From positions 62,001 through 126,000 of IMG/VR virus record IMGVR_UViG_3300040801_004532: a DNA stretch of 64,000 bases; one strand, 5' to 3'. The position numbers were made by a program, and so were the translations under genes. How positions within the stretch are numbered: the stretch's first letter is position 1; each line of letters starts with the position of its first letter. This document shows, piece after piece, positions 1 to 64,000 of this stretch. The notes under the pieces are model-generated. The model saw nothing but the letters and a program-made list of their open reading frames with translations, did not search any database and was not told where the DNA came from.

Positions 1-8009: not shown

Positions 8010-8029
8010 TTTCATTAAAGGAGTATAGA

Positions 8030-8290
8030 ATGAAAATCAAAGCTGGAATGTTGGTGATTCCAATTTCTTTAGAAAAAACAAGACGTAAATATGGGTCAGC
8101 TCCAGGGATGCAAAGAGCTATTAACCAAAAGAAAAAACTAAAGGTTCAATCCCCAAAATATGAATATGAGGAAGCGGACCTAATAAAGGCCGGTGGATGG
8201 TATTGGGATCCAAAGGATCTCCAGGTAATAATAACAAAGAAACAAGTCCACAAGCCGATTCATTTCTCTCCAGAAATGCTAATGGAGTAA
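8030..8290 (+). CDS. small SH3/KOW-like protein, C-terminal FxxxxL motif family
   Basis: AAGGAG SD; MKIKAGMLVIP...FSPEMLME. Confidence 0.65.
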   Translation: MKIKAGMLVIPISLEKTRRKYGSAPGMQRAINQKKKLKVQSPKYEYEEADLIKAGGWYWDPKDLQVIITKKQVHKPIHFSPEMLME

Positions 8291-8293
8291 AAC

Positions 8294-8803
8294 ATGGATA
8301 AGAAAAAGGAACAAAAACTTTTAGAAGAGTTTCCAGATATATTCAGGGATTATTATGAAAAAGATATAACCCAAAGTTGTATGCCTTGGGGCATTTGCTG
8401 TGGTAATGGGTGGTATGATTTACTACGCCTTCTCTGTCTTGAAATTACGATATTAAGTAGAGATAAGAACATACAGGTAATAGCAGATCAAGTCAAAGAG
8501 AAATTTGGCGGATTGAGATTTTATTTTCATATTAAAAATCCATCTGCCAGTAAATTTTGGTGGGTGTTAAGAGAATTTTTTTATAAATGCAGATTAGGAA
8601 GACAATATAATTTCATACTCGATTTAAGAAGGAAATTCTGGAGATCAACAGAAGAAAAGATATTTGATATTGTCATGAAAGCAGAACAAGACTCATATAA
8701 AATATGTGAACAGTGTGGCCAACCAGGTAAAACAAGAGGTGGTGGTTGGGTCAGAACACTTTGCGAAAAATGTGAAAAAGATTACAAAAAAGATTACATA
8801 TGA
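8294..8803 (+). CDS. hypothetical phage protein
   Basis: CGNGWY...QVKEKFGGLRFY...CEQCG...TLCEKC. Confidence 0.7.
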   Translation: MDKKKEQKLLEEFPDIFRDYYEKDITQSCMPWGICCGNGWYDLLRLLCLEITILSRDKNIQVIADQVKEKFGGLRFYFHIKNPSASKFWWVLREFFYKCRLGRQYNFILDLRRKFWRSTEEKIFDIVMKAEQDSYKICEQCGQPGKTRGGGWVRTLCEKCEKDYKKDYI

Positions 8804-8878
8804 CCCCGTAGACTAGCGGCCCAGGTCAACAGCCTTTCACGCTGTAGCTCGCGGGTTCGAATCCCGCCGGGGTCACCA
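8802..8878 (+). tRNA. tRNA-Glu(UUC)
   Basis: ACAGC-CT-TTC-AC-GCTGT; complete cloverleaf, ACCA. Confidence 0.95.
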
Positions 8879-8898
8879 ATTTTATTTTAGGAGTAAAA

Positions 8899-9297
8899 GT
8901 GAAACCGAGAATAATTACCACAGAAAATAAAATTGTTTTACATCTTGAAGACCGCATTTTGTCAGTAGGGTTTTCAGATAAAGAAATCGTTATGGAAAAT
9001 ACTGATTTACCTTTGGATTACAAAAAAAGAGTAGAGGAACTAGAAAAGAAATTTTCTGAATCTAAAAAAGAATCTTTAACAAGTCCATGTAAGGATTGTC
9101 TTGTTAAATCATGTTGTAAAGATGAATGTGAATCCCTCTTTCTTTTCTTAAATCATTTAGCAGACTATGTTGGTGATTATACTATTGATGAGATTTTTTA
9201 TGTTAGAAACAATATTTCCCCAAAACTATTTGAATTAGCAATAATTATGAGAAAACGAAACGTTCGAATTGACACTTCGTGTTATGCGCCGCAGTAG
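8899..9297 (+). CDS. hypothetical protein with Cys motif
   Basis: AGGAG SD, GTG start; SPCKDCLVKSCCKDEC; stop lies inside tRNA-Trp. Confidence 0.6.
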   Translation: MKPRIITTENKIVLHLEDRILSVGFSDKEIVMENTDLPLDYKKRVEELEKKFSESKKESLTSPCKDCLVKSCCKDECESLFLFLNHLADYVGDYTIDEIFYVRNNISPKLFELAIIMRKRNVRIDTSCYAPQ

Positions 9298-9373
9298 TCT
9301 TAAACCTGTGTTGGTACCAGGGTTGGGCTCCAAACCCAATGACCAAGGGGTTCGATTCCTCACTGCGGTGCCA
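9288..9373 (+). tRNA. tRNA-Trp(CCA), enlarged D region
   Basis: GCCGCAG/CTGCGGT acceptor, TTGGG-CT-CCA-AA-CCCAA, G-CCA. Confidence 0.8.
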
Positions 9374-9391
9374 TTAGAAAGGTGAAAATAA

Positions 9392-9736
9392 ATGGCGACA
9401 AAACCTGTGGTATTTCCAGAATCATTTGAAAGGGATGTTCAAAACAGATCATTTAGTAGATCAATTGTCTATGCTGATCATCGAGTAAGAAAGGCATTTT
9501 TTGAAGCACTCCCCGCTGGGGCAAGAATACATTCATATATGGCTGATTATATTGTAAGAGACGCTGCCAATAAATGTGGTTATAAAGTAAAGAAAAATCG
9601 AAAGTTAAGGAGCCTTGTTTTAATCAAACCAGAATTTAAAGAACATAAGATGGACGACCATCCATTATTTGATCCAAATATGTTAGAACTGGAAGATTCT
9701 AATGAATCAACCGAAGCGTCTGACAGAGAAAAATAA
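9392..9736 (+). CDS. hypothetical protein
   Basis: ORF track; LFDPNMLELE motif near the C-terminus. Confidence 0.6.
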   Translation: MATKPVVFPESFERDVQNRSFSRSIVYADHRVRKAFFEALPAGARIHSYMADYIVRDAANKCGYKVKKNRKLRSLVLIKPEFKEHKMDDHPLFDPNMLELEDSNESTEASDREK

Positions 9737-9971
9737 AGATATATTTTTCAAACAAAAATTTTTAGATTATGAATTGTGTGTTTATTCAATGAGTTTTTTA
9801 TTTCGTGACGTAAAAAGATTGTCGTTGAAACATAATATTAGTATTTTATATTGTCCGCCGAAATCCTATGGGTATATGGTAAATGGTAGTACGTGTTTTA
9901 TGATTTTACCAACACCATTGCCAAAACAAAAGAAAATCCATATGTTCAATATAAATGAATTAATAACTTAG
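9702..9971 (+). CDS. hypothetical protein
   Basis: ORF track; ends MFNINELIT. Confidence 0.55.
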   Translation: MNQPKRLTEKNKDIFFKQKFLDYELCVYSMSFLFRDVKRLSLKHNISILYCPPKSYGYMVNGSTCFMILPTPLPKQKKIHMFNINELIT

Positions 9972-9974
9972 TAT

Positions 9975-10053
9975 GGTCGCGTAGTGAAGTCGGGTCGATC
10001 ACGCCGCCCTGTCAAGGCGGAGAACACGGGTTCAAATCCCGTCGCGACCGCCA
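9975..10053 (+). tRNA. tRNA-Asp(GUC)
   Basis: CCGCC-CT-GTC-AA-GGCGG; G-CCA. Confidence 0.95.
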
Positions 10054-10063
10054 TTTTTATAGT

Positions 10064-10139
10064 GGGCCGGTAGTTCAACTGGGAGAACGGCGCCCCTGCA
10101 CGGCGAAGGTTGAGGGTTCGAGTCCCTTCTGGTCCACCA
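10064..10139 (+). tRNA. tRNA-Ala(UGC)
   Basis: G3.U70 in GGGCCGG/CTGGTCC; loop CC-TGC-AC (C33). Confidence 0.9.
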
Positions 10140-10161
10140 ATTTAAAATAAAGGAAAATCTA

Positions 10162-10545
10162 GTGAATCTCAGAGAAGTACCACAAACACTTGACTCATTT
10201 AAACAAATTATCCTGAATTATAGCTTTTATGATATAATCGAAGGGGGATTTTTTGATAATCGAAAAGGTTATCCAAACCCCCCCAGATTAAGTATCTGTC
10301 CAACGTGTGGATCAAAATATAAGGATCCTGTAAAAAAAGCAAGGTTTGATAGACAACGCAAAGAATATAACGAAGAACAAGCGCGAGTTGAAAAATTATT
10401 CAAAGAAGCTCTATATCATTATTTTAGAATTAGTGACCATCCAAAAGCAAATGATGTATTTTGGCTAGCCTGGCAAAAAGGGCACTCCTCAGGTTTAACT
10501 GAGGTTTATAATGAATGTTGCGACCTTGTAGAACTTATAAAATAA
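10162..10545 (+). CDS. hypothetical phage protein
   Basis: AAGGA SD, GTG start; AWQKGHSSG motif. Confidence 0.65.
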   Translation: MNLREVPQTLDSFKQIILNYSFYDIIEGGFFDNRKGYPNPPRLSICPTCGSKYKDPVKKARFDRQRKEYNEEQARVEKLFKEALYHYFRISDHPKANDVFWLAWQKGHSSGLTEVYNECCDLVELIK

Positions 10546-10556
10546 AGGATACTCGA

Positions 10557-10982
10557 ATGAAAGAAAAAGACGAGTTAAAAAGAAATAAAAAATTTATGGT
10601 GTCGATTATTGCGTGGCCCATAATAACATTAACATTACTAATGTTATTGATTCTCTTGTTTACATCAGGAGTAGAATTAAAGACAAAATACTTTATTGGA
10701 TCTTTTGGGGTATTCTTCTGTCTAGGATTTGGATGGATAACATATCTTGAATATACAGTTGGTAAAGCATATTATAGAATATATTATCGTCCAATTGATA
10801 AATTCATAGTTAAAGAATATTCAAACTTTATGGCCTTGGTTGATTCAAATAATTTTGCACATGTATATAGAGAACAATCAGTAAGAGAAAAAATTAGAAA
10901 ATTAGAAAAAATTAAAATTTATCAATATTATACACTCAAAAAGAAAACAATTTCATATGAACTTGCCATACACGAACAGTAA
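10557..10982 (+). CDS. hypothetical membrane protein
   Basis: two TM segments; AAGGA SD. Confidence 0.6.
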   Translation: MKEKDELKRNKKFMVSIIAWPIITLTLLMLLILLFTSGVELKTKYFIGSFGVFFCLGFGWITYLEYTVGKAYYRIYYRPIDKFIVKEYSNFMALVDSNNFAHVYREQSVREKIRKLEKIKIYQYYTLKKKTISYELAIHEQ

Positions 10983-10987
10983 TAGAT

Positions 10988-11084
10988 GGGAGTGTAGCTC
11001 AATTAGGTAGAGCAGCCGACTTATGATCGGTATTTGCGCCGGATTAGCGCGAGGTTCGGGGTTCGATTCCCTGCACTCCTACCA
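10988..11084 (+). tRNA. tRNA-Ile(UAU) with long variable arm (97 nt)
   Basis: GGGAGTG/CACTCCT, GCCGA-CT-TAT-GA-TCGGT, extra GCGC-CGGATTA-GCGC hairpin, A-CCA. Confidence 0.8.
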
Positions 11085-11102
11085 AAACACAAAGGAAATC
11101 AA

Positions 11103-11402
11103 ATGGTCCAAAGAAAGAAATGGAAGGGATTCAGATTAGGACAAAAAGTAAAATTAAAGCATGGCATTCCCCATACTAGAAGCCATGGATGGCAAAGCCC
11201 AGATACTGCAAAAAAGCTTTTCGGGCAAACTATAACTGTCATTGATTTTCACTCTTCTGTTCCCGAGGCAATTAGGGTAGAAGGTAAAGTTCGGGGTGCT
11301 CCTTATGCTCGTTATTTTCATTATAAAGATTTAATAAAAGCTTGCGCGGTTAAAAGAAATTTGGATCCTGTTACCTTTAATCCAGAAGAATTGGAACTAT
11401 AA
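11103..11402 (+). CDS. SH3/KOW-like protein, FxxxxL(E/D) family
   Basis: FRLGQKVKLK...TFNPEELEL; AAGGA SD. Confidence 0.65.
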   Translation: MVQRKKWKGFRLGQKVKLKHGIPHTRSHGWQSPDTAKKLFGQTITVIDFHSSVPEAIRVEGKVRGAPYARYFHYKDLIKACAVKRNLDPVTFNPEELEL

Positions 11403-11406
11403 ACAC

Positions 11407-11482
11407 TGGCACGTAGCTCAGAAGGCAGAGCGGGTGGCTGTTAACCACCAAGTCGTAGGTTCGATCCCTACCGTGCCAGCCA
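11407..11482 (+). tRNA. tRNA-Asn(GUU) copy 1
   Basis: GGTGG-CT-GTT-AA-CCACC; G-CCA. Confidence 0.95.
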
Positions 11483-11498
11483 ATAAGAAAGGGTTGAA

Positions 11499-11789
11499 AT
11501 GACTGAAAATTCAAGAAATGATTTGAATATCGGAAGTAAGATTAAGGTTCATAAGGAAGTGCCTTATACAATACAAAAGGGTTGGCACTCAAGAATGGGC
11601 GATGTATTTTTAAATAAGACTGGAACCGTTGTTTCATTTCATCCTCATATCAGCGAAGCAGTAAGAATTAGAGCAAAAATAGATAATGAGTATAAGGAAC
11701 GATTTTTCCACTATAAAGATCTAAAAAAATTAGAAATAATAAGAAAATCAACCTCCGTTACTTTTAATCCAAAAGAATTAGAGATATAA
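11499..11789 (+). CDS. SH3/KOW-like protein, paralog of 11103..11402
   Basis: IGSKIKVH...FHYKDL...TFNPKELEI. Confidence 0.7.
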   Translation: MTENSRNDLNIGSKIKVHKEVPYTIQKGWHSRMGDVFLNKTGTVVSFHPHISEAVRIRAKIDNEYKERFFHYKDLKKLEIIRKSTSVTFNPKELEI

Positions 11790-11796
11790 CTATTAC

Positions 11797-11871
11797 TGGC
11801 GTGTAGCTCAGAGGCAGAGCTGGTGGCTGTTAACCACCGAGTCGCAGGTTCGATCCCTGCCATGCCAGCCA
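11797..11871 (+). tRNA. tRNA-Asn(GUU) copy 2
   Basis: near-identical to copy 1. Confidence 0.95.
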
Positions 11872-11906
11872 TATCAAAAAATTTTGTTTAATGAAGGGAG
11901 CCTATA

Positions 11907-12158
11907 GTGAATTTTAAAATAGGAAGTATGGTACGAATCTCTAATGGCGATTGTCGAGAAACAAAAGAAAGATTTTCAATGCCACATCCAATGCCCATGA
12001 TGAGAGGTAAGGTTTACAAGGTTGAAAATTGTCAACCTAATGACAATGTTACTTTAAAAAGTTATACTTGGGATATAAGAGATGTATTCCCCGCTGAAAA
12101 TGAACAAAAAAAATTCCCAGAACCCAAACTGTTCAATATAGACGAATTAGAAATATAA
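11907..12158 (+). CDS. SH3/KOW-like protein
   Basis: FKIGSMVRI...LFNIDELEI; GGAG SD, GTG start. Confidence 0.65.
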   Translation: MNFKIGSMVRISNGDCRETKERFSMPHPMPMMRGKVYKVENCQPNDNVTLKSYTWDIRDVFPAENEQKKFPEPKLFNIDELEI

Positions 12159-12171
12159 CAAGGAGAAATTA

Positions 12172-12462
12172 ATGCGAGAATTTAAGGCGAATCAATTAGT
12201 AAGGATAACAAAAGATTTAAAAGAATCGCAAACTGACTACACATTTGGCTTAGACGGTAATGGTATAATGTTATCAATGCAAGGAAAAGTTTTCAAAATA
12301 AACAAGCTTGGTGGCAATTTTAACAAGGGGGGAATATGGATAAAAAACCCCATTAACGATAACATATATATTTTTCATGAATCGGATCTAAAACTAGTTT
12401 CAACTAAACCAAAAATAAAAAAAGAAAAGCACGTTTTTGACTCAAACCAATTGGATTTTTAA
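12172..12462 (+). CDS. SH3/KOW-like protein
   Basis: FKANQLVRI...FHESDL...VFDSNQLDF; AGGAG SD. Confidence 0.65.
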   Translation: MREFKANQLVRITKDLKESQTDYTFGLDGNGIMLSMQGKVFKINKLGGNFNKGGIWIKNPINDNIYIFHESDLKLVSTKPKIKKEKHVFDSNQLDF

Positions 12463-12477
12463 GAACAAAATATAAAT

Positions 12478-12505
12478 AGCGGCTTAGCTCAGAGGTAGAG
12501 CATCT
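12478..12505 (+). pseudogene. tRNA 5' fragment (acceptor 5' strand plus D arm)
   Basis: AGCGGCT-TA-GCTC-AGAGGTA-GAGC-A, then abrupt loss of tRNA pattern before the HNH ORF. Confidence 0.7.
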
Positions 12506-12521
12506 AATAAGGAATTTCAAA

Positions 12522-13166
12522 ATGATATGTGAATGGTGTAAAGAAGAACATGATGGTAACTATGGGTCAGGAAGATTCTGTTCTAAATCTTGTTCAAAAA
12601 AATATGCTTCAAATATTAATTCCAAACAAAAAGGAATAAAAATATCTAAAGCAATGAAAAATAGATGGAAAAATGGTGGTCATATCCAAGATAGAAAAAA
12701 ATTAAAATTAATGATTAAAAAAGCAGCTAAGATTAAAAAGTTAAGAAGACAGACCTTACTAGAACATGGGGAATGGAAAGATTTGCCCTTAACTCTTAAG
12801 AAAAAAAGAGTATTAAAAGAGCAAAATGGCAAATGCTCAATATGTGGTATAAAAAGTTGGAATGAGAAACCTTTAATTTTACACTTCGATCATATAGATG
12901 GAAACAACAAAAACATTGACAGAAAAAATGTAAGATTTATTTGCCCAAATTGTCACAGTCAGACAGAAACTTACTGTGGAAACAAACAGAAATTACCACA
13001 ATTTGAGTATCTTAAAACCACAAAAGAAAATTTAAAGCTCCGTAGCTCAATAGGTTCAGAGCGCAGGACCGATAATCCTGAGGTTGTGGGTTCAATTCCC
13101 TCCGGAGCTACCACAAAATTCTTAAAGGAGTTTTTATGCCTGAGAATTACGAAGAATGTGAAATAA
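12522..13166 (+). CDS. HNH homing endonuclease (free-standing)
   Basis: CSICG...LHFDHIDGNNKN...RFICPNCHSQT; reading frame runs through tRNA-Ile(GAU). Confidence 0.85.
   Translation: MICEWCKEEHDGNYGSGRFCSKSCSKKYASNINSKQKGIKISKAMKNRWKNGGHIQDRKKLKLMIKKAAKIKKLRRQTLLEHGEWKDLPLTLKKKRVLKEQNGKCSICGIKSWNEKPLILHFDHIDGNNKNIDRKNVRFICPNCHSQTETYCGNKQKLPQFEYLKTTKENLKLRSSIGSERRTDNPEVVGSIPSGATTKFLKEFLCLRITKNVK
13036..13113 (+). tRNA. tRNA-Ile(GAU)
   Basis: AGCTCCG/CGGAGCT, CAGGA-CC-GAT-AA-TCCTG (C33), ACCA. Confidence 0.9.
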
Positions 13167-13333
13167 TAATAAAATTCAAATGTGTATCATGTAAAAGAGA
13201 AGTATGGAAAAGGATGAATCCTGACTCCATTGCTTCTGCAATATTAGAAACTGGAGAAACAAATCCTCCATCAACAGGATTACATATTTATTGTCCTGAA
13301 TGTGGATATCGTAACTATTTCAGATTTAATTAA
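13136..13333 (+). CDS. zinc-ribbon protein
   Basis: CVSC...CPECG; AAGGAG SD. Confidence 0.6.
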   Translation: MPENYEECEIIIKFKCVSCKREVWKRMNPDSIASAILETGETNPPSTGLHIYCPECGYRNYFRFN

Positions 13334-13334
13334 T

Positions 13335-13418
13335 GCGGACGTTGGAGAGTCTGGTACTCCATCAGCCTTCCAAGCTGACGCGCAAGCATCGCGGGTTCGA
13401 ATCCCGCCGTCCGCTCCA
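13335..13418 (+). tRNA. tRNA-Gly(UCC), extended variable loop
   Basis: TCAGC-CT-TCC-AA-GCTGA, 12-nt variable region, U73-CCA. Confidence 0.9.
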
Positions 13419-13440
13419 ACTCTTTCTAAGGAATTGTAAA

Positions 13441-13632
13441 ATGAAACCAAAAGAAATTTTAGAACAAATGGAACAATGTAGAAATGCTATTGGAAAAGAA
13501 CGAGATAAACTCAGAGATCTCGAAATTGAATTGGAGAGCCTAACAGAATCAATCGACGAGGGGTATGAAAACCTAGAATCAGCGATCGTGGAATTTAGAG
13601 GAGCAATCGAAAATTTAAGCGAGCAAACATAA
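13441..13632 (+). CDS. small coiled-coil protein
   Basis: heptad Leu/Glu pattern; AAGGA SD. Confidence 0.55.
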   Translation: MKPKEILEQMEQCRNAIGKERDKLRDLEIELESLTESIDEGYENLESAIVEFRGAIENLSEQT

Positions 13633-13637
13633 TCTAG

Positions 13638-13712
13638 GCGGGTGTGGCTCAGAGGTAGAGCGCCTTGCGCCCAGCGAGGAGACCGAAGGTTCAAATCCTT
13701 CCACCCGCTCCA
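13638..13712 (+). tRNA. tRNA-Gly(CCC), G at position 33
   Basis: GCGGGTG/CACCCGC, CCTTG-CG-CCC-AG-CGAGG, U73-CCA. Confidence 0.85.
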
Positions 13713-13752
13713 TTTTCAAATGCGGGAAAATGTAACGAAGAAAGACAGGAAA

Positions 13753-14127
13753 ATGAAACATCCATGTAAAAATTGTATTGTAAAAGTATGTTGTAAAAAT
13801 CAATGTCCAGAGTTTGATAAATTTTCGACTATTGTGGCAAAGTTAACTGTAATTAGTGGTATTACTCTTTCATTGATTTTGTTCATTCCATTATTCTATT
13901 ATATGACTAACAATGGATATGCAGGAGTTCCAGTATTAATGGTATGGACATCCTGTATGTTTTTTAGTAGAGTGATACAATTCATGGTATCAAAAAATTC
14001 TGATATTGAAACACAAGGCAGAAAAGACTTTTTTATTTCATTTATATTCGCTCCACCAATATTAGTTACATTTATTCTTATATTAATTTTAAAACCATTT
14101 GTACAAGCGGGTGTAGCTCAGAGGTAG
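13753..14127 (+). CDS. membrane protein with N-terminal Cys motif
   Basis: HPCKNCIVKVCCKNQC plus TM helices; stop inside tRNA-Gly(GCC). Confidence 0.6.
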   Translation: MKHPCKNCIVKVCCKNQCPEFDKFSTIVAKLTVISGITLSLILFIPLFYYMTNNGYAGVPVLMVWTSCMFFSRVIQFMVSKNSDIETQGRKDFFISFIFAPPILVTFILILILKPFVQAGVAQR

Positions 14128-14181
14128 AGCATGACGTTGCCAACGTCAGGGTCGTCGGTTCAAATCCGATCACCCGCTCCA
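14107..14181 (+). tRNA. tRNA-Gly(GCC)
   Basis: TGACG-TT-GCC-AA-CGTCA; U73-CCA. Confidence 0.95.
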
Positions 14182-14193
14182 GAAAGGATTAAC

Positions 14194-14559
14194 GTGAGTA
14201 CATGGAATACTTTAAAAAATAAGTTTAATGAAGAAAAAGAAATTTCAGCAAGTATAATATATAACAGATTTTCAGAAGCAAAAGGAACAAAGAGCTACAA
14301 AGACCTAGGAACAGTTACAGCATCAACAGTTAGAAATTATCTAAAAACGCTAGTGGGTTGTGGTTTTATTTCTCGAGAATATAAACATCTTTCTGATAAA
14401 AATTTATATGTTCCGGCATCTTCTGTATATATTTTAAAATACAAAATACCAGATAAATTAACCTATAACGAAGCAAGAAAACTATCGAAGAATCCCTGGA
14501 TGATTTGGTTTAAGTATCCAGAAATCCACATGACCCAAAAAAGGAGAGAAGGTGAATAG
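14194..14559 (+). CDS. winged-helix-like hypothetical protein (family of 3)
   Basis: GTG start after AAGGA; TVRNYLKTLVGCG...KIPDKL...WMIWF. Confidence 0.55.
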   Translation: MSTWNTLKNKFNEEKEISASIIYNRFSEAKGTKSYKDLGTVTASTVRNYLKTLVGCGFISREYKHLSDKNLYVPASSVYILKYKIPDKLTYNEARKLSKNPWMIWFKYPEIHMTQKRREGE

Positions 14560-15052
14560 ACTTTTTCGTAACTTTTTTAGAAATATAAAATGTGGCGTTA
14601 TTAATATTTTCCTTTGGCTTCCAGTAATATGGAAAGATAGATATTGGGATTATACATTTATTTATCATATACTTAGACGCAAACTCTATCTAACAGAGAA
14701 GAAATTCAGAAATGCAAATTTTTATGTTGGTCAAAAAAAAGACGCCGATAAAATGAAGATTTGCATTAACGCTTTAGATAGACTTATTGAAGATAGATAT
14801 GATGAACATGCTTTTAAAAAACACGATGAAAAATGGGGAAAAGCCGAATTTAATTTTGAACCCAAAGATGATAAAACCCCCGAGTATAAACAGTGTATTA
14901 TCACCCACAAAAATGTCCAGAGTGAAGAAGATGATAAAAAGGAAAGAAAGGATTTCAAACGAGCAGTTGAACACGAAGATATGCTGAGACAACAAGATTT
15001 GGATCTTCTGTTTAACACCATGCGAAAACATATTAGAGGATGGTGGGAATAA
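14552..15052 (+). CDS. hypothetical phage protein
   Basis: WLPVIWKDRYWDY motif; ORF track. Confidence 0.7.
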   Translation: MNRLFRNFFRNIKCGVINIFLWLPVIWKDRYWDYTFIYHILRRKLYLTEKKFRNANFYVGQKKDADKMKICINALDRLIEDRYDEHAFKKHDEKWGKAEFNFEPKDDKTPEYKQCIITHKNVQSEEDDKKERKDFKRAVEHEDMLRQQDLDLLFNTMRKHIRGWWE

Positions 15053-15070
15053 TCATGGAGATCAATAATT

Positions 15071-15325
15071 ATGGAGACAGAACAAAGAGGTGAGGACGAT
15101 ATTGCCCTAGATAAAGCAAGGTGGAAAAATCGTAGACGAATGGCGTGGATTTCCCTCATCTCAATGTTAATTGTAACCGGCTTAATTTTGTTTACTGACA
15201 TTGTTCCTGAATCAAGATTAACAATCCTCACAGAAGTTATTACATGGTTTTATTTTAGCTGTGCATCTATAATTGGGATGTACATGGGAGCAACAACTTG
15301 GGCAAACATAAAAGGGAATAGATGA
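15071..15325 (+). CDS. small two-TM membrane protein (possible holin)
   Basis: basic RWKNRRR followed by two TM helices. Confidence 0.5.
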   Translation: METEQRGEDDIALDKARWKNRRRMAWISLISMLIVTGLILFTDIVPESRLTILTEVITWFYFSCASIIGMYMGATTWANIKGNR

Positions 15326-15864
15326 AAGAAAACCCTGTTGAATTTGAACTAGGAGAAAATATACAAGTATCAAAGGACGAAATATTCTTTACTAAAAAGG
15401 ATACACCATCCATAGTTTTAATAAATCCGAAATATCCTCATAATGTAGGAGCAGCATTAAGAGCATGCTCTTGCTTTGGAGCAAAAAATATTATTTTCAC
15501 AGGGGACCGCGTTTCGTTGGAACCAAAGGGTGTTAAAGGATATAGGTTACCCAGAGAAGAAAGAATGAAGGGATATAGTGACGTCAAAATTATCAATGAT
15601 AACTACCCCTTCAATAGGTTTCCTAAAGATGTAGTCCCCATTGCTGTAGAAGTAAGGGATAACTCAGAAAGATTACAATATTTTGATCATCCAAGAAATG
15701 CAATATATGTATTTGGACCAGAGGATGGAAGTATTCCCCAAATAGCTTTAAAACACTGTCACAGGTTTTTATTGATACCAAGTAAGCATTGTTTGAATTT
15801 GGCTGCAGCGGTTTATCTTATTTTATACAAGAGAGCGGAACAGTGGGGGTTTCCAATAACTTGA
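15322..15864 (+). CDS. SpoU/TrmH-family RNA 2'-O-methyltransferase
   Basis: NPKYPHNVGAALR, VFGPEDGSI, IP...CLNLAAAV motifs. Confidence 0.85.
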   Translation: MKENPVEFELGENIQVSKDEIFFTKKDTPSIVLINPKYPHNVGAALRACSCFGAKNIIFTGDRVSLEPKGVKGYRLPREERMKGYSDVKIINDNYPFNRFPKDVVPIAVEVRDNSERLQYFDHPRNAIYVFGPEDGSIPQIALKHCHRFLLIPSKHCLNLAAAVYLILYKRAEQWGFPIT

Positions 15865-16030
15865 GTCTTCAAGCTAAATCCCTATATGGTCAAGCTTCGT
15901 TGGCAATAGTCCAGTGGCAACCAAGGCCAGAAATGGTGACGTAACCAATCGTCTTAAATAAGTGCTAGCTACTCAGTGAGTAAACCTGGCAAGAGGGTGG
16001 AAGGCCCTCAAAACAAAGAAAGGATCAATC

Positions 16031-16195
16031 ATGAAATGTTCATTTTGTAAAAAAGATGAATCAGAAGTGTATAAATTGATTGCTGCATCTGAAAAAGTTG
16101 CAATATGTGATCAATGTGTGCTCCAATGTCTAGATACATTAATTTACCCTGACTCAGTTATTGAAATTGATCTAGACGAAGATAATGATAAATAA
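16031..16195 (+). CDS. stand-alone ClpX C4-type zinc-binding domain (54 aa)
   Basis: manual translation MKCSFCKKDESEVYKLIAASEKVAICDQCVLQC, acidic tail; AAGGA SD. Confidence 0.8.
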   Translation: MKCSFCKKDESEVYKLIAASEKVAICDQCVLQCLDTLIYPDSVIEIDLDEDNDK

Positions 16196-16199
16196 CTAT

Positions 16200-16276
16200 G
16201 GGACTGTAGCTCAGTCAGGTAGAGCGCAAGGTTGAAGCCCTTGGCGTCGGTGGTTCAATTCCGCCCGGTCCCACCA
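16200..16276 (+). tRNA. tRNA-Phe(GAA)
   Basis: CAAGG-TT-GAA-GC-CCTTG; ACCA. Confidence 0.93.
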
Positions 16277-16302
16277 CTCTTTTGAAAATAGAAAGGTCAA
16301 AA

Positions 16303-16482
16303 ATGATAAGGATAAGGAAAAGTGAAAAATCTTATATAATTGTTTCAAGTCAGGATGTAAATTATTTAGAAGAAGAAGTTAATGTTTTTATCGAAAAAGG
16401 TTATAAACCTAAAGGTGGAATAGCTATCTCTGATGATCATGGAGATTTTTATCAAGCAATGTATAAAGAATTTAAAAGATAA
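16303..16482 (+). CDS. DUF1737-like small protein
   Basis: LEEEVNVFIEKGYKPKGGI pattern. Confidence 0.5.
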   Translation: MIRIRKSEKSYIIVSSQDVNYLEEEVNVFIEKGYKPKGGIAISDDHGDFYQAMYKEFKR

Positions 16483-16488
16483 GTAAAA

Positions 16489-16899
16489 ATGAAGACAAGA
16501 ACAAAACAAGGAACAATCAAAGGGAATAGACGAATATCTGTAAAAAACGAAAATGGTAATTGGAGTGTTCATATAGTGAAAACAAGATATGGAAAATCTA
16601 TTTGGAATCTACTTAGAGAATATATAAACAGTCTTGATATTGGAACACAATTTTCAAGACTAGACGCCAAATTAAAAATTTATTCAACATTCACTGTTGC
16701 TAAAGCAATGGTTTCAAGAGTTGGAACAGAAGATAATTACTTAAATTATTTATGTAAAGTTGGGATATTAAAAAAAGTAAAACTAGGTGTATGCGAAAAA
16801 ATACAAGATGTTCCTGAACAATTAACAGTTACAAAATTACGAGAATTGGCTACTGATCGAAACTGGAAATTATGGTTTATAAAACCTGAGGATTGGTAG
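16489..16899 (+). CDS. winged-helix-like hypothetical protein (family of 3)
   Basis: TEDNYLNYLCKVGIL...DVPEQL...WKLWF. Confidence 0.55.
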   Translation: MKTRTKQGTIKGNRRISVKNENGNWSVHIVKTRYGKSIWNLLREYINSLDIGTQFSRLDAKLKIYSTFTVAKAMVSRVGTEDNYLNYLCKVGILKKVKLGVCEKIQDVPEQLTVTKLRELATDRNWKLWFIKPEDW

Positions 16900-16901
16900 T
16901 T

Positions 16902-17225
16902 ATGAATAAACGTATAGAGAAAAGTTCTTGGAGAAGAATAAAACGATTTATAAACTCAAAAGAAATAGGTTATGTTTTTACAAGGAAGGAATTCTTATCT
17001 GAATTAAAAGAAGTTATCCCAGGAACTCTTGATACATATAGGGGTTATCTTGAGGGATTTCGTGTATTGGAAAGAGCAGGGAGAGGAAAATATAAACTAA
17101 TCCAAAAAATTCCAGAAAAAATGAACACAGCATCATTCACTTATCTAATGTCACAAGACAAATGGAAACGATGGTTTATTCCATTACAAGAACAAATAGA
17201 TAGGATGGAACATAGGTATAAATAA
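16902..17225 (+). CDS. winged-helix-like hypothetical protein (family of 3)
   Basis: TLDTYRGYLEGFRVL...KIPEKM...WKRWF. Confidence 0.55.
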   Translation: MNKRIEKSSWRRIKRFINSKEIGYVFTRKEFLSELKEVIPGTLDTYRGYLEGFRVLERAGRGKYKLIQKIPEKMNTASFTYLMSQDKWKRWFIPLQEQIDRMEHRYK

Positions 17226-17233
17226 TTGTATGT

Positions 17234-17310
17234 GGTGTGGGTACTCGAGTGGACTCAGAGGCAAGGTTGTGGCCCTTGTTACGCGGGTTCGAATCCCGTC
17301 CCTCACCCCA
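17234..17310 (+). tRNA. tRNA-His(GUG)
   Basis: G-1 and C73, CAAGG-TT-GTG-GC-CCTTG. Confidence 0.9.
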
Positions 17311-17314
17311 ATAA

Positions 17315-17423
17315 CGAGAAGTAGCGTTCGCCCGAAAAGAGAGGATGTTTACATCCAAGAACAGATGCAGGCAGGATCTGTCCCGGGACCCTGTCGGTGG
17401 TGCGAGGCCATCCTTCTCGGCCA
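17315..17423 (+). ncRNA. 109-nt degenerate tRNA-like RNA
   Basis: CGAGAAG/CTTCTCG-G-CCA acceptor; GGTGG-TGCGAGG-CCATC T-arm-like stem; internal hairpins GGATG/CATCC and CAGAT/ATCTG. Confidence 0.55.
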
Positions 17424-17442
17424 AAACAAAAGGGAAAAAGAA

Positions 17443-17583
17443 ATGAATAAAAGAATCAATATTTCTAAATTCTTTAACCCATCTGTAATATCATTTGGTG
17501 TTGAAATAGAATGGTCACCAACATATAAAACAATTGAATTTTTATTTTTCAAATATTCAATAATTATATACTTTATAGATTAA
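17443..17583 (+). CDS. small hypothetical protein
   Basis: ATG 17443; C-terminal part of a track ORF. Confidence 0.45.
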   Translation: MNKRINISKFFNPSVISFGVEIEWSPTYKTIEFLFFKYSIIIYFID

Positions 17584-17601
17584 ACGGAAGGAGCTTTTTA
17601 A

Positions 17602-17787
17602 ATGCTTTATGAATTTGAGTGTAAAAACTGTGGGAAAAGGTTTGAAGAAATAAGAAAGCTAAATCAAAACTCAGATAAAGCAACATGTCCTGATTGCAAA
17701 GGAGAATCAAAAAAAGTAATGTCAACATTTGGATTTAAGATCATTGGTTTTGCTTCAATCAATGGATATTCACATGCGAATAAATAA
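17602..17787 (+). CDS. FmdB-family zinc-ribbon protein
   Basis: YEFECKNCGKRFE...CPDCKG. Confidence 0.75.
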   Translation: MLYEFECKNCGKRFEEIRKLNQNSDKATCPDCKGESKKVMSTFGFKIIGFASINGYSHANK

Positions 17788-17809
17788 AAATTGCTGAGAG
17801 GAGAAATCA

Positions 17810-18007
17810 ATGGCAGCAGTTGTTGCGAGAATGCGAGAACGTTGTGTAATAATTCATCCAAAAAGAACGATTAGGGTTAAATCAAAAACATGGACCAGAA
17901 TTTTTGGTTCTCGTGAAACTTATGTTGATATTGGGGATCTATCTATTGAACCAACAGAAGATGAAATAAATCAATTTTTAGAAAGAGAAAAATTGATTCA
18001 ACTTTAA
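17810..18007 (+). CDS. hypothetical protein
   Basis: GAGGAG SD. Confidence 0.55.
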   Translation: MAAVVARMRERCVIIHPKRTIRVKSKTWTRIFGSRETYVDIGDLSIEPTEDEINQFLEREKLIQL

Positions 18008-18011
18008 ACAA

Positions 18012-18051
18012 ATCAGGGGGTCGCAGATTCGAATCCTGTCGGGGGGTTCCA
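18012..18051 (+). pseudogene. tRNA-Arg 3' half duplicate
   Basis: ATCAGGGGGTCGCAGATTCGAATCCTGTCGGGGGGTTCCA closely matches 18201-18239. Confidence 0.75.
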
Positions 18052-18107
18052 TTCATTATAATGAATGAAACTCAAATGAAATAACAAAAATAATTCATTA
18101 TAATGAA
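18052..18107. promoter_or_regulatory. two copies of the 14-bp palindrome TTCATTATAATGAA
   Basis: exact copies at 18052-18065 and 18094-18107. Confidence 0.5.
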
Positions 18108-18161
18108 AATCTAATTGAAAATAGTGGAGAATCTCTCAATGTCGAGTTATTGATGTTTAAC

Positions 18162-18239
18162 GCCCCTGTAGCTCAGCGGAATTAGAGCACCTGACTACGG
18201 ATCAGGGGGTCGCAGGTTCGAATCCTGTCAGGGGTTCCA
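18162..18239 (+). tRNA. tRNA-Arg(ACG)
   Basis: CCTGA-CT-ACG-GA-TCAGG; complete cloverleaf. Confidence 0.9.
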
Positions 18240-18254
18240 GAAAGGAGATCCTAA

Positions 18255-18452
18255 ATGGCACTTGGAATTGGTTCTGCAATGAAAGAGGATTTAGAACGTG
18301 AACAAAAAGAAAAATACGATGATGGACCATTAGCTATTTCCCCATCAATGAAAGAAGATCTTAAAAGAGATTTAGAAAGAGAAAAATTCTTATATGAAGA
18401 AACAACAACAATTGGTTCAGCAATGAAAGAAGATCTAAAAAACGAGGAATAA
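18255..18452 (+). CDS. small protein with three S(A)MKEDL repeats
   Basis: IGSAMKEDL / ISPSMKEDL / IGSAMKEDL; AGGAG SD. Confidence 0.6.
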   Translation: MALGIGSAMKEDLEREQKEKYDDGPLAISPSMKEDLKRDLEREKFLYEETTTIGSAMKEDLKNEE

Positions 18453-18455
18453 AAA

Positions 18456-19232
18456 ATGTCTGAGGAAACTCAACAAAACGGGACATCGGAAAAACCTTCT
18501 GATGCCCTAAAGGACTTATTAGATCCAACATATCCAATACTAGCAAAGTTCAAAGAATTGTGTCCTGGATCATATAAGCACTCACAAAATCTAGCATCAA
18601 TTATTGAAGGAATTGCAATTGATCTTAAACTGGATGTTACATTCATGAAGGTCGCTGCAACTTACCATGACGTTGGGAAAATGTTTAATCCTAAATATTT
18701 TTCAGAAAATCAACTTGAGGATGAAAATCCTCATGAAAAATTAGATCCAAAAATGAGCTTTCAAATTATAAGCAGACACGTTTCTGATACTGCGCTTATC
18801 CTTTTAAATGACAATAACTTTCCCCGAGAATTAATCCAAATTGCTTCTCAACATCATGGTTCATCAGTTATGAAATATTTCTTCGATAAATCAGGAATTG
18901 ACATTGATGATTATTTTCGTTATAGATCCGAAAAACCAACCTGCGTTGAAGCTGCAATTCTTATGATTTGTGATTGTATTGAAGCAAGATCTAGATCCGA
19001 AGTACAATCCGGAACGTTTGATCCTACAGAAATAATTGAATTAACTATTAACGATTTGCTAAGCGATGGTCAGTTAGATGATGTTGTAATGAGACTTGGG
19101 GATCTTCAAAAGATCAAGGATGCCCTGGCAAGGGAGTTGGAAGGATCATTCCAAAAACGAGTCGACTATCGAAAAGCAAAAGAAGAGGTAAAGAAAATCG
19201 AAGATAAAAAATCACAAACAGAAAAAGAATGA
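18456..19232 (+). CDS. HDIG-type HD-domain phosphohydrolase (soluble, PgpH/7TM-HD-like catalytic domain)
   Basis: PGSYKHS, YHDVGKM, FSENQ, II.RHV, QHHG, MICDCIEA.SR motifs. Confidence 0.85.
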   Translation: MSEETQQNGTSEKPSDALKDLLDPTYPILAKFKELCPGSYKHSQNLASIIEGIAIDLKLDVTFMKVAATYHDVGKMFNPKYFSENQLEDENPHEKLDPKMSFQIISRHVSDTALILLNDNNFPRELIQIASQHHGSSVMKYFFDKSGIDIDDYFRYRSEKPTCVEAAILMICDCIEARSRSEVQSGTFDPTEIIELTINDLLSDGQLDDVVMRLGDLQKIKDALARELEGSFQKRVDYRKAKEEVKKIEDKKSQTEKE

Positions 19233-19329
19233 AGAACAAAATAAAAATAATGGAGGCAATATGAAATATTTGTTTGTCTACAGTGCAGGAGGTTCTCATG
19301 GCTAAGTAACTAAAAGGAGGTGAAAAGTC

Positions 19330-19518
19330 ATGAGCAACAAATCCAGCAAAGGCGGTAATAGCCGTAAACACGGACGTGCCGGAAGAAAACCATCTCACAA
19401 TCGCTATAATGTTGACCGTAGATGGGAAATCAATAAAGCACGTAAGGCCGCAAAAATCAAAAAACAACTTGAGAAAAAAGCTACCCGTAAAACTCGTAAA
19501 GAAAAAGGAAATTATTAA
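19330..19518 (+). CDS. small very basic protein (62 aa)
   Basis: AGGAGG SD; K/R-rich. Confidence 0.6.
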   Translation: MSNKSSKGGNSRKHGRAGRKPSHNRYNVDRRWEINKARKAAKIKKQLEKKATRKTRKEKGNY

Positions 19519-19522
19519 TGGC

Positions 19523-19699
19523 TTGCATTGGGGTCTTCGAAGCCCGGGGATACTCCTTTGAATGGATAAAGTGTCACCCGAAAGAAGGCCCCAGTGCAAA
19601 AATGCCCAAGAAAGATTAAGTATACTAAATGGGCGAGGGATGGGATAGACCTAAAAGGTCAATGGAGGCAGTTCAGGCCAGAACTGGTGTAGCCCATTT
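19523..19699 (+). ncRNA. candidate structured RNA
   Basis: 16-bp stem 19523-19538/19584-19599 and a second AAATGGGC/GCCCATTT multibranch domain. Confidence 0.45.
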
Positions 19700-19707
19700 T
19701 AACCTAA

Positions 19708-19783
19708 GTCGGTGTGGCCAAGTGGTCTAAGGCGGCAGGCTGCAATCCTGTGATCGTGGGTTCGAATCCCTCCACCGACTCCA
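19708..19783 (+). tRNA. tRNA-Cys(GCA)
   Basis: GCAGG-CT-GCA-AT-CCTGT; U73-CCA. Confidence 0.93.
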
Positions 19784-19800
19784 TAACGAATGGTGAACAA

Positions 19801-20283
19801 ATGAAAAAAGTAATCCTTTCTTTTATAATCCTATTATTTTTATCAACCCCATGTTTCTCCATAGATCTAAACTCAGAAACTTTAGTTGATACTGTAATAG
19901 AATCGTTAGAAAAAAATCCTGAAAGATGGATAATAACATCTAATGATCTATGTTATTCTGATGTGGATATTAAAGAACTAAGAAAAACATCATTTCCTGA
20001 CGTTGATGATCGAGTAATAGTTTCTTTATCTTATAGTGTTTTAGATTCATTAAATTTTGTAAAATTTGATAAACCAATTGAAAAATGGGTTGACGGAGAA
20101 GATGAAAAAAGGTTAATAAAAGCTATCAGGTTATATATTTATAAACGTCTCCACAATGAAATTTCTTTATTTGATAGAATAAATGAACCTCAAAAATATA
20201 AGACAAAAGACGAGGAACCTTCAAAAGAGGTTACCTCCGAAGTTCCTGAAATCACTTCAAAAGACGGATCTAAAAGATTATGA
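19801..20283 (+). CDS. exported hypothetical protein
   Basis: signal peptide MKKVILSFIILLFLSTPCFS. Confidence 0.6.
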   Translation: MKKVILSFIILLFLSTPCFSIDLNSETLVDTVIESLEKNPERWIITSNDLCYSDVDIKELRKTSFPDVDDRVIVSLSYSVLDSLNFVKFDKPIEKWVDGEDEKRLIKAIRLYIYKRLHNEISLFDRINEPQKYKTKDEEPSKEVTSEVPEITSKDGSKRL

Positions 20284-20693
20284 ACAAAGAACCAAAACAA
20301 GTTATAGTTATTAGAAAAGATTTGGGGATGAGAAAAGGCAAGATGTGTGCTCAAGCAGCGCATGCTTCAATGAAAGCCATTCTTGATGAACTGTATAGAA
20401 TACCATTTGGTATTGATGATTGTCAAATAAACTTTCAAATGTTGCTAAAAAAAGACGATCCATTAACTAAATGGATTGAAGGAATTTTTACAAAGGTTGT
20501 TGTTAGTTGTGATTCTGAAGAAGAATTGTTAGCTTTGAAATCTAGGGCTGATATTTATAAAGTTAGAAATGCATTAATCCAAGATGCAGGAAAAACAGAG
20601 TTTCATGGTGAATCAACATATACTGCTCTAGCAATAGGTCCTGATTATCCTGAAAAAATAGATAAAGTAACAGGTCATTTAAAGCTCCTATAG
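20280..20693 (+). CDS. pth2: peptidyl-tRNA hydrolase type 2
   Basis: KQVIVIRKDLGMRKGKMCAQAAHA...TKVVV...DAGKTEF...TALAIGP...IDKVTGHLKLL. Confidence 0.92.
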   Translation: MNKEPKQVIVIRKDLGMRKGKMCAQAAHASMKAILDELYRIPFGIDDCQINFQMLLKKDDPLTKWIEGIFTKVVVSCDSEEELLALKSRADIYKVRNALIQDAGKTEFHGESTYTALAIGPDYPEKIDKVTGHLKLL

Positions 20694-20768
20694 GTCCGTA
20701 ACTCAGCGGTTTAGAGTACCTGCCTTTTAAGCAGGGAGTCGAGGGTTCGAATCCCTCCGGGCCTACCA
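20692..20768 (+). tRNA. tRNA-Lys(UUU)
   Basis: CCTGC-CT-TTT-AA-GCAGG; ACCA. Confidence 0.95.
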
Positions 20769-20787
20769 ACCTTTACTCAAGGACAAA

Positions 20788-20964
20788 ATGAACTGGTTAA
20801 AATTCCACCTTACAAAGGCAAGAGAATATATTGATAAGGCAAATCATTATTCAAAAAAAGAAGATCAACAACACGTAATGAAAAATTATATATATGCTGC
20901 TGAGAAAATGATTGAATTTGCAGAAAATGATTTGGATTCACTATCAAAGCAAAAAAGGTTATAA
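20788..20964 (+). CDS. small hypothetical protein (58 aa)
   Basis: manual translation MNWLKFHLTKAREYIDKA...; AAGGA SD. Confidence 0.5.
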   Translation: MNWLKFHLTKAREYIDKANHYSKKEDQQHVMKNYIYAAEKMIEFAENDLDSLSKQKRL

Positions 20965-21306
20965 CTCGGAAAATCTCTTGCGGCACTCAGGGCATCTATC
21001 TAAAAGATCCTTGAGTGCCGCTTCTCTATCTATTATTTTTGTCCTTTGAAAAAATGGCAGGCAGGTAATATGTTTACATTCACATTCTTCAATTGGAGTT
21101 TTATGATTAAAGCCTCTCCTGACCATTTCTTCAGCTAGTATATCGTGTCTATAAATTAAACCCATCGGTTCAAATAAATTATTTTCAATATAACCATTGA
21201 TTTTTTTGTTCTTTTTTAGACACCCCATGAACATGTGTGTCTCCAGATGTTCCCCACATAAATGTTTTTGACAAAGAATTTTAGGATTCACCATCCACAT
21301 TCGCAT
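20959..21306 (-). CDS. pyrimidine dimer DNA glycosylase-like protein
   Basis: MRMWMVNPKILCQKHLCGEHLETH...EMVRRGFNH. Confidence 0.7.
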   Translation of the reverse strand: MRMWMVNPKILCQKHLCGEHLETHMFMGCLKKNKKINGYIENNLFEPMGLIYRHDILAEEMVRRGFNHKTPIEECECKHITCLPFFQRTKIIDREAALKDLLDRCPECRKRFSEL

Positions 21307-21517
21307 TTCTAGCTTTTCTCCTCTCTCTTTCTCTTTTCTTTTTGTTCCCCCTTTCAACAATTATTTCTCTTTCAGTTTTTAACTTTTCTCTTACATGTTT
21401 TTGTGCTATTTCGATCCAGTCAGGTTCGTCCTGAAAATCAACTCCAGAACACCGTGGACATTTAACAACATTATCTGGATACCACTCACCACAGAACATA
21501 CACTTCCAGGGCCTCAT
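21281..21517 (-). CDS. zinc-ribbon protein
   Basis: WKCMFCG...KCPRCS. Confidence 0.55.
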   Translation of the reverse strand: MRPWKCMFCGEWYPDNVVKCPRCSGVDFQDEPDWIEIAQKHVREKLKTEREIIVERGNKKKRERERRKARNANVDGES

Positions 21518-21546
21518 TTTACAATACTCCTAAAAATTTATTTTTA

Positions 21547-21891
21547 TTAATCTACGTATTCCTCTTTCTTTTGATAACCTTCATTTATCATTACCTCAGA
21601 GAAATTTTGACCGTCTTCTAAAATTATAGTTGCTCCATATCGTCCATAAATTCCAACATGTTTTGTTGTTCTAAAAATTAGTTTTCTTCCCCATAACAAC
21701 TCAACTGCTCGCTTTGTTGCTTTCTTGCCATGCTCAAATTCAGCCTCATTTCTAGGTCTCCATGTTTCAGGAGCATCATAATTATCAATTCTAAATCTTT
21801 GACTAATTTTTATTCCAAAACCAACATCAATTTCTGCATCAACCGTATCACCATCTACAACCCGTTTTACAATTCCTTTATATTCATACAT
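21547..21891 (-). CDS. thermonuclease (SNase-like)
   Basis: VVDGDTVD...RI...DAPE...YGRYGA. Confidence 0.8.
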   Translation of the reverse strand: MYEYKGIVKRVVDGDTVDAEIDVGFGIKISQRFRIDNYDAPETWRPRNEAEFEHGKKATKRAVELLWGRKLIFRTTKHVGIYGRYGATIILEDGQNFSEVMINEGYQKKEEYVD

Positions 21892-21892
21892 T

Positions 21893-22180
21893 TTACCATT
21901 CCTTTTTAGCTTTTCGTCTTTTTATTTCACTAGATAGTTGTGTCCTTAATTTTGAAATACAAGGATGTTTAATTGTTCCAGTCCTAAATCCAGTTCCTGT
22001 TAAGTAATTCATAACAACCTTGATTTTATCATTAGAGGTAGACGAAATACTTCCTAAATATTTTTTTAGTTGTGAACAACACCATTCTGGTCTCTTTTTC
22101 CACTGGCCAAGTAAACTCTTTCTTACTGCTTGCCACTCTTGAGATCGAACCAAAATATTTTTTGGATTTTCATCACTCAT
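21893..22180 (-). CDS. hypothetical protein
   Basis: GGAG SD before MSDENPK. Confidence 0.6.
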   Translation of the reverse strand: MSDENPKNILVRSQEWQAVRKSLLGQWKKRPEWCCSQLKKYLGSISSTSNDKIKVVMNYLTGTGFRTGTIKHPCISKLRTQLSSEIKRRKAKKEW

Positions 22181-22227
22181 TTTAGCACTCCATATTACTA
22201 CTAAATTTAATAAAAACTTTTTCAAAA

Positions 22228-22440
22228 TCAGCCATTTGAAACCTCCCTGTAATCAAGTAATTGACCACGGTTTGATAAAAAATTTTTAAAACTACTGAAT
22301 TTCATTCTTTTTTTTGCAGCCCAAATAAAACATGGCGCAGTCATCTTAAATGTAATAAAATCATTATCATCAACAGAAACTGCACCACAATATTTTTTTG
22401 TGTTTACCCAATACATAATGTTAGGCATCAATCCATTCAC
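22228..22440 (-). CDS. hypothetical protein
   Basis: ORF track. Confidence 0.5.
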   Translation of the reverse strand: MNGLMPNIMYWVNTKKYCGAVSVDDNDFITFKMTAPCFIWAAKKRMKFSSFKNFLSNRGQLLDYREVSNG

Positions 22441-22816
22441 CAGTCATATTATTTTTATAGCATCTATAAGAATCTTCATCTGAATGAAAGGTCGAAACCT
22501 CAATAAATTTACATCCAGTTACAGTATAGGATGTAAAACGATGTTTAATATTAGGAGTCACACGAAATGTTTGATTTGGAAGTAAAGTTATAGATTTAAA
22601 CTGATCGTTAGAATCAATATAATCTATATGTAATACACCTTCAAGTATAAAAAAGGTCTCATCCTTAATTTTATGATAATGAAATTTCATATTAGATGAC
22701 CATTTGTTGTGTTCTACATATAATATCTTTCCACAATAATTCTTATCATCTTCTTTGACGTTGGCAAACCAAAGTTCCCAACCCCACTCCTTTTTTACAA
22801 ACTGTGGCGGTAACAT
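22421..22816 (-). CDS. cupin-domain protein
   Basis: KEWGWE.W...HYHKIKDETF.ILEG...KHRF...FIEVST. Confidence 0.75.
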   Translation of the reverse strand: MLPPQFVKKEWGWELWFANVKEDDKNYCGKILYVEHNKWSSNMKFHYHKIKDETFFILEGVLHIDYIDSNDQFKSITLLPNQTFRVTPNIKHRFTSYTVTGCKFIEVSTFHSDEDSYRCYKNNMTGEWIDA

Positions 22817-23076
22817 TAGAATTCTGGCCTCCCTTCTTTAAAACCGGGACATTCCCACACAGGCAATACTAAATTCTCCAAAACACATAAAGAATAAACC
22901 ATGTTTGAAATTAGACAATTGTTTTCTCTATCTGTTGGTTTAAATTTTTGGCAATGAAAACATAAACATACACTCCGATGTTTACCTTTTAGTGCACCAA
23001 TAACCCAAGTCTTTTTCCCATGGTGTACATATTTCTCAAAAATCTTATTGTTTTTCGCCTTCACTTTTATCCCCAT
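22816..23076 (-). CDS. hypothetical Cys-containing protein
   Basis: MGIKVK start; CLCFHC...C...ECP. Confidence 0.55.
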   Translation of the reverse strand: MGIKVKAKNNKIFEKYVHHGKKTWVIGALKGKHRSVCLCFHCQKFKPTDRENNCLISNMVYSLCVLENLVLPVWECPGFKEGRPEF

Positions 23077-23245
23077 AATATCCACCTTCTTTAAGAAATT
23101 CAAGAAGCCCTCTATATATTTCGATATCTTCAACAACCTCTTTGCCTTTAACATAAAATTTCCCTGTAGAGGTGATTCTAAGAACTTCTTCGTGATCTCT
23201 GACACTAAAAATAATCTCTCCGTGTTCATTATTTTCATCGCTCAT
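23045..23245 (-). CDS. hypothetical protein
   Basis: AGGAG SD before MSDENNEH. Confidence 0.55.
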   Translation of the reverse strand: MSDENNEHGEIIFSVRDHEEVLRITSTGKFYVKGKEVVEDIEIYRGLLEFLKEGGYYGDKSEGEKQ

Positions 23246-23256
23246 TGTCTCTCTCC

Positions 23257-23691
23257 TTATATATGCGGGAGGGTTTGAATAATCGAAAATAGTTCTTGTT
23301 TGCATGATGCATGAACCATAAAATCTCCATAGAGACTTGAGATAAAACATTTATCCCAATAAGCTAATACTGCAACCCCCTCAACACATCCTCGCTTTTT
23401 CTCGTCATAATGTTGGATTAAAATATCGCTTAAAAAACCAACAAAATTACGAGCAGCTTGAATATCATTTGCAATCAATCCACCGGCTTGGGCTTCATCA
23501 ATTGCTTTATAAATAATATTATCCAAGTCAGATAAATTTGCATCACAAATAAGACCAATAAATAAAGGCCATCCCAATGCTTGATATTTTCTTACAATCA
23601 GCGGCGACCAATTCTTATCAAGAAGCCTGGTTGAAGTCTGACTATCATCCATAGTCATCCCTTTGTTTGCTTCTTCTCCCATATTCTTCAT
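23257..23691 (-). CDS. hypothetical protein
   Basis: ORF track. Confidence 0.55.
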   Translation of the reverse strand: MKNMGEEANKGMTMDDSQTSTRLLDKNWSPLIVRKYQALGWPLFIGLICDANLSDLDNIIYKAIDEAQAGGLIANDIQAARNFVGFLSDILIQHYDEKKRGCVEGVAVLAYWDKCFISSLYGDFMVHASCKQELFSIIQTLPHI

Positions 23692-23873
23692 TCTCTATTC
23701 ATCTCCTTCCATTCAAGTATTGATTGTATGACTTCTTCTTTATATTGATGTGGAACATAAAATCTAGTCTTGTCCTCAAGCGTAATCCAAACAGAGTTTG
23801 GAAATTTAGATAAAACAAATTGCTGTTCTTTATCAGAATTGGTTTCAATCTCAAAACATTTCCTATATTTCAT
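23688..23873 (-). CDS. hypothetical protein
   Basis: ORF track, GAGG SD. Confidence 0.5.
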   Translation of the reverse strand: MKYRKCFEIETNSDKEQQFVLSKFPNSVWITLEDKTRFYVPHQYKEEVIQSILEWKEMNRE

Positions 23874-23897
23874 TTATTTGTTACCTCGTTTAAGAAA

Positions 23898-24635
23898 TTA
23901 TTCTAACCCATCATATTCAGATGGATTATTTTCCTTTGCAAATTTTTTCCATAGATCAATTCGCCTTTTTTGCTCTTCTTCACCAATCATATCAAGGTCA
24001 TACGGATTTCTATCATCCTGACCAATCGAATATTTTTCGTATATCATTAAAGCAACACATTGCCAAATAACCATAGCAAGATGATGGCAGTTGCTTTCTT
24101 CATCAATTTTTTCTCCTCGTAACCATTTATTTAGATGTCGTTGTAAGGGACCAATGACATTCTTTTTCCATGCTAATCCCTTTCTCCAATTATCATCGTC
24201 ATATTTAATTGTGCCGTATGTATATACTTTAGCAACTTCCTCTATGACCCAAGGAGGGATAAGATCGTGTCTAACCTTACCTTCACTAAATCTTGCAGCA
24301 GTTTCTTTTCCCATTTGCTGCTCTTCTTCTTGTGATCTTTTATATTTTTTAATCATCTTTTTCTCCAACACAGGAATACTTTCAGTCCCCATCCTTACAA
24401 ATCTATATTCCTTTTCTAGTTTATCTAATGTTCTTTCTGTAAACAATCTAAGATCTGATCGAATACCATCGTCATTTATATGTTGATCCATAAACATTAA
24501 AATACGATCACCAACTTCATATTTATCATAAACAGGGATAGATTGTAATTTCGGCAGTCTTTCCTCAGATATCGGCTTACTATCTTCTAGTTGCTTTTCG
24601 AAGTGTTCTCTCATTGTTGCTTCTTTCCTTACCAT
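23898..24635 (-). CDS. dATP/dGTP diphosphohydrolase (DUF5664-like)
   Basis: RFSEGKVRHDLIP...TYG..KY...NWRKG...RHL..W..GE..DEES..HHLA. Confidence 0.8.
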   Translation of the reverse strand: MVRKEATMREHFEKQLEDSKPISEERLPKLQSIPVYDKYEVGDRILMFMDQHINDDGIRSDLRLFTERTLDKLEKEYRFVRMGTESIPVLEKKMIKKYKRSQEEEQQMGKETAARFSEGKVRHDLIPPWVIEEVAKVYTYGTIKYDDDNWRKGLAWKKNVIGPLQRHLNKWLRGEKIDEESNCHHLAMVIWQCVALMIYEKYSIGQDDRNPYDLDMIGEEEQKRRIDLWKKFAKENNPSEYDGLE

Positions 24636-24844
24636 TCATATTTAGTATCATGGATTAAATTCATAATACTTTCAGAACAATTTTCAAGATGTTCTTCTGG
24701 ATCTGCTTCCATAGGATAATCGGTGTTATATACTTCACCAAATTCCCTCAAAAGATCTTTAATTTCTTTTTTCATTGCCTCATTAAATTCTATATCTTTT
24801 TCATATACCTCATCTACAAACCCATTATATTCTCTTATTTTCAT
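24629..24844 (-). CDS. hypothetical acidic protein
   Basis: ORF track. Confidence 0.5.
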   Translation of the reverse strand: MKIREYNGFVDEVYEKDIEFNEAMKKEIKDLLREFGEVYNTDYPMEADPEEHLENCSESIMNLIHDTKYEW

Positions 24845-24845
24845 T

Positions 24846-25325
24846 TTACTCCCTTGTGAAATATTCCATTAAAATTTCGCATGCCTCATACTCATTGTTA
24901 CACCATGTATGGACAGTTTTTTGTACGAATGGATGTTGGCATTGATAGTCATCTAAATCCTCTGCAAATGCGATTACAGTTTTCTCTGGATTCATGAAAT
25001 ACCAAGCTAACTCAAAATAACTACCCAATAGAGGTTTCGATGGATCATATTGATTCATATTTACAATGGCAATAGTAGAGCGAAGCACATAAGTGAGATC
25101 TTTTGGTGGCAATACATCAATGCCATTTATGCGTCGTTCTTTTGATACAGCGTATGTCTGCTCTTTTAACACCCTTGCATTGAATGGGTTCTTACAAGGA
25201 TCAATAATTTTGATTTGATCGCCTGTTCCAGTTTCTTCTATACAATTCGCTATATTTCGTCTCCATTGATATGTAACTTCATACTTTGGAGAAATCTGAC
25301 CAACTAAATAAATTGTTTCCATCAT
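24846..25325 (-). CDS. nucleoside 2-deoxyribosyltransferase-like protein
   Basis: IYLVGQIS...D...V...GSYFELAW. Confidence 0.65.
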   Translation of the reverse strand: MMETIYLVGQISPKYEVTYQWRRNIANCIEETGTGDQIKIIDPCKNPFNARVLKEQTYAVSKERRINGIDVLPPKDLTYVLRSTIAIVNMNQYDPSKPLLGSYFELAWYFMNPEKTVIAFAEDLDDYQCQHPFVQKTVHTWCNNEYEACEILMEYFTRE

Positions 25326-25825
25326 TCACTCCTTTTTGGTGGTTCTATTCCTTCTTCAGAACATGCCCATCTAAATCTCAACCACAATTCTCCCGGAAGA
25401 TTACGAACCTCATAATCTTTTCCCTTTTTTTCACAATCTTCAATTCCAAGCTTCATCCCACTACTAATATCAAGATCAACATAAAAGACAGTTTTTTCAG
25501 AAACGTCCCTCCAATAAAATCCAGCATCAATTCCCAATTTTCTTTCTTCTGGAATATGATCTCTTAAAACGTATTTCCTTGTATAAAGTAAATGAGAAGC
25601 GTAGGGACTTTCATTATGATTTACTATACAATCATGCATACAAAATTCGCCATAAATTTCATTTAGTTTGACGTTTCCCGCATACGGGGATTCAATTATT
25701 ACCCGCTTCATTTTTTGTTTCTCCAATTCAGCTTGCTTCACTATTTCTTTTTCCTGGTCTAACCAATCTTGATCAGCTGGAATATAATAGCCGCTATCCA
25801 TTTTCTCAACATCCTTTCTCTTCAA
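25322..25825 (-). CDS. hypothetical protein (deoxyribosyltransferase-like fold possible)
   Basis: VIIESPYAGNV...PYASHLLYT...ER..GI. Confidence 0.6.
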   Translation of the reverse strand: MKRKDVEKMDSGYYIPADQDWLDQEKEIVKQAELEKQKMKRVIIESPYAGNVKLNEIYGEFCMHDCIVNHNESPYASHLLYTRKYVLRDHIPEERKLGIDAGFYWRDVSEKTVFYVDLDISSGMKLGIEDCEKKGKDYEVRNLPGELWLRFRWACSEEGIEPPKRSE

Positions 25826-26072
25826 TCAATTCAACTAAAACATCCCCATGACAAGCACTTGGTTTGCACCAACACCCAAGTGTTTTTCCCTTTAGTTCAT
25901 GTAGGTCATTTAATAACTTATCGTTTGATAAAATATATTCACGATATTTTCTAATCACTTCTTGCCTATTTCCATCTTTGCCAATCATAAATGGATTCCC
26001 CCATTTAGATGGTCGCCCAATATAAATATCATATTTTTCTCTTTTACAATGTACAACCCTTGTTTCATTCAT
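25806..26072 (-). CDS. DUF4326 protein
   Basis: VVHCK...YIGRPSKWGNPF...LGCWCKP..CHGDVL. Confidence 0.8.
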   Translation of the reverse strand: MNETRVVHCKREKYDIYIGRPSKWGNPFMIGKDGNRQEVIRKYREYILSNDKLLNDLHELKGKTLGCWCKPSACHGDVLVELIEEKGC

Positions 26073-26464
26073 ACTAAATGTACCTTCAACGGATCATTTA
26101 CTCGTTTCGTAAATTTTCTTAACGTATCTTCTGTTCCGCCTTTCTTTCGTTTTAGGACTTCATCAAGTCCATCTTCCGGAGCTACAACACACGCAATTAT
26201 TTCATCAGAATTCTCAGCTACATGGCCATTCCGTATGAATAGAGCAGCAGGACTTCCATGCTTTTTATACGCAGGCGGAAATCTTAACATTGGGATTCCT
26301 TCTTTTTCTGAAATTTTATCTGCAAATCTATCGCCGCCCTGCTTACAACCACCGGAACAAATCCAATCTCCATCTTCGTATATTTCATCAAATTTAGCTT
26401 TAACCTTCTTGTATGCCTCGGTTGAATCCCTCCGGCGGGTACCAATAACCCCGATTACCTTCAT
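26069..26464 (-). CDS. SLOG/DprA-like (YspA-type) protein
   Basis: VIGVIGTRR...SGGC..GGDRFA...RN..VA...GGT. Confidence 0.65.
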   Translation of the reverse strand: MKVIGVIGTRRRDSTEAYKKVKAKFDEIYEDGDWICSGGCKQGGDRFADKISEKEGIPMLRFPPAYKKHGSPAALFIRNGHVAENSDEIIACVVAPEDGLDEVLKRKKGGTEDTLRKFTKRVNDPLKVHLV

Positions 26465-26990
26465 TCTCTTCTCTCCTTCTACAATATTGATCAGGTATAA
26501 AAAATTCATTTGCTAAAAAAGATGTTTCTGGTTGAGATGCATGACTGAACTTAAACAATTTCATATTACCGTGTTTTGTAACATCCTCTTTGAGTTCAAT
26601 AAATGGCCAAACAAGATCAGAAAATACAGTCAAGTCCCCGGTTTTAAAAATTAAATCATCTCGTCGATAATGAAGCATTGCTTTAACCAAAGATTTAAAA
26701 TCATAATCATTAAATCTTTCTCGTTCGGCATGATTATCAAAAATCATAAAGGGCAAGATTTGAGGGTCCTCATATTTAATCTGTTCAATAATCCAATATG
26801 ATGGTTGCCAGTCCATCCCATCTTCCCACATTTCTGCATAATAATAATCATATGGTATACCAAATCTATGATACGTTGGATGTGGCCAATTCTCAGATGC
26901 AACCCGAAATTTCGTCCTGGCATCTACAATGAGATCAACACCTCTTAGAAAATGGGTTGGATGGTTGCTTGTTGTGTTTGCGTAGATCAT
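26400..26990 (-). CDS. hypothetical protein
   Basis: ORF track 196 aa. Confidence 0.55.
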   Translation of the reverse strand: MIYANTTSNHPTHFLRGVDLIVDARTKFRVASENWPHPTYHRFGIPYDYYYAEMWEDGMDWQPSYWIIEQIKYEDPQILPFMIFDNHAERERFNDYDFKSLVKAMLHYRRDDLIFKTGDLTVFSDLVWPFIELKEDVTKHGNMKLFKFSHASQPETSFLANEFFIPDQYCRRREENEGNRGYWYPPEGFNRGIQEG

Positions 26991-26994
26991 TTTT

Positions 26995-27729
26995 TCACTC
27001 CATTGAAAATTGAAATATCTTTTGTTTTAATATTATGGGATCATCAAGTTCATATTCCCAAATAATAAGAGTTTTATATCCAAACTGTTCAAAATGTTTG
27101 GTTCGTTCTTCATCTTCTTTCTTGTGCCAATATAACCCAAAATATTCAATTATTTTCTTCTCATTGTAATTAATAAAATCTGGATTCTTTCCTCCAATCC
27201 AAACTTTAAAATCCCCAACATAATCAAAATCAACATCAAGTTTAGAGAAAAGATCAATTAATTTTTTCTCGTGATTATTTGGTTTTGTTCTACATCCCTT
27301 TAAAAATTTCTTCAAAAACCCTTCATCTTTAAAATTATTTATACCTCGTTCTATAGCATCTTGTAATAATTTTTTATCAGACCATGCTTTCTTAACAGAT
27401 TTACTCATCTTTAATCGTTCTTTTTTTGAATAAACTTTTCTATAGCAAGGGTTCTTATCTCCCAACATTTCCCTTCTTCGGCCCTCTTTAAATTTATCTG
27501 TATGTTTCATACCATAAAATGGATTATCCTCACCAACTCTGGTCCCCTTTAAGCTTCTACTTTTTCTTCGTCTAACAGCAGGGCAGGAATTATGAGATTT
27601 AGAACAACATATATTTCCATTCTTCATAGTATATTTTCCTACCTTGCCACAACCATATTTACAATAAATGCTCAAACACCCGTACCTCCAAAGATGAATT
27701 ATCAAGCAAATACTTAGCTGATGAATCAT
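26995..27729 (-). CDS. NUMOD3-containing homing endonuclease (Vsr/PD-(D/E)xK-like)
   Basis: GEDNPFYGMKHT repeats; PNNHEK...PDF...IIEYFGLYWH; exact start uncertain. Confidence 0.75.
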   Translation of the reverse strand: MIHQLSICLIIHLWRYGCLSIYCKYGCGKVGKYTMKNGNICCSKSHNSCPAVRRRKSRSLKGTRVGEDNPFYGMKHTDKFKEGRRREMLGDKNPCYRKVYSKKERLKMSKSVKKAWSDKKLLQDAIERGINNFKDEGFLKKFLKGCRTKPNNHEKKLIDLFSKLDVDFDYVGDFKVWIGGKNPDFINYNEKKIIEYFGLYWHKKEDEERTKHFEQFGYKTLIIWEYELDDPIILKQKIFQFSME

Positions 27730-28198
27730 AGAATGTCATTTTTGTAATGATAATCTCTTCAATGCCAGCATTAATTATTTCAACTAAACATGGTGAACAC
27801 GGAACTCCACACGACATATAGAGCTTTGCTCCTTTCGTTTTGATTCCATGACGACCAGCATTGATTAAAGCATTTCTTTCAGCGTGGCCAGCCACACACC
27901 ATTGAAGCCCTTCTCCAGATTTAAAGCCAGCAACATAACGAGGGCATATTTTATGATGTGCTTCATCATCTGGATTAATTCCCTTATTTTTTAACATTGC
28001 TCGCATTTCTGGATCAATCTTAAATCGTTCCCAGCAGTGCGGAATTCCGCGTGGCGGACCATTATAGCCTTGGCTGATAATTGTTCGATCTCTTACAAGC
28101 AATGCACCAATATGCCTTGATAAACAATTGCTTTTTTCGCCAACAACATTGCACATATGTAGATACCAAGGATCCCATTCTAGATACCGTTCTTTCAT
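27659..28198 (-). CDS. dCMP/dCTP-type deoxycytidylate deaminase
   Basis: SNCLSR.IGA...GYNGPP...HAERNA...PCSPC. Confidence 0.9.
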   Translation of the reverse strand: MKERYLEWDPWYLHMCNVVGEKSNCLSRHIGALLVRDRTIISQGYNGPPRGIPHCWERFKIDPEMRAMLKNKGINPDDEAHHKICPRYVAGFKSGEGLQWCVAGHAERNALINAGRHGIKTKGAKLYMSCGVPCSPCLVEIINAGIEEIIITKMTFYDSSAKYLLDNSSLEVRVFEHLL

Positions 28199-28213
28199 AC
28201 CAGCATTCTCCTT

Positions 28214-28555
28214 TTACCGATGGTCTCCATCTCCATGAAGCACATCTCTTTTTTTTCTATCGCTCAATTTTTCATTGTTTCGTTTTGGAATTTCGTTATA
28301 GTCTATTCCAAGCCAATCACAAAATCTAGCAGAATACCAATGATAATCACCCATCTCTTCTATGATTGCCTGCTTAAACTCGTCATCAATTACACCATTT
28401 TTATCTCTAAATAGCTTTTTAACTTTCTCAGTAAATTCTCCAACTTCACCAACAATTCCCAAGACATAATATAACCAACCAGGGTCTAAACAATCTTGGG
28501 CTGAGGTTCCGACATCAGTTTTCCTACACTCTTTTTGATATTCATTAAAGTCCAT
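28214..28555 (-). CDS. MazG-like nucleotide pyrophosphohydrolase
   Basis: LGIVGEVGEFTEKVKK...EEMGD..WY...N.EKL..R. Confidence 0.8.
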   Translation of the reverse strand: MDFNEYQKECRKTDVGTSAQDCLDPGWLYYVLGIVGEVGEFTEKVKKLFRDKNGVIDDEFKQAIIEEMGDYHWYSARFCDWLGIDYNEIPKRNNEKLSDRKKRDVLHGDGDHR

Positions 28556-29187
28556 TAGCACCCACTTTCATGATGGTCACATGTACATTCGGATTTTCCA
28601 CATGCGCAAACGGGAGGTTCATATCCACTATGAATTTGACTCATAGTATAACCAAATTGATTTTGAAGGATTTGAAGAATTAATTCTTTTGACATACCAA
28701 GGAGGGGCGCAACAATTTTGATTGGTTTTACTCCGCTTATTGCACTTACTTCATTCATCTTTACAACATATTCTTGATAACAATCTGGAAATAAATTGAT
28801 TCGATCTGAATAATCAGGGCCATACCATACTTCATCTATTCCCATATTTTCTGCAACGCTCATAGCAAGTCCTAAAAATATAGTATTTCTTGCCGGCACA
28901 TTCATTGGATGAACATTTTCCCATCGAGACTCAACGAGATCTCCAGTCAACCCACTATTAATATTTAGTCCATTAATTTTGATTATCTGATATTTAACAT
29001 CTATAGAATCTAATTGTTTAACTGCATAATCTAATTCTTCAATGTGTTTTTGTCCATAATCAATTAATAAGCAATAAGGATTTTTTCCTGCCATTTTTGC
29101 AAGATGAAGCATCAATAAACTATCAGCTCCGCCGCTATATAACATTACTACATCAACATTAAGAACTTCATTTGCTACATTTTCCAT
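28555..29187 (-). CDS. queC: 7-cyano-7-deazaguanine synthase-like protein (divergent C-terminus)
   Basis: LYSGGADS, DYGQKH, VPARNTIF, FPDC, APLL..SK; AGGAG SD before MENVANE. Confidence 0.8.
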   Translation of the reverse strand: MENVANEVLNVDVVMLYSGGADSLLMLHLAKMAGKNPYCLLIDYGQKHIEELDYAVKQLDSIDVKYQIIKINGLNINSGLTGDLVESRWENVHPMNVPARNTIFLGLAMSVAENMGIDEVWYGPDYSDRINLFPDCYQEYVVKMNEVSAISGVKPIKIVAPLLGMSKELILQILQNQFGYTMSQIHSGYEPPVCACGKSECTCDHHESGC

Positions 29188-29274
29188 TAAACCTTCTCCT
29201 TTCACAATTTGGTTTTTGTTACTCATTAAACAGTTTATCATCTCAAAAAATTTTATAGTTAAATTCTCATTGTC

Positions 29275-29294
29275 TATATATATAAATAACTGAA
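29275..29294 (+). promoter_or_regulatory. candidate phage promoter TATATATATAAATAACTGAA
   Basis: identical copy at 34171-34190 and 17/20 match at 58585-58604; each precedes a + strand unit. Confidence 0.55.
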
Positions 29295-29503
29295 TGATAG
29301 AGCATTTGGTTTTCAAAAGAAAGGAGAACTGGGTGGATCGTGGATCAATCTTTACAATAATAATCGTATTCGCTCTATCATTAACTGGTGCTATTATAGG
29401 CATGTTGGTAGGCGCAATTGTTCTACCAACTCGTTTCCTTGATGGAAAAGTAAATTCCATTGGGGATATTTTAACCCCGCAAGATGATCGGGATAAAATT
29501 TAA
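29294..29503 (+). CDS. small membrane protein
   Basis: one TM helix; start may be downstream of the AGGAG at about 29320. Confidence 0.45.
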   Translation: MIEHLVFKRKENWVDRGSIFTIIIVFALSLTGAIIGMLVGAIVLPTRFLDGKVNSIGDILTPQDDRDKI

Positions 29504-29514
29504 AGGAGGAGAAA

Positions 29515-30030
29515 ATGACCGACTCGTTGATGGACAAGGCTTATCGATCCGGAAAAGGCGAAATCAATGAACCCACATCAAAAAAAGGATCCCCCATGAA
29601 ATCACCGAAAAAAGGCAACGTCTTCAGCAACATGTGGTTCGGTATCAAAACGATCGCGTTCATGGTCATCGTGGCATTCTCGTTTTACTCCGGGATGTAT
29701 GTGGTGTCGAGTCATCACACCGACCCCGAGGCCAAAATGACCGCCAGCATCGAACGCGCCCTGGCCAGCACCGAGAAGCAGCCGGTTATCGTCATCACGC
29801 CAGAACCGTCAATCATCGAACGAGCAAAGATGATGGTCGGCGTCGAAATTGAACGGCCCGTGGTTCACATCACCACGCAGGACGCGACAAATCTTCTCGG
29901 TATCGTATCCGATGAGCCGGGGTTTGTCAAGGCGGCCTTGACCGGCACCAAAGACCTGGCCCAAAAGACCTGGTCGGGAACAAAGGAAATTTCGGCGAAG
30001 ACCTACAACTGGGCTAAATTTTGGGATTAA
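29515..30030 (+). CDS. GC-rich single-TM hypothetical protein
   Basis: GGAGGAG SD; composition visibly GC-richer than the flanks. Confidence 0.65.
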   Translation: MTDSLMDKAYRSGKGEINEPTSKKGSPMKSPKKGNVFSNMWFGIKTIAFMVIVAFSFYSGMYVVSSHHTDPEAKMTASIERALASTEKQPVIVITPEPSIIERAKMMVGVEIERPVVHITTQDATNLLGIVSDEPGFVKAALTGTKDLAQKTWSGTKEISAKTYNWAKFWD

Positions 30031-30116
30031 GCAATCCCAACCCCGCCTCGTAATCCTGCCAAAAATTGGAAGTTTGTCTGCGTGAATAGATGGGATTCGC
30101 AGCCCTACCCTTCTTT

Positions 30117-30153
30117 AAATATGAGCTTGGGTTCTCCAATGCTCATATTTTTT
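30117..30153 (+). terminator. intrinsic (possibly bidirectional) terminator
   Basis: AAATATGAGC...GCTCATATTT hairpin plus T-run between convergent genes. Confidence 0.6.
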
Positions 30154-31159
30154 GCCACTCTTTATAATTTTCATTATTTATATTGTCAAAAGACAATTTA
30201 TTATAACATGAAAATAATGCTGCAGTTCTCAATCTATCATAATAATCCAACCCCCACTTTATTTTTTTGTCTACATTATTTTCAGTTACATTTATTACAC
30301 ACTCTTCATCCTTAAAATATTTCAATAGTCTAACTGTATCTCTTAATATTAAGGGCGTTCCTGACCGTAAAATTTCTGTAGAAACCCGCGGACATCCATC
30401 TTTCAAATTACTAAAATTCAAACCCAATTTACTTTTGTTTAAAACAATATTTAGTTCAGGACGAGATAGGGGACCAAGGAAATCAATATTTGAAAGGTTA
30501 TATTTTTTTGCCAACTTTTTCCCTATTTCTGGCTTGTTTCCACAATGAGCAATTCTCAAATTTTTTAAGTCAGTTTTGGAAACAATACTCATAAATTTCT
30601 CTTGCCCTTTATATTTAATTTGAGTAAAATTGCATGGCCAGCAAATATCATAGACCTTTTCTAATGGAAGGGGTTTGAAGATTTTTGGTGATGCAGTTTT
30701 ATAGAATGGAATAGTTGAGTAACCTGATTTTATATCTCTTTCATCTTCAATAAGTACATGATCATATTTCCCGCCGTACTGCGGATATTGTCGAATTCCA
30801 GCACCCAAGTATAATTTCATACCAAAATGATTCGGATTCATTTTAGTTACTTGATCATATTCTTTGAATCCACCTCTCCAAAATGAAACGTCAGGGGATG
30901 GATAATCTAAGGTTTCTCTAAAGTTACAAACCCATCGCTGGATATACTTTTTACCATTTACATCAAAAACAATATCCTCTTTTTTATCTTTAGTTAATCT
31001 CCAAATTATAATTTCATTTGCTAAATTATTGTTTAATAGCCAAAGAGACAATAACATATAATAATCATGACAATTATCTTCAAATGATTTTAGGTCTTTA
31101 TATTTATGATAATATTCAAGTGGTATTAAATTACTTCTGAACAACCAAAAACTTTGCAT
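30143..31159 (-). CDS. glycosyltransferase (GT-B, family 1/4-like)
   Basis: FLGPLSRPEL...S.LGL..SN..DGCPRV..E...SGTP. Confidence 0.65.
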   Translation of the reverse strand: MQSFWLFRSNLIPLEYYHKYKDLKSFEDNCHDYYMLLSLWLLNNNLANEIIIWRLTKDKKEDIVFDVNGKKYIQRWVCNFRETLDYPSPDVSFWRGGFKEYDQVTKMNPNHFGMKLYLGAGIRQYPQYGGKYDHVLIEDERDIKSGYSTIPFYKTASPKIFKPLPLEKVYDICWPCNFTQIKYKGQEKFMSIVSKTDLKNLRIAHCGNKPEIGKKLAKKYNLSNIDFLGPLSRPELNIVLNKSKLGLNFSNLKDGCPRVSTEILRSGTPLILRDTVRLLKYFKDEECVINVTENNVDKKIKWGLDYYDRLRTAALFSCYNKLSFDNINNENYKEWQKI

Positions 31160-31349
31160 GATATTCCTTTCTTCGTGGAGATGGCGGGGAAGTAGGACGA
31201 TTGTACATTACCTGAAAGGCACATGTTTTTCCATTTAATCCAGGATATAATATACAACACCTTGCCCCAAGACCAAACAGACTTCTTTTTATATTTTTAT
31301 TTTTACACCATGCACCACAGTCATTATATTGACAATTGATATTAATCAT
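31131..31349 (-). CDS. small Cys-rich protein
   Basis: ORF track. Confidence 0.5.
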   Translation of the reverse strand: MININCQYNDCGAWCKNKNIKRSLFGLGARCCILYPGLNGKTCAFQVMYNRPTSPPSPRRKEYHAKFLVVQK

Positions 31350-31498
31350 TCACATTCCTCCAAATCAATTTCTTCAACGATAGGTTCACATTCACGAAGG
31401 AATGATTTAATGGATTCTTCTCGGTTTTTTAATCGTTCTTCTTTCATTTTCTTAGCTGTTTCCTCATCCAAAACAACTACTGTCTTTGAGTGTAACAT
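31346..31498 (-). CDS. small hypothetical protein (50 aa)
   Basis: manual translation MLHSKTVVVLDEE...; fills the gap between genes. Confidence 0.45.
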   Translation of the reverse strand: MLHSKTVVVLDEETAKKMKEERLKNREESIKSFLRECEPIVEEIDLEECE

Positions 31499-32407
31499 TT
31501 ATAGATCTCGCTCCCCTTTTAGCATATCTCTTGTAACAGAAAGGTCATTACAAGTCCATGCGTCCCACATAAAATCATTGATATATGAGTATGGAAGATA
31601 TCCGTATCCCCCTTGTCCCCAATATGGACCCCAGCTATTCTTAAATTTAATCAACTTTCTGCTATCATCATAACCAACAGCACAGATAGCATGACCGCCG
31701 TACATCTCATTTGGGTTTGCAGGATAAGGTACAATTCCATCGCTTCCAACATAAAAAATTTCTCTAAAACATGCTACTCCGATTGGAATTGGTCTTTCAA
31801 CTAAAGCAGCCTTGAGTTCGCTCAATGATTCAATTCTCCAATAGGATTCAATCATGTTCCATCTTGCAGTCATATTAGCCCAGCTAGCGGGTTTCCCATA
31901 ATCACTATCATTGTAAGGCCAAGCTTTTTCTTTTGGAACTCCAATTCTATTAAGAACCTTCATAGCAAATCTAATTGATGTTCCTTCTTCGTCTGGCCAA
32001 TAGTCAATCTCCTTACACTTCCAATATACCCACGCCTCAGAAAGGTCATAAACTTCTCCCTTTCTATGATCTTTTTTACCTTCCAAAACTTCTTCTTTAT
32101 GTTCTTTTGTTTCTTGCCATTCTTTCATAGCTGTTACAGCAAATCCAACACAGCTCCCCAAATATAGTTGGTCCTTAACTGGAGTCATAGCTGGAGTATG
32201 ATCAACTTTAGATGGCAATGAAAGAAGTACTTCATCAACAGAATCAACTGTTTTAAGAAGTCTTGTCTGAAATTTATAATCTCTCTCGTCTTCTGGATCT
32301 CGATAATATGTAAGAGGTCTTCTAAAATCCTGTGCTTCTAATTGACGATTTATGATCCTTTTAAAAAATTTTTTTCCTTTGATAATTAATTTTTTATAAT
32401 AAAACAT
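31499..32407 (-). CDS. papain-like C1 family cysteine peptidase
   Basis: VKDQ...GSCVGFA, GGHAICAVGYD, KNSWG..WG..GYG. Confidence 0.9.
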   Translation of the reverse strand: MFYYKKLIIKGKKFFKRIINRQLEAQDFRRPLTYYRDPEDERDYKFQTRLLKTVDSVDEVLLSLPSKVDHTPAMTPVKDQLYLGSCVGFAVTAMKEWQETKEHKEEVLEGKKDHRKGEVYDLSEAWVYWKCKEIDYWPDEEGTSIRFAMKVLNRIGVPKEKAWPYNDSDYGKPASWANMTARWNMIESYWRIESLSELKAALVERPIPIGVACFREIFYVGSDGIVPYPANPNEMYGGHAICAVGYDDSRKLIKFKNSWGPYWGQGGYGYLPYSYINDFMWDAWTCNDLSVTRDMLKGERDL

Positions 32408-32415
32408 GTTTCCTC

Positions 32416-33435
32416 CTAATATGACCATTCAGGTATTTGTTCCAACCTGACATCATATTTATTAGCTCTCTTATCTGGCCGTATTCTAAGAAATCCAGGA
32501 TGTGAAAATGTTATTGATTTGCTGCTCCCAATTAAATTATACACACCATTTTTAAACTCGTATGTTGGTGTTGGTGTTATTCTATTTCTAAAATAATTTA
32601 CCTCAATGATCAAATTTGGCTTTACAAAAAATTCACCCTTTTTAGAATACAAGGTGTTGTCTTTAATAAATTTATAAAGTGCCTGTCGTCTTTTCCTTTT
32701 AAATCCAGTACCAATTTTTGAACTACTTCGAAATTTACCATCTCGATCTATAAATGATGTAAGAAGATAAGATACCTCATCCTTACTCCATGCTTTCATA
32801 TCCTCATGCCCGGCACCAATTACAACAACATCAGCAGAAGATACAAATTTGATTTTGTAATTTTTACCATCAACATTTCTTCCGATAACACCATCGAATC
32901 CTTCAGCATTTAATGTTTCTTCATATAAATCTCTAAACTCTTTTAATCCACCAACAACCATTTTAGGTCTTGTAATATGTGGTAACCCATATGAACCCAA
33001 TGTTTTATCAAAGAAATGCAACGATTCCCTAAAGCTATATTTTTTATTATTTATTTCAATAACATCAAGCGGATAGTGATAAATCAAATCTTTGTTTTGT
33101 GGTTCGGCAAATCTTTTAACAACGCTTTGTGTTTTATTAAAAGGGAGAAGCCTTCCAGAAACTTTGGCTATCAATTCTCCAGGAATTTTGGCACTTTCAA
33201 TACCATTCTTTTTAAATAATGTTTCATACTCATTTATGGCTGGAATATCAACAATTTCCCTGGCTCTAGTAGTTTGAAAAAATGGTTTTGATCCTGCTTC
33301 ATAAACTAAGACTCCGAGCATTCCATCAACCTTCTGAATAAAATACCCACCAGAGAATTGTAATGAAACAAAATCATTATAAGAAATCTGTCTTAATCCA
33401 ATATCTTTTTTCCATTGTTCAGCATAATTTTTCAT
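32416..33435 (-). CDS. ATP-dependent DNA ligase (LigC/LigD-like)
   Basis: QKVDG (motif I), GEL, LDV, DGVI, YKIK...D.VVIG, IGTGF, P.F.R.RPDK. Confidence 0.8.
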   Translation of the reverse strand: MKNYAEQWKKDIGLRQISYNDFVSLQFSGGYFIQKVDGMLGVLVYEAGSKPFFQTTRAREIVDIPAINEYETLFKKNGIESAKIPGELIAKVSGRLLPFNKTQSVVKRFAEPQNKDLIYHYPLDVIEINNKKYSFRESLHFFDKTLGSYGLPHITRPKMVVGGLKEFRDLYEETLNAEGFDGVIGRNVDGKNYKIKFVSSADVVVIGAGHEDMKAWSKDEVSYLLTSFIDRDGKFRSSSKIGTGFKRKRRQALYKFIKDNTLYSKKGEFFVKPNLIIEVNYFRNRITPTPTYEFKNGVYNLIGSSKSITFSHPGFLRIRPDKRANKYDVRLEQIPEWSY

Positions 33436-34130
33436 ATCTTGAGTCTTGCCTCTCTTGGGTCAAATCGAAGAATCTTCTCATATGGAACTTCCATACACTT
33501 TAGCCCCCAAATTGATAATGAGTGAAGTCCAATATAATTACCCCTAACTTTATTTGGAGCTAGATCTAAATTTGGTATACCGGGACGCCTTTTCATTTCA
33601 ATTGTATAAATCTTTGCTAGTTCTGACTCACGTAAAAATTTACGAAGAAGGAATCTGATAGCATCAATTTTCATCTTTCTGCCAAAATTACAAACAACAT
33701 GAAATGATGTTTTACCAGTAAATCTTATAGACGCAGTTTGGACTATAGGCATTTTATCCATAACATAATTATAGACATCATAAGCCGCTTTTCTCGCCCA
33801 TCTAAATCCATCAGAAGGATCTATATCTATATCTATAATCCCAAAATCCTCATAGCTTCTCATTTCAGGAAAGAACGATACGGTTCTTCCAGTGATTACT
33901 GTATCGTAATTTCTATGAGTTAACTGTATGTTTCCACCTTTCCCTTTTCTGCGAATTATTGGTTTATTCAAATCGACCATAATCATAAGCATCACATCTC
34001 GACCCAGCGTTTGATTTAATACTTCATTCTTCACATTTTGATAATAATTCCAAATATCTATTTCTCTCAAACCACGAGGGTAAAATTTATTCTTTAAAAC
34101 TATGGTATCTGGGTGCTCTGGATAGCTCAT
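33432..34130 (-). CDS. LigD-type primase-polymerase domain protein
   Basis: IWNYYQ...IIDID...FTGKTSFHV motifs. Confidence 0.7.
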   Translation of the reverse strand: MSYPEHPDTIVLKNKFYPRGLREIDIWNYYQNVKNEVLNQTLGRDVMLMIMVDLNKPIIRRKGKGGNIQLTHRNYDTVITGRTVSFFPEMRSYEDFGIIDIDIDPSDGFRWARKAAYDVYNYVMDKMPIVQTASIRFTGKTSFHVVCNFGRKMKIDAIRFLLRKFLRESELAKIYTIEMKRRPGIPNLDLAPNKVRGNYIGLHSLSIWGLKCMEVPYEKILRFDPREARLKI

Positions 34131-34151
34131 CCATAATCCTCCAAATGGTTT

Positions 34152-34167
34152 TATTTATATTTTGTTC
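34152..34167 (-). promoter_or_regulatory. candidate late-type promoter GAACAAAATATAAATA
   Basis: exact copy at 12463-12478 (+), variant at 19234-19249; contains TATAAATA. Confidence 0.4.
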
Positions 34168-34170
34168 TAT

Positions 34171-34190
34171 TATATATATAAATAACTGAA
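34171..34190 (+). promoter_or_regulatory. candidate phage promoter TATATATATAAATAACTGAA
   Basis: identical to 29275-29294. Confidence 0.55.
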
Positions 34191-34240
34191 AAGGAGTTAA
34201 CCTGTAAATTATTAATCTACCCCAAAAGAAGGGAGGAACT

Positions 34241-34678
34241 ATGTGTTATACAGGGAGACTATTTGAGTTCGATTTTTGTGGTAAAGTAGTTGATTGTCAC
34301 AAAGGCGGAGCCGAATACCAACCATGGTATTCATCTATGAACCTTATCCGTAACAGATTCTCCAGAGAGGTAGATAAAAATCCAGCCCATTGGGATATAA
34401 GTGATCCCGATGGACTATGTAGCAACCTGTTCTATTATGTCGCTACAGCATTACAGGTTAACAACATGGAAGAACTGAAGGTCTTTCCAGCATTTGGATC
34501 GGCCTTCGATATCTACCACGGTATTGATCTCTTCTTCGAATATCGTGGGAAGTTCTGTACCATTGACCTGTCTTGTAATCCGAATAAGGATTCATATAAG
34601 GCAGATGTTATGATTTGCCCCGAAGACGAATTGGAAGAAATTGCAGCGGAGATTGCAAACGTATTGCTCAATAACTGA
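34241..34678 (+). CDS. hypothetical protein
   Basis: GGAGG SD; + strand cassette. Confidence 0.65.
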   Translation: MCYTGRLFEFDFCGKVVDCHKGGAEYQPWYSSMNLIRNRFSREVDKNPAHWDISDPDGLCSNLFYYVATALQVNNMEELKVFPAFGSAFDIYHGIDLFFEYRGKFCTIDLSCNPNKDSYKADVMICPEDELEEIAAEIANVLLNN

Positions 34679-34725
34679 AAAGGAAGTAGCTGGTTCTTTA
34701 TAAACCAGAGAATGAGGAGGAATCA

Positions 34726-34911
34726 ATGTATGAGGGCAGAGATGTAATACTTCGTTCGTTCAAGGAAGAAATCCTTGAACTCATCCGAGATCATCGGTTC
34801 GTCGAAGCCGAGATGGTCTTGGCCCAAGCACCCTGCTCAGAGCGGCAGAGGTGTATATTTGTGCGTAAGTTCATGCCATGGCTCTCTATGAGCTATACGG
34901 CTACGGACTAA
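34726..34911 (+). CDS. small hypothetical protein
   Basis: GAGGAGG SD. Confidence 0.6.
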   Translation: MYEGRDVILRSFKEEILELIRDHRFVEAEMVLAQAPCSERQRCIFVRKFMPWLSMSYTATD

Positions 34912-34945
34912 AATCCACGGGGCTCTCATGGGGTGTCTTTCTCGG

Positions 34946-34978
34946 AAAGGAGATGTGAAATCTACATCTCCTTTTTTT
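34946..34978 (+). terminator. intrinsic terminator
   Basis: AAAGGAGATGT/ACATCTCCTTT hairpin plus T-run. Confidence 0.75.
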
Positions 34979-34979
34979 G

Positions 34980-35276
34980 CTAACTTTTTTTATGGTTATA
35001 AATATGAATAATATTCAAAACTACAAGATCGCCCTTTAAAAACGGATGGTCTTTAACTAGATCTGTTATGACCTCAACAACAACATCACAGGAGCATATC
35101 TCTACAACTCGTCCCCAAATTCTTTCACCATTTTGATTAAACTCTAATAGATCACCAATATCAACATATCTAAGATTATTCAATGGTTTTGGAGACTCGT
35201 TACAAGAATAATATTTCTCAAGATCCCATGCATCTACACAGTCGATACAATTATAGTCATACTCATTACAGAACAC
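34980..35276 (-). CDS. hypothetical protein
   Basis: ORF track. Confidence 0.55.
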   Translation of the reverse strand: MFCNEYDYNCIDCVDAWDLEKYYSCNESPKPLNNLRYVDIGDLLEFNQNGERIWGRVVEICSCDVVVEVITDLVKDHPFLKGDLVVLNIIHIYNHKKS

Positions 35277-35481
35277 AGGAGTTCCTCACACGGTCACACT
35301 CTCTTATATATTCGACCGGATCATTATCAAAAATACAACATTGAAGTTCATAGCTACTATCCATTAGATTTATTTTATTTGTTAAATATAGGTAGGCTTC
35401 CCACCTGTCAACATTATAAGAAAGCATTGCTGCAAGGGCCTCATGAGCGAATGAAATGAGTTCTTTTCTGTTATAATACAT
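35266..35481 (-). CDS. hypothetical protein
   Basis: ORF track. Confidence 0.5.
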   Translation of the reverse strand: MYYNRKELISFAHEALAAMLSYNVDRWEAYLYLTNKINLMDSSYELQCCIFDNDPVEYIRECDRVRNSCVL

Positions 35482-35492
35482 TCTGGCCCCAT

Positions 35493-36167
35493 TTACTTAT
35501 CATATTTGACTCCATCAATTTCGTTAAGAATATCAAAAACACAATCTAAATCAAAATCAAAATTTAGTTTTTGTTCTTTTTTATATGCAAATGCTCGACT
35601 AGGATCAATCTTCTGATATTTTCTATTTTTTATTGTTCTCATTTTTTTGCGAAAATTAATATCTGGCTTTAGTCCACAATGCTTATAAATTTTAAATAGC
35701 ATATCATCAGGGTTTATTAACAAATCTTCATATTTAAATGTATATGTGTTATTCATCTTCATTATTTTCTTTGTAGCAACTGGAACAATCCCTTTATAGG
35801 TTCTTATTGGCTGTTCTAAATTTTTAATATATTTAAATTTATTTACATTTGAAACAGCAACATCATATGGATGCCTGATAATATGCAAGATTCGACTTTT
35901 ACTATTAAAAAATTTATTCCACTTTTCACAATATTTGATTATTGGAAATTTCCTTGCAGAAGGAAAATAGGGAACTTTTTCTCCCCAATTATCTTTGGTA
36001 ACATCAATGCCACGATTTTCAACAAATTGAATAAGGGTCTGCTTATCCTTGCAAATTTTCAAAAGAAAGTTTTCATGATAAATCCTTCTAACTTGTGGGT
36101 GTAATTGTAGCAATCGTCGAAGAAGAGTCGTTCCGCTCCTTTGGAAACCAACAACTAAAATATTCAT
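35493..36167 (-). CDS. sulfotransferase family protein
   Basis: VVGFQRSGTTLLRRLL..HP, WGEK.P, HIIRHPYD..VS, KYEDL. Confidence 0.85.
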   Translation of the reverse strand: MNILVVGFQRSGTTLLRRLLQLHPQVRRIYHENFLLKICKDKQTLIQFVENRGIDVTKDNWGEKVPYFPSARKFPIIKYCEKWNKFFNSKSRILHIIRHPYDVAVSNVNKFKYIKNLEQPIRTYKGIVPVATKKIMKMNNTYTFKYEDLLINPDDMLFKIYKHCGLKPDINFRKKMRTIKNRKYQKIDPSRAFAYKKEQKLNFDFDLDCVFDILNEIDGVKYDK

Positions 36168-37215
36168 TAATAACCCCCACCATCCGCCTAGCAGATTGTC
36201 CATCATTCAACATACGAAGTTGATCTGGATAATTGCTTTTGGGAGGATTCTCTAATAAATTTATTACAGATGAAAATATCTTATCGCTATCAGGTTGACA
36301 TAATCTAGTTGTACCATAATTAATCGTATATTCAATATTTGAAGTATCCCTAATTGCAACGCAGGGAACGTCCAAAATAGAAGTTTCTTGTTGAACCCCA
36401 TCAGAATCTGTTATAACACAGGATGCATTTTTCATTAACTTAATAAAATCAAAATATCCAAGAGGGTCTAAAACATCAATCATTCCTGTGTGTTTCCATA
36501 ATCCAAATTCATCAATCATCTTACTTGTTCTTGGGTGAACAGTAAATACAACATGATGTTTTTCAGACAGTTTCGATAGCCCGATTATAATCTCTTCTAA
36601 GTTATCTTTTATATCTGTATTCACAGGTCTATGTATTTCAACTAATAAAAATAGGTCGTCATCATAAATTGGAGTCCGTTCAGTATAAAATAAAAGATTA
36701 TCAATCATTGGATCTCCAACAAGGTGAATCTTTTTTGAATCAATCCCCTCATTTAATAAGTTCCTTCTATCTTGTGGAGAAATTGGAAACAACAAGTCTG
36801 ACACATGATCTGTTACAATTCGATTTATTTCTTCGGGCATTTTTTTATCAAAAGATCTCATTCCAGCTTCCTGGTGGGCAATTGGTATGTGTAATTTAGC
36901 TGCAACAAGAGCACAACCCATAGTTGAATTTACATCACCAACAACCAGAACCATATCAGGTCTTTCATCAAGACAAACTTTCTCAAATCGATCCATTATC
37001 TTTGCAGTTTGTTCACCATGATTTCCGGAACCAACTTCTAAGTGTTTGTATGGCTCTTTTAAACCAAACTCTTTAAAAAACACTTCGTTCATATTGTAGT
37101 CATAATGCTGCCCAGTATGGATAATTTCATACTCAAAATCTCGTAAAATAAGCTCTCGCTCAATCGCAGCTATTTTCATAAAGTTCGGTCTTGCTCCGCC
37201 AATCAAGTAAATCAT
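36088..37215 (-). CDS. wecB: UDP-N-acetylglucosamine 2-epimerase (WecB/WbpI-like)
   Basis: GARPNFMK, HTGQHYD, VGDVNST, HQEAGMRS, EEINR, TDSDGVQQE. Confidence 0.9.
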   Translation of the reverse strand: MIYLIGGARPNFMKIAAIERELILRDFEYEIIHTGQHYDYNMNEVFFKEFGLKEPYKHLEVGSGNHGEQTAKIMDRFEKVCLDERPDMVLVVGDVNSTMGCALVAAKLHIPIAHQEAGMRSFDKKMPEEINRIVTDHVSDLLFPISPQDRRNLLNEGIDSKKIHLVGDPMIDNLLFYTERTPIYDDDLFLLVEIHRPVNTDIKDNLEEIIIGLSKLSEKHHVVFTVHPRTSKMIDEFGLWKHTGMIDVLDPLGYFDFIKLMKNASCVITDSDGVQQETSILDVPCVAIRDTSNIEYTINYGTTRLCQPDSDKIFSSVINLLENPPKSNYPDQLRMLNDGQSARRMVGVINEYFSCWFPKERNDSSSTIATITPTS

Positions 37216-38075
37216 GACTTCTCCCTTATCTGTTGTACTAATGCAATGGCATTAAAAGAATCCTCGATACCATATCCACTACCGCTCAATATTCTCTTAT
37301 ATGACTCTGTATGGAGTTCAGAGAAGACATTATCAAATCGTACCTCCTCTCCATTTACAACCATACTTCTATAAAACTGTTGGTTTTTATCGGGAAGATC
37401 ATTTCTATCTAATGATAAATTCCACTCCACGTTTGCTAATTCCAATTCTAAAATTCCTGTTGATTTCATTTCATTTCTGTATGTTATTTCAAATGATTTT
37501 GGTTGACCAAATAACCATATAAGCATATCGAAAAAATGGATACCAATGTTTGTTTCTATCCCTCCCGACTGTCCCTCTTTTCCTTTCCAGCTTTGAAAAT
37601 ACCAGGGACCCCTTGGAGTTATATAATTCAATGTAACAAGATATTTTTTTCCTTTGTCAATCATATGCTTCAATAACTGGATGCTTGGATGTAATCTAAG
37701 CTGTAAGATTGAAAATACTCTCCTTGATGTTTGATTTTCAATCTTTCTTAATTGAACTAAATTTTCAGTTGTTGTGGTTAATGGTTTTTCACATATTACA
37801 TCAGCACCCAATCTCATTCCCAATTTACAATGTGCTTCATGTAAATAGTTTGGAGAGCATACAGCCAGATAATCCAAGTCTTCATATTTTATACAATGGC
37901 GATCAAAAGCTTCTTGTGTTTTAAAAAATTTACATTCTGGAAAATATTTATCAAGAATTCCAACCGAATCATTTGGATCAAATGCAACAACTAGATTGTT
38001 GCCAGTATCTTTTATTGCTTGCATATGCCTTGGTGCAACATAACCAGCAGCTCCTATTAGTCCAAAATTATACAT
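37212..38075 (-). CDS. Gfo/Idh/MocA oxidoreductase (WbpB/WlbA-like)
   Basis: GLIGAAGYVAPRHMQAI, CSPNYLH, ICEKP, SWKG...SGGI.TNIG.HFFD. Confidence 0.88.
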   Translation of the reverse strand: MYNFGLIGAAGYVAPRHMQAIKDTGNNLVVAFDPNDSVGILDKYFPECKFFKTQEAFDRHCIKYEDLDYLAVCSPNYLHEAHCKLGMRLGADVICEKPLTTTTENLVQLRKIENQTSRRVFSILQLRLHPSIQLLKHMIDKGKKYLVTLNYITPRGPWYFQSWKGKEGQSGGIETNIGIHFFDMLIWLFGQPKSFEITYRNEMKSTGILELELANVEWNLSLDRNDLPDKNQQFYRSMVVNGEEVRFDNVFSELHTESYKRILSGSGYGIEDSFNAIALVQQIREKS

Positions 38076-38241
38076 TTCTTATTTCCTCATGGTCAAATCC
38101 AAATATTAATGTATGGTATTCATTTAGTTTATCACATATTTCAAGGCAAACAGGTTTTAATAAACAAACTCTGCAAGGACATTCTAAAACCTTTCCATCC
38201 ATTTGAATATCACAAAATCCACTTCGTAGACAACAACTCAT
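38068..38241 (-). CDS. small Cys-motif protein (57 aa)
   Basis: manual translation ...CPCRVCLLKPVCLEICDKL. Confidence 0.55.
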   Translation of the reverse strand: MSCCLRSGFCDIQMDGKVLECPCRVCLLKPVCLEICDKLNEYHTLIFGFDHEEIRNV

Positions 38242-38726
38242 TATATAAACTCGTCTTCTGGAACTAAATATAAAATTTTGGCGGGGTTACCAACATAGAT
38301 ATATCCAGGTTCTGTACTTTTTGTTACTACAGAACCTGCACCAATTACACAATTTTGACCTATTTCAACTCCTGGAAGAATCGTTACTCTTGCACCAATA
38401 CGAGCGGCACGTCTAATAATTGGTGGTTCAGCAATATCCTTGTATGATCTTCTATATGCAATTTTTCTTGTATTGGTTGTCATACATCCCATTCCAACAA
38501 ATACTTCATCCTCAATAATACATCCCCTGCAAATATTTGAAAATTGCATTACTTGGGTGTCATTACCAATTTTAGCACCAGCAGCAATAAAACAATGTGC
38601 TCTAACATGCGAACGATTTCCAATAACTACACCACGCCTTATAACAGTATAATGACCAATATAACATCCATTCCCAATTTTTGCTCCTTGTTCAATAATC
38701 GCTGTTGACTCAATTAGTGTACTCAT
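38241..38726 (-). CDS. hexapeptide-repeat N-acetyltransferase (WbpD-like)
   Basis: left-handed beta-helix repeats; IGAGSVVTK...YVGNPAK. Confidence 0.85.
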   Translation of the reverse strand: MSTLIESTAIIEQGAKIGNGCYIGHYTVIRRGVVIGNRSHVRAHCFIAAGAKIGNDTQVMQFSNICRGCIIEDEVFVGMGCMTTNTRKIAYRRSYKDIAEPPIIRRAARIGARVTILPGVEIGQNCVIGAGSVVTKSTEPGYIYVGNPAKILYLVPEDEFI

Positions 38727-39226
38727 TTCTTTTCACCCCTAAATAAAAAAGCTCTTCTATTTAATTTTTTCGGGTTTTGAATTACATACCCACAATCAAA
38801 GTCAATATATGGAGAAAACCTTTCTTCCCACCCATCAAATTCAAACCATCTTACATGACCCTTATATGGGCTATTCGGAACAGAAATAATAACCTTTGTT
38901 CCAGCTCGTAAAGAATTTATAACATCTAAATCTTTCTCTATATGTTCTAAACATTGAAAGGAAACAAATGTTATAGCTCCTTTAAGCAAATATAAATTTT
39001 CAGTAATATCACAACATATAAAACTCATACCCGGTAATTTATTTTTGGCTTCTTTAATTTTATCCTTTAAAATATCAATTCCCATATAATTTCTAAATCC
39101 ATTCTTATGTAATAGCGATGCAAAATTGCCATTCGAGCAACCAAGTTCAACAATTAATTTATCATTCTTATCTAACCACGGAACAACCATTTTTCTCATT
39201 TCATCATGGTTGATTTTAAATATCAT
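38723..39226 (-). CDS. class I SAM-dependent methyltransferase
   Basis: IVELGCSNG...YMGIDI...CLEHI. Confidence 0.75.
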   Translation of the reverse strand: MIFKINHDEMRKMVVPWLDKNDKLIVELGCSNGNFASLLHKNGFRNYMGIDILKDKIKEAKNKLPGMSFICCDITENLYLLKGAITFVSFQCLEHIEKDLDVINSLRAGTKVIISVPNSPYKGHVRWFEFDGWEERFSPYIDFDCGYVIQNPKKLNRRAFLFRGEKK

Positions 39227-40149
39227 ATTCCAAACTCCTTTTGTATTATTTCGGTCATTTCTTTTACCCGTTTTTCACAACTATGATTTTTCCTAACAAA
39301 ATCCATTCCGTTTCTAGCGATTCTCTCTCGTTCCTTATCATGCTCCATATAATACTTTGCCTTTCTAACCAAATCTTTGGGGGTTTTATAAATAACCAAA
39401 TGTTCTCCATCTACGAACCCTAATTTAGTTAAATCCTCTGGTCTATCAGCAAGCAAAAACCCACCACATGCTAATGTTTCTGTATACCTCATACTCAATG
39501 ATTTAAATATGTTATTACTAGTAACGGTTATTTTACATTTGTTTATTGCGTTAATTAGAGCTTGATGGATCACTCTTTTTGTTATCAATCTAAAACCCGC
39601 TTTTTTCAAAGATTTCCTAACAACAGAACGATTGGGATAGATATCTTTCCTGGCTGTAAATGATGCAAGAATAATATCCTCTTTTTTTAACTTATTCTTT
39701 TTATAAATATTTGTATCAACAGAAAATGGCAGCATTCTAATTTTATCACAAACCTTATTTTCTTCTAATAGTCTAATAGCATTTGATGTTATCCCGAAAA
39801 CTAAATCATATTTATTTTCTTTGAAAAACTTATTTTGTTTTGGTATTCCAGCAGGTCGTCCATAATCAACTGTAATATGGACTTTTGGAATATTGATAAG
39901 ACCAAGACCATTAAACTCTTTTGAATATCTCCACCCGTAAGTAATAATCAAATCTGGATTTGAATTTTTATACTTTTTCTTGATAATTTGTTTGGCTGAC
40001 AACTTCTCGTTGAAGCCAGAATATCCCCTGCCATAATAAACAACATCATGCTGTCTACCAATTTCATTTCTAAATAATTGATGCCCCCAATTATATCTAC
40101 CAATTTGATTAGGGCTTAGTAACAATATCTTCATTTTATAGTCCACCAA
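39223..40149 (-). CDS. glycosyltransferase (CgeB/Glyco_trans_1_2-like)
   Basis: R.TETLACGGFLL...GEHLVIY...IARNG. Confidence 0.75.
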   Translation of the reverse strand: MVDYKMKILLLSPNQIGRYNWGHQLFRNEIGRQHDVVYYGRGYSGFNEKLSAKQIIKKKYKNSNPDLIITYGWRYSKEFNGLGLINIPKVHITVDYGRPAGIPKQNKFFKENKYDLVFGITSNAIRLLEENKVCDKIRMLPFSVDTNIYKKNKLKKEDIILASFTARKDIYPNRSVVRKSLKKAGFRLITKRVIHQALINAINKCKITVTSNNIFKSLSMRYTETLACGGFLLADRPEDLTKLGFVDGEHLVIYKTPKDLVRKAKYYMEHDKERERIARNGMDFVRKNHSCEKRVKEMTEIIQKEFGI

Positions 40150-40670
40150 ACATAAAAATCTTCAATGTGTAATTTATCTTTATTTATAAATTCATCAACT
40201 GCTTTCTTAACCCCTTTCCATTTACCACCATAATCATGACCAGAAATAATTCCGCCAGGTTTTACTTTTTTAGACCAAAGATATAGATTTTCTTTAACGT
40301 ATGGATAATCATGATTAGCATCAATAAATACCCAATCCAAAATTTCATCTTTAATAAATTCAATGGCTTCCACGCTAGTCATTTGATATACTTTAACTTT
40401 TTGTTTATAAGGTTTAATTTTAAAAAGGAATATCTCTTTTGCCTGATCCCATGTTTTAACTTTTTTATGCCCCGGTTTTCTATACATTTCTCCATCATAT
40501 TTTTCATATGATTCCCAAGGATCTACTGCATAATATCTTTTTATTCTGGGTAGATTTTTTAAAAGAGTTAATGTTGTATCCCCAGTATGAACTCCAACCT
40601 CACAACCTATCTCATGTCTTCTTTCTTTTAAAATTTCCAACAAAACATCAGAATGGGTTACAATTCCCAT
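40131..40670 (-). CDS. Methyltransf_24-like SAM methyltransferase
   Basis: EVGVHTG, WVFIDANHDY, GGIISGHDY. Confidence 0.8.
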   Translation of the reverse strand: MGIVTHSDVLLEILKERRHEIGCEVGVHTGDTTLTLLKNLPRIKRYYAVDPWESYEKYDGEMYRKPGHKKVKTWDQAKEIFLFKIKPYKQKVKVYQMTSVEAIEFIKDEILDWVFIDANHDYPYVKENLYLWSKKVKPGGIISGHDYGGKWKGVKKAVDEFINKDKLHIEDFYVWWTIK

Positions 40671-41254
40671 TTTAATTTCCTCGCAACAAAACCTTCAGCG
40701 TATACGTCAGGTTCATCTGTAATTAAAGAAGCCCAATAAGCATTCTTCTTTTTAACAATATCAATATTTATGGCACCACAATTTATCTGGCTTGCAAAAC
40801 AATTTAAAATTTCAAGTTTTTTATTGAAATCGACCACCGAAAAAACATTAGGGTGAAAATCATATGTAGATCCACTATCATAAAACAGCATTGTAATGTG
40901 ACGTTTCCTACCCACGGCTTGCGCAATTACTGATGATCTTCTATGATGTTGATGTGTATCATGCTCAAATGGAGCAAAAATTATATCTGGTTTGATTGGA
41001 TCAAGACACTCAATCATCTGTGAATCACTATCAGTTTCACCCAATAAATAAATGAATCTTCGATTGATTCCAATTACATTGGCAGCCTCATGCTGTTCAC
41101 TCAAACGATAACCAGGAGCTCCTGTCCTGTATTCATCTGTGTGGGTAATAGCATACCATATTTTATCGCCACGTTGAAAATGTTTCAAAATAGTTCCAGC
41201 ACACCCAATTTCTATATCATCATAATGTGAACCGATAGCTAATATTTTTTTCAT
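40658..41254 (-). CDS. PIG-L/LmbE family deacetylase
   Basis: GSHYDDIEIGCAG, R..E...A, DTHQHH. Confidence 0.8.
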   Translation of the reverse strand: MKKILAIGSHYDDIEIGCAGTILKHFQRGDKIWYAITHTDEYRTGAPGYRLSEQHEAANVIGINRRFIYLLGETDSDSQMIECLDPIKPDIIFAPFEHDTHQHHRRSSVIAQAVGRKRHITMLFYDSGSTYDFHPNVFSVVDFNKKLEILNCFASQINCGAINIDIVKKKNAYWASLITDEPDVYAEGFVARKLKWEL

Positions 41255-41255
41255 T

Positions 41256-42017
41256 TTAAAAATTCCACCCTTCTTCAACATCTCTCAAATATTTGGCAGG
41301 ACTTCCAACATAAATCCCTGATTTATCAATATTCTTAGTAACCACCGACCCCATACCAATAACAACATTATCAGTTATAGTAGTATAATGCTTTACCATA
41401 GACCCGGAACTGAACCAACAATTAACACCGGTTGTAACCCCACCATTAAAAATCACTCCAACTGCCAAAACTGACCCAGCCCCAATATTACAATTATGTC
41501 CAACGTTATTTTTTGCTCCCATTTTGCAACCAGAATTTATTACTGTGGATCCCATAGTTCCCCTATGAATTACAGAATAAGGACCAATATCAACATTGTC
41601 CCCAATTAAAATATTGCCCGTATGCTTGAATTGAATCTTTTGCCCATCCGGACAATGAACTAATTTTAATCCATCAACTTCCATAATAACAGTTTCATGA
41701 ATATTGCAATTCTTTCCAATAATTGGGGTATGCCTAATTCCCTTATTTATTTCATTATGAAAAATAGTAAACTCAAATTCAGGCCAATCGGTATAATAAA
41801 CCTTAGCATTTGGATAATAGTATTCACAAAATTCATTGACCAAACCTTTAATGGTGGTTGGAGCTATTAACCAAAAATCCTTTTCAGAATATATGTCAGA
41901 ATATATTGTGGGGAAATATTTAGTATCTCTTATAAATGTTACAGACCTATCTTTAATGTTTGTTATTGGACTAGTTCGATAATAGTTATCGAATTTTCTT
42001 AGCAGGGACTCCAGCAT
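41256..42017 (-). CDS. LpxD-like acyl/acetyltransferase
   Basis: HTGNILIGDNVDIG, IHRGT, GHNCNIG hexapeptide repeats. Confidence 0.75.
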   Translation of the reverse strand: MLESLLRKFDNYYRTSPITNIKDRSVTFIRDTKYFPTIYSDIYSEKDFWLIAPTTIKGLVNEFCEYYYPNAKVYYTDWPEFEFTIFHNEINKGIRHTPIIGKNCNIHETVIMEVDGLKLVHCPDGQKIQFKHTGNILIGDNVDIGPYSVIHRGTMGSTVINSGCKMGAKNNVGHNCNIGAGSVLAVGVIFNGGVTTGVNCWFSSGSMVKHYTTITDNVVIGMGSVVTKNIDKSGIYVGSPAKYLRDVEEGWNF

Positions 42018-42504
42018 AAACTCCCTCCATACAATCCCTATTTACAAAAGAATTGGTTCCTATTATAACATCTTCCCCAATTATAACGCTCGGTCCAATA
42101 ACTGCAGCAGTTCCAATGAAAGCACCATTCTTTATAAATGTTCCTTTGCTCTTTGATCCATCTGGTAAACTAAAAACAGTCATTACATTTGGCGAAATAA
42201 AAACATCATTCCCCACAAAGACTTTTCTTGCAATAGTTGAACCAAACCGTAGCGTTACATTATTTCCAATTATATTGTCGCCTGAGGACCTTACATAACT
42301 ATCAATGTAACAATTATTGCCAATCCTTGTTCCTTTCCTTAACAATACGTAATTTTGAATTTCAACATTATCACCAATTATAACATCTTCTTCGATAATA
42401 CAAAATGCTCCAATTTTTAAGTTCTCGCCATGTTTAAAAGATTTATGAATAATATTTGTTCTTACAGCATTGTAACCATCATCAGTGCTAAATAGTTGTT
42501 CCAT
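41986..42504 (-). CDS. hexapeptide-repeat acetyltransferase
   Basis: repeats; YAGVPAK. Confidence 0.8.
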   Translation of the reverse strand: MEQLFSTDDGYNAVRTNIIHKSFKHGENLKIGAFCIIEEDVIIGDNVEIQNYVLLRKGTRIGNNCYIDSYVRSSGDNIIGNNVTLRFGSTIARKVFVGNDVFISPNVMTVFSLPDGSKSKGTFIKNGAFIGTAAVIGPSVIIGEDVIIGTNSFVNRDCMEGVYAGVPAKKIR

Positions 42505-43250
42505 TATTTCTCCTCCCATCTTATAAATGTTGTTCCTTTTGGTTTATCAATACCAAGTTCATTCTTCCATTTTTGACCTTTTCTTCCATCAATCAATCTT
42601 GGGTCTCCAGGATTTGAATAGATTCCATATTTCCATTTTCTAATTAAAGGTCTCATATATTCCTGTGAAAATCTAAACTGTTTCTCGGGGTTCGTTTTTA
42701 CTCGCATCCTTTTTACTGCTTCCTCAACAAATTCACGTTTAATTAAAATGGGATTTAGACCAAATTGCTTCTTCCAATCAGACGCCAAATAAAAACCATC
42801 TTTAAAAGTCCATACACAATTAAATACAAAAAAACTTTTCTTCTTGGGTGTTGCCATTTTAAATAATCTCAAACTACATAGATCTTTTTCTCTCTTTAAT
42901 ATATCAATCATATTATCAACATCTATTGGATAAAGTATATTTACATCATCCTCCCAATGAAAAATATATGGGGCATCTGCTTGACTCCATACCCATTTTA
43001 CAGCTTTGGGAAATGAAGGGGTGTTTGCAATATTATATATAACATTTTTAAAATTCTTCTTGGCTACCTTTACAACCTTAAGTGGAGCAATATTTTCCCC
43101 AACTGGGTCAATATTAATAATCAATCGGTATCTATCATCTTCTCCTTTACAAACATTCTCCTTTATAGAAACCAATGTCTCGGCTAAAATAGAAGGTCTT
43201 AATACCGCAGTCATTGTAATATCAATCTTATCCTTAGATATATGGCTCAT
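42504..43250 (-). CDS. GT-A fold glycosyltransferase (family 2-like)
   Basis: TAVLRP, FHWEDD (DxD-like). Confidence 0.6.
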   Translation of the reverse strand: MSHISKDKIDITMTAVLRPSILAETLVSIKENVCKGEDDRYRLIINIDPVGENIAPLKVVKVAKKNFKNVIYNIANTPSFPKAVKWVWSQADAPYIFHWEDDVNILYPIDVDNMIDILKREKDLCSLRLFKMATPKKKSFFVFNCVWTFKDGFYLASDWKKQFGLNPILIKREFVEEAVKRMRVKTNPEKQFRFSQEYMRPLIRKWKYGIYSNPGDPRLIDGRKGQKWKNELGIDKPKGTTFIRWEEK

Positions 43251-44049
43251 ATTTTTTTCCTTCTCTGGTCAACTTTAATTCTAGCCTGCTAGTTTGAGAT
43301 TTGAATAAAAACGGATGAAATCTAGGGTGAATATCCCAATCAAGCCAATATTCAACTACGAATCCGATATCCAAGGATCGACCACCACATTCCTTAATCA
43401 TTCCACTATACACACGCCCAATCTCACCAGCAGCGACCAACCAAAGATCATAATCTTTTGCTGTATGTTTGATTATATCTATTACTTTATGATAACAACA
43501 ATCATAATGATTTTGCCACTGTCCCACTATTTCAACAACATTAACCTGTGGAAATAATTCTTTTATTTCGGGCCTTGCAGTTATTATAGAAACAGTTTTG
43601 TCCTTAATAAAATCAACTAAATTTCGTTTTCCATCTATTGAAACAACCATTAAACAATTGGATTCCGGATTACAATATGAGTCATTATCAAACTCAGCTC
43701 TTTCATATAAATCTTTCCAGTTCCTTAATTTTTGATCTGTTTCATAATTGATTGGTTTCCCAACTTTTTTTATCCTTGGCCAAAACTCTCCTGTATAGTA
43801 TACTTCTGGTGTATCAATAAAGTCCGCCCTTCTTGCATAGTAGCCCCACATCTCATACAAATCTATTATCTTATGGTGGGGTATCCCTTCCTTTTTTAAA
43901 ATGATACCAAGCTGTTCTAAATCTTTATAAAGAATCGAATGTATATATTTAATACCACCATCTCCAAATCTAATATGCGAAAACGGCAAATTATACCTAA
44001 TACAATTTTCAAGCTTATTCAAAATTTCTTCAACCTTAAAAATTTTCAT
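43234..44049 (-). CDS. GT-D fold-like glycosyltransferase
   Basis: SHIRFGDG, LVAAGEIG, LDIG. Confidence 0.55.
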   Translation of the reverse strand: MKIFKVEEILNKLENCIRYNLPFSHIRFGDGGIKYIHSILYKDLEQLGIILKKEGIPHHKIIDLYEMWGYYARRADFIDTPEVYYTGEFWPRIKKVGKPINYETDQKLRNWKDLYERAEFDNDSYCNPESNCLMVVSIDGKRNLVDFIKDKTVSIITARPEIKELFPQVNVVEIVGQWQNHYDCCYHKVIDIIKHTAKDYDLWLVAAGEIGRVYSGMIKECGGRSLDIGFVVEYWLDWDIHPRFHPFLFKSQTSRLELKLTREGKKYEPYI

Positions 44050-45035
44050 CGAAGTGTTTCCAACAACTCTATGAATTTTGACATATTGTGTTTTCTGTTT
44101 CCCAAAGAAACAATATATGATCTTGAATTTTTTCCTAATTCTTTTCTTAGATTTTCATCCGTAATTAATTTCTCAGTATTTAAAACAAATGCATCTAAGT
44201 TATTTTCAGAGATCAATCCATTATGATTATGGATCAAATAATCTGTTCCGGCCAGTTCTGCATCAGTTCCAACAACAGGGCATCCAGCCATCATTGCTTC
44301 GGCAGGAGGCATATGTAGTCCTTCTTGGGTTGCAGGAGAAAGCCAAATATCAATTTCATTATAGAAATCATTCTTTTCTTTCATTGTTGGTTGTTTTAAA
44401 TATTTATCATATAGTTTTGGTGGATTCTCTGCACCCAACAAATAAAGTTTTACAGGATAATCTTTTGATTTAAGTTTTGAGTAGGTACTGAACAGCCACT
44501 CAACTCGTTTAATTTTCGAGTGTTTCTTATGATAAAGACCACCAATAACAACATATTCATTTTTCTTTTTTTTCACTGGATAAATTTCATCTAGATCATA
44601 ACCAGGCTTAACAATATGTGAGTTAGTTTTATACCCCAAAAGTTTTTGTTGAAGACCAAGGCTATTTACAAATTTTATCGTTGGGGCTTTTAAAATTTTA
44701 TTAACTATCTGACTTTCGGGCATTTGCCACGTTTCCCATGCCCTAATCCAATGACATTTTATTCCGCATGCTTTTGGGGAAGCAACAGTTGACAAAACAG
44801 ATTTATAACCAGTTGCGATAATAAAATCTCCGCTTGGTGGTTTAAAATTCTTACCCGTAACAACATGCTCAAACTTTACATCAGACCATGTATGCATATT
44901 CTTAAATGAGTCAATAAATATAACTTCGTGACCCAAATCAACAAGGGCATTTCCTGATCTTATAAGAGTTAAAGATCCGCCGTTATTCCCCAGTCCAACT
45001 TTTCTTAAATCAAAAATTATTCTCATATATCTCAA
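44046..45035 (-). CDS. glycosyltransferase family 4
   Basis: NNGGS, QEGLHMPPAEAMMAGCPVV. Confidence 0.85.
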   Translation of the reverse strand: MRYMRIIFDLRKVGLGNNGGSLTLIRSGNALVDLGHEVIFIDSFKNMHTWSDVKFEHVVTGKNFKPPSGDFIIATGYKSVLSTVASPKACGIKCHWIRAWETWQMPESQIVNKILKAPTIKFVNSLGLQQKLLGYKTNSHIVKPGYDLDEIYPVKKKKNEYVVIGGLYHKKHSKIKRVEWLFSTYSKLKSKDYPVKLYLLGAENPPKLYDKYLKQPTMKEKNDFYNEIDIWLSPATQEGLHMPPAEAMMAGCPVVGTDAELAGTDYLIHNHNGLISENNLDAFVLNTEKLITDENLRKELGKNSRSYIVSLGNRKHNMSKFIELLETLR

Positions 45036-45783
45036 TTCCTTCCTCAGCAGAACTACATCTTATAACTGGCGTATTTAATGGATTTATCAAGTGAATTTGA
45101 TCATCCGACAACTCTTCGTTTACAGCAATTAATGGCGTTTTTAATAACAATGCTAATCTTGAAATATCACCTTTCAAATTACCAACTACAAATTCACTCC
45201 GTTTTATTGCATCGAGATAACAGCCCAATGTTGAATCTTGTATGCCGCTATAAACATTAGAAACTTGACAGAAAAAGTCACTCCCAGTTTTTATAAAATA
45301 TTTATCTGAACTAAGGTCACAATTAACTGATATAGAATCCACAAAAATGATTCTTTCTTTTTCATGAAAAATCTTATCAACAATTTGTATATTGCCATTT
45401 CTTGGCTGAAAATCATAATCCATCTTTGACCTTGGAAATTGCCATTTAACTTTATAGTAAAACGATGTAATATCAGGATATATTATGTCCTTAATTTTAA
45501 ATCTAGTTTTGAATTTATTTATAAATGCACCAAGAAGTTTATTAAAGTCTTCGCCTGTTATATTCTCCTTTTTGAAGCAACAGACATTATTCTCATCTAA
45601 TCTTAGTGGAACAAACACATCTGCATAAATCCCATATAAATCAAAATTATGTTGGCGAGTAAAAATAACAAATGTATCATGTGGCGATTTCTTTTTAAGG
45701 TAAATAATATAGGGCGCAAAATGAAAATATTCCCATGATAACTCGCCAACAAAGGGACCTACAAGAACCACCTGTCGTTTCAT
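45010..45783 (-). CDS. hypothetical protein, paralog of 46071..46976
   Basis: GPFVGELSWEYFHFAP vs GPFVGEMYWEAARFAP; shared DLYG.YAD..PLR. Confidence 0.65.
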   Translation of the reverse strand: MKRQVVLVGPFVGELSWEYFHFAPYIIYLKKKSPHDTFVIFTRQHNFDLYGIYADVFVPLRLDENNVCCFKKENITGEDFNKLLGAFINKFKTRFKIKDIIYPDITSFYYKVKWQFPRSKMDYDFQPRNGNIQIVDKIFHEKERIIFVDSISVNCDLSSDKYFIKTGSDFFCQVSNVYSGIQDSTLGCYLDAIKRSEFVVGNLKGDISRLALLLKTPLIAVNEELSDDQIHLINPLNTPVIRCSSAEEGIEIYENNF

Positions 45784-45792
45784 ATTAATCCT

Positions 45793-46071
45793 TTAAACTG
45801 GTTGAATTGTACTATCTTCGTTTGGATCTGAATCTGGTTCTGGTTTTGGATTATCGGTATCTTTCATAACTCGTTCAAGTTCTCTAATTTTATTCTTAAG
45901 TGCATCATTCTCATTCTCAAGTCTTGTAAGTTCAGACTCAAACCCATTCATGATATATTGAAATTTTTTTATTGGAAATTCTTGATACATTGGTTGATAA
46001 CTAGCCTCAATTAATGTTCTTTTTAAATAGTCAACAACTCGTTTGTTTGTACTAAGCCAAATGTTTTGCAT
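45793..46071 (-). CDS. small coiled-coil protein
   Basis: ORF track. Confidence 0.55.
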   Translation of the reverse strand: MQNIWLSTNKRVVDYLKRTLIEASYQPMYQEFPIKKFQYIMNGFESELTRLENENDALKNKIRELERVMKDTDNPKPEPDSDPNEDSTIQPV

Positions 46072-46976
46072 TACCTTTTCTCCTTCTTTTTCAATAGTTT
46101 TTTAAATTCTGGAAAAATCTTATCTACAGAAATATCATATTGCTTATTCTCGATGAAGGTAATAGGAGTGTTTCTAATATTATAGGTTTTTGTGTGGAGT
46201 TGTTTTTGGCATCCAAACTCTAAAACTTCAACTCCATATAATAATGATATATTTGGAATGGCGCTTTGAGAACCAAAAGTAAAAACCGATTTCTCCATTA
46301 CTACAAGTAGCAATCCTATTAATGAAGATGATTTTCCAACTGTAATATCATTCATATCATAGAATCTTTTCTTTTCATCGGGGACATATTCTCCCGGCTT
46401 TCCACAAATAATAAAACGAAAATTATCATTTAAAAATTTATCAGCAGCCAGTCGATCATAGAAGGCTAACCAATTCCCCCAATTTCTCTTAAATCCTTTC
46501 CTAAACCTTGGGGCCAAAATAACCAGTGGTTTGTTGTCTGATATATAACTCTCGACTAACTCATAATTTTCTTTTCTTGGTTTATATTTAAAGATCATAT
46601 TTTGTTTTAGATATTGATTTTTATTCAAAAAATTCTTCTTAGAAACATCTGGATAAATATGTTTTATAACATTAAACCTTTTGCTATAACGATTTTTAAA
46701 CTTACTAGCTAATTTATGATAATTCTCTATTGGGTAATTATTAAGCCGAAAACAATTTGGTTGTTTATTTTGATAATCTCCTTCAATTCTAAGGGGTATT
46801 AAAATGTCTGCATAACAACCATATAAATCAAATCTTTCTTCTCTCGTCAAAATAATAAATTTTACATTTTTTCCTTTATATGTATTCTTTTTATAAAATG
46901 GTAACATAGGTGCAAACCTTGCGGCTTCCCAATACATTTCGCCAACAAAGGGGCCAAACAAAACAGCTTTTTCCAT
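46071..46976 (-). CDS. putative GT9-like glycosyltransferase
   Basis: GPFVGE N-terminus; GSQSAIPNISL. Confidence 0.5.
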   Translation of the reverse strand: MEKAVLFGPFVGEMYWEAARFAPMLPFYKKNTYKGKNVKFIILTREERFDLYGCYADILIPLRIEGDYQNKQPNCFRLNNYPIENYHKLASKFKNRYSKRFNVIKHIYPDVSKKNFLNKNQYLKQNMIFKYKPRKENYELVESYISDNKPLVILAPRFRKGFKRNWGNWLAFYDRLAADKFLNDNFRFIICGKPGEYVPDEKKRFYDMNDITVGKSSSLIGLLLVVMEKSVFTFGSQSAIPNISLLYGVEVLEFGCQKQLHTKTYNIRNTPITFIENKQYDISVDKIFPEFKKLLKKKEKR

Positions 46977-46978
46977 AA

Positions 46979-47812
46979 TTACCAGTCCCTGATAACAGCC
47001 CTATCATCTTTAATTTTATTATAAAACTCCTCAAACTTCATGCTCGCCAATCTTTTTTCAGCGTCTTCAAATTTGATTAGATTATCTAATTTTTTATCAT
47101 TCTTTTGTCTAGTCAAAACATTACATACAGATCCAGCATGTTTTCCACAATGGTATCTTAGATTAGTACTTAATCCAAGGATGTAATGTTTCCCCTTTGA
47201 TGATTGGTCTAATAGTTTCCAATACATCTGGTCATGTTTTTTATCATGCCCAACCAATTGTTTTAAATTAAGAAACCCAACATCACGAAAAAAATCTGGT
47301 CTAACAGACCAAAATCCCGACCCTCCCAACTTCCCTGTTTTTCCCGATAACTCAGTACTTATTTGAATTGCTGGTTCGTTTCGATATTTAATTCCGCCTG
47401 GCACTTGCCCAATAACCTTAATATGATTTAGTTTGTTTTTGTGAATATATTTCCAAGCAGATAAGAGCTTCTTATCCCATTCTGGCGCAACAATTATATC
47501 ATTGTCCAACATAAGCAAAAAAGCATATGAGTCTTTCTTCGGATCCTGTTCATGTTGCAAACCAAAAAAATTACAAGTTGATGCTTTACTAAACGCACCA
47601 AATGTAGAATCAGTTGAAGTAAATGTAATCTGTGAGATTAACCCTTTAGAATATAACTTATGAAAATATGCAAAATGATCTTCTAATAGATGATTTGTTT
47701 GGTTATCGTAAACGTAAATTTTATGCGGCAACGATGAATGAACCTTTAAGGCATGGATACACTTCCTGGTGATTTCTAAACGATTTCTAACGCTTAAGAA
47801 AATTTTAACCAT
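46979..47812 (-). CDS. glycosyltransferase family 2
   Basis: VRNRL.IT..C, YVYDN, LMLDND. Confidence 0.75.
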   Translation of the reverse strand: MVKIFLSVRNRLEITRKCIHALKVHSSLPHKIYVYDNQTNHLLEDHFAYFHKLYSKGLISQITFTSTDSTFGAFSKASTCNFFGLQHEQDPKKDSYAFLLMLDNDIIVAPEWDKKLLSAWKYIHKNKLNHIKVIGQVPGGIKYRNEPAIQISTELSGKTGKLGGSGFWSVRPDFFRDVGFLNLKQLVGHDKKHDQMYWKLLDQSSKGKHYILGLSTNLRYHCGKHAGSVCNVLTRQKNDKKLDNLIKFEDAEKRLASMKFEEFYNKIKDDRAVIRDW

Positions 47813-49076
47813 CCTTAGATAACTCCTCAATATTATCAATAGTTTCTTTTATATTAATTTGGTCATAACATGGGCTGTATCCATCAGGACCTGCTTCTGG
47901 ACATGGAGTATGCCCATGAATAAAACATGGAACACAATGTCTTTGAGCATCAACCCAACGAGCTTTTGGGTAAGTTTTTAATCTGATATGACCAGGAAAT
48001 GGTCCGTATATTCCATAACACGGAACATCAAGAGATGCGGCAATATGATTTAGAGCAGAGTCGGTTGCAATCACACATTTAGCAAGTGAAGCAACAGCAA
48101 TTGAAAAATCTAGAGATAATGAATGTTGACAAAAATTAAACACTCGATGTTTATTTTTAACTGCTGAAATAAAATTATCAACATTATCTTTTTGCCTGGG
48201 GTTATCTGTGATAAGAACATCATGACCACGATCAGTAAGTTCATCAATTATGTTAATCCAAAATTCAGGACGAGGGGTTCTAATGGGAGAACTGGCTCTA
48301 AGTTGAGTTAACATAAACCCTTTTGGTTGTACGCCCCACTCTTGTAATTTCTCAAGACAAAATTCAACTTTATCATCTTTTGGTTTTTGTGATGGAACCA
48401 ATTTATCATTGGGTAAATCAAGTCCTAACCATTCACTAAATAAATTGTATGCATTTACCTGTTCTGCTAATTTACATCTTTCAATAACTCCCTCAAACAA
48501 TGCATGATAATCAGCTCTATTCAACTCAGTCAAATTAAACGGCAAATCCACAACGCGATCAACACATTCCCAAGTTTCAACCATTGATTGGTATTGCGGA
48601 CCACAACAAAAATTAATAGTACATGAAGGATATTTTTCTTTTAGATAGGATAAATTCGGTTGGATAAACAAAAGGTCTCCGATACCTCCTGTTCTAAATA
48701 CAAGGAGTGTTTTGTTTGTTAAATCCTGCCCGATATACGGAGTATATAAATTTTTGAATTGAACTTTGGCTGGCTTTAAAAATTTTCTGCCTCCTCTTGG
48801 TTCCCGATGTAGTTGTTGATAAACACCAAGACCCATAACATAATTATTGCCCTTCTTTAATTTCTGCTTTTTAAAAAAATTCTGAATAAATGATAAATTT
48901 TTAACCGCATGAGCAATAACAATATTCGGTGGCGAGTTTCGTAATTCTTTTAGATCGCTAACAATTTTAGTGGATTCGCCTACCAAACCCAACTCTCTCA
49001 ATTGCATACTTGTTATCTGTCTAAATTCTCTTGTTGGTACTTCGGACTCCCATTTTATCCCCGTATTCAAATCCAT
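47805..49076 (-). CDS. glycosyltransferase family 9 (heptosyltransferase-like)
   Basis: RTGGIGDLL, IATDSALNHIAA, GIYGPF, C.PC...C. Confidence 0.8.
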   Translation of the reverse strand: MDLNTGIKWESEVPTREFRQITSMQLRELGLVGESTKIVSDLKELRNSPPNIVIAHAVKNLSFIQNFFKKQKLKKGNNYVMGLGVYQQLHREPRGGRKFLKPAKVQFKNLYTPYIGQDLTNKTLLVFRTGGIGDLLFIQPNLSYLKEKYPSCTINFCCGPQYQSMVETWECVDRVVDLPFNLTELNRADYHALFEGVIERCKLAEQVNAYNLFSEWLGLDLPNDKLVPSQKPKDDKVEFCLEKLQEWGVQPKGFMLTQLRASSPIRTPRPEFWINIIDELTDRGHDVLITDNPRQKDNVDNFISAVKNKHRVFNFCQHSLSLDFSIAVASLAKCVIATDSALNHIAASLDVPCYGIYGPFPGHIRLKTYPKARWVDAQRHCVPCFIHGHTPCPEAGPDGYSPCYDQINIKETIDNIEELSKDG

Positions 49077-49101
49077 CCTGATTTCCTTTCAAAATTTTTC
49101 G

Positions 49102-49659
49102 TTAGTCGGTTTCTTTATCTGCCTTCCATGCTTTATCAACAGCATCAAAAAATTTCTTTTTCTTCTCGTCACTCAAATCCTCAATGCTATCAATATTCCA
49201 ATTCTTCATCATTTTCTTAAAGAAGTCTCTATATTTTTCTTCCCTTATTAATTTTGAAATGGATACAGCAATCGCTTCTTGGGTAGGGGTTAATTCGTCT
49301 TTTGTAAGTTGATCAACAACTGATTTATGGAGCGACTCTAAATCTTGATCGGGTACATTATCAATCTCATTTTCAACTTCATCTAGAACAACATCAACAT
49401 CGTCGATTGCTTCTTTGATTTTCTTGTATTCAGTATAATCCCCATTAAGAATAATATCAACTAAATTTAATGCTTCTTTTATATTCATATCTCTACTCCT
49501 TGGTTTACCCATTGGTCCTTGTGTTTTACCACGAGCTTGTCTCTGTCCTTTACCTTTTTCCTGACCCTCAGGAACACATTTTTTTCTGATTGGTCACCAC
49601 CGGGTTCCTTCCGGGCATTTAGGTACTTTTTTAGTTTCATAACCAATTGGTTTTGGCAT
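49102..49659 (-). CDS. candidate UGA-recoded (selenocysteine) protein, 185 aa; in-frame internal start at 49488 gives 128 aa
   Basis: ATG 49659 two nt after the upstream stop; KCPEGTRW-TGA(49594-49596)-PIRKKCVP in frame with track ORF 49102..49512; hairpin at 49558-49574. Confidence 0.6.
49558..49574 (-). promoter_or_regulatory. bacterial SECIS-like hairpin
   Basis: TTCCTGA-GGG-TCAGGAA beginning 19 nt after the in-frame UGA. Confidence 0.5.
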
Positions 49660-49661
49660 AA

Positions 49662-50036
49662 TTATATTACCCCCGTGGCTCTACGTCTAAATTCAGCAGC
49701 CTTTGCGCGAGCCTTATCTTGTGATTCCCTGAAATTATCAATCCTTTTTTGGTATCTTGTTGCTGCTCTTTTTAAAACACCAATACAACGATTTGGATCT
49801 GGAGCTGTAGTACATTTTCCTGTAATACCGTTCAATCTTGTAATCGCTCTATTTGCTGCAGTTATTTGACAAGTCGCCTTACAGAATCTACGTTCATAAT
49901 TATTTTCTAATCTTCTATGGCATCGTGTTTCATAACAATCAGTCCATTCATCTTTAAAATCACCATCAATATCAGTAACTGCAATGCTAGCATCAAACTG
50001 CTCAAAAAGTAAATTAAGGTACTTGTCAATCTTCAT
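49662..50036 (-). CDS. Cys-rich hypothetical (possible virion) protein
   Basis: ORF track. Confidence 0.6.
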   Translation of the reverse strand: MKIDKYLNLLFEQFDASIAVTDIDGDFKDEWTDCYETRCHRRLENNYERRFCKATCQITAANRAITRLNGITGKCTTAPDPNRCIGVLKRAATRYQKRIDNFRESQDKARAKAAEFRRRATGVI

Positions 50037-51086
50037 TTATTTGCCCATCCCTTTAACGTCTGCAATAGTGCGAATTAAAAGACCATTTGCAACCGTTGTT
50101 AATGGATTTTTAGCACGTCTAATCTCTGAAACCTCAAATGGCAACTCGTGTGTTGAAATGACATTTTTAAACAACTCAACAAAACCCTCTGGAATACTTG
50201 TCCCGCCAGAAACAACAATTGGAATCTTATCATCTATTTCAATATCAACTTTTTCATCAAACTCTTTGATAATTCGTTTTACAGTATAGTCAATCAGGGC
50301 TTTATGATAATAGAAAAGAGCTTCCAAAACCCTCTTAGTTTTCTTATTTTTAACTTCAACATCACCAGATAATTTCATATATTTCTCTTTCAAATTTGTA
50401 ACCCTATTTGGAACCATTGCTAAATCTGCCGCAACCTGTTGATCAATCCAATCGCCAGCTCGAGCGGTTGAGAATTTTAATGCTTCAACGCCCTTATATG
50501 AAATTGCTATATTGGCCATACCAGCACCAAAGCTAATTCCAATCCCACTAAAGTTCTCTTTGGCACATTCAGAATAAATAATCGCCATCGCCTCATTGAC
50601 AGATGTATGATTAACACCCAAACGATTAAGAATTCTTGCAAAAACATTTTCATGATATGTAACAGAACGTCCCTCGTCAATCGCTTCAGCGGGTACCGAA
50701 TACGAACAATAAACCTCTTTATCTTTGGTCTCTCCAATTAGTTCCTTTAGCATCAATGTCAAAACATCAATTGCAGCAATTTCTTTTGGAGAGATAAGTC
50801 CTTTTTCCATAGGTCGAGAAATACTTGTGCCAAAAATATTCGCAAACTCAAATGCGTCAGAACCAATAATAAATAACTCTCCATCATCGCTTTCAACATA
50901 ACTAATATTACTTAGTTGGTTGAGCGAGACATCATCCTTCTCTACTTTAAGAAATACATTCCTTGTAATATTAACATCATCTGAGTCAGAACTTGCACAT
51001 ACCAGATGCATTGTTCCGACATCAAGCCCCAAACATTTAACTTTACTATGTTTTTTCATTTCTTTGTTATTGTTTTCTTCGTTCAT
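50037..51086 (-). CDS. actin-like ATPase (MreB/ParM/MamK superfamily)
   Basis: LGLDVGT (phosphate 1), NEAMA, ISFGAGM (phosphate 2), VVSGGTS (adenosine). Confidence 0.8.
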   Translation of the reverse strand: MNEENNNKEMKKHSKVKCLGLDVGTMHLVCASSDSDDVNITRNVFLKVEKDDVSLNQLSNISYVESDDGELFIIGSDAFEFANIFGTSISRPMEKGLISPKEIAAIDVLTLMLKELIGETKDKEVYCSYSVPAEAIDEGRSVTYHENVFARILNRLGVNHTSVNEAMAIIYSECAKENFSGIGISFGAGMANIAISYKGVEALKFSTARAGDWIDQQVAADLAMVPNRVTNLKEKYMKLSGDVEVKNKKTKRVLEALFYYHKALIDYTVKRIIKEFDEKVDIEIDDKIPIVVSGGTSIPEGFVELFKNVISTHELPFEVSEIRRAKNPLTTVANGLLIRTIADVKGMGK

Positions 51087-51095
51087 ATTTTCTCC

Positions 51096-51920
51096 TTATA
51101 AACAAATTACATTTGCCAAATACCCAGTAGAACACTCGCCACTATGACCATATTTATAATGACATTCTTTACAGACAGACCAAGCCAAATCTGGATCTAA
51201 AGCAAAAAATGGTTCTAATTTTTGTGGTCTTTCATGATGAACATGTTCTGCTTTTTTGCCACAATATTGACATTTGTAATTATCCCGTTCTAAAACATAT
51301 TTTCTAAAGTGATTATATTCTTCTTGTGTATAACCATGTTTAGTTTGCTTAAATGGATCTGATTGTAAATTATATAACGGGCATTCGATTTTACATTCAT
51401 CACAGCAATAAAAATAAGAATTATCACTTCCGTTTTTCTCCAAACATCGTATTCTTTCGTATATCTGTCTCTTTGTGGGTGTAAACCAACCAGTTTGTTC
51501 TTTTGAATTTTGACATTTGTGATTTTTACAATGTACTTGTATTTCCCTTTCTTCAATAGGTTTATTAGGATTATACCTCATCTCTTCTATTTTAGAAAAT
51601 AATTTATATTTTCTTTTTATTTTAGAAATTGTCATAAGACTATTTATACTCATCTTTTTCTTGCTATCAAGAGAATGTTTTTTTCCAAGCATTGGATGAG
51701 GTCTATCACTAAATGATTTTTTTAAGCTATCAACATGTTGTTTGCTTAAAGGGTTTCCTTTTCTAGCTTCACTAATCTTTTTTCTTGTTTCAAATGAGTG
51801 AGGTTTTCCCTTATTCCATGGAACATAATCTTTTTTTGCATCTCTCATTTTTTGTAGTGTTTTTTTTGAATAAATACCTGTTTTACCTTTATTCCACGGA
51901 CTCATTATCTTTATTTCCAT
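51096..51920 (-). CDS. NUMOD3 + HNH homing endonuclease
   Basis: PWNKGK repeats; DNYKCQYCG...HVHH...VCKECH. Confidence 0.85.
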   Translation of the reverse strand: MEIKIMSPWNKGKTGIYSKKTLQKMRDAKKDYVPWNKGKPHSFETRKKISEARKGNPLSKQHVDSLKKSFSDRPHPMLGKKHSLDSKKKMSINSLMTISKIKRKYKLFSKIEEMRYNPNKPIEEREIQVHCKNHKCQNSKEQTGWFTPTKRQIYERIRCLEKNGSDNSYFYCCDECKIECPLYNLQSDPFKQTKHGYTQEEYNHFRKYVLERDNYKCQYCGKKAEHVHHERPQKLEPFFALDPDLAWSVCKECHYKYGHSGECSTGYLANVICL

Positions 51921-52494
51921 TTCCTACTAAATTCGATAGAATATCAGCACTATCATTAACTGAGGAACTATCCTTCTTCATTGTTTTTATTTTGGATTTA
52001 ATTTTCATATCACTAATATCAATCTCAGGAATAAATGAATCTAGCTCCTCAATTACAGGTTCTTTATTTTTATCAGGAATAAATCTGCCAACCTTTTCTT
52101 TTTTCTTAGTATCATTTGAAAATGTAGAAATCAACTTTTCAAGACTAGATAATTTATTTGTTATTTGTTCTGAACCTTCAGAATTATTACCCTGTTCTTT
52201 TTCTAAAATTTTCGCCATCATCATTTCAAGATTTTCTAATCTTTTATCTATCCCACCAGAATCATCTTTTTTCTTTGGTTTTGGTTCATCAAAATCTCCC
52301 TGTTTATAAACCTCTTTTCCGCCCTTTTCAGTTTCAGCAACAATTTCATAGTCATCAATCCCTGACGTAACCAAATACATATGAACCACTCTTATATCAA
52401 CTTTTGATATATCCACTTTAGCTGGAGTTCTAAAAGACGGAAGACCAGGAATGGAAATAACATACCCGGGCTTTTTTATCTTTAAAAGAATCAT
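51889..52494 (-). CDS. hypothetical protein
   Basis: ORF track. Confidence 0.65.
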   Translation of the reverse strand: MILLKIKKPGYVISIPGLPSFRTPAKVDISKVDIRVVHMYLVTSGIDDYEIVAETEKGGKEVYKQGDFDEPKPKKKDDSGGIDKRLENLEMMMAKILEKEQGNNSEGSEQITNKLSSLEKLISTFSNDTKKKEKVGRFIPDKNKEPVIEELDSFIPEIDISDMKIKSKIKTMKKDSSSVNDSADILSNLVGNGNKDNESVE

Positions 52495-52496
52495 TT

Positions 52497-53072
52497 CTAT
52501 TCCTTCTTATTCAAGCGGTTAAGAAATTCATCAACCGTATTAGTTTTTGTAAATGAATTTTCTGGGTTTGAAACAATTGGATTTTCCTTACTCAGCACAT
52601 CCCCAAGGATCCTCTTTTGATCAGGTAAAACCATCAGGTCAGCTTCCCCCAATTGAGTTATCCATTTATGCCCTTGATGTTCTTTTGACAATTTAACTTT
52701 TTGATCTGGATTCTTCATAGAACACAAAAAGTTATAACATATAGTTCTTCGTTTTCCACCTTCTGCAAGATACTCAAATTTTTCAATAAATTTTTCGATT
52801 TTTACATCAAGTCCGGTTTCTTCTTTGATCTCTCTTAATGCACATTTATCAGGGGATTCTCCAACTGGTTTATCACATTTACCACGAGGAAACTCAAAAT
52901 GTAATGGCCAATGATCGTCTTTTGATCTTTGAATCAAAAGAACCATCTTCTCTCCATTCTCACCCTCTTTCATTATTATGCCCGCCGCAGCGATCATCGT
53001 CTTTTCAACTTTATCTTCTTGACCAATGGTCATTTCGATATAGCCAATCAACTTCTTCATTATAGGATCCAT
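52497..53072 (-). CDS. NUDIX hydrolase
   Basis: EFPRGK...CALREIKEETGL. Confidence 0.85.
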   Translation of the reverse strand: MDPIMKKLIGYIEMTIGQEDKVEKTMIAAAGIIMKEGENGEKMVLLIQRSKDDHWPLHFEFPRGKCDKPVGESPDKCALREIKEETGLDVKIEKFIEKFEYLAEGGKRRTICYNFLCSMKNPDQKVKLSKEHQGHKWITQLGEADLMVLPDQKRILGDVLSKENPIVSNPENSFTKTNTVDEFLNRLNKKE

Positions 53073-54299
53073 TTAACCATCCTCACTTTTTTCATAAACA
53101 TATAACTCAAGCACCATCCCAGCTTTTAAATTTGTTGTGTCTTTTTTAATAACTAAGGTCCAACCATTATCAGTTAACCAATAATTTTCACCAAATGCAA
53201 GTTCTCCATATGACGCATTAACAATCAAAGCTCTAGGAAATGTAATTTGCTCAGGTAGATTAATGATAATATTTGAAGTTGAATCAAGTTCGCTTTGTGT
53301 AACCTCATGAAAATACCTTATCTTATAAATGAAATGACCAACATATGTCATTACATTAGTTGCATCAGCAGGATCAAGATACCCAAGGTTGTCACTATTT
53401 GTTTCAGATTCAAGACCCCAGTCCCACCTGTAATTAGTCAACCATCTATTATCAGGTGGTTGATAATCGTTATACATTGAGTAAACAGATTCGTATCTTA
53501 TTTCTAGGTTAATACCCTGAGCCAAATAATCAGATTCCATTACCAAGTAAGTTGGCATTTCAAGTTCATAATTAATTGTAGCATTTAGTTTCCACTCGGC
53601 AATATTATCTGCTCCACCATATCTATTACTTGCATCTGACAGACTTGTTAAAGTAATTTCTGGTTTGATGTTCAGTGGTAACACTAATTCATTTCTAGCA
53701 GTTGATCGTACAAGACGGTCCGAGGCATTTGCAGATGACCAATCAATTTGATATGTTTGTCCTGTATAAGGATTTGTGTACACATAATTTACAAACGAAT
53801 CTGGAAGTATAATAAACGATGAAAAGAATTTTGGATAAATAATTCGATCTAAACCACCAAACATATTAATCATCAACATACGAATATCACAGTATTCATA
53901 AAAACTATTACATAACATGATCAACTCAATTTCACCCTTGACCCTTAGAAATCCTGGATACATCAAAACCTGTTCATCTCGATATATTGGATCAAATAAT
54001 CTCTTTGCAAGGGTTGGAGCTAAATTTGGATATCTCCAAAGTTGCTTTCCGCCAGCATTTCCATCAGCAGGTAAAAAATCCCCAGTTGGATTTAAAATCA
54101 ATGCTGGCAAAAGAGGCATGTCTGTTTCTCTATTATATTGACATTGCTTTCGAATAAATTCTACAGCTTTATCATAAGTTCCCACAACACGATATTCAAA
54201 CCTTGGATATATACCGTCGCTGAGCCAATCTAATGTATCCTTAAAAAAATTGGCGAAAACATTGTGAATAAAATGATACCGTTCTCTAAGCTGAGTCAT
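53073..54299 (-). CDS. hypothetical protein, possible tail/neck structural protein
   Basis: 408-aa ORF with beta-rich composition; structural role inferred from context only. Confidence 0.5.
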   Translation of the reverse strand: MTQLRERYHFIHNVFANFFKDTLDWLSDGIYPRFEYRVVGTYDKAVEFIRKQCQYNRETDMPLLPALILNPTGDFLPADGNAGGKQLWRYPNLAPTLAKRLFDPIYRDEQVLMYPGFLRVKGEIELIMLCNSFYEYCDIRMLMINMFGGLDRIIYPKFFSSFIILPDSFVNYVYTNPYTGQTYQIDWSSANASDRLVRSTARNELVLPLNIKPEITLTSLSDASNRYGGADNIAEWKLNATINYELEMPTYLVMESDYLAQGINLEIRYESVYSMYNDYQPPDNRWLTNYRWDWGLESETNSDNLGYLDPADATNVMTYVGHFIYKIRYFHEVTQSELDSTSNIIINLPEQITFPRALIVNASYGELAFGENYWLTDNGWTLVIKKDTTNLKAGMVLELYVYEKSEDG

Positions 54300-54927
54300 T
54301 CTTTATAGCCTCTTGTTCTGCTTCTGCATAGTTGATTAGATCACCAGAAGCATCTCGAGTTTTCATATGTGCCTTTCCAGCCGTTTTGCTTTCAAGGTTA
54401 TACTCGTCCAATAAATTTAGCGCTGAAGTTGTTGTAATCTGAAGACCACTGGTTCTTACAATCTTTTTACCTAATCGTTTCAAAATATTATGTCTTTCAG
54501 TAATCAAAAAGATATATTCGTCTACATAAGAATTGATTGTAAAACCATAAATATTGAGTGTATCAAATACATCTTTATCATGAAGTTCAACCTTTGATAA
54601 TACTATTGATTCGTTAAGTATGAAAGAAACGTCATGTGTATATTCGTCTCTTATCCCTTCAAATTGGTTAGAAATATCTAAAGTATCTTTCTTATAGTTA
54701 TGTAATTTAATAAAAGTTTCACAAAATTTTGACGATTCTAAATTTTTAAACATGTTAATCTTTATACTTTTTTTGAAGGTTGAGTGATCAGAAAAATCGG
54801 GATCAACTCTAAATAATAAAAAAGTTGATTTCTTATCGAAATATATTCCGATATTATAAAACCCATCTAATACTGGCAACCTAAGAGTATAACTTCTGTT
54901 AAATGATTTTCCGAGTACAAGTGACAT
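54286..54927 (-). CDS. hypothetical protein
   Basis: ORF track. Confidence 0.6.
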   Translation of the reverse strand: MSLVLGKSFNRSYTLRLPVLDGFYNIGIYFDKKSTFLLFRVDPDFSDHSTFKKSIKINMFKNLESSKFCETFIKLHNYKKDTLDISNQFEGIRDEYTHDVSFILNESIVLSKVELHDKDVFDTLNIYGFTINSYVDEYIFLITERHNILKRLGKKIVRTSGLQITTTSALNLLDEYNLESKTAGKAHMKTRDASGDLINYAEAEQEAIKNDSA

Positions 54928-54938
54928 TCTTATCCCCT

Positions 54939-56867
54939 TTATTCAAAATCAAAATTCATATCAGCAAAACTACCGTCGCCAGATTCTTCTTTTGGTTTTT
55001 CACTTACAATTAAAATACTATCCTTAGTCATACTTTCTTCATCGACCAGGACAGCAAAATAATCATAATCAACAGCCATCTTCTTATCTGTCTCTGGATT
55101 CCAGATATACAAAGCCTTAATTATATTTTCATCAAACTCTTTGAGTTCATCTAAACTCCAAGGATTATCAGAAAAATCAAATGGTTTATTTCCCAACTTC
55201 TTGACGTATTCTAAAACATCATCTCGATTCGATTCAGGGATATCTTGTTTGAAGTTTGTAAGATATCTTTGCAGGGGTGTTATCTTTTCAATGTTTGATG
55301 TTTTTTTAACTTTTTTGTTTCCAACAAAATATTTTACAATTTCGTCAGAAACACCTTTTTCTTTTAATTTTGAAACAATTTCAGCGTTTTTTAGATCATA
55401 ACCCAACTTCTGATCTACTTCCACCAAGATAACCTCATTTACAATTTGTTCTAAACTAAACTGATTCTTGGATGGCAAACTCACATTTTTACTAAGATAT
55501 AATTTTTCATGAAGTTCATTAATTGGTTTGGTTTCACTTATAATATTTTCATTCAACTCTTGCACAAATGTCTCTATGTCTCTTTCATCAATTCCTGTAC
55601 AATTGTTATCAACTAAAACTCTCTTATATTTATCAAAAATTCCCAATGAGTCATAGTACTTATATCTTCCAACTACAGAAGAAGTTATATCATTCTTATC
55701 CATTTTATCAAGATATGAGAACGCATAACTATCCATAAAACATCTCAAAAACAAATATACCATTGACTTGTTCTCATATGCATTTTGAAATTTAGATTCA
55801 AGTCTTCTTCTTAGAGTTCTGAAATAACCAATTATCATTAAGACGTCTTTGGCAAATTCAATATTTTCTTTTTTGTCAACTACATCACATTTCAAAATTG
55901 GGATGCTGATTGGTATTGGTGCCTCTTTTTCTGTGTAACCTTTAGAATAAAGGTAATGAAATAGAGTAGTTAAATATACAAGTGACTTTTTATCATCGTC
56001 AGTAATCCCTCTTAGCGGATCTATCTCAATATTGGTTTTAATGTCATTAGCCAATTCAAGAACTGCTCCCCGAGTAGCACCAAAACTATTTAGTTTGCTT
56101 TCAAGTTTTGTCAAATCATTCTCGAGCATTTTTCCAATAAAAGGACTATCGTATTCTACAAGGGTCTCTTTCTTTTCTGCCTTCTCTTCTTCAATCTCGG
56201 GAATCTTTATATTGTTCATATTATCACCCAAAAACTTATCAAGGTCCTCAATTGTCGACTCAGTTTTGCTTTCATCATCATACGACGGTTCTGCGGCGCG
56301 GGAATCTAGGATAGAATCCGGGATAGAAATTTGAGAAGAGATTCCTTTGATTAAAGAAGGTAGTTGCTGAATGATTTGTGTCTGCTCACCATTAATTGAA
56401 TGGTTAAGAAGATTTACACAAAGATTATCATAATTTTCAACAAATTTTCTCAACCTTCTTAATACTGATTGAAATGTTGGTTTGAGGGGGATAATAATTT
56501 TAGTTGCATCAGACTCATTTGAAATAAGCTCAATGACAACTACACGTTCTTGACTTGATTGTTCTAATGCAAATTTGAAATAGATTTTAGTATCTCGTTG
56601 ATATTTCTTTTCAACTACTGAACTATCTCCATTTAATTGTTTAAGGGCTTTTTCAAATGACTCCAAAAGATCTTCAGCATTTGAAATGTTTAGATTATAA
56701 GATTTTTGATAGTTGTTTGAAATTGAAATGTTAAATATTGGTGGGTTAAAGAATCTATTATCTGCTGTGTTTGTTGATATTGAAATTCTTAAATAACCAT
56801 CTGTTCCATAGTGCTTGTCCTTATGTGAAAGCACCGTTTGACTAAACCACTTTGTGTTCTCGTTCAT
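54939..56867 (-). CDS. large hypothetical protein (642 aa)
   Basis: AGGAG SD; long uninterrupted ORF. Confidence 0.75.
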   Translation of the reverse strand: MNENTKWFSQTVLSHKDKHYGTDGYLRISISTNTADNRFFNPPIFNISISNNYQKSYNLNISNAEDLLESFEKALKQLNGDSSVVEKKYQRDTKIYFKFALEQSSQERVVVIELISNESDATKIIIPLKPTFQSVLRRLRKFVENYDNLCVNLLNHSINGEQTQIIQQLPSLIKGISSQISIPDSILDSRAAEPSYDDESKTESTIEDLDKFLGDNMNNIKIPEIEEEKAEKKETLVEYDSPFIGKMLENDLTKLESKLNSFGATRGAVLELANDIKTNIEIDPLRGITDDDKKSLVYLTTLFHYLYSKGYTEKEAPIPISIPILKCDVVDKKENIEFAKDVLMIIGYFRTLRRRLESKFQNAYENKSMVYLFLRCFMDSYAFSYLDKMDKNDITSSVVGRYKYYDSLGIFDKYKRVLVDNNCTGIDERDIETFVQELNENIISETKPINELHEKLYLSKNVSLPSKNQFSLEQIVNEVILVEVDQKLGYDLKNAEIVSKLKEKGVSDEIVKYFVGNKKVKKTSNIEKITPLQRYLTNFKQDIPESNRDDVLEYVKKLGNKPFDFSDNPWSLDELKEFDENIIKALYIWNPETDKKMAVDYDYFAVLVDEESMTKDSILIVSEKPKEESGDGSFADMNFDFE

Positions 56868-57061
56868 TCATGACTCCTTTAATTTCCTTTGAGGTGTTGC
56901 TCTCTACATTTATTTGTTACTGTTAGCTACTGGATCAACCCGAAGGGTTGCGCCGTCCGCGTAGGACATTACAAGGGTACCTGCGCGCCAGCGCATTTCA
57001 CGTTACTTAATTTCCTTTGCTTGTCTTTTTTTTTATTTTAGAATTTTTCATCTGGCATATA

Positions 57062-57231
57062 GTGCTAATATATGAAATATATTAGCGCTCGATATCCCTA
57101 AGAACCCTAAGAACCATAAGAAAAATAACCATGAAAATGCCCCTGATTTTTGGAGGTGCTAATATATATATTAGCGCTCGATATCCCTAAGAACCCTAAG
57201 ACCGTAAGAAAACTCGTAAGAACCCTAAGAG
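57062..57231. repeat. duplicated palindrome + iteron-like block (candidate origin/packaging site)
   Basis: two copies of GTGCTAATATAT..ATATTAGCGCTCGATATCCCTAAGAACCCTAAGA at 57062 and 57156; eight TAAGA units. Confidence 0.7.
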
Positions 57232-57716
57232 CTAGAATAATCTTCAATTAGAATAACATTATGTTTGGTTTTTACAGCTCTTTTTTCTCTCATATTTTTT
57301 GCGAGTTTTTTATTTTCATTCTTATCTCTACATTTAGCATTGTGTCCATTTATAAATCTATTTCCTTTTTTAACTGGATGCCCACATCCACAAGCACATA
57401 AAACTGGCAATTCAATTTCTGGCTTTTTTGCTTTTCTCATTTCATCTGTAAATCTTTTAAATTCTTCTTTACCATTCTTAACGTGAGCCTTTCGTTGCCT
57501 GAATACTTTTCGTAAAAACTCAACTTCTAATTCAACCCTATATTTCTTTCTTATCTTATTAATGGTTTTGTTAATTGCGATTGATTGTTTGTCGCCTTTT
57601 CTCCTCATTAGATAATCAATTGTGTTTATAGCATCTCTTACACAATCCGTATAGTAATATTCCTTTTTCAAAACATAAAATTCTAAAAATGAATGCTCTC
57701 TATTTAAACTAAACAT
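57225..57716 (-). CDS. basic hypothetical protein (CACGCG motif, possible DNA binding)
   Basis: LCACGCG...RFINGHN. Confidence 0.55.
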   Translation of the reverse strand: MFSLNREHSFLEFYVLKKEYYYTDCVRDAINTIDYLMRRKGDKQSIAINKTINKIRKKYRVELEVEFLRKVFRQRKAHVKNGKEEFKRFTDEMRKAKKPEIELPVLCACGCGHPVKKGNRFINGHNAKCRDKNENKKLAKNMREKRAVKTKHNVILIEDYSSS

Positions 57717-57728
57717 TCAAACCTCCTT

Positions 57729-57962
57729 TCAATAGATTCCCTCAATTTTTCTTATGTTCTCAAAACTAATAATATGAACCATATCACCCTGAAATTTAGC
57801 ATTCTTAATAATATCTTCGTCATCATATCTAACCCAATTACAAAGTTTATATGTAGAAAATTTTGTAACTTTGAATCCAAGATCAACAATCTGGCCAGTC
57901 CAAACATCATCTTCTTTTTTTATTGGGGTAATAAATACTTGATCGCCTAATGCATTAATCAT
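57729..57962 (-). CDS. GroES-like small protein
   Basis: INALGDQVFITP...G.IVDLG...I...NI pattern. Confidence 0.45.
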   Translation of the reverse strand: MINALGDQVFITPIKKEDDVWTGQIVDLGFKVTKFSTYKLCNWVRYDDEDIIKNAKFQGDMVHIISFENIRKIEGIY

Positions 57963-58521
57963 TTGACTCCTCTAATACCTTGGTTAATTTTACAATCACA
58001 TTTTGAAAATATTTTTTTCCATCTTTGATTCCCTTTTTGCTCATATTGGTAAGAATGATATTTCTCATATCAACCAGGTATTTATTAATGATCCCATCAT
58101 CTAGTCCAGTATCGTTTTTCTCATCTTTTGAAATTGACACATTAGGACACTTCTGACCTGGTTTTAGAGGGGGGTGAACCAACCCACATTGCTCACAAAC
58201 ATTTGATGGGTTATATGTTTGAGGTGGTGGTCCTGGTTGGACTCCAGATGTATTAATTACATTTGCTGGTGCAGGTTGCGGTTTTGGTGCTGGAGGTCCT
58301 GGTTTTGGACCTGGTGGAGTACTGTGATAAGGGCGCTCTTGTGGGCCTTGATTATCAAACATTCCATTGCCTTCTGTTTGAGCATACTCTCCACCTTGAT
58401 TATCAAATTGACCTTCTGGGTTAAAATTTTGGTGGGTTTGTTGTGGGGTTCCACGTTGTGATTCCTGTAATTTTTGAATCTTTTCCATGAGCTGTTGAAT
58501 TTCTTTTTCTTGTTCGTTCAT
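57955..58521 (-). CDS. Gln/Pro-rich protein with Zn motif
   Basis: low-complexity N-half; CEQCGLVHPP...CP. Confidence 0.65.
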   Translation of the reverse strand: MNEQEKEIQQLMEKIQKLQESQRGTPQQTHQNFNPEGQFDNQGGEYAQTEGNGMFDNQGPQERPYHSTPPGPKPGPPAPKPQPAPANVINTSGVQPGPPPQTYNPSNVCEQCGLVHPPLKPGQKCPNVSISKDEKNDTGLDDGIINKYLVDMRNIILTNMSKKGIKDGKKYFQNVIVKLTKVLEESND

Positions 58522-58584
58522 AGTTTTCTAACCTCCGAGTTCGTTTTGGTGTTTGTTCTTAATGAAAGTTAATTAATCTTGAAC

Positions 58585-58604
58585 TATATATATTAATATT
58601 TGAA
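58585..58604 (+). promoter_or_regulatory. candidate phage promoter variant TATATATATTAATATTTGAA
   Basis: 17/20 match to the 29275/34171 motif, upstream of the replication block. Confidence 0.5.
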
Positions 58605-58648
58605 GATACAACAATAGTTTTTAACTTTTTTTAAAAGGAGGTGTTTAA

Positions 58649-59425
58649 TTGGCAGAGGAAAAGAAAAAAACAAAAAGTCAGGCACCACTCATTGGTATTA
58701 TCGGCAGTTTACTTCTTTTGGTAATTTTTATGGGGGTAATGTATGTTCGGCTGAATATAAAATATAACAAAGATATTGCCGAATCTAACGAGATTATTCA
58801 AAAATTTGACGAACAAAACAAAGAACTACAGACAAATCTATCAAGTGTCAAAGATGTAACCGATTCTTATCGGTCACGTCTTGAGGGTATCAAGGACAAA
58901 GATGATTTACTCAAACGAGATATTTTTGTCTATGTTGATACAAAGTATGTAGAAATTCCAAAATCTGTGGCTATTGATATTGCTGAAAATATTGTAAACC
59001 TTAGTAAAAAATATAATATTTCGCCTGAGTTAATTGTAGGAATTATTCAGGTGGAATCATCTTTTAATCCAATGGCAGTAAGTTCAAAGAAGGCCAGAGG
59101 ATTAATGCAGGTCATGCCTGAATGGGTCAAAAAAATAGATGGAGTTAACAAAATAACAGATCTTCATGATATTGATACCAATATCAATACTGGAGTTCAA
59201 GTTTTGTTGATTCACATCGAGGAGTCAAATGGTAGTTTATCTAAGGGGCTTTATCACTATGTTGGAAAAAGTACTTCGTATGTAGATAATGTATATCGAG
59301 CAATCGGCGAATTTGTTGCTTTTAGATCAACAATTGACGATAACAAAATATCTAACAAGAGTACAGTGGAGGAGGAAAAGGGAGAGGAACTTGAACCTGA
59401 ACAAGGAACAGCAGAAAATAGTTGA
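58649..59425 (+). CDS. membrane-anchored lytic transglycosylase (SLT)
   Basis: IQVESSFNPMAVS..ARGLMQVMP...NI.TG...L..Y; N-terminal TM; TTG start. Confidence 0.88.
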   Translation: MAEEKKKTKSQAPLIGIIGSLLLLVIFMGVMYVRLNIKYNKDIAESNEIIQKFDEQNKELQTNLSSVKDVTDSYRSRLEGIKDKDDLLKRDIFVYVDTKYVEIPKSVAIDIAENIVNLSKKYNISPELIVGIIQVESSFNPMAVSSKKARGLMQVMPEWVKKIDGVNKITDLHDIDTNINTGVQVLLIHIEESNGSLSKGLYHYVGKSTSYVDNVYRAIGEFVAFRSTIDDNKISNKSTVEEEKGEELEPEQGTAENS

Positions 59426-60641
59426 TGAAATCATTGCTGATCTATTGACCAGCGGGTATCAGACACTGCCATGGGCACCAAGGAAAACATTCACTAGGGT
59501 AATCGGTGGGTATGCTGGAACCGGTAAAACCACAACAATTTCAGAATTAAGAAAGGCAATTTATCAAAGAATGCCGAAGGTAGATGTTGCAATTGCAACC
59601 CTAACTGGAAAGGCTGCATCTGTTCTGAAATTGAAGCTTGGTGCCTATGGCTCGTTGTTTACACAAGATTATCTTGGAACTATTCATGGACTTATATATA
59701 GTCCAGAAACTGTATGGGATAAAAAATTAAAAACATTTGTCATTGTTGGGTGGAAAAGAAAACCCAAAGATCAAATGGTTGCTGACCTTATTATAATTGA
59801 TGAAGCATCTATGGTTGGAACCGATATATGGAATGATCTTAAATCATATGATAAAACAATAATTGCCGTTGGTGATCATGGGCAATTGCCACCTGTATCA
59901 GAATCACAATTTAATCTTCTATCTAACCCTCATTATATGCTAACAGAAATACACCGTCAAGCATTAAATTCCCCAATAATTAAACTCTCTAAATTTGTTA
60001 GAGAAGAAGGATATATTCCTTTTGGTTTCCTATCAAAAGATGTTTTTAAACTTAGATGGAAGGGTGATCTTTGTCAAAAAATATGGAAAAATAAATTGAA
60101 ATTTGACGAAGATGATATGACCGTCCTTTGTGCTTTTAATACAACAAGAGCCAATTTAAATGACTCGATTCGGAGACATTTAAAATATAAAGAAAAGGTG
60201 CCTTATCCAGGAGAGAAGATAGTTTGTCTTGTAAACAATCATCATCAAAAAATAATGAATGGGCAAGTAGGAAAAGTTTTATGGTTGATGCCCGAGCAGG
60301 ATGGTTTATATCGTGTCACCTTAGAAATTGATGGTGAGATCTATGAAGTGATGATAGCTGAAAAATGTTTTGGAGAAGTACAATATACAATGTATGACAA
60401 AACATCAAAACTAACAAAAATGAAAGATTATGCATTTGATCAAGGATTTCCAACTATTGGGTTTTTTGATTACGGATATTGTATATCAGTTCATAAATCA
60501 CAAGGGTCTGAATGGGATAAGGTTGTAGTTATAGAACAGAGGACAAAAAGGTGGGATGACGAATATTATAAAAGATGGTTATATACAGCGATAACAAGAG
60601 CAAGAGAAAAACTTTTCATCATTGGGGATTTTTGGGGTTAA
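59391..60641 (+). CDS. Dda/RecD-like SF1 helicase
   Basis: GYAGTGKTT, IIDEASM, GDHGQLPPV, HRQA, YCISVHKSQGSEW, LYTAITRA; TTG start after GGAGAGG. Confidence 0.9.
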   Translation: MNLNKEQQKIVDEIIADLLTSGYQTLPWAPRKTFTRVIGGYAGTGKTTTISELRKAIYQRMPKVDVAIATLTGKAASVLKLKLGAYGSLFTQDYLGTIHGLIYSPETVWDKKLKTFVIVGWKRKPKDQMVADLIIIDEASMVGTDIWNDLKSYDKTIIAVGDHGQLPPVSESQFNLLSNPHYMLTEIHRQALNSPIIKLSKFVREEGYIPFGFLSKDVFKLRWKGDLCQKIWKNKLKFDEDDMTVLCAFNTTRANLNDSIRRHLKYKEKVPYPGEKIVCLVNNHHQKIMNGQVGKVLWLMPEQDGLYRVTLEIDGEIYEVMIAEKCFGEVQYTMYDKTSKLTKMKDYAFDQGFPTIGFFDYGYCISVHKSQGSEWDKVVVIEQRTKRWDDEYYKRWLYTAITRAREKLFIIGDFWG

Positions 60642-60665
60642 CTCAACTTAAGGAAGGAGGATGAT

Positions 60666-60941
60666 TTGGCAAAATCAGCAATCCATACAAATCTTGAAAT
60701 TGAAAGACTGAAGAGAAAAAAGGAGAAGGTTATCCCAAACTGTTATGAAAACACCAAAACAGAAACAGCTCATATCTGTTCAAGAGTTATGAAAGATAAG
60801 ACATGCTCTGCATATGCGTATCCTCAAGCCAAATGGCGGGCCGGCGATTGTCCTTTGGCAGATCTTGAACTACAAACACCAATCATCAAAGAGGATACGA
60901 AAAAGACTCGGGTTGGGCAACAGAAACAGAAAAAACGATAG
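60666..60941 (+). CDS. hypothetical protein
   Basis: GGAGG SD. Confidence 0.6.
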   Translation: MAKSAIHTNLEIERLKRKKEKVIPNCYENTKTETAHICSRVMKDKTCSAYAYPQAKWRAGDCPLADLELQTPIIKEDTKKTRVGQQKQKKR

Positions 60942-61035
60942 TAGAAGATGGGGAATGGGGGAGATAAGTCTCCCCCTAACCTCCAGCAATTTTTTTTATC
61001 ATTTGGAACATAATATAAATTCATGCTGGAGGTTA

Positions 61036-61431
61036 ATGGTAATGTCTAAACTTTCAAAGTCTGTCTCTAAAAAATTAGCAGAATATGGATATAAAATATT
61101 TAAAGAATTTGAGGAAGATAAATATGATATTATTTTCGCGGAAAATATGGTCGTATACGTTTTTAGAGAGAACACCTTGGGTGTATCATTTCAAGCAACT
61201 GCCAAAGCAGATCTTGCTGCTACTAATGTAATGATTTTAAACGAAATCCCTGAAGTCATGGATATTGAGATTATGGATTCTTTTATATATAACACAAAAC
61301 ATGAAGTTGTTCAGGGCGATGCAGCTTATGAACTGATCGAAGAAAACATTAAACAGGCAGCAATTAACGAGTACGTAAGGAAACAAATATATAAGAATAT
61401 GCTTGAAGACGTAGAATGCTATGATTGTTAA
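61036..61431 (+). CDS. hypothetical protein
   Basis: GGAGG SD before ATG 61036. Confidence 0.6.
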   Translation: MVMSKLSKSVSKKLAEYGYKIFKEFEEDKYDIIFAENMVVYVFRENTLGVSFQATAKADLAATNVMILNEIPEVMDIEIMDSFIYNTKHEVVQGDAAYELIEENIKQAAINEYVRKQIYKNMLEDVECYDC

Positions 61432-61442
61432 AGGAGAAATGA

Positions 61443-62426
61443 ATGACTGAATTGGTTGACTCTTTATGGATTGAAAAGTATCGTCCTCGTAAATTAGAGG
61501 AGTTGGTTTTACCTGAAAGCTATAGAGGGGATTTTGCTAAGATAATTTCAACAGGTTCATTACCAAACCTTTTATTTTCTGGTCCTCCTGGTGGTGGCAA
61601 AACAACATTAGCCAGAGTTCTATGTTCTAAAAATGGAGTTTTATTTAATAAACATGACAATCTCCTTTCTGCAAATGGTTCGGCAAAAAGGACAAGGGGT
61701 ATTGATTATGTGGATAAAGTAATTGAACCTTTTCTAAAACATCCGCCAGCAGGCGATAAATATAAGGTTGTGTTTATTGATGAAGCAGATAAATTAACAA
61801 CAGATGGATTTGACTCGCTTAGAGCTATAATCGAAAAATATCACGTAGCATATGGGCGATTTATTTTTACTTGTAATTATATTTCAAAAATACCAGATCC
61901 TGTTCAGAGTAGGTTCATTCCTTATACCTTTTCACAAATTCCAAAAGATTTTATTTTGAAATATTGTAAGTGGATTCTTGATAGTGAAGAGATCGATTAT
62001 CACGAAGATAATATTAAGTTGGCGATTTCAAATTTATATCCTGATGTAAGAAAAATAGTCAATGCCCTACAACGAGCTTCTTGGGGTGGGAAATTAGACA
62101 TCAAAGAGTCTGATGTTATATCAAATGAAAAACGAATAATTTCTTTCATTCTTGAAATTATTAGCAATATTGAAAAAGGGCAAGACAAAAAACTTGGTGG
62201 GATTGTAAATTCAATTGTTGAAATTGTTTCAACATTAGATCTTGAATATAGGAATATTTATACTGAGTTATTCTTTTCAACAATACCTGCTCCAGCAAAA
62301 ATTGTTATAAATAAATATTCAAACGGTCATCAAAATTGTCTTGTTCCACATATGCATTTTATGGCGATGGTATTTGATATTATCAAAGCATTGCAAGGAT
62401 ATAGAAAAGCTTTAATGGGAAAGTAA
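61443..62426 (+). CDS. sliding clamp loader AAA+ subunit (RFC-S/T4 gp44-like)
   Basis: LWIEKYRP, LLFSGPPGGGKTT, IDEADKL, FIFTCN..SKI...QSR. Confidence 0.92.
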   Translation: MTELVDSLWIEKYRPRKLEELVLPESYRGDFAKIISTGSLPNLLFSGPPGGGKTTLARVLCSKNGVLFNKHDNLLSANGSAKRTRGIDYVDKVIEPFLKHPPAGDKYKVVFIDEADKLTTDGFDSLRAIIEKYHVAYGRFIFTCNYISKIPDPVQSRFIPYTFSQIPKDFILKYCKWILDSEEIDYHEDNIKLAISNLYPDVRKIVNALQRASWGGKLDIKESDVISNEKRIISFILEIISNIEKGQDKKLGGIVNSIVEIVSTLDLEYRNIYTELFFSTIPAPAKIVINKYSNGHQNCLVPHMHFMAMVFDIIKALQGYRKALMGK

Positions 62427-62427
62427 A

Positions 62428-62760
62428 ATGTATTTAGATGATACTCAAGAAAAGCGGGCTCTGAATCTGTATGAGCATTTGAAACGACAAGATGTAGACT
62501 GTTTGAAAACTATTGGTATAGAAAAATGTGAAAAATGTAGTGGTACTGGATTATCTAAAATTTTTGGTGTAGAGGGAGATATTGGTTGGATACCTGGAAA
62601 TTACTGTGAGAAATGTAGTGGGTTGGGGTTTGTTGGTGTTTTGGATGAATGGCAAGTTGATTTAATACATTACGTATGTAGAAAATGTGGAGGGTCTGGT
62701 TGTTCAAAATGTAAATATAAAGGTGTAGTTGATTGGGTAGCACACACAATGGGAGAATGA
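62428..62760 (+). CDS. DnaJ-type zinc-finger-like protein
   Basis: three CxxCxGxG repeats. Confidence 0.6.
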   Translation: MYLDDTQEKRALNLYEHLKRQDVDCLKTIGIEKCEKCSGTGLSKIFGVEGDIGWIPGNYCEKCSGLGFVGVLDEWQVDLIHYVCRKCGGSGCSKCKYKGVVDWVAHTMGE

Positions 62761-62761
62761 A

Positions 62762-63181
62762 ATGAAATGGTACTGGGTATGTGGGGGAGATCCAAGAAAT
62801 GGAAGGATTGTATTTAATGTAATTAAATGTACTAGAAGTAAAATTCGTGCACATTTGCTGGCAGCCACTAAAAAAAATGAAGACCCAAATTTTGATTATT
62901 GGGTCAGAGAAGATGTTGAACATTCAGATCCAGATTACAAGCAGTATAAATGCCCGGCCTGTGGAAATGAAATGAGTAAAAGAGAGCTTAGTGATACATG
63001 GGATTGGGCGGGGCCACATTGTAATGAATGTGGTTGTACGGGTATGGCCATGTTTGCTGCAGTAACAAAAAAACCAATAACCACTGGGTACCAGGCATTA
63101 AGGGCAAAATTTGCTTCGATTCTTGGATGGGAAAAATTAGAAGAAATTGATAAGGAAGTTAAAAGAGAGAGAAACGAATGA
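62762..63181 (+). CDS. zinc-ribbon hypothetical protein
   Basis: CPACG...CNECG. Confidence 0.55.
   Translation: MKWYWVCGGDPRNGRIVFNVIKCTRSKIRAHLLAATKKNEDPNFDYWVREDVEHSDPDYKQYKCPACGNEMSKRELSDTWDWAGPHCNECGCTGMAMFAAVTKKPITTGYQALRAKFASILGWEKLEEIDKEVKRERNE

Positions 63182-64000: not shown

Follow-up and report, generated by a model that had tools for sequence, protein, structure and literature searches.

A set of small proteins encoded between the tRNA genes of a huge uncultured sediment phage carries an eight-residue tail, F-[DN]-[PIV]-x-[NEQD]-L-x-[IVL], that is real, strongly conserved and common to many metagenomic phages. The reading we favor, at a probability of roughly 40%, is that this tail serves as a docking peptide on a tether, with one partner common to all carriers. 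Our analysis concerned a window of 64,000 nt (positions 62,001 to 126,000 of IMG/VR record IMGVR_UViG_3300040801_004532) from the 248-kb genome of this phage, which is 79% complete and has 340 predicted proteins (76.5 k residues). An earlier note on this DNA had listed seven ORFs between positions 8030 and 12462 as ending in or near related tail strings, and all seven were recovered there with the strings as described.

Five of the seven, those starting with an xKxGxxVxI strand, turned out to be members of one family (family 1), being recognized at E values of 6e-13 to 1e-21 by an HMM built without them. All five lie on the + strand: A (8030–8290, 86 aa, tail FSPEMLME with codons 8264–8287; E value 5.8e-13 over positions 7–92), B (11103–11402, 99 aa, FNPEELEL at 11376–11399; 4.4e-15), C (11499–11789, 96 aa, FNPKELEI at 11763–11786; 9.3e-16), D (11907–12158, 83 aa, GTG start, FNIDELEI at 12132–12155; 1.3e-21) and E (12172–12462, 96 aa, FDSNQLDF at 12436–12459; 3.1e-21). 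The ATG of A at 8030 is preceded by an RBS-like GGAG. For both A and B, the longest ORF begins upstream of the true start, and its extra upstream part overlaps tRNA or tRNA-like DNA. The other two ORFs, on the same strand, have different bodies; one of 89 aa (9702–9971) ends in FNINELIT (9945–9968), and one of 114 aa (9392–9736, coding score 27) carries an internal tail-like FDPNMLEL (9668–9691; FDPNMLELE with the next residue), its Phe 22 residues from the end and an acidic extension of 13 residues after the motif.

That these ORFs alternate with tRNA genes, as described earlier, was borne out by ARAGORN and Rfam, which place on the + strand, between 8802 and 11871, tRNA-Glu (8802–8878), an odd tRNA-like element that may be a Trp (CCA) species (about 9292–9378), tRNA-Asp (9975–10053), tRNA-Ala (10064–10139), tRNA-Ile(TAT) (10988–11084) and two tRNA-Asn genes (11407–11482 and 11797–11871). 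The stop codon of the 89-aa ORF lies 4 nt upstream of tRNA-Asp, and those of B and C lie 5 and 8 nt upstream of the first and second tRNA-Asn, respectively. The genes belong to a tRNA/tmRNA island, where they are surrounded by other small accessory genes, share the strand block of the island and are far from any recognized structural gene; the island also encodes tmRNA and a YqeY-like protein, and in relatives RtcB and PTH2. Two related genomes, L034 and L035, repeat this order of tRNA genes and likewise have family members between them, and more generally family 1 forms tandem arrays in the tRNA spacers of syntenic islands in related phages. The relative G001 (244 kb, PolB 54% identical) has the tRNA island and tmRNA, and neither family 1 nor any tail was found in it, suggesting that tail and family were gained or lost together. 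A search for RNA runs containing the sequence found none.

The enrichment of the motif at proteome C-termini, which the earlier note had made a condition of its reading, was confirmed: the pattern F[NDS]..[EQM]L has 17 matches among the 340 predicted proteins, seven of them within 10 residues of the C-terminus, where 0.23 would be expected. A tail matrix of 12 columns, built from 112 relatives with none from this genome, scored A to E at 15.6, 23.4, 22.7, 21.1 and 15.1 bits and the 89-aa ORF at 20.0 bits, so that six ORFs reach 15–23 bits (family 1 alone, 15.1–23.4), each with its Phe exactly at position −8. Reversed or shuffled proteomes topped out at 10–16 bits. The motif of ORF 9392–9736 (5.4 bits by the same independent matrix) is not significant alone, and none of the structural proteins of this genome has a motif related by the matrix. 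Among the 112 relatives, the tail has F in 97%, D/N in 99% and L/I in 99% at the respective positions, in an alignment with a mean column identity of 17% over its whole length. Tail codons vary synonymously (TTT/TTC; TTA/TTG/CTA; GAA/GAG), indicating that conservation acts on the protein. The Phe is at −8 in 76 of the 112 and 9–14 residues from the end in another 23, with extensions of 4–6 residues in L015 and L035; since such extensions are tolerated, the tail behaves as a linear motif rather than as a carboxylate-anchored end, and a PDZ-type or other carboxylate-anchored ligand, which has to finish at the free C-terminus, is rejected. The data support a tail that forms a unit of its own behind a low-complexity linker and is under tighter conservation than the bodies.

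Family 1 comprises about 113 clusters of unannotated proteins of 78–140 aa, laid out as a barrel resembling the Mind bomb repeat (SH3_15), a K/P-rich (K/P/E-rich) linker of 13–16 residues (in 100 of 117 sequences) and the tail. Neither Pfam nor PHROG has an entry for it, and tblastn found no counterpart in GenBank phages; this large metagenomic family, with the tail as a family trait, had been missed in the earlier note. The members have diverged to the point that, among the five of the window, BLAST detects only the B/C and D/E relationships. For C, an AF2 model from 117 alignment rows (pLDDT 91.2) shows an SH3-like barrel over residues 5–78, with the tail at 83 and the linker at 76; with 5 rows, these values were 62–65 and the placement of the tail was not confident. 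The earlier KOW/SH3-like guess was right at the level of the fold: VIA-align ranked Mind bomb REP/SH3_15 first (4xi6, Z 11.2, rmsd 1.5 Å over 67 residues; 4tse, Z 10.3), with L21e close behind (Z 9.3 and 8.9) and NusG KOW also below. A structure search of the ESM Atlas with member E returned MIB-type E3 ligases (TM 0.61–0.66), the family profile matched MIB1 REP at E 3.3e-4, and profile-search matches with multiple repeats carry SH3_15 and RING domains. PF18346 was matched at E < 0.01 by only 6 of 117 relatives, none of the five ORFs of the window matches Pfam at E ≤ 1, and the PF18346 gathering score was not reached, so that the sequence relationship to this domain shows up in profile comparison alone. 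The five-stranded barrel is superposable on MIB1 REP and shares its layout of conserved positions (GxxVxI ... M..M.GK..V ... W.F[HN]P..L), including the closing signature W-x-F-N-P-x-x-L at the barrel end. The phage proteins differ from MIB1 in being single domains of 80–100 aa that lack the RING, ankyrin and MZM parts; at their C-terminus they add the linker and repeat the closing signature as a free tail, a feature absent from the MIB1 repeats. YorP, DUF4314 and KOW-domain phage proteins (Foldseek BFVD phage proteins/YorP, E 3e-3 to 3e-2) are alike in the general barrel but have no sequence relationship to family 1 and no common tail.

The closing columns of the barrel read [YWF]-x-[FW]-[HD]-[PI]-x-D-[LIV] and are aligned by HMMER to ‘RWTFNPAVL’ of MIB1. 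Compared with 71 windows, the tail profile fits best the barrel's own β4-3(10)-β5 signature (10.99 bits versus 1.37 for the next window; z 3.2), and AF2 predicts one local turn for both. Judged by this sequence likeness, the tail is a repeat of the barrel's own closing signature (“FNPAVL” in MIB1), a resemblance that had also escaped the earlier note.

The tail is not confined to family 1. Once tails are cut away, the body of ORF 9702–9971 still finds L034:8410-8715 (E 1.4e-6) as well as L035:9387-9668 (E 2.4e-5), and the three bodies match one another at E 2e-10 to 2e-5 in three syntenic islands, where the place between tRNA-Trp and tRNA-Asp is conserved. All three members of this family 2 have the tail at −8, and hhalign detects no homology between the bodies of families 2 and 1 (probability 0.14%). 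A body without detectable relation to family 1 yet with the same kind of tail makes the tail look modular, and the sequence comparisons support its presence on at least two body families without detectable homology. The earlier proposal of a modular tail on two unrelated bodies thus stands for ORF 9702–9971 and the conserved family it represents, but not for ORF 9392–9736, a singleton with an internal, non-significant motif and no homolog at the syntenic place of L034. Outside the window, an ORF of 58 aa (genome positions 199677–199853), located directly after an RNAP beta-like gene, has a tail of 20.4 bits with its Phe at −8 and matches only linker and tail, with no barrel. Neither of these two singleton carriers has conservation support. 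Family 2 could also be a relative of family 1 diverged past detection, in which case its tail would be inherited and not modular.

Under the docking reading, the tail would be a portable short linear motif. It ends small accessory proteins on a K/P/E-rich tether of 13–16 residues, and the genes of these proteins lie in the tRNA/tmRNA island of one clade of huge sediment phages. Most carriers are single SH3_15-like barrels (family 1), with family 2 as at least one further family. Local duplication, in some cases including the adjoining tRNA gene, has multiplied family 1; the barrels of the copies then change quickly, but the tail is kept. B and C are an example and form a tandem duplication of about 390 bp with gene plus tRNA-Asn as the unit; DNA identity between the two copies is 47% in the body, 45% in the linker, 78% in the barrel signature, 78–85% in the tail and 88–92% in the tRNA. 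Also in favor of this reading, tails resemble one another more within a genome than across genomes (permutation p 2e-4), the nearest neighbors of the family-2 tails in L034 and L035 are family-1 tails of the respective genome, and the tail DNA of D (12130–12149) and of the family-2 ORF (9943–9962) is identical at 18 of 20 nt. Recent duplication explains most of this within-genome likeness; the cross-family pairing concerns 3 genomes only, the true pairing being the best of 6 permutations, and the family-2 tail of G000 departs from the own-genome pattern. By docking all carriers on a common partner, the tail would bring diversified small ‘heads’ to one place. As the tail copies the SH3_15 closing signature, a segment that packs on the barrel, the surface of the partner probably accepts such a Phe/Leu turn; candidates would be a host or phage hub, or the family's own barrels. 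The motif with its enrichment, its conservation across the family, its occurrence on two body families, the fold of the body and the genomic setting are observations, to which we add by inference binding in trans, a single partner and an early or accessory role.

The same likeness to the barrel signature can, however, be read in cis: the tail may pack back on the SH3_15-like barrel of its own protein, where it would form a cap or an additional turn-strand and be kept for folding or stability. It would then be an inherited family trait instead of a docking signal, family 2 would be a relative that has diverged very far, and the singleton carriers would be decayed copies or chance. We consider this possible, though not probable. 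The best fit of the tail profile to the barrel's own signature (‘WTFNPAVL’ in MIB1) and the common predicted turn agree with it, and the tail pLDDT of 83 with the deep alignment, the narrow linker length and a weak covariation of tail positions 92 and 95 with N-terminal positions 8 and 11 all fit a tail packing on its own barrel; moreover, where two domains are naturally fused (L003:3041-3571), the Leu of the internal tail is gone. Against this stand the occurrence of the tail at −8 in three phages on a family-2 body that is unrelated by detection, the 58-aa ORF consisting of linker and tail with the barrel absent, a linker free to change (45% identity between B and C versus 78–85% in the tail), the lack of coupling between matching positions of tail and barrel signature (Fisher p 0.57), and the unconfident tail placement in the 5-row model.

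Less readily accepted, and in our view unlikely, is the idea of a self-derived ‘address peptide’, in which a copied SH3_15 closing segment recruits fast-diversifying phage adaptors to one conserved target. Here, the copied segment, once freed on its tether, would have become a portable docking signal, and short-patch recombination would have carried it from one small gene of the tRNA island to other, unrelated ones; its target would plausibly be part of the host translation or tRNA machinery, as suggested by the island content (tmRNA and YqeY-like protein, RtcB and PTH2 in relatives). The tail set would then be a phage counterpart of F-box or SOCS-box logic.

We give still less weight to tails acting as ligands in trans within the set, where the tail of one protein, be it family 1, family 2 or the tail-only ORF, would plug into the barrel of another and give mixed assemblies of paralogs. 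SH3_15-type barrels are peptide-binding modules, the tail mimics a segment that packs on the barrel, paralogs are numerous within one genome (5 in this phage, 7 in L003) and alike in their tails, and other tail-bearing proteins occur only where family 1 is present, G001 lacking both; but in a complete barrel it is hard to see where another copy of the closing segment would fit, and the co-occurrence is based on very few genomes. That the tail directs proteins to the virion or to some other compartment of the phage, as a C-terminal counterpart of the T4 capsid-targeting sequence or of encapsulin cargo-loading peptides that would load small effectors into the capsid for injection, is improbable: a multi-copy, fast-diverging set of small proteins would suit it, as would the analogy to encapsulin cargo, in which a flexible linker joins a variable body to a short conserved peptide at the end, but the genes sit in a tRNA/tmRNA island far from recognized structural genes, and the structural proteins of this genome lack a related motif.

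The tRNA/tmRNA islands of huge phages hold many small ORFs, almost all unannotated, of which family 1 is now defined as one recurrent occupant. The family has a recognizable fold and an unusually conserved eight-residue tail, which a second family shares. The case also illustrates how a linear motif may arise, by doubling of the closing segment of a domain. Should the tail be a docking signal, one peptide would give an experimental handle on the whole set of accessory proteins and could indicate the process targeted by these phages; should it be only a structural cap, the finding shrinks to a new SH3_15 subfamily.

Several known systems invite comparison. In SspB-type protease adaptors, a small body binds the substrate, and a flexible, unconserved linker leads to a short conserved peptide at the C-terminus that binds ClpX; their architecture is alike, but the peptide (LRVVK type) is unlike the phage tail. 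The capsid-targeting sequence of T4 internal proteins and encapsulin cargo-loading peptides are likewise one short address label on diverse small proteins, and the T4 internal-protein genes also adjoin a tRNA cluster, yet the T4 signal is N-terminal, cleaved off and unrelated in sequence. Bacterial beta-clamp binding follows the consensus QL[SD]LF or QLxLxL, and was rejected for the tail, the columns of which have no Gln-Leu start or terminal Phe except in E (QLDF). In T4 gp43, gp55 and gp33, a short hydrophobic/acidic C-terminal motif on otherwise unrelated proteins docks on gp45. A tail of this type was ruled against by the differing T4 motif (SLDFL[FY], as in gp43 ...ASLDFLFG and gp55 ...SLDFLYEAND, versus F-[DN]-P-x-N-L) and by the clamp search, in which gp45, beta-clamp and PCNA models found no sliding clamp gene in a genome whose 79% completeness leaves the absence unproven; the PolB of this phage ends in ...KSELLTI, without the tail. 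The genome does have a T4-type clamp loader (phrog_168, E 2e-57), and the tail-only 58-aa ORF after the RNAP beta-like gene is somewhat reminiscent of gp33, which links RNAP to the sliding clamp in T4.

All seven ORFs that the earlier note had listed as ending in or near a shared F-x4-L-(E/D) tail were recovered in place with their tail strings. They comprise five core SH3-like ORFs (A, 8030–8290; B, 11103–11402; C, 11499–11789; D, 11907–12158; E, 12172–12462; family 1), ORF 9702–9971, which ends in FNINELIT, and ORF 9392–9736, in which a tail-like FDPNMLELE lies internally. The true start codons of A (at 8030) and B (at 11103) are internal to longer ORFs whose upstream portions overlap tRNA or tRNA-like DNA. 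In the 340 genes called by codon-usage score (76.5 k residues), the loose regular expression F[NDS]..[EQM]L finds 17 matches, 7 of them in the last ten residues of a protein against 0.23 expected. Because this expression was picked post hoc, after inspection of the data, an independent matrix test was built. When 1.84 billion cluster representatives were searched with a profile built from the five SH3-like ORFs, 135 proteins reached E ≤ 1e-3, about 113 of them foreign to the studied genome, 78–140 aa long and alike in architecture; a 12-column tail matrix made from 112 foreign relatives was then scanned over the studied genome. The five core ORFs scored 15.1–23.4 bits, ORF 9702–9971 20.0 bits and a 58-aa ORF (genome positions 199677–199853) 20.4 bits, each with the Phe 8 residues from the C-terminus (−8); the best score anywhere in reversed or shuffled proteomes was 10–16 bits. 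The enrichment over chance at proteome C-termini, for which the earlier note had proposed a check, thus appears in the counts as well as with the independent matrix, on which six of the ORFs agree, and the tail observation is confirmed far beyond chance. A 180-aa protein near the family-B DNA polymerase (PolB) gene, ending in HFSTIELQ, gave no score with this matrix. Between copies, the codons of the tail show synonymous differences; the constraint therefore acts on the protein, and a DNA-level cause such as a promoter or processing site is ruled out; promoter-like and terminator-like sites were not enriched.

With the tails removed, only B and C (E 7e-16) and D and E (E 1e-3) are detectably related among the five core ORFs. 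An HMM from the 113 foreign relatives only matched all five, as one family, over nearly the full model length (E 6e-13 to 1e-21) and detected no sixth member in the studied genome. AF2 gave a confident SH3-like barrel (pLDDT 82.8 with 5 alignment rows and 91.2 with 117), which bears out, for the fold, the KOW/SH3-like body guessed from the sequence. In an exhaustive structural comparison the REP domain of Mind bomb 1 (MIB1) ranked top (4xi6, Z 11.2, rmsd 1.5 Å over 67 residues); 4tse scored Z 10.3, and L21e (Z 9.3 and 8.9) and the NusG KOW domain (Z 8.4) ranked below MIB1 REP. At the sequence level the family profile matched MIB1 REP with E 3.3e-4, Pfam SH3_15 was touched by 6 of 117 relatives, the long multi-repeat matches of the large profile search contain SH3_15 together with RING fingers, and the ESM Atlas was concordant with the MIB/SH3_15 assignment. 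Since the structural comparison, the MIB1 profile match and the SH3_15 links of the relatives agree, the family-1 body is a distant, phage-borne branch of the SH3_15 (Mib repeat) fold that lies below Pfam's own SH3_15 threshold; the fold itself is known, and what is new is the divergent single-domain branch. Pfam and PHROGs searches with the seven ORFs gave no significant match, GenBank phages yielded tRNA matches only by blastn and no match by tblastn with a family member, and a word search with C as query returned C itself as the sole match. A body-only alignment word search scored just 62 candidates, too few to count tail-less relatives. Scans of IMG/VR provided no further loci: 14 matches to a subfamily pattern included no genuine one, and the 10 matches to a degenerate DNA pattern (tail plus TAA) were judged to be chance because all sit in stop-to-stop frames of 11–33 codons.

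The full family-1 alignment, in which mean column identity is only 17%, is without any conserved stretch. Column statistics from the 112 independent relatives define the tail as K/E/Q at −4 from the Phe, P at −3, V/F/I at −2 and any residue at −1, followed by F (97%) at position 0, D or N (99%) at +1, P (56%) or else I/V/T at +2, any residue at +3, N/E/Q/D at +4, L or I (99%) at +5, D or a variable residue at +6 and I/V/L at +7. Of the 112 relatives, 76 have the Phe at 8 residues and 23 at 9–14 residues from the end, so the tail does not need a free carboxylate at one set position. K, P, I and E abound in the linker that joins the last barrel strand to the tail, and its length is 13–16 residues in 100 of 117 members. 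The tail matches no known motif, and the beta-clamp, T4-clamp and carboxylate-anchored patterns all failed; it is a repeat of the signature that closes the barrel itself. The body terminates in [YWF]-x-[FW]-[HD]-[PI]-x-D-[LIV]-x-[PLI]-[VIL] and the tail reads [VFI]-x-F-[DN]-[PIV]-x-[NEQD]-[LI]-x-[IVL]; in profile–profile comparison the closing window of the body was the top match of the tail among 71 non-overlapping windows (10.99 bits, the next reaching 1.37; z 3.2). HMMER aligned the body signature to RWTFNPAVL of MIB1, and AF2 predicted a short turn that is alike in both copies. Covariation between matching third positions of tail and body signature was not found (Fisher p 0.57). Within the window, B plus tRNA-Asn and C plus tRNA-Asn constitute a tandem duplication of ~390 bp, whose DNA identity is 47% in the body, 78% in the barrel signature, 45% in the linker, 78–85% in the tail and 88–92% in tRNA-Asn. 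In the B and C proteins, only the two signature copies are kept, while the intervening linker changes freely.

The earlier note had regarded the tail as modular, with two bodies unrelated to the barrel, and this was upheld for one of the two. ORF 9702–9971 has a low coding score, yet is a genuine conserved gene: with the tails cut off, it matches counterparts on two contigs of relatives, L034:8410–8715 (E 1.4e-6) and L035:9387–9668 (E 2.4e-5), which match each other with E 2e-10. All three genes (family 2) lie within the tRNA-Trp-to-tRNA-Asp/Ala part of the syntenic island and bear the tail at −8, and their body showed no relation to that of family 1 in profile–profile comparison (probability 0.14%). 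L034, in contrast, has no counterpart of ORF 9392–9736, which is a singleton and whose internal motif, with the Phe 22 residues from the end, reaches 5.4 bits. As conserved family-2 bodies unlike those of family 1 all end in the tail, the tail is borne by at least two body families, unrelated as far as their sequences tell; family 2 might conceivably be a family-1 relative of extreme divergence. Upstream of the two tail-only ORFs, no frameshifted barrel remnant was found in any frame. The 58-aa ORF, which overlaps the stop of an RNAP beta-like gene, matches the family HMM in linker and tail only and is absent from the corresponding place in G001, a relative of 244 kb. This beta-like gene (999 aa) is adjacent to one for an RNAP beta'-like protein (888 aa) at genome positions 194018–199680 (L002:4018–9680), and a loosely tail-like KFIDPNLVDE occurs in the C-terminal part of its product. 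At variable positions, tails are more alike within than between genomes (BLOSUM62 per column 1.29 vs 0.35; permutation p 2e-4), and much of this similarity stems from recent duplication. In L034 and in L035, the family-2 tail is clearly most similar to the family-1 tails of the same genome, but this is not so in the studied genome, and the true cross-family pairing was best, but among only six permutations. The tail DNA of family 2 (9943–9962) and of D (12130–12149) is identical at 18 of 20 positions, which hints at short-patch exchange or shared constraint.

A tethered short linear motif that takes diversified small proteins to one putative common partner is consistent with the data, with recruitment of the whole set by the tail on its tether as the proposed step; we give this reading a probability of about 0.4. 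T4 clamp-binding tails, read directly (gp43 ...ASLDFLFG, gp55 ...SLDFLYEAND), are a good functional analogue of the phage tail, although the motif differs. Five models detected no gp45, beta-clamp or PCNA gene in the 79%-complete genome; as the genome is incomplete, the phage may nonetheless have a sliding clamp. Upstream of the clamp loader lies a gene for a 129–158-aa protein of unassigned fold, which was rejected as a clamp; a 259-aa neighbour gave no matches, and the PolB of the phage is without the tail. Packing of the tail on its own barrel is rather less likely than such recruitment, but it has in its favour the tail pLDDT of 83 under a deep alignment, the narrow range of linker lengths and the weak covariation seen between positions 8 and 11 near the N-terminus and 92 and 95 in the tail. 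We consider it doubtful that the tail serves as a trans ligand of the family's own barrels, and quite improbable that it is an address for the virion or a compartment. In architecture, established adaptors and address labels (SspB, T4 clamp partners, the T4 capsid-targeting sequence and encapsulin cargo peptides) would work in a similar way; membership of the tail in any of these systems is unsupported. Tail and family are a genuine, widespread and unannotated feature of putative function that offers a testable handle.

The interleaving with tRNA genes proposed by the earlier note was borne out: a plus-strand island takes up the first 21 kb of the window and includes 18 tRNA genes and one for tmRNA, with family-1 genes in the spacers. 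In L034 (34 kb) and L035 (17 kb), tRNA order, the amber-suppressor-like tRNA and tmRNA are as in the window, and family-1 genes again occupy spacers. On a 5.8-kb contig (L003), seven successive family-1 members lie among five tRNA genes; one of the seven is a natural fusion of two barrels, in which the internal tail has decayed. Another contig has about nine consecutive genes of 85–98 aa, and a further relative (G002) has one member directly after tRNA-Ser. G001, whose PolB is 54% identical, lacks family 1 and any tail despite its tRNA island and tmRNA, and the family is therefore accessory. A conserved 128–169-aa protein (window 8294–8803; L034:7416–7802; L035:7295–7753) with GDGWY, KEKFGGLRFY and a C-terminal zinc ribbon of the Cys-pair type, without Pfam match, follows a family-1 gene closely, with a 3-nt gap in the window and a 4-nt overlap in L034, and is a possible functional partner of family 1. 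A 175-aa protein (7246–7773) contains a YqeY-like domain (GatB C-terminal, tRNA-associated; Pfam E 8e-7), and RtcB and PTH2 are encoded in the corresponding island of relatives (L035:1–752, L034:17353–17739); the island therefore carries translation and tRNA-repair functions.

The tmRNA gene (window 6211–6561, Rfam 141 bits; L034:6328–6720; L035:5080–5451; L024:17325–17699, on a further contig) encodes the tag ADDYYTEVALAA in the phage of the window and ADDYYTEVRLAA in L034, and related or different tags among relatives are ADDYYTEVRLAA, ANDYQQEFALAA and ADNLAFAAADDYATAALAA. A tRNA with the anticodon CTA (amber suppressor; labelled 'Pyl' by ARAGORN) lies at 4784–4860 (L034:5531–5607; L035:4488–4563; L026:7809–7883), directly upstream of tmRNA in three relatives, and G001 has such a tRNA at another place in its island; despite this tRNA, many genes end in TAG and table 11 fits. 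A GC-richer stretch at 7783–8009, in which 5' GGGGAAA pairs with 3' UUUCCCC-ACCA and which, with the T-arm GUCAG-UUCGAGC-CUGAC, frames an insert of ~150 nt in tRNA-like fashion, could be an interrupted tRNA or tRNA-like RNA, and renders the longest ORF of A (7787–8290) misleading; ARAGORN and Rfam made no call here, where the fold z-score is just −1.1. An odd tRNA-like gene at 9292–9378, whose anticodon loop has CCA (Trp) and whose D region is oversized, was missed by ARAGORN and weakly matched the Rfam tRNA-Sec model (34 bits, E 5e-4); its syntenic counterpart in L034, L035 and L003 is a normal tRNA-Trp. The length of tRNA-Ile(TAT) at 10988–11084, 97 nt versus 75–76 nt in L034, L035 and G001, suggests a ~22-nt insert, possibly a small intron. 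In the region 12475–13166, a tRNA 5'-half-like stretch (12476–12510; 16 of 17 positions identical to the tRNA-Asn D-arm, 11804–11820) is followed by an HNH/endonuclease VII-like ORF (12522–13166) whose 3' end overlaps tRNA-Ile(GAT) (13036–13113), and a homing endonuclease may have inserted into the tRNA array here.

The source genome, of which the window covers bases 62001–126000, is linear (248,136 bp, GC ~34%, CheckV completeness 79%) and encodes PolB, a T4-type clamp loader (phrog_168, E 2e-57), an ATP-dependent ligase, RNAP beta-like and beta'-like subunits and a ribonucleotide reductase. An alternative genetic code was dropped, as table 11 yields the expected coding density. Pieces of the region occur, in small shares, in freshwater-sediment, sediment and microbial-mat metagenomes only, and no RNA was found among the sequencing runs containing it. 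On the minus strand, 50037–51086 encodes an actin-like protein strongly matching the Volactin Pfam model (E 2e-75), a type unusual for a phage, and 28500–49100 holds a sizeable sugar-modification cluster of glycosyltransferases (GT1, GT4 and GT9 families) with a UDP-GlcNAc 2-epimerase (E 2e-94) in the same run.

Follow-up and report, generated by a model that had tools for sequence, protein, structure and literature searches.

Transfer RNAs that combine the anticodon UAU with either an ordinary body or a long extra arm have been described in several settings. Bacterial tRNA-Ile(UAU) ('Ile3') of Mycoplasma mobile, Bifidobacterium and Neorickettsia reads AUA without lysidine, and these are ordinary 76-77-nt class-I tRNAs in cells that have lost TilS; in M. 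mobile it is the synthetase that adapted (Arg865) (PMC3575796; tRNAscan-SE 2.0 paper). The nematode-specific nev-tRNA-Ile(UAU) is a class II tRNA with a long variable arm, as in tRNA-Leu and tRNA-Ser, and is charged with Leu in vitro (PMC3333845, PMC4300185). Bacterial allo-tRNAs, for which UAU is a predominant anticodon, also have a long extra arm, occur in bacteria and phages, have an 8/4 or 9/3 acceptor/T-stem configuration and carry SerRS identity features (PMC5389517, PMC7609411). In canonical class II tRNAs (Leu, Ser, Tyr) a helical arm lies between the anticodon arm and the T arm, and archaeal LeuRS (Haloferax and Pyrococcus) reads bases at the tip of this arm, a precedent for a class Ia synthetase reading specific bases in a variable-arm loop (reference 55 cited in PMC9976931). 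Lastly, engineered tRNAs tagged with an aptamer show that a foreign hairpin carried on a tRNA chassis that already has a long variable arm is tolerated in translation (PMC7590224). Here we describe a phage tRNA gene with anticodon UAU that carries a second hairpin of anticodon-arm format, holding the ordinary isoleucine triplet GAU, and that belongs to a large family of relatives.

A UAU tRNA with two hairpins in an ATA-rich phage

The stretch analysed (the window, 64,000 nt) covers positions 62,001 to 126,000 of the 248,136-bp virus record IMGVR_UViG_3300040801_004532, which has 35% G+C, is estimated to be 79% complete, and carries 29 tRNAs and a tmRNA, so that the host is bacterial. ARAGORN finds 18 tRNA genes and a tmRNA in the first 21 kb of the window, one of which is a tRNA(UAU) at exactly 10988-11084 (+). 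The Rfam model RF00005 matches 10988-11081 at 60.5 bits, against a gathering score of 29 (E 3.5e-13), and treats about 21 nt as an insertion in the variable region. The MFE fold recovers the extra hairpin and extends it to 7 bp with U.G/U-A pairs. The parts, read directly from the sequence, are as follows:

10988..11084 (+), tRNA(UAU) gene of 97 nt, with an acceptor stem at 10988-10994 and 11074-11080, a G1.U72 wobble at its top (G.U at 1:72 also occurs in 39 of 111 family members), discriminator A73 at 11081 and an encoded CCA at 11082-11084
10997..11013 (+), D arm of class-I type, with a 4-bp stem GCUC/GAGC and a 9-nt loop with A14, A15, G18 and G19
11015..11031 (+), hairpin 1, the decoding anticodon arm, with stem GCCGA/UCGGU, loop CUUAUGA at 11020-11026, anticodon UAU at 11022-11024, U33, and G37, which makes t6A37 impossible
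11032..11034 (+), 3-nt linker AUU between the two hairpins (0-5 nt in relatives)
11035..11051 (+), hairpin 2, the extra arm in 5+7+5 format, with stem UGCGC/GCGCG and loop CGGAUUA at 11040-11046, GAU being at 11042-11044
11052..11056 (+), class-I type 5-nt variable loop AGGUU, with G46 and U48
11057..11073 (+), T arm, with a 5-bp stem containing one G.U pair and loop UUCGAUU
13036..13113 (+), a separate class-I tRNA-Ile(GAU) of the same phage

An earlier note on this DNA, made from the sequence alone, had described a tRNA with anticodon TAT and an extra hairpin of about 20 nt before the usual AGGTT, and what it described is correct in every detail. Its term 'long variable arm' nevertheless understates the feature. 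The variable region, of 25 nt with a 5-bp hairpin, does satisfy the length criterion of class II tRNAs (more than 10 nt forming a helix), but the core does not: the D stem is the 4-bp GCUC/GAGC, the arm has a 7-nt loop, and an intact AGGUU with G46 and U48 follows the insertion. The phage's own Leu and Ser tRNAs look different, with a different D arm, a short arm capped by a 4-5-nt loop and, in Ser, G73. Deleting either hairpin would leave a perfectly ordinary class-I tRNA, and this is therefore not a class II variable arm.

The note's description of the phage as ATA-rich also holds. In 291 ORFs of the record, ATA is found at 22.6 per 1000 codons and makes up 28% of Ile codons; coding density did not improve when TAG or TGA was read as sense, and code 11 was therefore kept throughout. 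We aligned three conserved window proteins (UDP-GlcNAc 2-epimerase, a RecD-like helicase and a volactin-like protein) with their homologues. At the 26 ATA positions, the homologues have Ile 60%, Val 14%, Leu 8% and Ser 1%, which is indistinguishable from ATT/ATC columns (p=0.16) and very different from Leu codon columns (p about 1e-9 to 3e-10) and Val codon columns (p about 1e-5). The homologues were themselves translated with the standard code, which makes this test partly circular, but the phage nonetheless places ATA where Ile is required. A search with the PP-loop profile PF01171 detected no TilS-type domain in the 79%-complete record, and the phage has its own separate tRNA-Ile(GAU), which fits AUA decoding that does not depend on lysidine. 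The profile PF09179 found nothing in the two bacterial genomes that carry the tRNA, although in a control it detected its target in only 3 of 14 reference genomes.

Conservation of the extra hairpin and a parallel in amber suppressors

BLAST against cultured phages found the same over-long tRNA(UAU) in Synechococcus phages SynMITS9220M01, where it is annotated simply as 'tRNA-Ile', and DSL-LC02, and it later turned up in Aeromonas phage 1233. The SynMITS9220M01 copy lies at 146660-146754 of accession MT408532, and that of Aeromonas phage 1233 is in accession OR359403. Pattern scans that fixed only the D arm, the UUAU of the anticodon loop and the T loop, leaving the variable region free, returned many more from viral contigs, from prokaryotic genomes and MAGs, where the gene sits inside dense phage-like tRNA arrays (for example, 18 tRNAs in 4 kb of the Clostridiales bacterium CCNA10 chromosome), and from metagenomes. 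After removal of duplicates, there are at least 111 distinct long-arm sequences, which fall into 31 clusters at 85% identity measured outside the extra arm. The same scans also found at least 19 distinct class-I tRNA(UAU) genes without the arm, so the arm is not obligatory.

In a MAFFT alignment of the 111 sequences, 95.4% of cells form standard pairs and the covariation score is 0.657, against 0.174 in shuffles (0 of 500 shuffles reach it) and about 0.12 for slid registers. Every variable helix shows changes on both sides: the acceptor stem (7 of 7 pairs), hairpin 1 (5 of 5), hairpin 2 (all five pairs, the four inner ones being well paired) and the T stem. The outermost pair of hairpin 2 forms in only 19 sequences, the window copy among them. 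This comparative structure was preferred to full-length MFE folds, which mis-fold hairpin 1 in some relatives. The layout is constant, with two consecutive hairpins of 5+7+5 nt separated by 0-5 nt and followed by a class-I type variable loop, which is AGGUU in 55 and CGGUU in 30 of 111; U48 is invariant and G46 nearly so. An encoded CCA is present in 59 of 111 and A73 in 107 of 111. By inspection, we saw no conserved complementarity between the loops of the two hairpins, or between the extra loop and the D or T loops; AUA occurs only in the GAUAA variants.

Although the scans did not constrain the extra loop, its positions 34' and 35' (loop positions 3-4) are G and A in 111 of 111 sequences and 31 of 31 clusters. 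Position 32' is C in 102 and U in 9, 33' is A in 84, G in 21, U in 5 and C in 1, 36' is U in 95 and C in 16, 37' can be any of the four bases but is usually a pyrimidine, and 38' is A in 90 and G in 19. The loop therefore carries GAU, the standard Ile anticodon, where an anticodon would sit, or, in four clusters and a few sporadic members, GAC, an example of the latter being the copy at locus L073 (4898-4990). In 17% of sequences 32' and 38' can pair, making a pentaloop. Since 33' is rarely the U that decoding loops need, this loop is unlikely to decode. Hairpin 1, in contrast, has U33 in every member and always a purine at position 37 (A 98 and G 13 of 111; A 105 and G 13 in a count of 118). 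The window phage, and 48 of 99 carrier loci with five or more tRNAs, also encode a separate class-I tRNA-Ile(GAU), showing that the GAU of hairpin 2 is not needed to read AUY. The positions that serve IleRS as loop determinants are relaxed in hairpin 1, with A38 in only 49 of 118 and G37 in 13, the window copy included, whereas A37 and A38 are present in 49 of 50 phage tRNA-Ile(GAU). Of the E. coli IleRS stem determinants (U12-A23, C29-G41, C4-G69), the window copy has U12-A23 and C29-G41, together with A73, but its 4:69 pair is A-U; pair 29:41 of hairpin 1 varies across the family, while the equivalent C-G pair of hairpin 2 is kept in 105 of 111. Comparison of the tRNA without its anticodon arm to 898 class-I tRNAs from the loci retrieved gave no isotype signal, the top hits being Pro, Lys, Met, Asn, Ala and Ile at similar scores.

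The arm is strongly associated with UAU. A scan for the GAUUA loop plus T arm, with the anticodon left free, returned 27 UAU tRNAs and one ordinary tRNA-Ile(GAU), and of 143 distinct long-arm tRNAs with this D arm, whatever the anticodon, 137 are UAU. Among the six exceptions is an amber suppressor at locus L244 (7130-7224), with anticodon CUA, G73 and a weak 1:72 pair, which has the same two-hairpin architecture and an extra loop reading CUCUGAA, the anticodon loop of tRNA-Gln(CUG). A further scan for suppressors with a Gln-type D arm, again leaving the extra arm unconstrained, found a second at locus L433 (6785-6872), with extra loop CCCUGAA, and a third at locus L344 (3000-3090) also has CUCUGAA in its arm, but in a scan that required the motif. 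This parallel rests on these three sequences only. In both systems the retained triplet is one base away from the decoding one (GAU and UAU, CUG and CUA), and both cognate synthetases, IleRS and GlnRS, depend strongly on the anticodon. Other over-long phage tRNAs with ordinary anticodons (Lys, Asn, Trp, Met, Thr, Gly, Arg), examined as a control, carry mostly short arms, most of them capped by 4-nt loops such as GCAA, GUAA and GAAA, and none has a 7-nt loop with a triplet one base from its own anticodon.

Possible roles of the second hairpin

These observations suggest that the gene encodes a functional phage tRNA that very likely reads AUA through hairpin 1, is likely to be charged with isoleucine, and would supplement the host's scarce lysidine-dependent tRNA-Ile2 in an ATA-rich phage. 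The earlier note's interpretation, either TilS-independent AUA decoding or a Leu-type-charged tRNA that mistranslates AUA, is thus supported in part: the first alternative is the likely function, and the second is not supported. The tRNA probably arose by tandem duplication of the anticodon arm of a tRNA-Ile(GAU), followed by a G34-to-U change in the 5' copy. We tentatively propose that the 3' copy, which no longer looks able to decode, presents G34'-A35'-Y36' to the host IleRS, which recognises U34 poorly, so that one arm would serve the ribosome and the other the synthetase; we consider this last role somewhat less likely than not. The gene, its fold, the conservation and covariation across the family, the invariant G-A, the link with UAU, the parallel in amber suppressors and the placement of ATA at Ile positions are established by our analysis, while expression, charging with isoleucine and the role of hairpin 2 as a synthetase handle are inferences from sequence. 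A search for sequencing runs holding this DNA returned only sediment and mat DNA metagenomes with partial matches, and no RNA runs.

Published work is compatible with this proposal. E. coli IleRS has a 360-fold lower kcat/Km for UAU than for the lysidine anticodon LAU, and the discriminating Trp is conserved in bacteria that have tilS (PMC3575796), so that a phage tRNA(UAU) has a charging problem to solve. In the S. aureus IleRS-tRNA structure, the anticodon-binding domain makes base-specific contacts only with A35, not with C32, U33 or U36, and the C-terminal domain reads base 34 (PMC11685878). Invariant G34' and A35', a free 33' and either pyrimidine at 36' is the pattern expected if bacterial IleRS reads this loop. 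The geometry is the weak point of the model, since class I synthetases approach tRNA with the variable region facing solvent, and a hairpin in the variable position is not where the anticodon-binding domain sits unless the junction rearranges. Either hairpin 2 takes the canonical anticodon-arm position, stacked under the D stem, during charging, which would fit its exact 5+7+5 format and the canonical variable loop that follows, or the flexible C-terminal domain of IleRS reaches it, for which archaeal LeuRS offers a precedent. A strict mimic of the Ile anticodon is further weakened by the 16 GAC sequences, GAC being the Val anticodon and U36 counting as an IleRS determinant in E. coli biochemistry, by the usual pyrimidine at 37', which excludes t6A37, a strong determinant for bacterial-type IleRS, and by the pentaloop variants.

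It is possible, though short of an even chance, that phages use a general trick to change what a tRNA decodes without losing its amino-acid identity, by duplicating the anticodon arm, mutating one copy for the ribosome (GAU to UAU for AUA, CUG to CUA for the amber codon) and keeping the other as the handle read by the anticodon-dependent synthetase (IleRS, GlnRS). This would be a natural tRNA with physically separate decoding and identity anticodons. Anticodon-reading synthetases normally tie the codon specificity of a tRNA to its amino acid, a main barrier to codon reassignment and to the engineering of new decoders. An architecture separating the two functions would explain how phages supply AUA readers to TilS-dependent hosts, how Gln-type amber suppressors stay chargeable in recoded phages, and how IleRS and GlnRS engage tRNA, and would offer a ready design for synthetic biology. 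Even if the handle idea fails, this is a widespread tRNA class with an invariant G-A loop motif, present in cultured cyanophages and an Aeromonas phage, that annotation pipelines label simply as 'tRNA-Ile'.

The most serious rival, which remains possible, is that the tRNA is an ordinary Ile-charged AUA reader whose extra hairpin serves something other than synthetase recognition: recruiting or blocking an enzyme that modifies U34, thereby limiting AUG misreading, protecting from or decoying host tRNA-targeting nucleases, marking phage tRNAs for a phage factor, or stabilizing the fold by tertiary docking. In all of these the invariant G-A would be the contact, and its conservation shows a sequence-specific function without saying with what. 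The GAC, pyrimidine 37' and pentaloop variants fit a generic G-A at a hairpin tip better than a strict Ile anticodon mimic, and many phage tRNAs carry extra mini-arms of unknown role. Unmodified UAU also reads AUG on E. coli ribosomes (PMC3575796), so a fidelity device would be useful. In addition, 20 of 50 phage tRNA-Ile(GAU) genes in these loci, including that of the window, have C33 instead of the near-universal U33, which hints at pressure on Ile anticodon loops from some host factor. However, this view explains neither why the retained triplet is the cognate anticodon one base away from the decoding one in two unrelated systems, nor why the arm keeps the exact 5+7+5 format followed by a canonical 5-nt variable loop, and no candidate partner was identified.

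Charging by LeuRS or SerRS, the note's second alternative, with AUA mistranslated or recoded as with nev-tRNA or allo-tRNA(UAU), is very unlikely. In its favour, long-armed UAU tRNAs with such properties exist in nature (PMC3333845, PMC5389517), and A73, together with A15-U48 and G18G19, elements used by E. coli LeuRS (PMC9976931), is present. A15-U48 and A73 are, however, shared with the phage's own tRNA-Ile(GAU), so they do not mark Leu here, E. coli LeuRS does not use the variable arm at all (PMC9976931), and G73, a serine determinant found in this phage's Ser tRNAs, is lacking. The core is of class-I type, with a 7/5 acceptor/T configuration, the conserved G-A-Y loop has no role in Leu or Ser identity, and insertion of Leu or Ser would damage about 1,670 positions in the 291 ORFs. 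It is equally unlikely that the extra hairpin sets the amino acid by itself, with GAU versions charged by IleRS and GAC versions by ValRS, so that some relatives, though not the window copy, would read AUA as Val. ValRS uses A35, C36 and A73 (PMC9976931), and the U-to-C change occurs in near-identical backgrounds (locus L093 against the window, and L122 against L193), but 14 of 16 GAC loops can close to a pentaloop through a C32'-G38' pair, unlike a Val anticodon loop, bacterial IleRS need not read base 36 directly (PMC11685878), and there is no coding evidence for AUA as Val. A neutral relic, an excised spacer or a pseudogene, for which the lack of RNA data and the existence of armless tRNA(UAU) genes leave slight room, is the least likely, given an intact cloverleaf and a hairpin kept in 31 divergent clusters with compensatory stem changes and an invariant G-A while neighbouring loop positions vary freely.

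Comparison with described tRNAs

We define here 'two-anticodon-arm' phage tRNAs as those with two consecutive 5+7+5 hairpins followed by a class-I variable loop, the 3' loop holding the cognate anticodon one base away from the decoding one; the window copy, with UAU and GAU, fits this definition, and it has the relatives described above as well as amber-suppressor analogues with CUA and CUG. Literature searches found no description of this family or of a tRNA with a second anticodon-like arm, although absence from the collection searched does not prove that it is unpublished; the one paper matching 'second anticodon' concerns the second anticodon position in a mitochondrial tRNA (PMC4223735). 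The tRNA-Ile(UAU) of TilS-less bacteria shares with the window tRNA the UAU anticodon, A73 and a class-I core, but has no extra arm. The phage family occurs in phages whose hosts (Synechococcus, Aeromonas) belong to groups that generally carry tilS, and the adaptation appears to be in the tRNA, as a second hairpin. Class II tRNAs have arms with 3-5-nt loops, lack the 5-nt G46/U48 tail and, in bacteria, have arm loops that are not conserved in sequence. In engineered aptamer-tagged tRNAs the hairpin is synthetic and binds a protein tag and not a synthetase. Nematode nev-tRNA-Ile(UAU) has the same anticodon and a long extra arm, but the phage family is of phage and bacterial origin and combines a class-I body with an anticodon-arm-format hairpin and a conserved GAY triplet. 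Allo-tRNAs share the long arm and a non-standard pairing of anticodon and identity, but the phage family has a 7-bp acceptor and a 5-bp T stem, both covarying, with A73, rather than the 8/4 or 9/3 configuration.

Amber-suppressor tRNAs and the tmRNA

In addition to the window tRNA, extra hairpins are carried by amber-suppressor tRNAs (CUA) in other viral contigs (L244, L433 and L344 below), where the loop of the hairpin holds CUG, the Gln anticodon, in the same position as the GAU hairpin of the window tRNA. The phage itself also encodes an amber-suppressor tRNA, of class I, in a genome where the standard code fits best: TAG ends 37 of 291 ORFs, and reading TAG as sense does not raise coding density. 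A tmRNA gene sits inside the tRNA array.

L244:7130-7224, L433:6785-6872 and L344:3000-3090: amber-suppressor tRNAs (CUA) with CUG in the loop of the extra hairpin
Window 4784-4860 (+): class-I amber-suppressor tRNA, anticodon CUA, labelled 'Pyl' by ARAGORN
Window 6211-6561 (+): phage-encoded tmRNA (Rfam 141 bits) with tag peptide ADDYYTEVALAA

The scan for suppressors also returned, several times per contig in the contigs L432, L435 and L437, repeated tRNA-like elements with a UUCUAGA loop and a normal T arm, but no obvious anticodon stem (for example in L437, on the minus strand, at reverse-complement coordinates 6941-7031).

Tetraloop-capped mini-arms and other genes of the phage

Two further tRNAs of the phage each carry a short extra arm, which in these cases is capped by a GNRA tetraloop (GCAA, GUAA). 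Similar tetraloop-capped mini-arms occur in Lys(CUU), Asn(GUU), Trp(CCA), Thr and Met tRNAs of other phage contigs.

Window 13335-13418 (+): tRNA-Gly(UCC) of 84 nt
Genome 60409-60493 (outside the window): initiator-like tRNA-Met(CAU) of 85 nt, with a U1.U72 mismatch and three G-C pairs in the anticodon stem

Among its protein-coding genes, the phage encodes a volactin-family actin homologue (Pfam 254 bits), a UDP-GlcNAc 2-epimerase (317 bits) and several glycosyltransferases, at the following positions. The volactin gene uses ATA only twice, against 27 ATT codons.

Window 50037-51086 (-), 36088-37215 (-), 30143-31159 (-) and 47805-49076 (-): the volactin-family, epimerase and glycosyltransferase genes

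Departures from the usual tRNA pattern

The class-I tRNA-Ile(GAU) of the phage has C33 (loop CCGAUAA) in place of the near-universal U33, and is not alone in this respect, since C33 is found in 20 of the 50 distinct phage tRNA-Ile(GAU) genes in the fetched loci. It is possible that this is an anticodon-loop change that evades a host factor. The tRNA(UAU) of the window has a G1.U72 wobble at the top of its acceptor stem, which is shared by 39 of 111 family members in the alignment of this family (A2); a weak first pair is unusual for an elongator tRNA. Lastly, a tRNA with the anticodon AAU (Ile) lies elsewhere in the genome, with an A.A mismatch in the acceptor stem and a D stem of 3 bp.

Window 13036-13113 (+): class-I tRNA-Ile(GAU) with C33
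Window 10988 with 11080: G1.U72 wobble of the tRNA(UAU)
Genome 164150-164225 (outside the window): tRNA with anticodon AAU (Ile)

tRNAs with A34, other than Arg(ACG), are unusual in bacteria.

What the first reader, a model, noticed from the sequence alone, without database searches (positions are those of the whole stretch)
16031..16195. Stand-alone ClpX zinc-binding domain missed by the ORF track
Seen: 54 aa, CSFC...V.KLIA....ICDQCV..C plus an acidic tail. Established: the ClpX N-terminal C4 zinc domain dimerises and binds adaptors (SspB) and substrates such as phage MuA and lambda O. Inference: a dominant-negative decoy or adaptor that rewires host ClpXP, notable next to a phage tmRNA whose tag targets ClpXP.
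Basis: partly seen in the sequence, partly recalled or inferred. Interest (0 to 1): 0.65.

Follow-up and report, generated by a model that had tools for sequence, protein, structure and literature searches.

The report
Phage free-standing ClpX zinc domain
An uncultured giant phage from sediment carries a real 54-residue gene that is just the zinc-binding N-terminal domain of the bacterial unfoldase ClpX; such domain-only genes are common but untested in phages, and this one has a remodelled surface, so it may not work as a simple ClpXP decoy.

Summary
Window 16031-16195 (+) is a 54-aa ORF with a Shine-Dalgarno site. It scores 52 bits against Pfam zf-C4_ClpX (cut-off 27). Its model superposes on E. 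coli ClpX ZBD crystal structures at 0.7-1.0 A. Three homologues (67-74% identity) sit in syntenic tRNA arrays of related phages, with dN/dS of 0.06-0.21, so it is a real gene.

The host record is a 248-kb jumbo-phage contig. It has no ClpX ATPase module, ClpP, SspB or SmpB, so the protein must act on host or phage partners. A ClpX N-domain mimic that alters what host ClpXP degrades is the most likely function, but this is inferred.

Two results weaken a simple decoy. The clade replaces the ligand-pocket residue equivalent to E. coli I46 with Thr (hydrophobic in 34 of 34 cellular ZBDs). It also rotates the helix's hydrophobic face by about 93 degrees.

The tmRNA link is weak. The tmRNA lies 9.5 kb away. 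ssrA recognition does not need the ZBD. None of 15 other viral records with short ZBD proteins has a tmRNA.

Free-standing ZBD proteins are already common in databases and in cultured phages, all uncharacterised. This is a new member of a known kind, of modest interest.

The parts
16018..16024 (+). Shine-Dalgarno-like site GAAAGGA, 6 nt upstream of the ATG
   Evidence: Read from the sequence. A purine-rich GAAAGGA or GAGGGG sits at the same distance in the three homologous loci.
16031..16195 (+). Gene for the 54-aa free-standing ClpX-type zinc-binding domain protein (stop codon included)
   Evidence: ORF. Pfam PF06689 at 52.1 bits against cut-off 27. Homologues at 67-74% identity in syntenic loci. 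dN/dS 0.06-0.21.
16031..16144 (+). ZBD core, residues 1-38: CxxC knuckle (C3, C6), beta-hairpin 16-26, second CxxC (C26, C29), helix 27-38
   Evidence: AF2 model with pLDDT 91-93 over residues 1-30 and 81 over 31-40. Foldseek top 8 hits are all E. coli ClpX ZBD, rmsd 0.7-2.0 A over 37-38 columns, TM by target 0.70-0.86.
16145..16192 (+). Tail, residues 39-54: conserved Y-P-D then an alternating hydrophobic/acidic stretch; predicted disordered; 11 residues shorter than in the relatives
   Evidence: Alignment A1. pLDDT 64 and 51 for the last two blocks. 7 D/E in 16 residues. Homology to the relatives ends just before the stop codon.
16200..16276 (+). tRNA-Phe (GAA), 4 nt downstream of the stop codon. 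In the relatives this tRNA lies upstream of the ZBD gene instead.
   Evidence: ARAGORN and Rfam. Relatives.
6211..6561 (+). Context only: phage tmRNA, tag ADDYYTEVALAA, 9.5 kb upstream in the same + strand tRNA array
   Evidence: ARAGORN. Rfam RF00023 at 141 bits. A relative keeps a tmRNA at about the same distance with tag ADDYYTEYAQAA.
15322..15864 (+). Context: upstream neighbour, SpoU-family RNA 2'-O-methyltransferase
   Evidence: Pfam PF00588, E = 8e-18.
16489..17225 (+). Context: two tandem paralogous ORFs (136 and 110 aa) that follow the ZBD gene in every relative; no family match
   Evidence: 28-29% mutual identity.
17602..19232 (+). Context: syntenic downstream genes, Zn_ribbon_8 (17602-17787) and HD phosphohydrolase (18456-19232)
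   Evidence: Pfam. Same order in the relatives.

Best explanation
SHOWN: window 16031-16195 encodes a genuine, selectively maintained 54-residue protein. It consists of one ClpX-type C4 zinc-binding domain (a treble-clef knuckle, a beta-hairpin and a helix) plus a 16-residue acidic, probably disordered tail. That tail corresponds to the acidic start of the ClpX linker.

The gene sits in the tRNA/tmRNA/RNA-repair array of an uncultured jumbo phage. The contig is 248 kb, is estimated at 79% complete, and comes from sediment. The phage has no ClpX ATPase module, ClpP, SspB or SmpB of its own.

INFERRED: during infection the protein acts as a mimic of the host ClpX N-domain. The native N-domain is the docking site for adaptors (SspB, RssB, CpdR, trigger factor) and for N-domain-dependent substrates (lambda O, MuA, FtsZ). 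A free copy made in excess would either compete for a ligand that normally docks there or pair with a ClpX N-domain. Either way it would change which proteins host ClpXP degrades, for example by sparing a phage protein or an antitoxin-like host protein. Pore-recognised degrons such as the ssrA tag would be left untouched.

This clade has replaced the I46-equivalent pocket residue and turned the helix's hydrophobic stripe by about 90 degrees. Its ligand is therefore probably not the canonical SspB-XB or lambda-O type, but a lineage-specific partner.
For: Identity:
- Pfam 52.1 bits against cut-off 27.
- Sequence matches to ClpX ZBD structures and to the N-terminus of the NCBIfam ClpX equivalogs.
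- AF2 model with pLDDT above 90 over the core, matching 2DS5, 2DS6, 2DS8 and 1OVX at 0.7-2.0 A rmsd with probability 1.00.

Real gene:
- SD site.
- Three homologues in syntenic arrays on independent contigs.
- dN/dS 0.06-0.21, with dS from 1.1 to saturation.

Must use outside partners:
- No ClpP, ClpX AAA+, SmpB or SspB in the 248-kb record.
- tblastn with a full ClpX matches only the ZBD.
- The one AAA protein nearby is clamp-loader-like.

Plausibility of the mimic:
- The ZBD is the docking hot-spot for lambda O, SspB, RssB, TF and CpdR (PMC7804408).
- Isolated ZBD binds XB peptides at nM affinity (PMC12373786).
- The N-domain is needed for MuA, FtsZ and adaptors but not for ssrA (PMC5415555).
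- From my own knowledge of Wojtyra et al. 2003 (J Biol Chem 278:48981; listed as ref. 25, text not readable here): free ZBD added in trans inhibits lambda O and MuA degradation but not GFP-ssrA.

Recurrence: short ZBD-only proteins recur in many unrelated phages. This argues for a general use to phages.
Against: No experiment and no supported interaction model exist for this protein.

The canonical pocket is not conserved:
- T36 replaces the I46-equivalent (I/M/L in 34 of 34 cellular ZBDs).
- Q32 replaces a residue that is L/I/V in 28 of 34.
- A24 replaces a residue that is Y in 29 of 34.
- A19-S20-x-K22 replaces the G-P-x-G loop (G in 34 of 34 at position 19).
- The hydrophobic moment of helix 30-38 points to 26 degrees, against 294 degrees in cellular ZBDs.

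The domain may therefore have been re-used for a partner unrelated to ClpX. The host is unknown, so no host ClpX or adaptor could be compared. No RNA data show expression.
Confidence: 0.4

Rival explanations
1. The fold has been re-purposed. The ClpX-type zinc domain is used as a small protein-binding (or RNA-binding) module for a partner unrelated to ClpXP, for example a phage or host factor of the translation and RNA-repair island in which it sits.
For: Clade-specific loss of the I46-equivalent pocket residue, of Y34 and of the GPxG loop, and the rotated hydrophobic stripe. Constant embedding among tRNAs, tmRNA, a SpoU methylase, RtcB, a U32 peptidase-family protein, an HD protein and PTH2 in all relatives. 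ZBD-type fingers also occur fused to other proteins, such as cyanobacterial sigma factors, where the Pfam name turns up in PMC11119718, and the 100-170-aa viral proteins.
Against: About 50% identity to the E. coli ZBD over 38 aligned columns, with F16-equivalent, K-L-I-A and I-C-D-x-C kept. That is more conservation than a mere scaffold would need. Gene order in phage arrays of small ORFs is weak functional evidence.
Confidence: 0.3
2. It is an adaptor or tether rather than an inhibitor. The ZBD pairs with, or docks on, host ClpX, and the conserved Y-P-D / hydrophobic-acidic tail recruits a specific target for degradation.
For: The tail segment T-L-I-Y-P-D-x-x-I-E-I-x-L is conserved in the clade, although AF2 gives it low confidence. 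That pattern is typical of a short linear motif that folds on binding. Tethering to the ZBD is sufficient to drive degradation in engineered systems (PMC12373786).
Against: Fifty-four residues leave little room for a substrate-binding module. The last 11 residues of the tail are dispensable: they are lost in the window's copy through the tRNA-Phe rearrangement. Native ClpX N-domains are already paired within the hexamer.
Confidence: 0.15
3. It is a non-functional remnant of a once full-length phage clpX. Other jumbo phages carry complete clpX genes.
For: Full-length ClpX is frequent on viral contigs (63 of 80 ZBD hits) and in cultured jumbo phages (Atu_ph07; Bacillus phage G with ClpP beside it).
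Against: dN/dS is well below 1 across four lineages with saturated synonymous change. The start codon and SD are conserved. There is no trace of the AAA+ module downstream or anywhere else in the record. The tail has a conserved, clade-specific sequence.
Confidence: 0.04

Closest known systems
[quoted passage not shown]
   Same: Same Pfam family (PF06689). Same CxxC-(19)-CxxC ligand spacing as most cellular ClpX. Same predicted fold (rmsd 0.7-1.0 A to the 2DS5, 2DS6 and 2DS8 crystal structures). The F16-equivalent is kept, and an acidic stretch follows the helix.
   Different: Not attached to an AAA+ module. I46-equivalent changed to Thr, L42 to Gln, Y34 to Ala, G-P-x-G loop to A-S-x-K, and E-E-E after the helix to I-Y-P. 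The hydrophobic face of the helix is rotated by about 93 degrees.
Other free-standing 'ClpX C4-type zinc finger' proteins of phages and bacteria (PHROGs 6797, 5259, 20296, 12435; Atlas clusters of 48-64 aa; Pseudomonas phage BUCT566 QUE30262.1; Escherichia phage P88 AIZ95127.1)
   Same: Domain-only architecture, small size, phage or prophage location, and no known function.
   Different: The viral examples printed nearly all keep the canonical pattern (A-G-P/N, Y/A-I-C-D-E-C, D/E-I/L-I/L). Some add an N-terminal helix (D-K-A-x-x-Y-D-x-L-L-K). The window's clade has only four members found so far and has the divergent helix surface and the Y-P-D tail.
Phage-encoded complete ClpX or ClpXP (Agrobacterium phage Atu_ph07, Bacillus phage G gp257/gp258, Sinorhizobium phage Phosso)
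   Same: Jumbo phages that carry Clp-system parts. Their ZBDs are 43-57% identical to the queries used.
   Different: Those are full unfoldases of about 420 aa, in phage G with ClpP beside it. Here only the N-domain is present, and the record has no ATPase or peptidase.
Phage inhibitors of host AAA+ proteases (T4 PinA and T7 Gp4.5 against Lon). Cited from my own knowledge, not tested here.
   Same: Proposed logic only: a small early phage protein that blunts a host ATP-dependent protease.
   Different: No sequence or fold relationship was examined, the target protease differs, and the mechanism here would be domain mimicry.

Membership tests
zf-C4_ClpX domain family (Pfam PF06689) | Score at or above the curated gathering threshold of the family HMM | tested here: met
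   52.1 bits against 27, E = 5.8e-14, model positions 2-37 of 39. Found again in the genome scan at 51.6 bits.
zf-C4_ClpX domain family (Pfam PF06689) | Four Cys zinc ligands arranged as CxxC ... CxxC | tested here: met
   C3, C6, C26 and C29 are invariant in all 38 aligned sequences. The spacing of 19 residues matches most cellular ClpX. Zinc binding itself was not measured.
zf-C4_ClpX domain family (Pfam PF06689) | Treble-clef fold: zinc knuckle, beta-hairpin, C-terminal helix | tested here: met
   The AF2 model has strands 16-20 and 23-26 and helix 27-38, with pLDDT above 90 over residues 1-30. The top 8 Foldseek hits are ClpX ZBD structures, rmsd 0.7-2.0 A. This is a prediction, not a solved structure.
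Functional ClpX N-domain (adaptor and substrate docking site) | Hydrophobic side pocket formed by F16 and I46 (E. coli numbering), used by lambda O, SspB, RssB and trigger factor | tested here: not met
   The F16-equivalent is kept (F5). The I46-equivalent is Thr in 4 of 4 clade members, against I/M/L in 34 of 34 cellular ZBDs. The neighbouring L42-equivalent is Gln. Pocket definition from PMC7804408.
Functional ClpX N-domain (adaptor and substrate docking site) | Constitutive homodimer | not testable with these tools
   Needs SEC-MALS, NMR or a crystal structure. See Tried and rejected for the computational attempt.
ClpX unfoldase (NCBIfam TIGR00382 / NF003745) | AAA+ ATPase module with IGF loop, following the N-domain | tested here: not met
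   The protein ends at residue 54. NCBIfam scores are 25-32 bits against cut-offs of 359-371. There is no ClpX-like AAA+ anywhere in the 248-kb record.
SspB-type ClpX adaptor | SspB substrate-binding domain (PF04386) plus a C-terminal XB tail | tested here: not met
   No PF04386 match in the protein or in the genome.
Known anti-phage defence or counter-defence families (PADLOC-DB) | Match to a catalogued model | tested here: not met
   No PADLOC family at E up to 1.

The most novel reading that the evidence does not exclude
This jumbo-phage lineage uses a surface-remodelled ClpX N-domain mimic as one half of a proteolysis-steering module; the other half is its own tmRNA. The mimic would soak up a lineage-specific adaptor or cap host ClpX N-domains. 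N-domain-dependent host and phage substrates would then be spared, and ClpXP capacity would be left for pore-recognised, phage-tmRNA-tagged products. That would be the first phage-encoded, domain-mimicry regulator of ClpXP. It would also give a function to the many orphan 'ClpX zinc finger' genes in phages.
Probability: 0.12. Interest if true: 0.65.

Novelty: new member of a known kind. Interest (0 to 1): 0.36.

Why it matters
ClpXP controls the stability of phage replication and transposition proteins (lambda O, MuA), antitoxins, stress regulators and tmRNA-tagged products. Phage inhibitors are known for Lon, but no natural phage regulator of ClpX by N-domain mimicry has been described in the literature I could search.

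Free-standing ClpX zinc domains turn up in many unrelated phages and prophages, and all are annotated only by domain name. Showing that even one of them binds ClpX, an adaptor or a substrate would assign a function to a whole class of small phage ORFs. It would also give a compact natural tool for switching off N-domain-dependent degradation.

This particular copy is not the best first test case. Its host is unknown and its binding surface is diverged. The canonical-looking copies in cultured Pseudomonas and E. coli phages are more tractable.

Tried and rejected
1. Homodimer prediction (complex prediction, two copies with alignment A3). The verdict was 'no answer' (score 0.29, mark 0.42). It is not used as evidence for or against dimerisation.

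2. Split-ClpX idea. A weak AAA_2 hit (17 bits) at window 61566-61847 might have been a separate ClpX ATPase. Pfam shows a generic AAA / Rad17 clamp-loader-like protein next to a RecD/Dda-like helicase. tblastn with a full ClpX finds nothing there. Rejected.

3. Pseudogene remnant. Rejected on dN/dS and on the absence of AAA+ traces.

4. General ZBD-tmRNA coupling. None of 15 other viral records with short ZBD proteins has a tmRNA over threshold. The only more distant relative of this phage that was found (51% identical portal, 59% complete) has neither a ZBD nor a tmRNA, which is uninformative. The relatives' contigs are not held for whole-record searches.

5. Host inference. The nearest cellular ZBDs (56-64% identity over about 30 aa) come from Chloroflexota, Gammaproteobacteria, Fusobacteriaceae and Lachnospiraceae, so there is no taxonomic signal. 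The nearest cultured phages by portal protein are PBS1/AR9-like, at only 26% identity.

6. Alternative genetic code. An amber-suppressor-type tRNA is present, but reading TAG as sense does not lengthen the longest frames. Table 11 was kept.

7. Structured RNA in the 166-nt spacer upstream of the gene. The fold z-score is -1.8, the spacer is not conserved in the relatives, and there is no Rfam hit. Dropped.

8. Literature. No paper on the function of a stand-alone ClpX zinc domain was found. Wojtyra 2003 and Thibault 2006 could not be opened.

9. Not run:
- The exhaustive profile search (search of protein representatives), because family scans already identified the protein. The clade size of four is therefore a lower bound from the word-indexed search only.
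- Read laying, because the only holders are DNA contigs from sediment metagenomes.

A first DNA search failed on a size limit of one base and was resent. One paper search failed on a two-letter term.

Full report
**1. The observation**

Window 16031-16195 (+) is an ATG-to-TAA frame of 54 codons. A GAAAGGA Shine-Dalgarno-like site lies at 16018-16024, 6 nt before the start.

The product scores 52.1 bits (E = 5.8e-14) against Pfam zf-C4_ClpX, whose gathering cut-off is 27 bits. The match covers residues 2-37, which is nearly the whole 39-position model. NCBIfam places the same residues on positions 7-41 of the ClpX equivalogs, at scores far below the full-length cut-offs. That is what a domain-only protein should give.

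The best solved relatives by sequence are the E. coli ClpX zinc-binding domain (ZBD) entries 2DS5, 2DS6, 2DS8 and 1OVX. An AlphaFold2 model was built on 38 aligned ZBDs (A3). Its mean pLDDT is 81.6, with 91-93 over residues 1-30. It shows a beta-hairpin (16-20, 23-26) and a helix (27-38), and the tail is of low confidence. Foldseek's top eight PDB hits are all ClpX ZBD structures: rmsd 0.7-2.0 A over 37-38 columns, TM by target 0.70-0.86, probability 1.00. The ninth hit drops to E = 1.

**2. It is a real gene**

The word-indexed protein search returns the protein itself and three homologues of 64-65 aa at 67-74% identity. They lie on independent metagenomic contigs, in the same gene order. The ZBD gene is followed by two small paralogous ORFs, tRNA-His, a Zn_ribbon_8 protein, tRNA-Arg, an HD phosphohydrolase, PTH2 and a radical-SAM protein.

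The DNA alignment shows many third-position changes with the start codon and SD kept. Nei-Gojobori dN/dS over 50 codons is 0.06-0.21, with dS from 1.1 to saturation.

The public collection already carries the product with PF06689 attached.

**3. Context**

- The window is positions 62001-126000 of a 248,136-bp IMG/VR virus record, estimated 79% complete, with GC of 35%.
- The record encodes a T4-like portal, a family-B DNA polymerase and large RNA-polymerase beta- and beta-prime-like proteins.
- The nearest cultured phages by portal protein are the PBS1/AR9 jumbo phages, at only 26% identity.
- Near-identical DNA is found only in sediment metagenomes, and no RNA run holds it.
- The first 20.7 kb of the window is a + strand array of 18 tRNAs and a tmRNA (6211-6561, tag ADDYYTEVALAA). 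It is interspersed with small ORFs and RNA-related enzymes: a SpoU methylase directly upstream of the ZBD gene, an HD protein and PTH2.
- Relatives also have RtcB and a U32-family protein in the array, and they keep a tmRNA at about the same distance (9.5 kb), with tag ADDYYTEYAQAA.
- tRNA-Phe starts 4 nt after the ZBD stop codon in the window. In the relatives it lies upstream of the gene, and there the ZBD tail is 11 residues longer and overlaps the next ORF. The extreme C-terminus is therefore dispensable.

**4. What the phage lacks**

The record has a single ZBD. It has no ClpP, no SmpB and no SspB. A full-length ClpX query matches only the 33 ZBD residues. The one weak AAA_2 hit is a clamp-loader-like AAA protein beside a RecD/Dda-like helicase.

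The record is incomplete, so absence is not proof. As far as can be seen, the protein has no phage-encoded Clp partner. It is also not a decayed clpX.

**5. How common is the architecture**

- Four PHROG families match at E up to 5e-4. Three have unknown function and one is labelled 'protease'.
- A scan of IMG/VR with the broad ZBD alignment gave 80 loci. Of these, 63 are full-length ClpX and about 15 are short proteins of 62-170 aa. The short ones include a subfamily with an N-terminal D-K-A-x-x-Y-D-x-L-L-K helix on jumbo-phage contigs.
- Cultured phages also have short ZBD proteins: Pseudomonas phage BUCT566 (65 aa, annotated as a Clp ATP-binding subunit) and Escherichia phage P88 (110 aa).
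- Atu_ph07 and Bacillus phage G carry full ClpX, the latter with ClpP beside it.
- No paper on the function of any stand-alone ZBD was found in the searchable library.

The kind is therefore known from sequence and unknown in function. This is a further member.

**6. What is unusual about this clade**

I compared column by column with 34 non-redundant cellular ClpX ZBDs fetched from bacterial genomes. All four clade members differ at positions that are nearly fixed in ClpX:

| Position in the phage protein | Clade residue | Cellular ClpX ZBDs |
|---|---|---|
| 19 | Ala | Gly in 34 of 34 |
| 20 | Ser | Pro in 28 of 34 |
| 22 | Lys | Gly in 31 of 34 |
| 24 | Ala | Tyr in 29 of 34 |
| 32 | Gln (Asp in one member) | Leu/Ile/Val in 28 of 34 |
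| 36 | Thr | Ile/Met/Leu in 34 of 34 |
| 38-40 | Ile/Val-Tyr-Pro | mostly Glu/Asp |

Position 36 aligns with E. coli I46 and position 5 with F16. [quoted passage not shown] That pocket overlaps the lambda O site and is the region bound by SspB, RssB and trigger factor (PMC7804408).

The Eisenberg hydrophobic moment of helix residues 30-38 points to 26 degrees in the clade (R = 0.99). In the cellular set it points to 294 degrees (R = 0.94), and only one of 34 cellular sequences lies near the clade's value. The exposed hydrophobic stripe has therefore moved to the other flank of the helix.

The other viral ZBD-only proteins printed nearly all keep the canonical pattern. The acidic character of the tail is not clade-specific: cellular ClpX is also Asp/Glu-rich at positions 38-45.

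**7. Mechanism**

What is shown: fold, family, selection, context, and the lack of phage Clp partners.

What is established elsewhere:
- The ZBD is the docking site for adaptors and for N-domain-dependent substrates.
- It binds ligands as an isolated domain.
- It is dispensable for direct ssrA recognition.

From my own knowledge, free ZBD in trans inhibits lambda O and MuA degradation but not GFP-ssrA (Wojtyra et al. 2003). That paper is cited but could not be opened.

My inference: the protein is an N-domain mimic that changes the substrate choice of host ClpXP. Because of the remodelled surface, it probably has a lineage-specific ligand rather than the canonical ones. I put this at about 0.4.

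The rivals are:
- The fold has been re-used for a non-Clp partner, suggested by the surface changes and the RNA-centred neighbourhood (about 0.3).
- A tethering adaptor that uses the conserved Y-P-D / hydrophobic-acidic tail (about 0.15).
- A dead remnant (about 0.04).

**8. The tmRNA link**

The tmRNA and the ZBD gene are kept about 9.5 kb apart in this lineage. That is shared ancestry of one array, not independent association. None of 15 other viral records with short ZBD proteins has a tmRNA over threshold.

Mechanistically, a ZBD decoy would not affect direct tag recognition. At most it would affect adaptor-enhanced delivery. The idea that the mimic frees ClpXP for tmRNA-tagged products is not excluded, and I give it as the novel case at low probability.

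**9. Verdict**

The functional reading is plausible in outline, but it is weakened in its specifics and untested. This is a new member of a known, uncharacterised kind. It has an unusual surface, and its interest is modest.

Noticed in passing
window 4784-4860 (+): A tRNA with anticodon CTA (amber-suppressor type; ARAGORN labels it tRNA-Pyl; 63.8 bits in Rfam). The genome nevertheless reads well under table 11. TAG ends 26 of 221 open frames of at least 150 codons, and treating TAG as sense does not lengthen the longest frames.
   Followed up: partly
window 6211-6561 versus L174/L175 70-456: The phage tmRNA tags share the first seven residues (ADDYYTE) but differ at the C-terminal end, which ClpX normally reads: VALAA in the window, YAQAA in the relative. 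The record has no SmpB gene.
   Followed up: partly
window 16193-16276; L174 9723-10198; L091 and L093 upstream of the ZBD gene: tRNA-Phe has changed sides. It lies 4 nt downstream of the ZBD stop codon in the window, and directly or closely upstream of the gene in the relatives. The rearrangement removed the last 11 codons of the ZBD tail and brought in a 66-aa ORF (16282-16482, weak DUF1737 match).
   Followed up: partly
window 10988-11084 and 13335-13418 (+): Unusually long tRNAs: tRNA-Ile(TAT) of 97 nt and tRNA-Gly(TCC) of 84 nt. Both match the whole Rfam tRNA model, so they may carry an intron or a long insertion.
   Followed up: no
window 16489-16899 and 16893-17225 (+): Two tandem ORFs (136 and 110 aa) are paralogues of each other (28-29% identity). 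They have no family match and follow the ZBD gene in every relative.
   Followed up: partly
G000:C1:155783-162880 (outside the window); G000:C1:34808-36727: The phage encodes large beta-prime-like (999 aa) and beta-like (1361 aa) multisubunit RNA polymerase proteins and a T4-like portal. The nearest cultured phages, PBS1 and AR9, are only 26% identical in the portal, so this is a deep-branching jumbo-phage lineage.
   Followed up: partly
L138, L142, L146, L166, L173 (IMG/VR contigs, match at about 3001 in each locus): A separate family of 76-92-aa viral proteins has an N-terminal D-K-A-x-x-Y-D-x-L-L-K helix fused to a canonical ClpX ZBD. Several sit on complete or near-complete records of 150-234 kb.
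   Followed up: no
L062 2728-3172 (Selenomonadaceae MAG): An open frame of about 135 codons that holds a ZBD sits immediately upstream of the genome's full-length clpX, which has its own ZBD. This is a tandem duplication of the N-domain in a bacterium.
   Followed up: no
L174 9640-9720, and the same place in L091 and L093: A conserved GC-rich inverted repeat (GCGGGAG ... CTCCCGC) precedes tRNA-Phe in the relatives and is absent from the window.
   Followed up: no

What the first reader, a model, noticed from the sequence alone, without database searches (positions are those of the whole stretch)
35493..49076. 13.6-kb glycan biosynthesis and decoration cluster in a phage
Seen: at least six glycosyltransferases (GT2, GT4, GT9, GT-D-like, CgeB-like), WecB/WbpI, WbpB-like, three acyltransferases, a PIG-L deacetylase, two methyltransferases and a sulfotransferase, directly downstream of probable virion genes on the same strand. 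Established: WbpB, WbpD and WbpI belong to the 2,3-diacetamido-uronic acid pathway; its WbpA and WbpE steps are not in the window. Inference: the phage builds a complex sulfated/methylated glycan for its own virion, as giant eukaryotic viruses do, or for host-surface or DNA masking.
Basis: partly seen in the sequence, partly recalled or inferred. Interest (0 to 1): 0.65.

Follow-up and report, generated by a model that had tools for sequence, protein, structure and literature searches.

The report
Conserved glycan-building cluster in jumbo phage
An uncultivated jumbo phage carries 18 back-to-back genes for soluble enzymes that build and decorate a complex acidic sugar chain; related phages keep the same glycosyltransferase core but swap the decoration genes, and what the sugar is attached to is still unknown.

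Summary
Window 35493-49076 (minus strand) holds 18 contiguous, mostly overlapping ORFs. They comprise about 8 glycosyltransferases (GT9, a GT2-like GT-A, two divergent GT9-like paralogs, GT4, GT-D-like, a possible GT-A, CgeB-like), a clear WbpB orthologue, a WbpD-class N-acetyltransferase and a WecB/WbpI-type epimerase. There are also two further acyltransferases, a PIG-L deacetylase, two methyltransferases and a sulfotransferase with intact PAPS motifs.

The contig is a 248-kb IMG/VR jumbo phage with two multisubunit RNA polymerase sets, not a host misassembly. The same gene order recurs in more than 20 independent assemblies, two of them complete with terminal repeats.

New here: the cluster has a vertically inherited core (invariant triad GT9, GT2-like, GT9-like A; usually also GT9-like B, GT4, GT-D) and a swappable decoration cassette. 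Four cassette types were seen, and all add anionic groups (uronic acid, sulfate or pyruvate) plus methyl.

No cluster protein has a convincing transmembrane helix. The contig shows no flippase- or polymerase-like membrane protein, no aminotransferase (WbpE) and no WbpA.

Best reading (about 0.4): cytoplasmic glycosylation of a phage-made, probably virion, acceptor. Rivals are host LPS-core remodelling (about 0.3) and a DNA glycan (about 0.1). The acceptor is not shown.

The parts
47805..49076 (-). GT9-family glycosyltransferase (423 aa), first gene of the invariant core triad
   Evidence: PF01075 at 40.6 bits, cut-off 22. Heptosyltransferase NCBIfam models score only 49 bits or less, far under their cut-offs. 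Weak match to WaaF 1psw, E 7e-6. 46-76% identical in all related loci.
46979..47839 (-). GT-A (GT2-like) glycosyltransferase; the real start is probably the ATG at residue 10 (about 47812)
   Evidence: No Pfam hit. The ESM Atlas model aligns with PF00535 clusters at TM 0.60-0.66, feature scores 0.96-0.99, and the Atlas record starts at residue 10. Present in all related loci.
46071..46976 (-). Divergent GT9-like GT-B glycosyltransferase, paralog A (N-terminal motif GPFVGE)
   Evidence: AF2 model pLDDT 93. Foldseek top hits are WaaC 2h1f/2gt1, the GT9 protein 3tov and WaaF 1psw, E 1e-8 to 4e-6. 512 metagenomic homologues; the best 120 are 59-74% identical and none has a Pfam domain.
45793..46071 (-). 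Small conserved protein (92 aa) between the two paralogs, function unknown
   Evidence: No Pfam family. tblastn finds a homologue in 5 of 23 related loci (30-42% identity). Gene calls in further relatives show an unannotated 79-92-aa ORF at the same position.
45010..45783 (-). Divergent GT9-like glycosyltransferase, paralog B
   Evidence: 27% identical to paralog A, E 3e-31. The fold is inferred from that homology. Present in most but not all relatives.
44046..45035 (-). GT4 (GT-B) glycosyltransferase
   Evidence: PF13692 at 55 bits and PF00534 at 52 bits. Conserved in nearly all relatives.
43234..44049 (-). GT-D-like glycosyltransferase (weak assignment)
   Evidence: PF22882 at 28.4 bits, cut-off 27. 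The same family is listed, weak or faint, for the orthologues in five relatives.
42504..43250 (-). Conserved unknown (248 aa), possibly a GT-A; last gene of the core
   Evidence: No Pfam or PHROG hit. Nearest Atlas clusters are viral hypotheticals; in one of them 22% of members carry PF00535. This is a lead only.
41986..42519 (-). Hexapeptide-repeat acetyltransferase (177 aa); first gene of the variable cassette
   Evidence: PF00132 at 87 bits. Present only in type I cassettes: L010, L017, L027.
41256..42017 (-). LpxD/PglD-like sugar N-acyltransferase (253 aa)
   Evidence: TIGR01853 lpxD at 103 bits, below its cut-off. The LbH domain matches LpxD 3eh0 at E 7e-15, then PglD.
40658..41281 (-). 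PIG-L/LmbE-family GlcNAc de-N-acetylase
   Evidence: PF02585 at 45 bits. Matches LmbE-related 2ixd at E 4e-12 and BshB 6p2t at E 4e-10. It lies next to the LpxD-like acyltransferase, which suggests N-acetyl to N-acyl exchange (inference).
40131..40670 (-). Methyltransf_24 SAM-dependent methyltransferase
   Evidence: PF13578 at 65 bits.
39223..40149 (-). CgeB-like Glyco_trans_1_2 glycosyltransferase
   Evidence: PF13524 at 85 bits. Belongs to the cassette, not the core.
38723..39226 (-). Class I SAM methyltransferase (167 aa)
   Evidence: PF13649, PF13489 and PF08241.
38241..38726 (-). WbpD/WlbB-class N-acetyltransferase for nucleotide-linked 3-amino sugars
   Evidence: PF00132 at 98 bits. Matches 7s43 at E 4e-24, WxcM-like 4mzu, WlbB 3mqg at E 4e-17, and QdtC.
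37212..38075 (-). WbpB orthologue (UDP-GlcNAcA 3-dehydrogenase type)
   Evidence: Matches 3oa2 WbpB at E 6e-90 (305 bits, full length) and 3o9z at E 3e-81; the next family member scores 54 bits. Nearest cellular homologues are 50-56% identical. No orthologue-level match among GenBank phages.
36088..37215 (-). Non-hydrolysing UDP-N-acetylhexosamine 2-epimerase (WecB/WbpI type)
   Evidence: PF02350 at E 2e-94. TIGR00236 at 272 bits, cut-off 210.
35493..36206 (-). PAPS-dependent sulfotransferase; the likely start is M14 at 36167, overlapping the WecB 3' end by about 80 nt
   Evidence: PF13469 at 60 bits and PF00685 at 44 bits. Motifs GFQRSGTT (5'-PSB) and IIRHPYDVAVS (3'-PB) are intact, and an SD-like GGTGGGGG precedes M14. 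Absent from the close relative G001 and present in L017.
30143..31159 (-). Outlying GT1-family glycosyltransferase, beyond the stated range, probably associated
   Evidence: PF00534 at 28.7 bits, cut-off 26.4. Orthologues sit in the same downstream position in L018, L027 and L035.
53073..54299 (-). Context: conserved 408-aa protein, tentatively a virion neck/tail-terminator-like protein, always upstream of the GT core
   Evidence: AF2 model pLDDT 62. Foldseek: phiKZ neck chain 9xps_w at E 3e-4, and PBS1, RSF1 and FBKp24 jumbo-phage proteins at E 3e-8 to 1e-5. VIA: Z 5.8 to 9xps_w and Z 4.0 to T4 gp15; the C-terminal domain scores Z 6-7.5 to tail/neck adaptor domains. All Z values are below the level that would be firm.

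Best explanation
The cluster is a phage-encoded glycosylation line that works entirely in the cytoplasm. A conserved set of soluble glycosyltransferases builds an oligosaccharide backbone on an acceptor that the phage itself supplies, most likely one or more virion proteins. That set is always GT9, a GT2-like enzyme and GT9-like A, and usually also GT9-like B, GT4, GT-D-like and a possible further GT-A.

An exchangeable downstream cassette then supplies lineage-specific residues and decorations. In this phage the cassette would do four things:
- make a 2,3-diacetamido-uronic-acid-type donor from host UDP-GlcNAc-derived intermediates (WbpB, WbpD-like, WecB/WbpI), with the host providing the 6-dehydrogenase and aminotransferase steps;
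- add a residue with the CgeB-like GT;
- swap an N-acetyl group for another acyl group (PIG-L deacetylase followed by the LpxD-like N-acyltransferase);
- O-acetylate, methylate twice, and sulfate using host PAPS.

The product would be an anionic, methylated glycan displayed by the phage. Its variable outer part changes between lineages, as surface antigens do.

Shown: the gene content, the soluble nature of the enzymes, the core-plus-cassette architecture and its conservation. Inferred: the order of reactions, the donor sugars and, above all, the acceptor.
For: 1. All enzyme families are present and intact.
2. No cluster protein has a convincing transmembrane segment. No protein in the 248-kb contig has four or more hydrophobic segments, so nothing resembling a flippase, polymerase, ligase or polytopic priming transferase is encoded.
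3. The GT core behaves like a core phage gene set.
   - It keeps the same order in 23 related loci from independent assemblies, including complete DTR genomes of 277 and 312 kb.
   - Identities of 42-76% are similar to the phage RNA polymerase subunit at 58-73% and to replication proteins.
   - Paralog A has 512 metagenomic homologues.
   - By contrast, host-surface clusters in cyanophages are described as sporadic (PMC7824862).
4. The core always follows a conserved block that includes a tentatively neck-like virion protein, on the same strand. Terminator-like sites in 34000-53900, which covers the cluster and the genes up to the 3' end of the neck-like gene, are no more frequent than chance.
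5. Decoration cassettes are swapped between lineages on the core tree: 8 changes against a minimum of 4, and types I and III are each split by well-supported branches. This is expected for an exposed, selected surface.
6. The four cassette types converge on anionic groups plus methylation.
   - Sulfotransferases of two Pfam families occur, and an APS kinase occurs in type II.
   - A pyruvyl transferase occurs in complete genome G003.
   - Uronic acid plus sulfate occur in this phage.
7. From my own knowledge, cytoplasmic protein O-glycosylation systems (serine-rich-repeat adhesins: GT4, GT-D/DUF1792 and GT-A enzymes; autotransporter heptosyltransferases with a GT9-like fold) and giant-virus glycan clusters use the same kinds of soluble enzymes.
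8. Candidate acceptors exist. Three tail-fibre proteins carry long collagen-like Gly-Ser/Thr repeats.
Against: - No acceptor is identified, and nothing shows that a glycan is on the virion.
- The cluster sits between the tRNA/nucleotide-metabolism region and the replication genes, not inside the recognisable tail module. The capsid genes were not found in this 79%-complete contig.
- Characterised GT9 enzymes and the WbpB/D/I pathway belong to LPS biosynthesis.
- Nine of ten glycan-acting transferases are strongly basic (pI 9.1-9.9). That is typical of peripheral-membrane or DNA-binding transferases, although it also suits an anionic glycan or an acidic protein substrate.
- Collagen-like fibres were not detected in the complete relative G003, so they cannot be the universal acceptor.
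- The temporal class of the genes could not be established. An enriched upstream motif, TTTAGAACAAAATA, is not placed directly before the core.
- The neck-like assignment rests on a model of only pLDDT 62.
Confidence: 0.4

Rival explanations
1. Host envelope remodelling. The soluble GTs act at the inner face of the membrane on the host's lipid A-Kdo core or another lipid-linked intermediate. The host's own MsbA, flippases or ligase export the altered glycolipid. This changes the cell surface to block superinfection or to stop progeny adsorbing to debris.
For: - Three GT9-type enzymes plus a GT4 resemble an LPS inner-core toolkit. Such enzymes need no TM segments, priming transferase, flippase or polymerase of their own, which fits.
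- WbpB/WbpD/WbpI make an LPS-typical sugar (established for the P. aeruginosa and Bordetella wbp/wlb loci).
- The missing WbpA and WbpE steps imply reliance on a host that already runs such pathways.
- The transferases are basic, as peripheral-membrane GTs are.
- Precedent: jumbo cyanophage LPS/capsule clusters have been interpreted as superinfection exclusion (PMC7824862).
Against: - The core is universal and strongly conserved in the clade, not sporadic as such accessory clusters are.
- The GT9 gene scores far below every heptosyltransferase equivalog cut-off (49 against 134.6 bits), and the paralogs are recognisable only by fold.
- In a lytic infection, newly made LPS would not replace receptors already in the outer membrane (inference).
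- The host, and even its Gram type, is unknown. Frequent Shine-Dalgarno use argues against Bacteroidota, the taxa with the most similar WbpB.
Confidence: 0.3
2. DNA hypermodification. The GTs glycosylate a modified base, such as a hydroxymethyl-pyrimidine, in phage DNA. The cassette enzymes decorate that DNA glycan to evade restriction and other DNA-targeting defences.
For: - The contig encodes a very divergent thymidylate-synthase-family protein that could be a pyrimidine hydroxymethylase.
- A dCMP deaminase, a MazG-like enzyme, a deoxyribosyltransferase-like protein and a QueC-like protein lie just downstream of the cluster on the same strand.
- The transferases are basic.
- Universal conservation with variable decoration would fit an arms race.
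- Phage GTs that put diverse glycans on DNA are known (bioRxiv 10.1101/2023.12.21.572611).
Against: - The TS-like gene is about 53 kb from the cluster, not adjacent as in known DNA-glycan clusters.
- It was not found in the complete relative G004, which keeps the core triad.
- Paralog A's best structural matches are GT9 enzymes, not T4 beta-GT.
- About 8 GTs plus acyl, methyl and sulfate transfer far exceed any DNA glycan I know of. A bulky anionic glycan on many bases would be hard to package (inference).
Confidence: 0.1
3. Soluble product. The cluster makes a free glycoside or glycosylated small molecule, such as a thiol cofactor-like compound, a signal or an antibiotic-like metabolite, that alters host physiology during infection.
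For: - The best curated-model hit of the PIG-L enzyme is the bacillithiol deacetylase BshB1 (65 bits), and it matches BshB 6p2t.
- The GT4 has a weak BshA hit.
- Jumbo cyanophages have been proposed to carry sugar-derived secondary-metabolite clusters (PMC7824862).
Against: - All these hits are far below the curated cut-offs.
- Eight glycosyltransferases are many for a small molecule.
- No core scaffold-forming enzyme (NRPS, PKS, BshC-like) was seen in the cluster.
- The PIG-L gene belongs to the variable cassette, not to the conserved core.
Confidence: 0.05
4. Artefact. The cluster is host DNA joined to a phage contig by misassembly, or a recent inert insertion.
For: The enzymes have bacterial-type families. 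The nearest cellular WbpB homologues are 50-56% identical.
Against: - Phage genes flank the cluster on both sides.
- GC is uniform.
- The gene order is the same in 23 independent loci, including two DTR-complete genomes.
- Phage-to-phage identities (65-76% for WbpB) exceed phage-to-cell identities.
- All ORFs are intact and tightly coupled.
Confidence: 0.01

Closest known systems
Glycan biosynthesis gene clusters of giant viruses (Mimivirus/Megavirus fibril glycans, chlorovirus capsid glycans); from my own knowledge, not tested here
   Same: - Virus-encoded nucleotide-sugar enzymes work with several soluble GTs and need no host secretory or export machinery.
- Cluster content differs between lineages.
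- The clusters include UDP-GlcNAc 2-epimerase-type enzymes, N-acetyltransferases and pyruvyl/methyl decorations. A pyruvyl transferase is present in relative G003.
   Different: - The host here is a bacterium and the virus is a tailed phage.
- There is no detectable sequence kinship of the core GTs with anything annotated.
- The core is built on GT9-like enzymes.
- Sulfation is prominent.
- The virion location of the glycan is not shown here.
LPS/capsule-type gene clusters of jumbo cyanophages (described in PMC7824862)
   Same: They are clusters of paralogous GTs plus sugar-modifying enzymes in large phages, polymorphic between relatives, with function inferred only.
   Different: - Those clusters are sporadic and include sugar kinases and nucleotidyltransferases.
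- Here a GT core is universal in the clade, and only the distal cassette is polymorphic.
- tblastn of the GT9, paralog A or sulfotransferase finds nothing in 50,697 GenBank phage records.
Mycobacteriophage virion glycosylation (Freeman et al. 2023, as cited in PMC12619734)
   Same: Phage-encoded GTs modify phage structural proteins in the cytoplasm.
   Different: Those systems have about two GTs placed beside the structural genes, and the glycans are demonstrated. Here there are about 8 GTs plus 10 modifying enzymes, placed apart from the recognisable tail module, and nothing is demonstrated.
WbpA-B-E-D-I / WlbA-D pathway to UDP-ManNAc3NAcA (P. aeruginosa O5, Bordetella LPS)
   Same: There is a clear WbpB orthologue, a WbpD-class acetyltransferase and a WecB/WbpI-type epimerase, adjacent and in the pathway's usual company.
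   Different: WbpA and WbpE were not found anywhere in the contig. No Wzx, Wzy or priming transferase is present. The genes belong to a swappable cassette, not to the conserved core.
Phage DNA-glycosylation clusters (T-even glucosyl-hmC; 5mYOX/TS-associated GT clusters, bioRxiv 10.1101/2023.12.21.572611)
   Same: Phage-encoded GT-A and GT-B enzymes with variable glycans. A TS-family gene exists in the genome.
   Different: The TS-family gene is not adjacent to the cluster. There are far more enzymes here. Paralog A's fold matches GT9, not T4 beta-GT.

Membership tests
UDP-2,3-diacetamido-2,3-dideoxy-uronic acid pathway (WbpA/B/E/D/I) | WbpB: NAD-dependent 3-dehydrogenase of the GFO/IDH/MocA fold | tested here: met
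   37212-38075 matches WbpB 3oa2 at E 6e-90 over its full length; other family members score 54 bits or less.
UDP-2,3-diacetamido-2,3-dideoxy-uronic acid pathway (WbpA/B/E/D/I) | WbpE: PLP-dependent DegT-type 3-aminotransferase | tested here: not met
   PF01041 has no match in the 248-kb contig, while the control genomes all ring. The contig is 79% complete, so absence from the full genome is not proven. Type I relatives L010 and L017 also lack it inside the cluster.
UDP-2,3-diacetamido-2,3-dideoxy-uronic acid pathway (WbpA/B/E/D/I) | WbpA: UDP-GlcNAc 6-dehydrogenase | tested here: not met
   PF03721 has no match in the contig.
UDP-2,3-diacetamido-2,3-dideoxy-uronic acid pathway (WbpA/B/E/D/I) | WbpD N-acetyltransferase and WbpI 2-epimerase | tested here: inconclusive
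   38241-38726 falls in the 3-amino-sugar N-acetyltransferase class (WlbB 3mqg at E 4e-17). 36088-37215 passes the WecB equivalog cut-off. Substrate specificity (uronic acid or not) cannot be read from these scores.
Wzx/Wzy- or ABC-transporter-dependent surface polysaccharide locus | Own priming phosphoglycosyl transferase, flippase/polymerase or transporter (polytopic membrane proteins) | tested here: not met
   No cluster protein has a convincing TM segment. No protein of the contig has four or more hydrophobic segments. This is a hydropathy scan only, so a monotopic PglC-type enzyme could be missed.
LPS inner-core heptosyltransferases (CAZy GT9: WaaC/WaaF/WaaQ) | GT9 domain and GT-B fold | tested here: met
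   PF01075 is over its cut-off for 47805-49076. Paralog A's model matches WaaC and WaaF best.
LPS inner-core heptosyltransferases (CAZy GT9: WaaC/WaaF/WaaQ) | Orthology to a characterised heptosyltransferase (curated equivalog score) | tested here: not met
   The best score is TIGR02195 at 49 bits against a cut-off of 134.6.
LPS inner-core heptosyltransferases (CAZy GT9: WaaC/WaaF/WaaQ) | ADP-heptose donor and Kdo2-lipid A acceptor | not testable with these tools
   This needs enzyme assays. ADP-heptose synthesis genes were not searched for.
Virus-encoded virion glycosylation systems | Virus encodes the GTs, and some sugar-nucleotide enzymes, as soluble cytoplasmic proteins | tested here: met
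Virus-encoded virion glycosylation systems | Glycan covalently attached to a virion protein | not testable with these tools
   No isolate is available.
Virus-encoded virion glycosylation systems | Linkage to structural genes | tested here: inconclusive
   A neck-like protein lies 4 kb upstream on the same strand in all relatives, but the model is of low confidence and non-structural genes intervene.
Phage DNA-glycosylation clusters | GT adjacent to a pyrimidine hydroxymethylase (TS family) or a 5mYOX with its methyltransferase | tested here: not met
   The TS-family gene is about 53 kb away and was not found in the complete relative G004. 5mYOX was not searched for.
PAPS-dependent sulfotransferases | 5'-PSB and 3'-PB PAPS-binding motifs | tested here: met
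   GFQRSGTT and IIRHPYDVAVS are present. PF13469 and PF00685 are over their cut-offs. The motif definitions come from my own knowledge.

The most novel reading that the evidence does not exclude
A widespread, uncultivated clade of RNA-polymerase-encoding jumbo phages carries, as a hallmark of the lineage, its own cytoplasmic machinery for coating a phage component with a complex anionic glycan. The component is most likely the virion. The glycan is sulfated, pyruvylated or uronic-acid-bearing, and methylated. Its outer part is exchanged between lineages by cassette swapping, much as bacteria exchange O-antigen genes. If so, this would be, to my knowledge, the first sulfated glycan made by a bacteriophage and a prokaryotic-virus counterpart of giant-virus glycan coats.
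Probability: 0.3. Interest if true: 0.8.

Novelty: new variant of a known kind. Interest (0 to 1): 0.62.

Why it matters
Virus-made glycans are established for giant eukaryotic viruses and, in simple form, for mycobacteriophages. For large phages, glycan clusters have only been inferred and are usually ascribed to host-surface changes.

Here a large glycosyltransferase core is part of the conserved gene set of a whole clade found in many metagenomes. The decoration genes are modular and repeatedly converge on negative charge. Sulfation recurs, and some relatives encode an APS kinase.

If the glycan coats the virion, it bears on particle stability, adsorption and stickiness in aquatic environments, and on recognition by hosts and grazers. 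If it instead goes to LPS or DNA, it is a new large-scale takeover or anti-defence device.

In either case the divergent GT9-like paralogs (512 homologues, no family annotation) and the cassette enzymes are a defined, testable set of new carbohydrate-active enzymes.

Tried and rejected
- **Alternative genetic code.** A CTA-anticodon suppressor tRNA is present. Reading TAG as Gln only adds short extensions to a few ORFs and joins none, and TAG ends 44 of 335 ORFs. Table 11 was kept.
- **Close relatives among cultured phages.** Megablast of the cluster found nothing in 50,697 records. tblastn of GT9, paralog A and the sulfotransferase also found nothing. WbpB gave only weak GFO-family hits. A single-protein IMG/VR scan with GT9 found nothing. 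The paralog query and then its alignment did find relatives.
- **PHROGs.** No family matched any GT of the cluster.
- **Moraphages (PMC12619734).** They also have core GTs, but they lack RNA polymerase genes, so they are a different lineage.
- **Temporal class from promoters.** The motif TTTAGAACAAAATA is enriched 17-fold upstream of about 20 genes. It stands before both structural-region and other genes and not directly before the GT core, so it says nothing on timing. Sigma-70-like and terminator-like sites are at chance level.
- **Collagen-like Gly-Ser/Thr tail fibres as universal acceptor.** They were found in G002 and G004 but not in complete G003. They are kept only as one candidate.
- **Host identification.**
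  - WbpB's nearest cellular homologues are spread over many phyla at 50-56% identity.
  - Shine-Dalgarno use (58% of ORFs against 9.5% by chance) argues only against hosts that do not use SD.
- **Records behind L013, L015, L016 and L018.** They are not held for whole-record searches.
- **Upstream conserved proteins.** The 642-aa and 408-aa proteins have no sequence-level match in PDB or GenBank phages.
- **Not used.** Complex prediction and the large representative-protein search were not used, because no claim here rests on a specific protein pair or on absence of relatives.

Full report
**What is there.** The window is bases 62001-126000 of a single 248,136-bp IMG/VR viral contig. It has no terminal repeats and CheckV puts it at 79% complete. 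GC is 35% and table 11 gives 93% coding.

The stated interval 35493-49076 coincides exactly with 18 consecutive minus-strand ORFs. Most overlap their neighbour by a few bases, many have Shine-Dalgarno sequences, and none has a convincing transmembrane segment. Terminator-like sites are no more frequent than in shuffled sequence. GC across the cluster (0.32-0.35) is like the rest of the window.

**Family assignments, in transcription order** (Pfam; NCBIfam):
- GT9, 47805-49076.
- A 286-aa protein with no Pfam hit. The Atlas model aligns with GT2 clusters at TM 0.60-0.66.
- Two paralogs, 46071-46976 and 45010-45783 (27% identity, E 3e-31), separated by a small 92-aa gene.
- GT4, 44046-45035.
- A weak GT-D-like, 43234-44049.
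- An unknown, 42504-43250, possibly a GT-A.
- Two hexapeptide acyltransferases. The second is closest to the LpxD LbH domain.
- A PIG-L/LmbE deacetylase.
- A Methyltransf_24 enzyme.
- A CgeB-like GT.
- A SAM methyltransferase.
- A third hexapeptide transferase, which falls in the 3-amino-sugar N-acetyltransferase class with WlbB and QdtC.
- A GFO/IDH/MocA oxidoreductase that is a clear WbpB orthologue (E 6e-90 to 3oa2 over its full length).
- WecB, which passes the equivalog cut-off.
- A sulfotransferase. Both PAPS-binding motifs are intact. Its likely start, M14 at 36167, overlaps the end of WecB.

I modelled paralog A from an alignment of 27 homologues (pLDDT 93). Its best structural matches are the GT9 heptosyltransferases WaaC, 3tov and WaaF. 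The cluster therefore holds about eight glycosyltransferases. A ninth, of the GT1 family, lies downstream at 30143-31159.

The GT2 call rests on structure rather than on Pfam, and PF00535 is not found anywhere in the contig.

**It is a phage, not a misassembly.** The contig encodes:
- two sets of multisubunit RNA polymerase beta/beta' genes
- a family B DNA polymerase
- topoisomerase II
- an SbcC-like nuclease
- a Dda-like helicase
- a clamp loader
- a baseplate wedge protein
- collagen-like tail fibres
- 18 tRNAs and a tmRNA

A 39.9-kb IMG/VR contig (G001) is collinear with window 30143-71091 at 42-84% amino-acid identity, cluster included. A word search with paralog A found 512 homologues. 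The best 120 are 59-74% identical, about 300 aa long and carry no Pfam domain; they lie on contigs of up to 309 kb.

Gene tables for five of those contigs and 17 IMG/VR loci found with the alignment show the same order. Two of the IMG/VR records are complete genomes with direct terminal repeats, 277 and 312 kb. All five large relatives tested carry both RNA polymerase sets.

**Architecture: a conserved core and a swappable cassette.** I ran tblastn with the window's proteins, and with the annotated proteins of three relatives, against 23 loci. This gives a constant left part:
- a 642-aa, a 213-aa and a 408-aa protein, then a NUDIX hydrolase;
- usually a volactin-type actin homologue;
- GT9, GT2-like and GT9-like A in every locus;
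- GT9-like B, GT4, GT-D-like and the 248-aa unknown in most.

To the right, before a conserved 232-aa protein and a papain-like peptidase, the content differs:
- **Type I** (this window, L010, L017, partly L027): the acyltransferase/PIG-L/methyltransferase/CgeB/WbpD/WbpB/WecB set, with or without the sulfotransferase. G001 lacks the sulfotransferase and L017 has it.
- **Type II** (L013, L018 and others): a sulfotransferase, methyltransferases, and in individual loci NAD-dependent epimerase/dehydratases and an APS kinase.
- **Type III** (L015, L016): a second GT4, unknowns, a sulfotransferase of either Pfam family, a GT2 and methyltransferases.
- **A fourth type**, in the complete genome G003: a polysaccharide pyruvyl transferase, a B12-binding radical SAM enzyme and two methyltransferases.
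- **No cassette**: L020 and L035.
- **Triad only**: the complete genome G004 keeps only the triad, followed by a homing endonuclease.

On a tree of the concatenated triad the cassette types are not monophyletic. Type I is split by supported branches. One type III locus is sister to the window's pair, while the other sits inside a type II group. In all there are eight changes against a minimum of four.

So the core is inherited vertically and the cassette is exchanged. Every cassette adds negative charge (uronic acid, sulfate or pyruvate) and methyl groups.

**What the cassette of this phage probably does.** WbpB, a WbpD-class transferase and a WecB/WbpI-type epimerase are three of the five steps to UDP-ManNAc3NAcA (established for the P. 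aeruginosa and Bordetella loci). The 6-dehydrogenase and the aminotransferase were not found in the 248 kb, nor inside the type I clusters of relatives. The host must supply them, the missing 21% of the genome holds them, or the enzymes work on a related substrate.

The adjacent PIG-L deacetylase and LpxD-like N-acyltransferase suggest exchange of an N-acetyl group for another acyl group (inference from adjacency and from the LpxC/LpxD logic). No APS kinase is present here, so PAPS would come from the host.

**What the glycan is for.** This is inference. For a phage-made, probably virion, acceptor:
- The core GTs are as conserved as the polymerase and replication genes and are universal in the clade. 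Host-surface clusters of cyanophages are described as sporadic (PMC7824862).
- Nothing that could prime, flip, polymerise or ligate a lipid-linked glycan is encoded.
- The core always follows, on the same strand, a block that contains a tentatively neck- or terminator-like protein (model pLDDT 62). It matches the phiKZ neck chain 9xps_w and PBS1 and RSF1 proteins, with VIA Z of 4-7.5 to neck and tail adaptor proteins.
- Modular, charge-conferring outer decoration is what one expects of an exposed structure.
- The enzyme mix recalls cytoplasmic protein O-glycosylation systems and giant-virus clusters (my own knowledge).
- Collagen-like Gly-Ser/Thr repeats in three tail fibres are possible acceptors. 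They were not found in one complete relative.

Against this reading, and for remodelling of the host LPS core:
- GT9 enzymes and the Wbp pathway are LPS enzymes.
- Core assembly needs only peripheral soluble GTs.
- Nine of ten glycan-acting transferases are strongly basic, whereas the nucleotide-sugar enzymes are acidic.

A DNA glycan is kept as a minor rival. The genome has a divergent thymidylate-synthase-family gene and a nucleotide-metabolism block next to the cluster. However, that gene is about 53 kb away, was not found in a complete relative that keeps the triad, and the enzyme count is far beyond known DNA glycans.

I put the three readings at about 0.4, 0.3 and 0.1.

**Comparison with what is known.** The closest analogues are:
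- giant-virus glycan clusters
- cyanophage LPS-type clusters
- mycobacteriophage virion glycosylation
- the Wbp/Wlb pathway

The cluster is not a member of a Wzx/Wzy-type locus, because it has no membrane components. It is not an orthologous LPS heptosyltransferase set, because the scores are far below the equivalog cut-offs. It is not a complete Wbp pathway.

I found no paper describing this clade's cluster or a phage sulfotransferase in this context. A brine-pool preprint lists a viral sulfotransferase and a GT2 among highly expressed viral genes together with capsid and terminase, but it has no link to this clade.

**Verdict.** This is a new variant of a known kind (virus-encoded glycan synthesis). 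What sets it apart is the clade-wide GT9-based core, the cassette swapping and the recurrent sulfation. Interest is 0.62. The acceptor remains the open question.

**Limits.**
- No expression or read data could be obtained.
- The host is unknown.
- The capsid genes were not located in this incomplete contig.
- Several assignments are weak: GT-D-like, the 248-aa protein and the neck-like protein.

Noticed in passing
window 50037-51086 (-): A full-length volactin-family actin homologue (PF25216, E 2e-75) lies just upstream of the cluster. It is 63-84% conserved in most relatives. Among GenBank phages, tblastn finds it only in two uncultured huge phages, LR745208.1 and LR756511.1. None of the 10 listed papers (of 17) that mention volactin concerns phages, judging by their titles. 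In a phage with two multisubunit RNA polymerases it might take the place of the PhuZ tubulin of nucleus-forming phages (speculation).
   Followed up: partly
window 1367-20768 (+): An array of 18 tRNAs and a tmRNA (6211-6561, RF00023 at 141 bits, tag peptide ADDYYTEVALAA). It includes a CTA-anticodon (amber suppressor-type) tRNA at 4784-4860. TAG nevertheless behaves as an ordinary stop (44 of 335 ORFs), and reading it as Gln only adds short extensions to a few ORFs and joins none.
   Followed up: partly
window 56868-57224: A 357-bp non-coding stretch upstream of the conserved 642-aa gene. It holds two copies of a unit GGTTCTTAGGG..ATATCGAGCGCTAATATAT..ATATTAGC and a GC-rich, stem-like segment. 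No Rfam family matches at gathering score. It could be a regulatory region or a small RNA.
   Followed up: no
whole contig; e.g. window 34168, 12462, 58559: The motif TTTAGAACAAAATA is enriched about 17-fold in upstream regions and stands 15-90 nt before about 20 genes. It contains AACA, reminiscent (from memory) of the AR9 non-virion RNA polymerase late promoter. It is a candidate phage promoter, but its temporal class is unknown.
   Followed up: partly
window 22000-30000 (-) and L019:1471-2271 (G000 43678-44478): A nucleotide-metabolism block lies next to the cluster: QueC-like 28555-29460, dCMP deaminase 27659-28198, nucleoside 2-deoxyribosyltransferase-like 25322-25825 and MazG-like 23898-24635. 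A very divergent thymidylate-synthase-family protein lies elsewhere in the contig. Together they suggest modified DNA bases.
   Followed up: partly
L001:233-1747, 1757-3763, 4594-6120 (-): Three tail-fibre proteins have long collagen-like (Gly-Ser/Thr-Ser/Thr)n repeats. Similar repeats occur in relatives G002 and G004 but were not found in complete G003.
   Followed up: partly
window 51096-51920 (-); L021, L029, L030, L033: HNH or GIY-YIG homing endonuclease genes are inserted at different points in and around the conserved block in different relatives, for example between GT9 and GT2-like in L021, L029 and L033. This points to mobile-element traffic that could help cassette exchange.
   Followed up: no
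window 31499-32428 and 32416-33435 (-): A papain-family (C1) cysteine peptidase and an ATP-dependent DNA-ligase-like protein lie just downstream of the cluster. The peptidase is conserved at this position in relatives. The ligase-like gene is absent from G001.
   Followed up: no
window 38067-38096 (-): A near-consensus sigma-70-like promoter (TTGACC, 18-nt spacer, TATAAT; 11 of 12 matches) sits in the only sizeable gap of the cluster (165 bp), upstream of WbpB-WecB-sulfotransferase. Promoter-like sites overall are at chance frequency.
   Followed up: no
NCBI GCA_048882605.1 JBHLRM010000001.1 (L015) and protein P0045: Related 255-kb and 36-kb phage contigs are deposited inside MAGs labelled Candidatus Thorarchaeota and Candidatus Glassbacteria. 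These are probably binning errors, since the window's phage, a relative, encodes a bacterial-type tmRNA.
   Followed up: no
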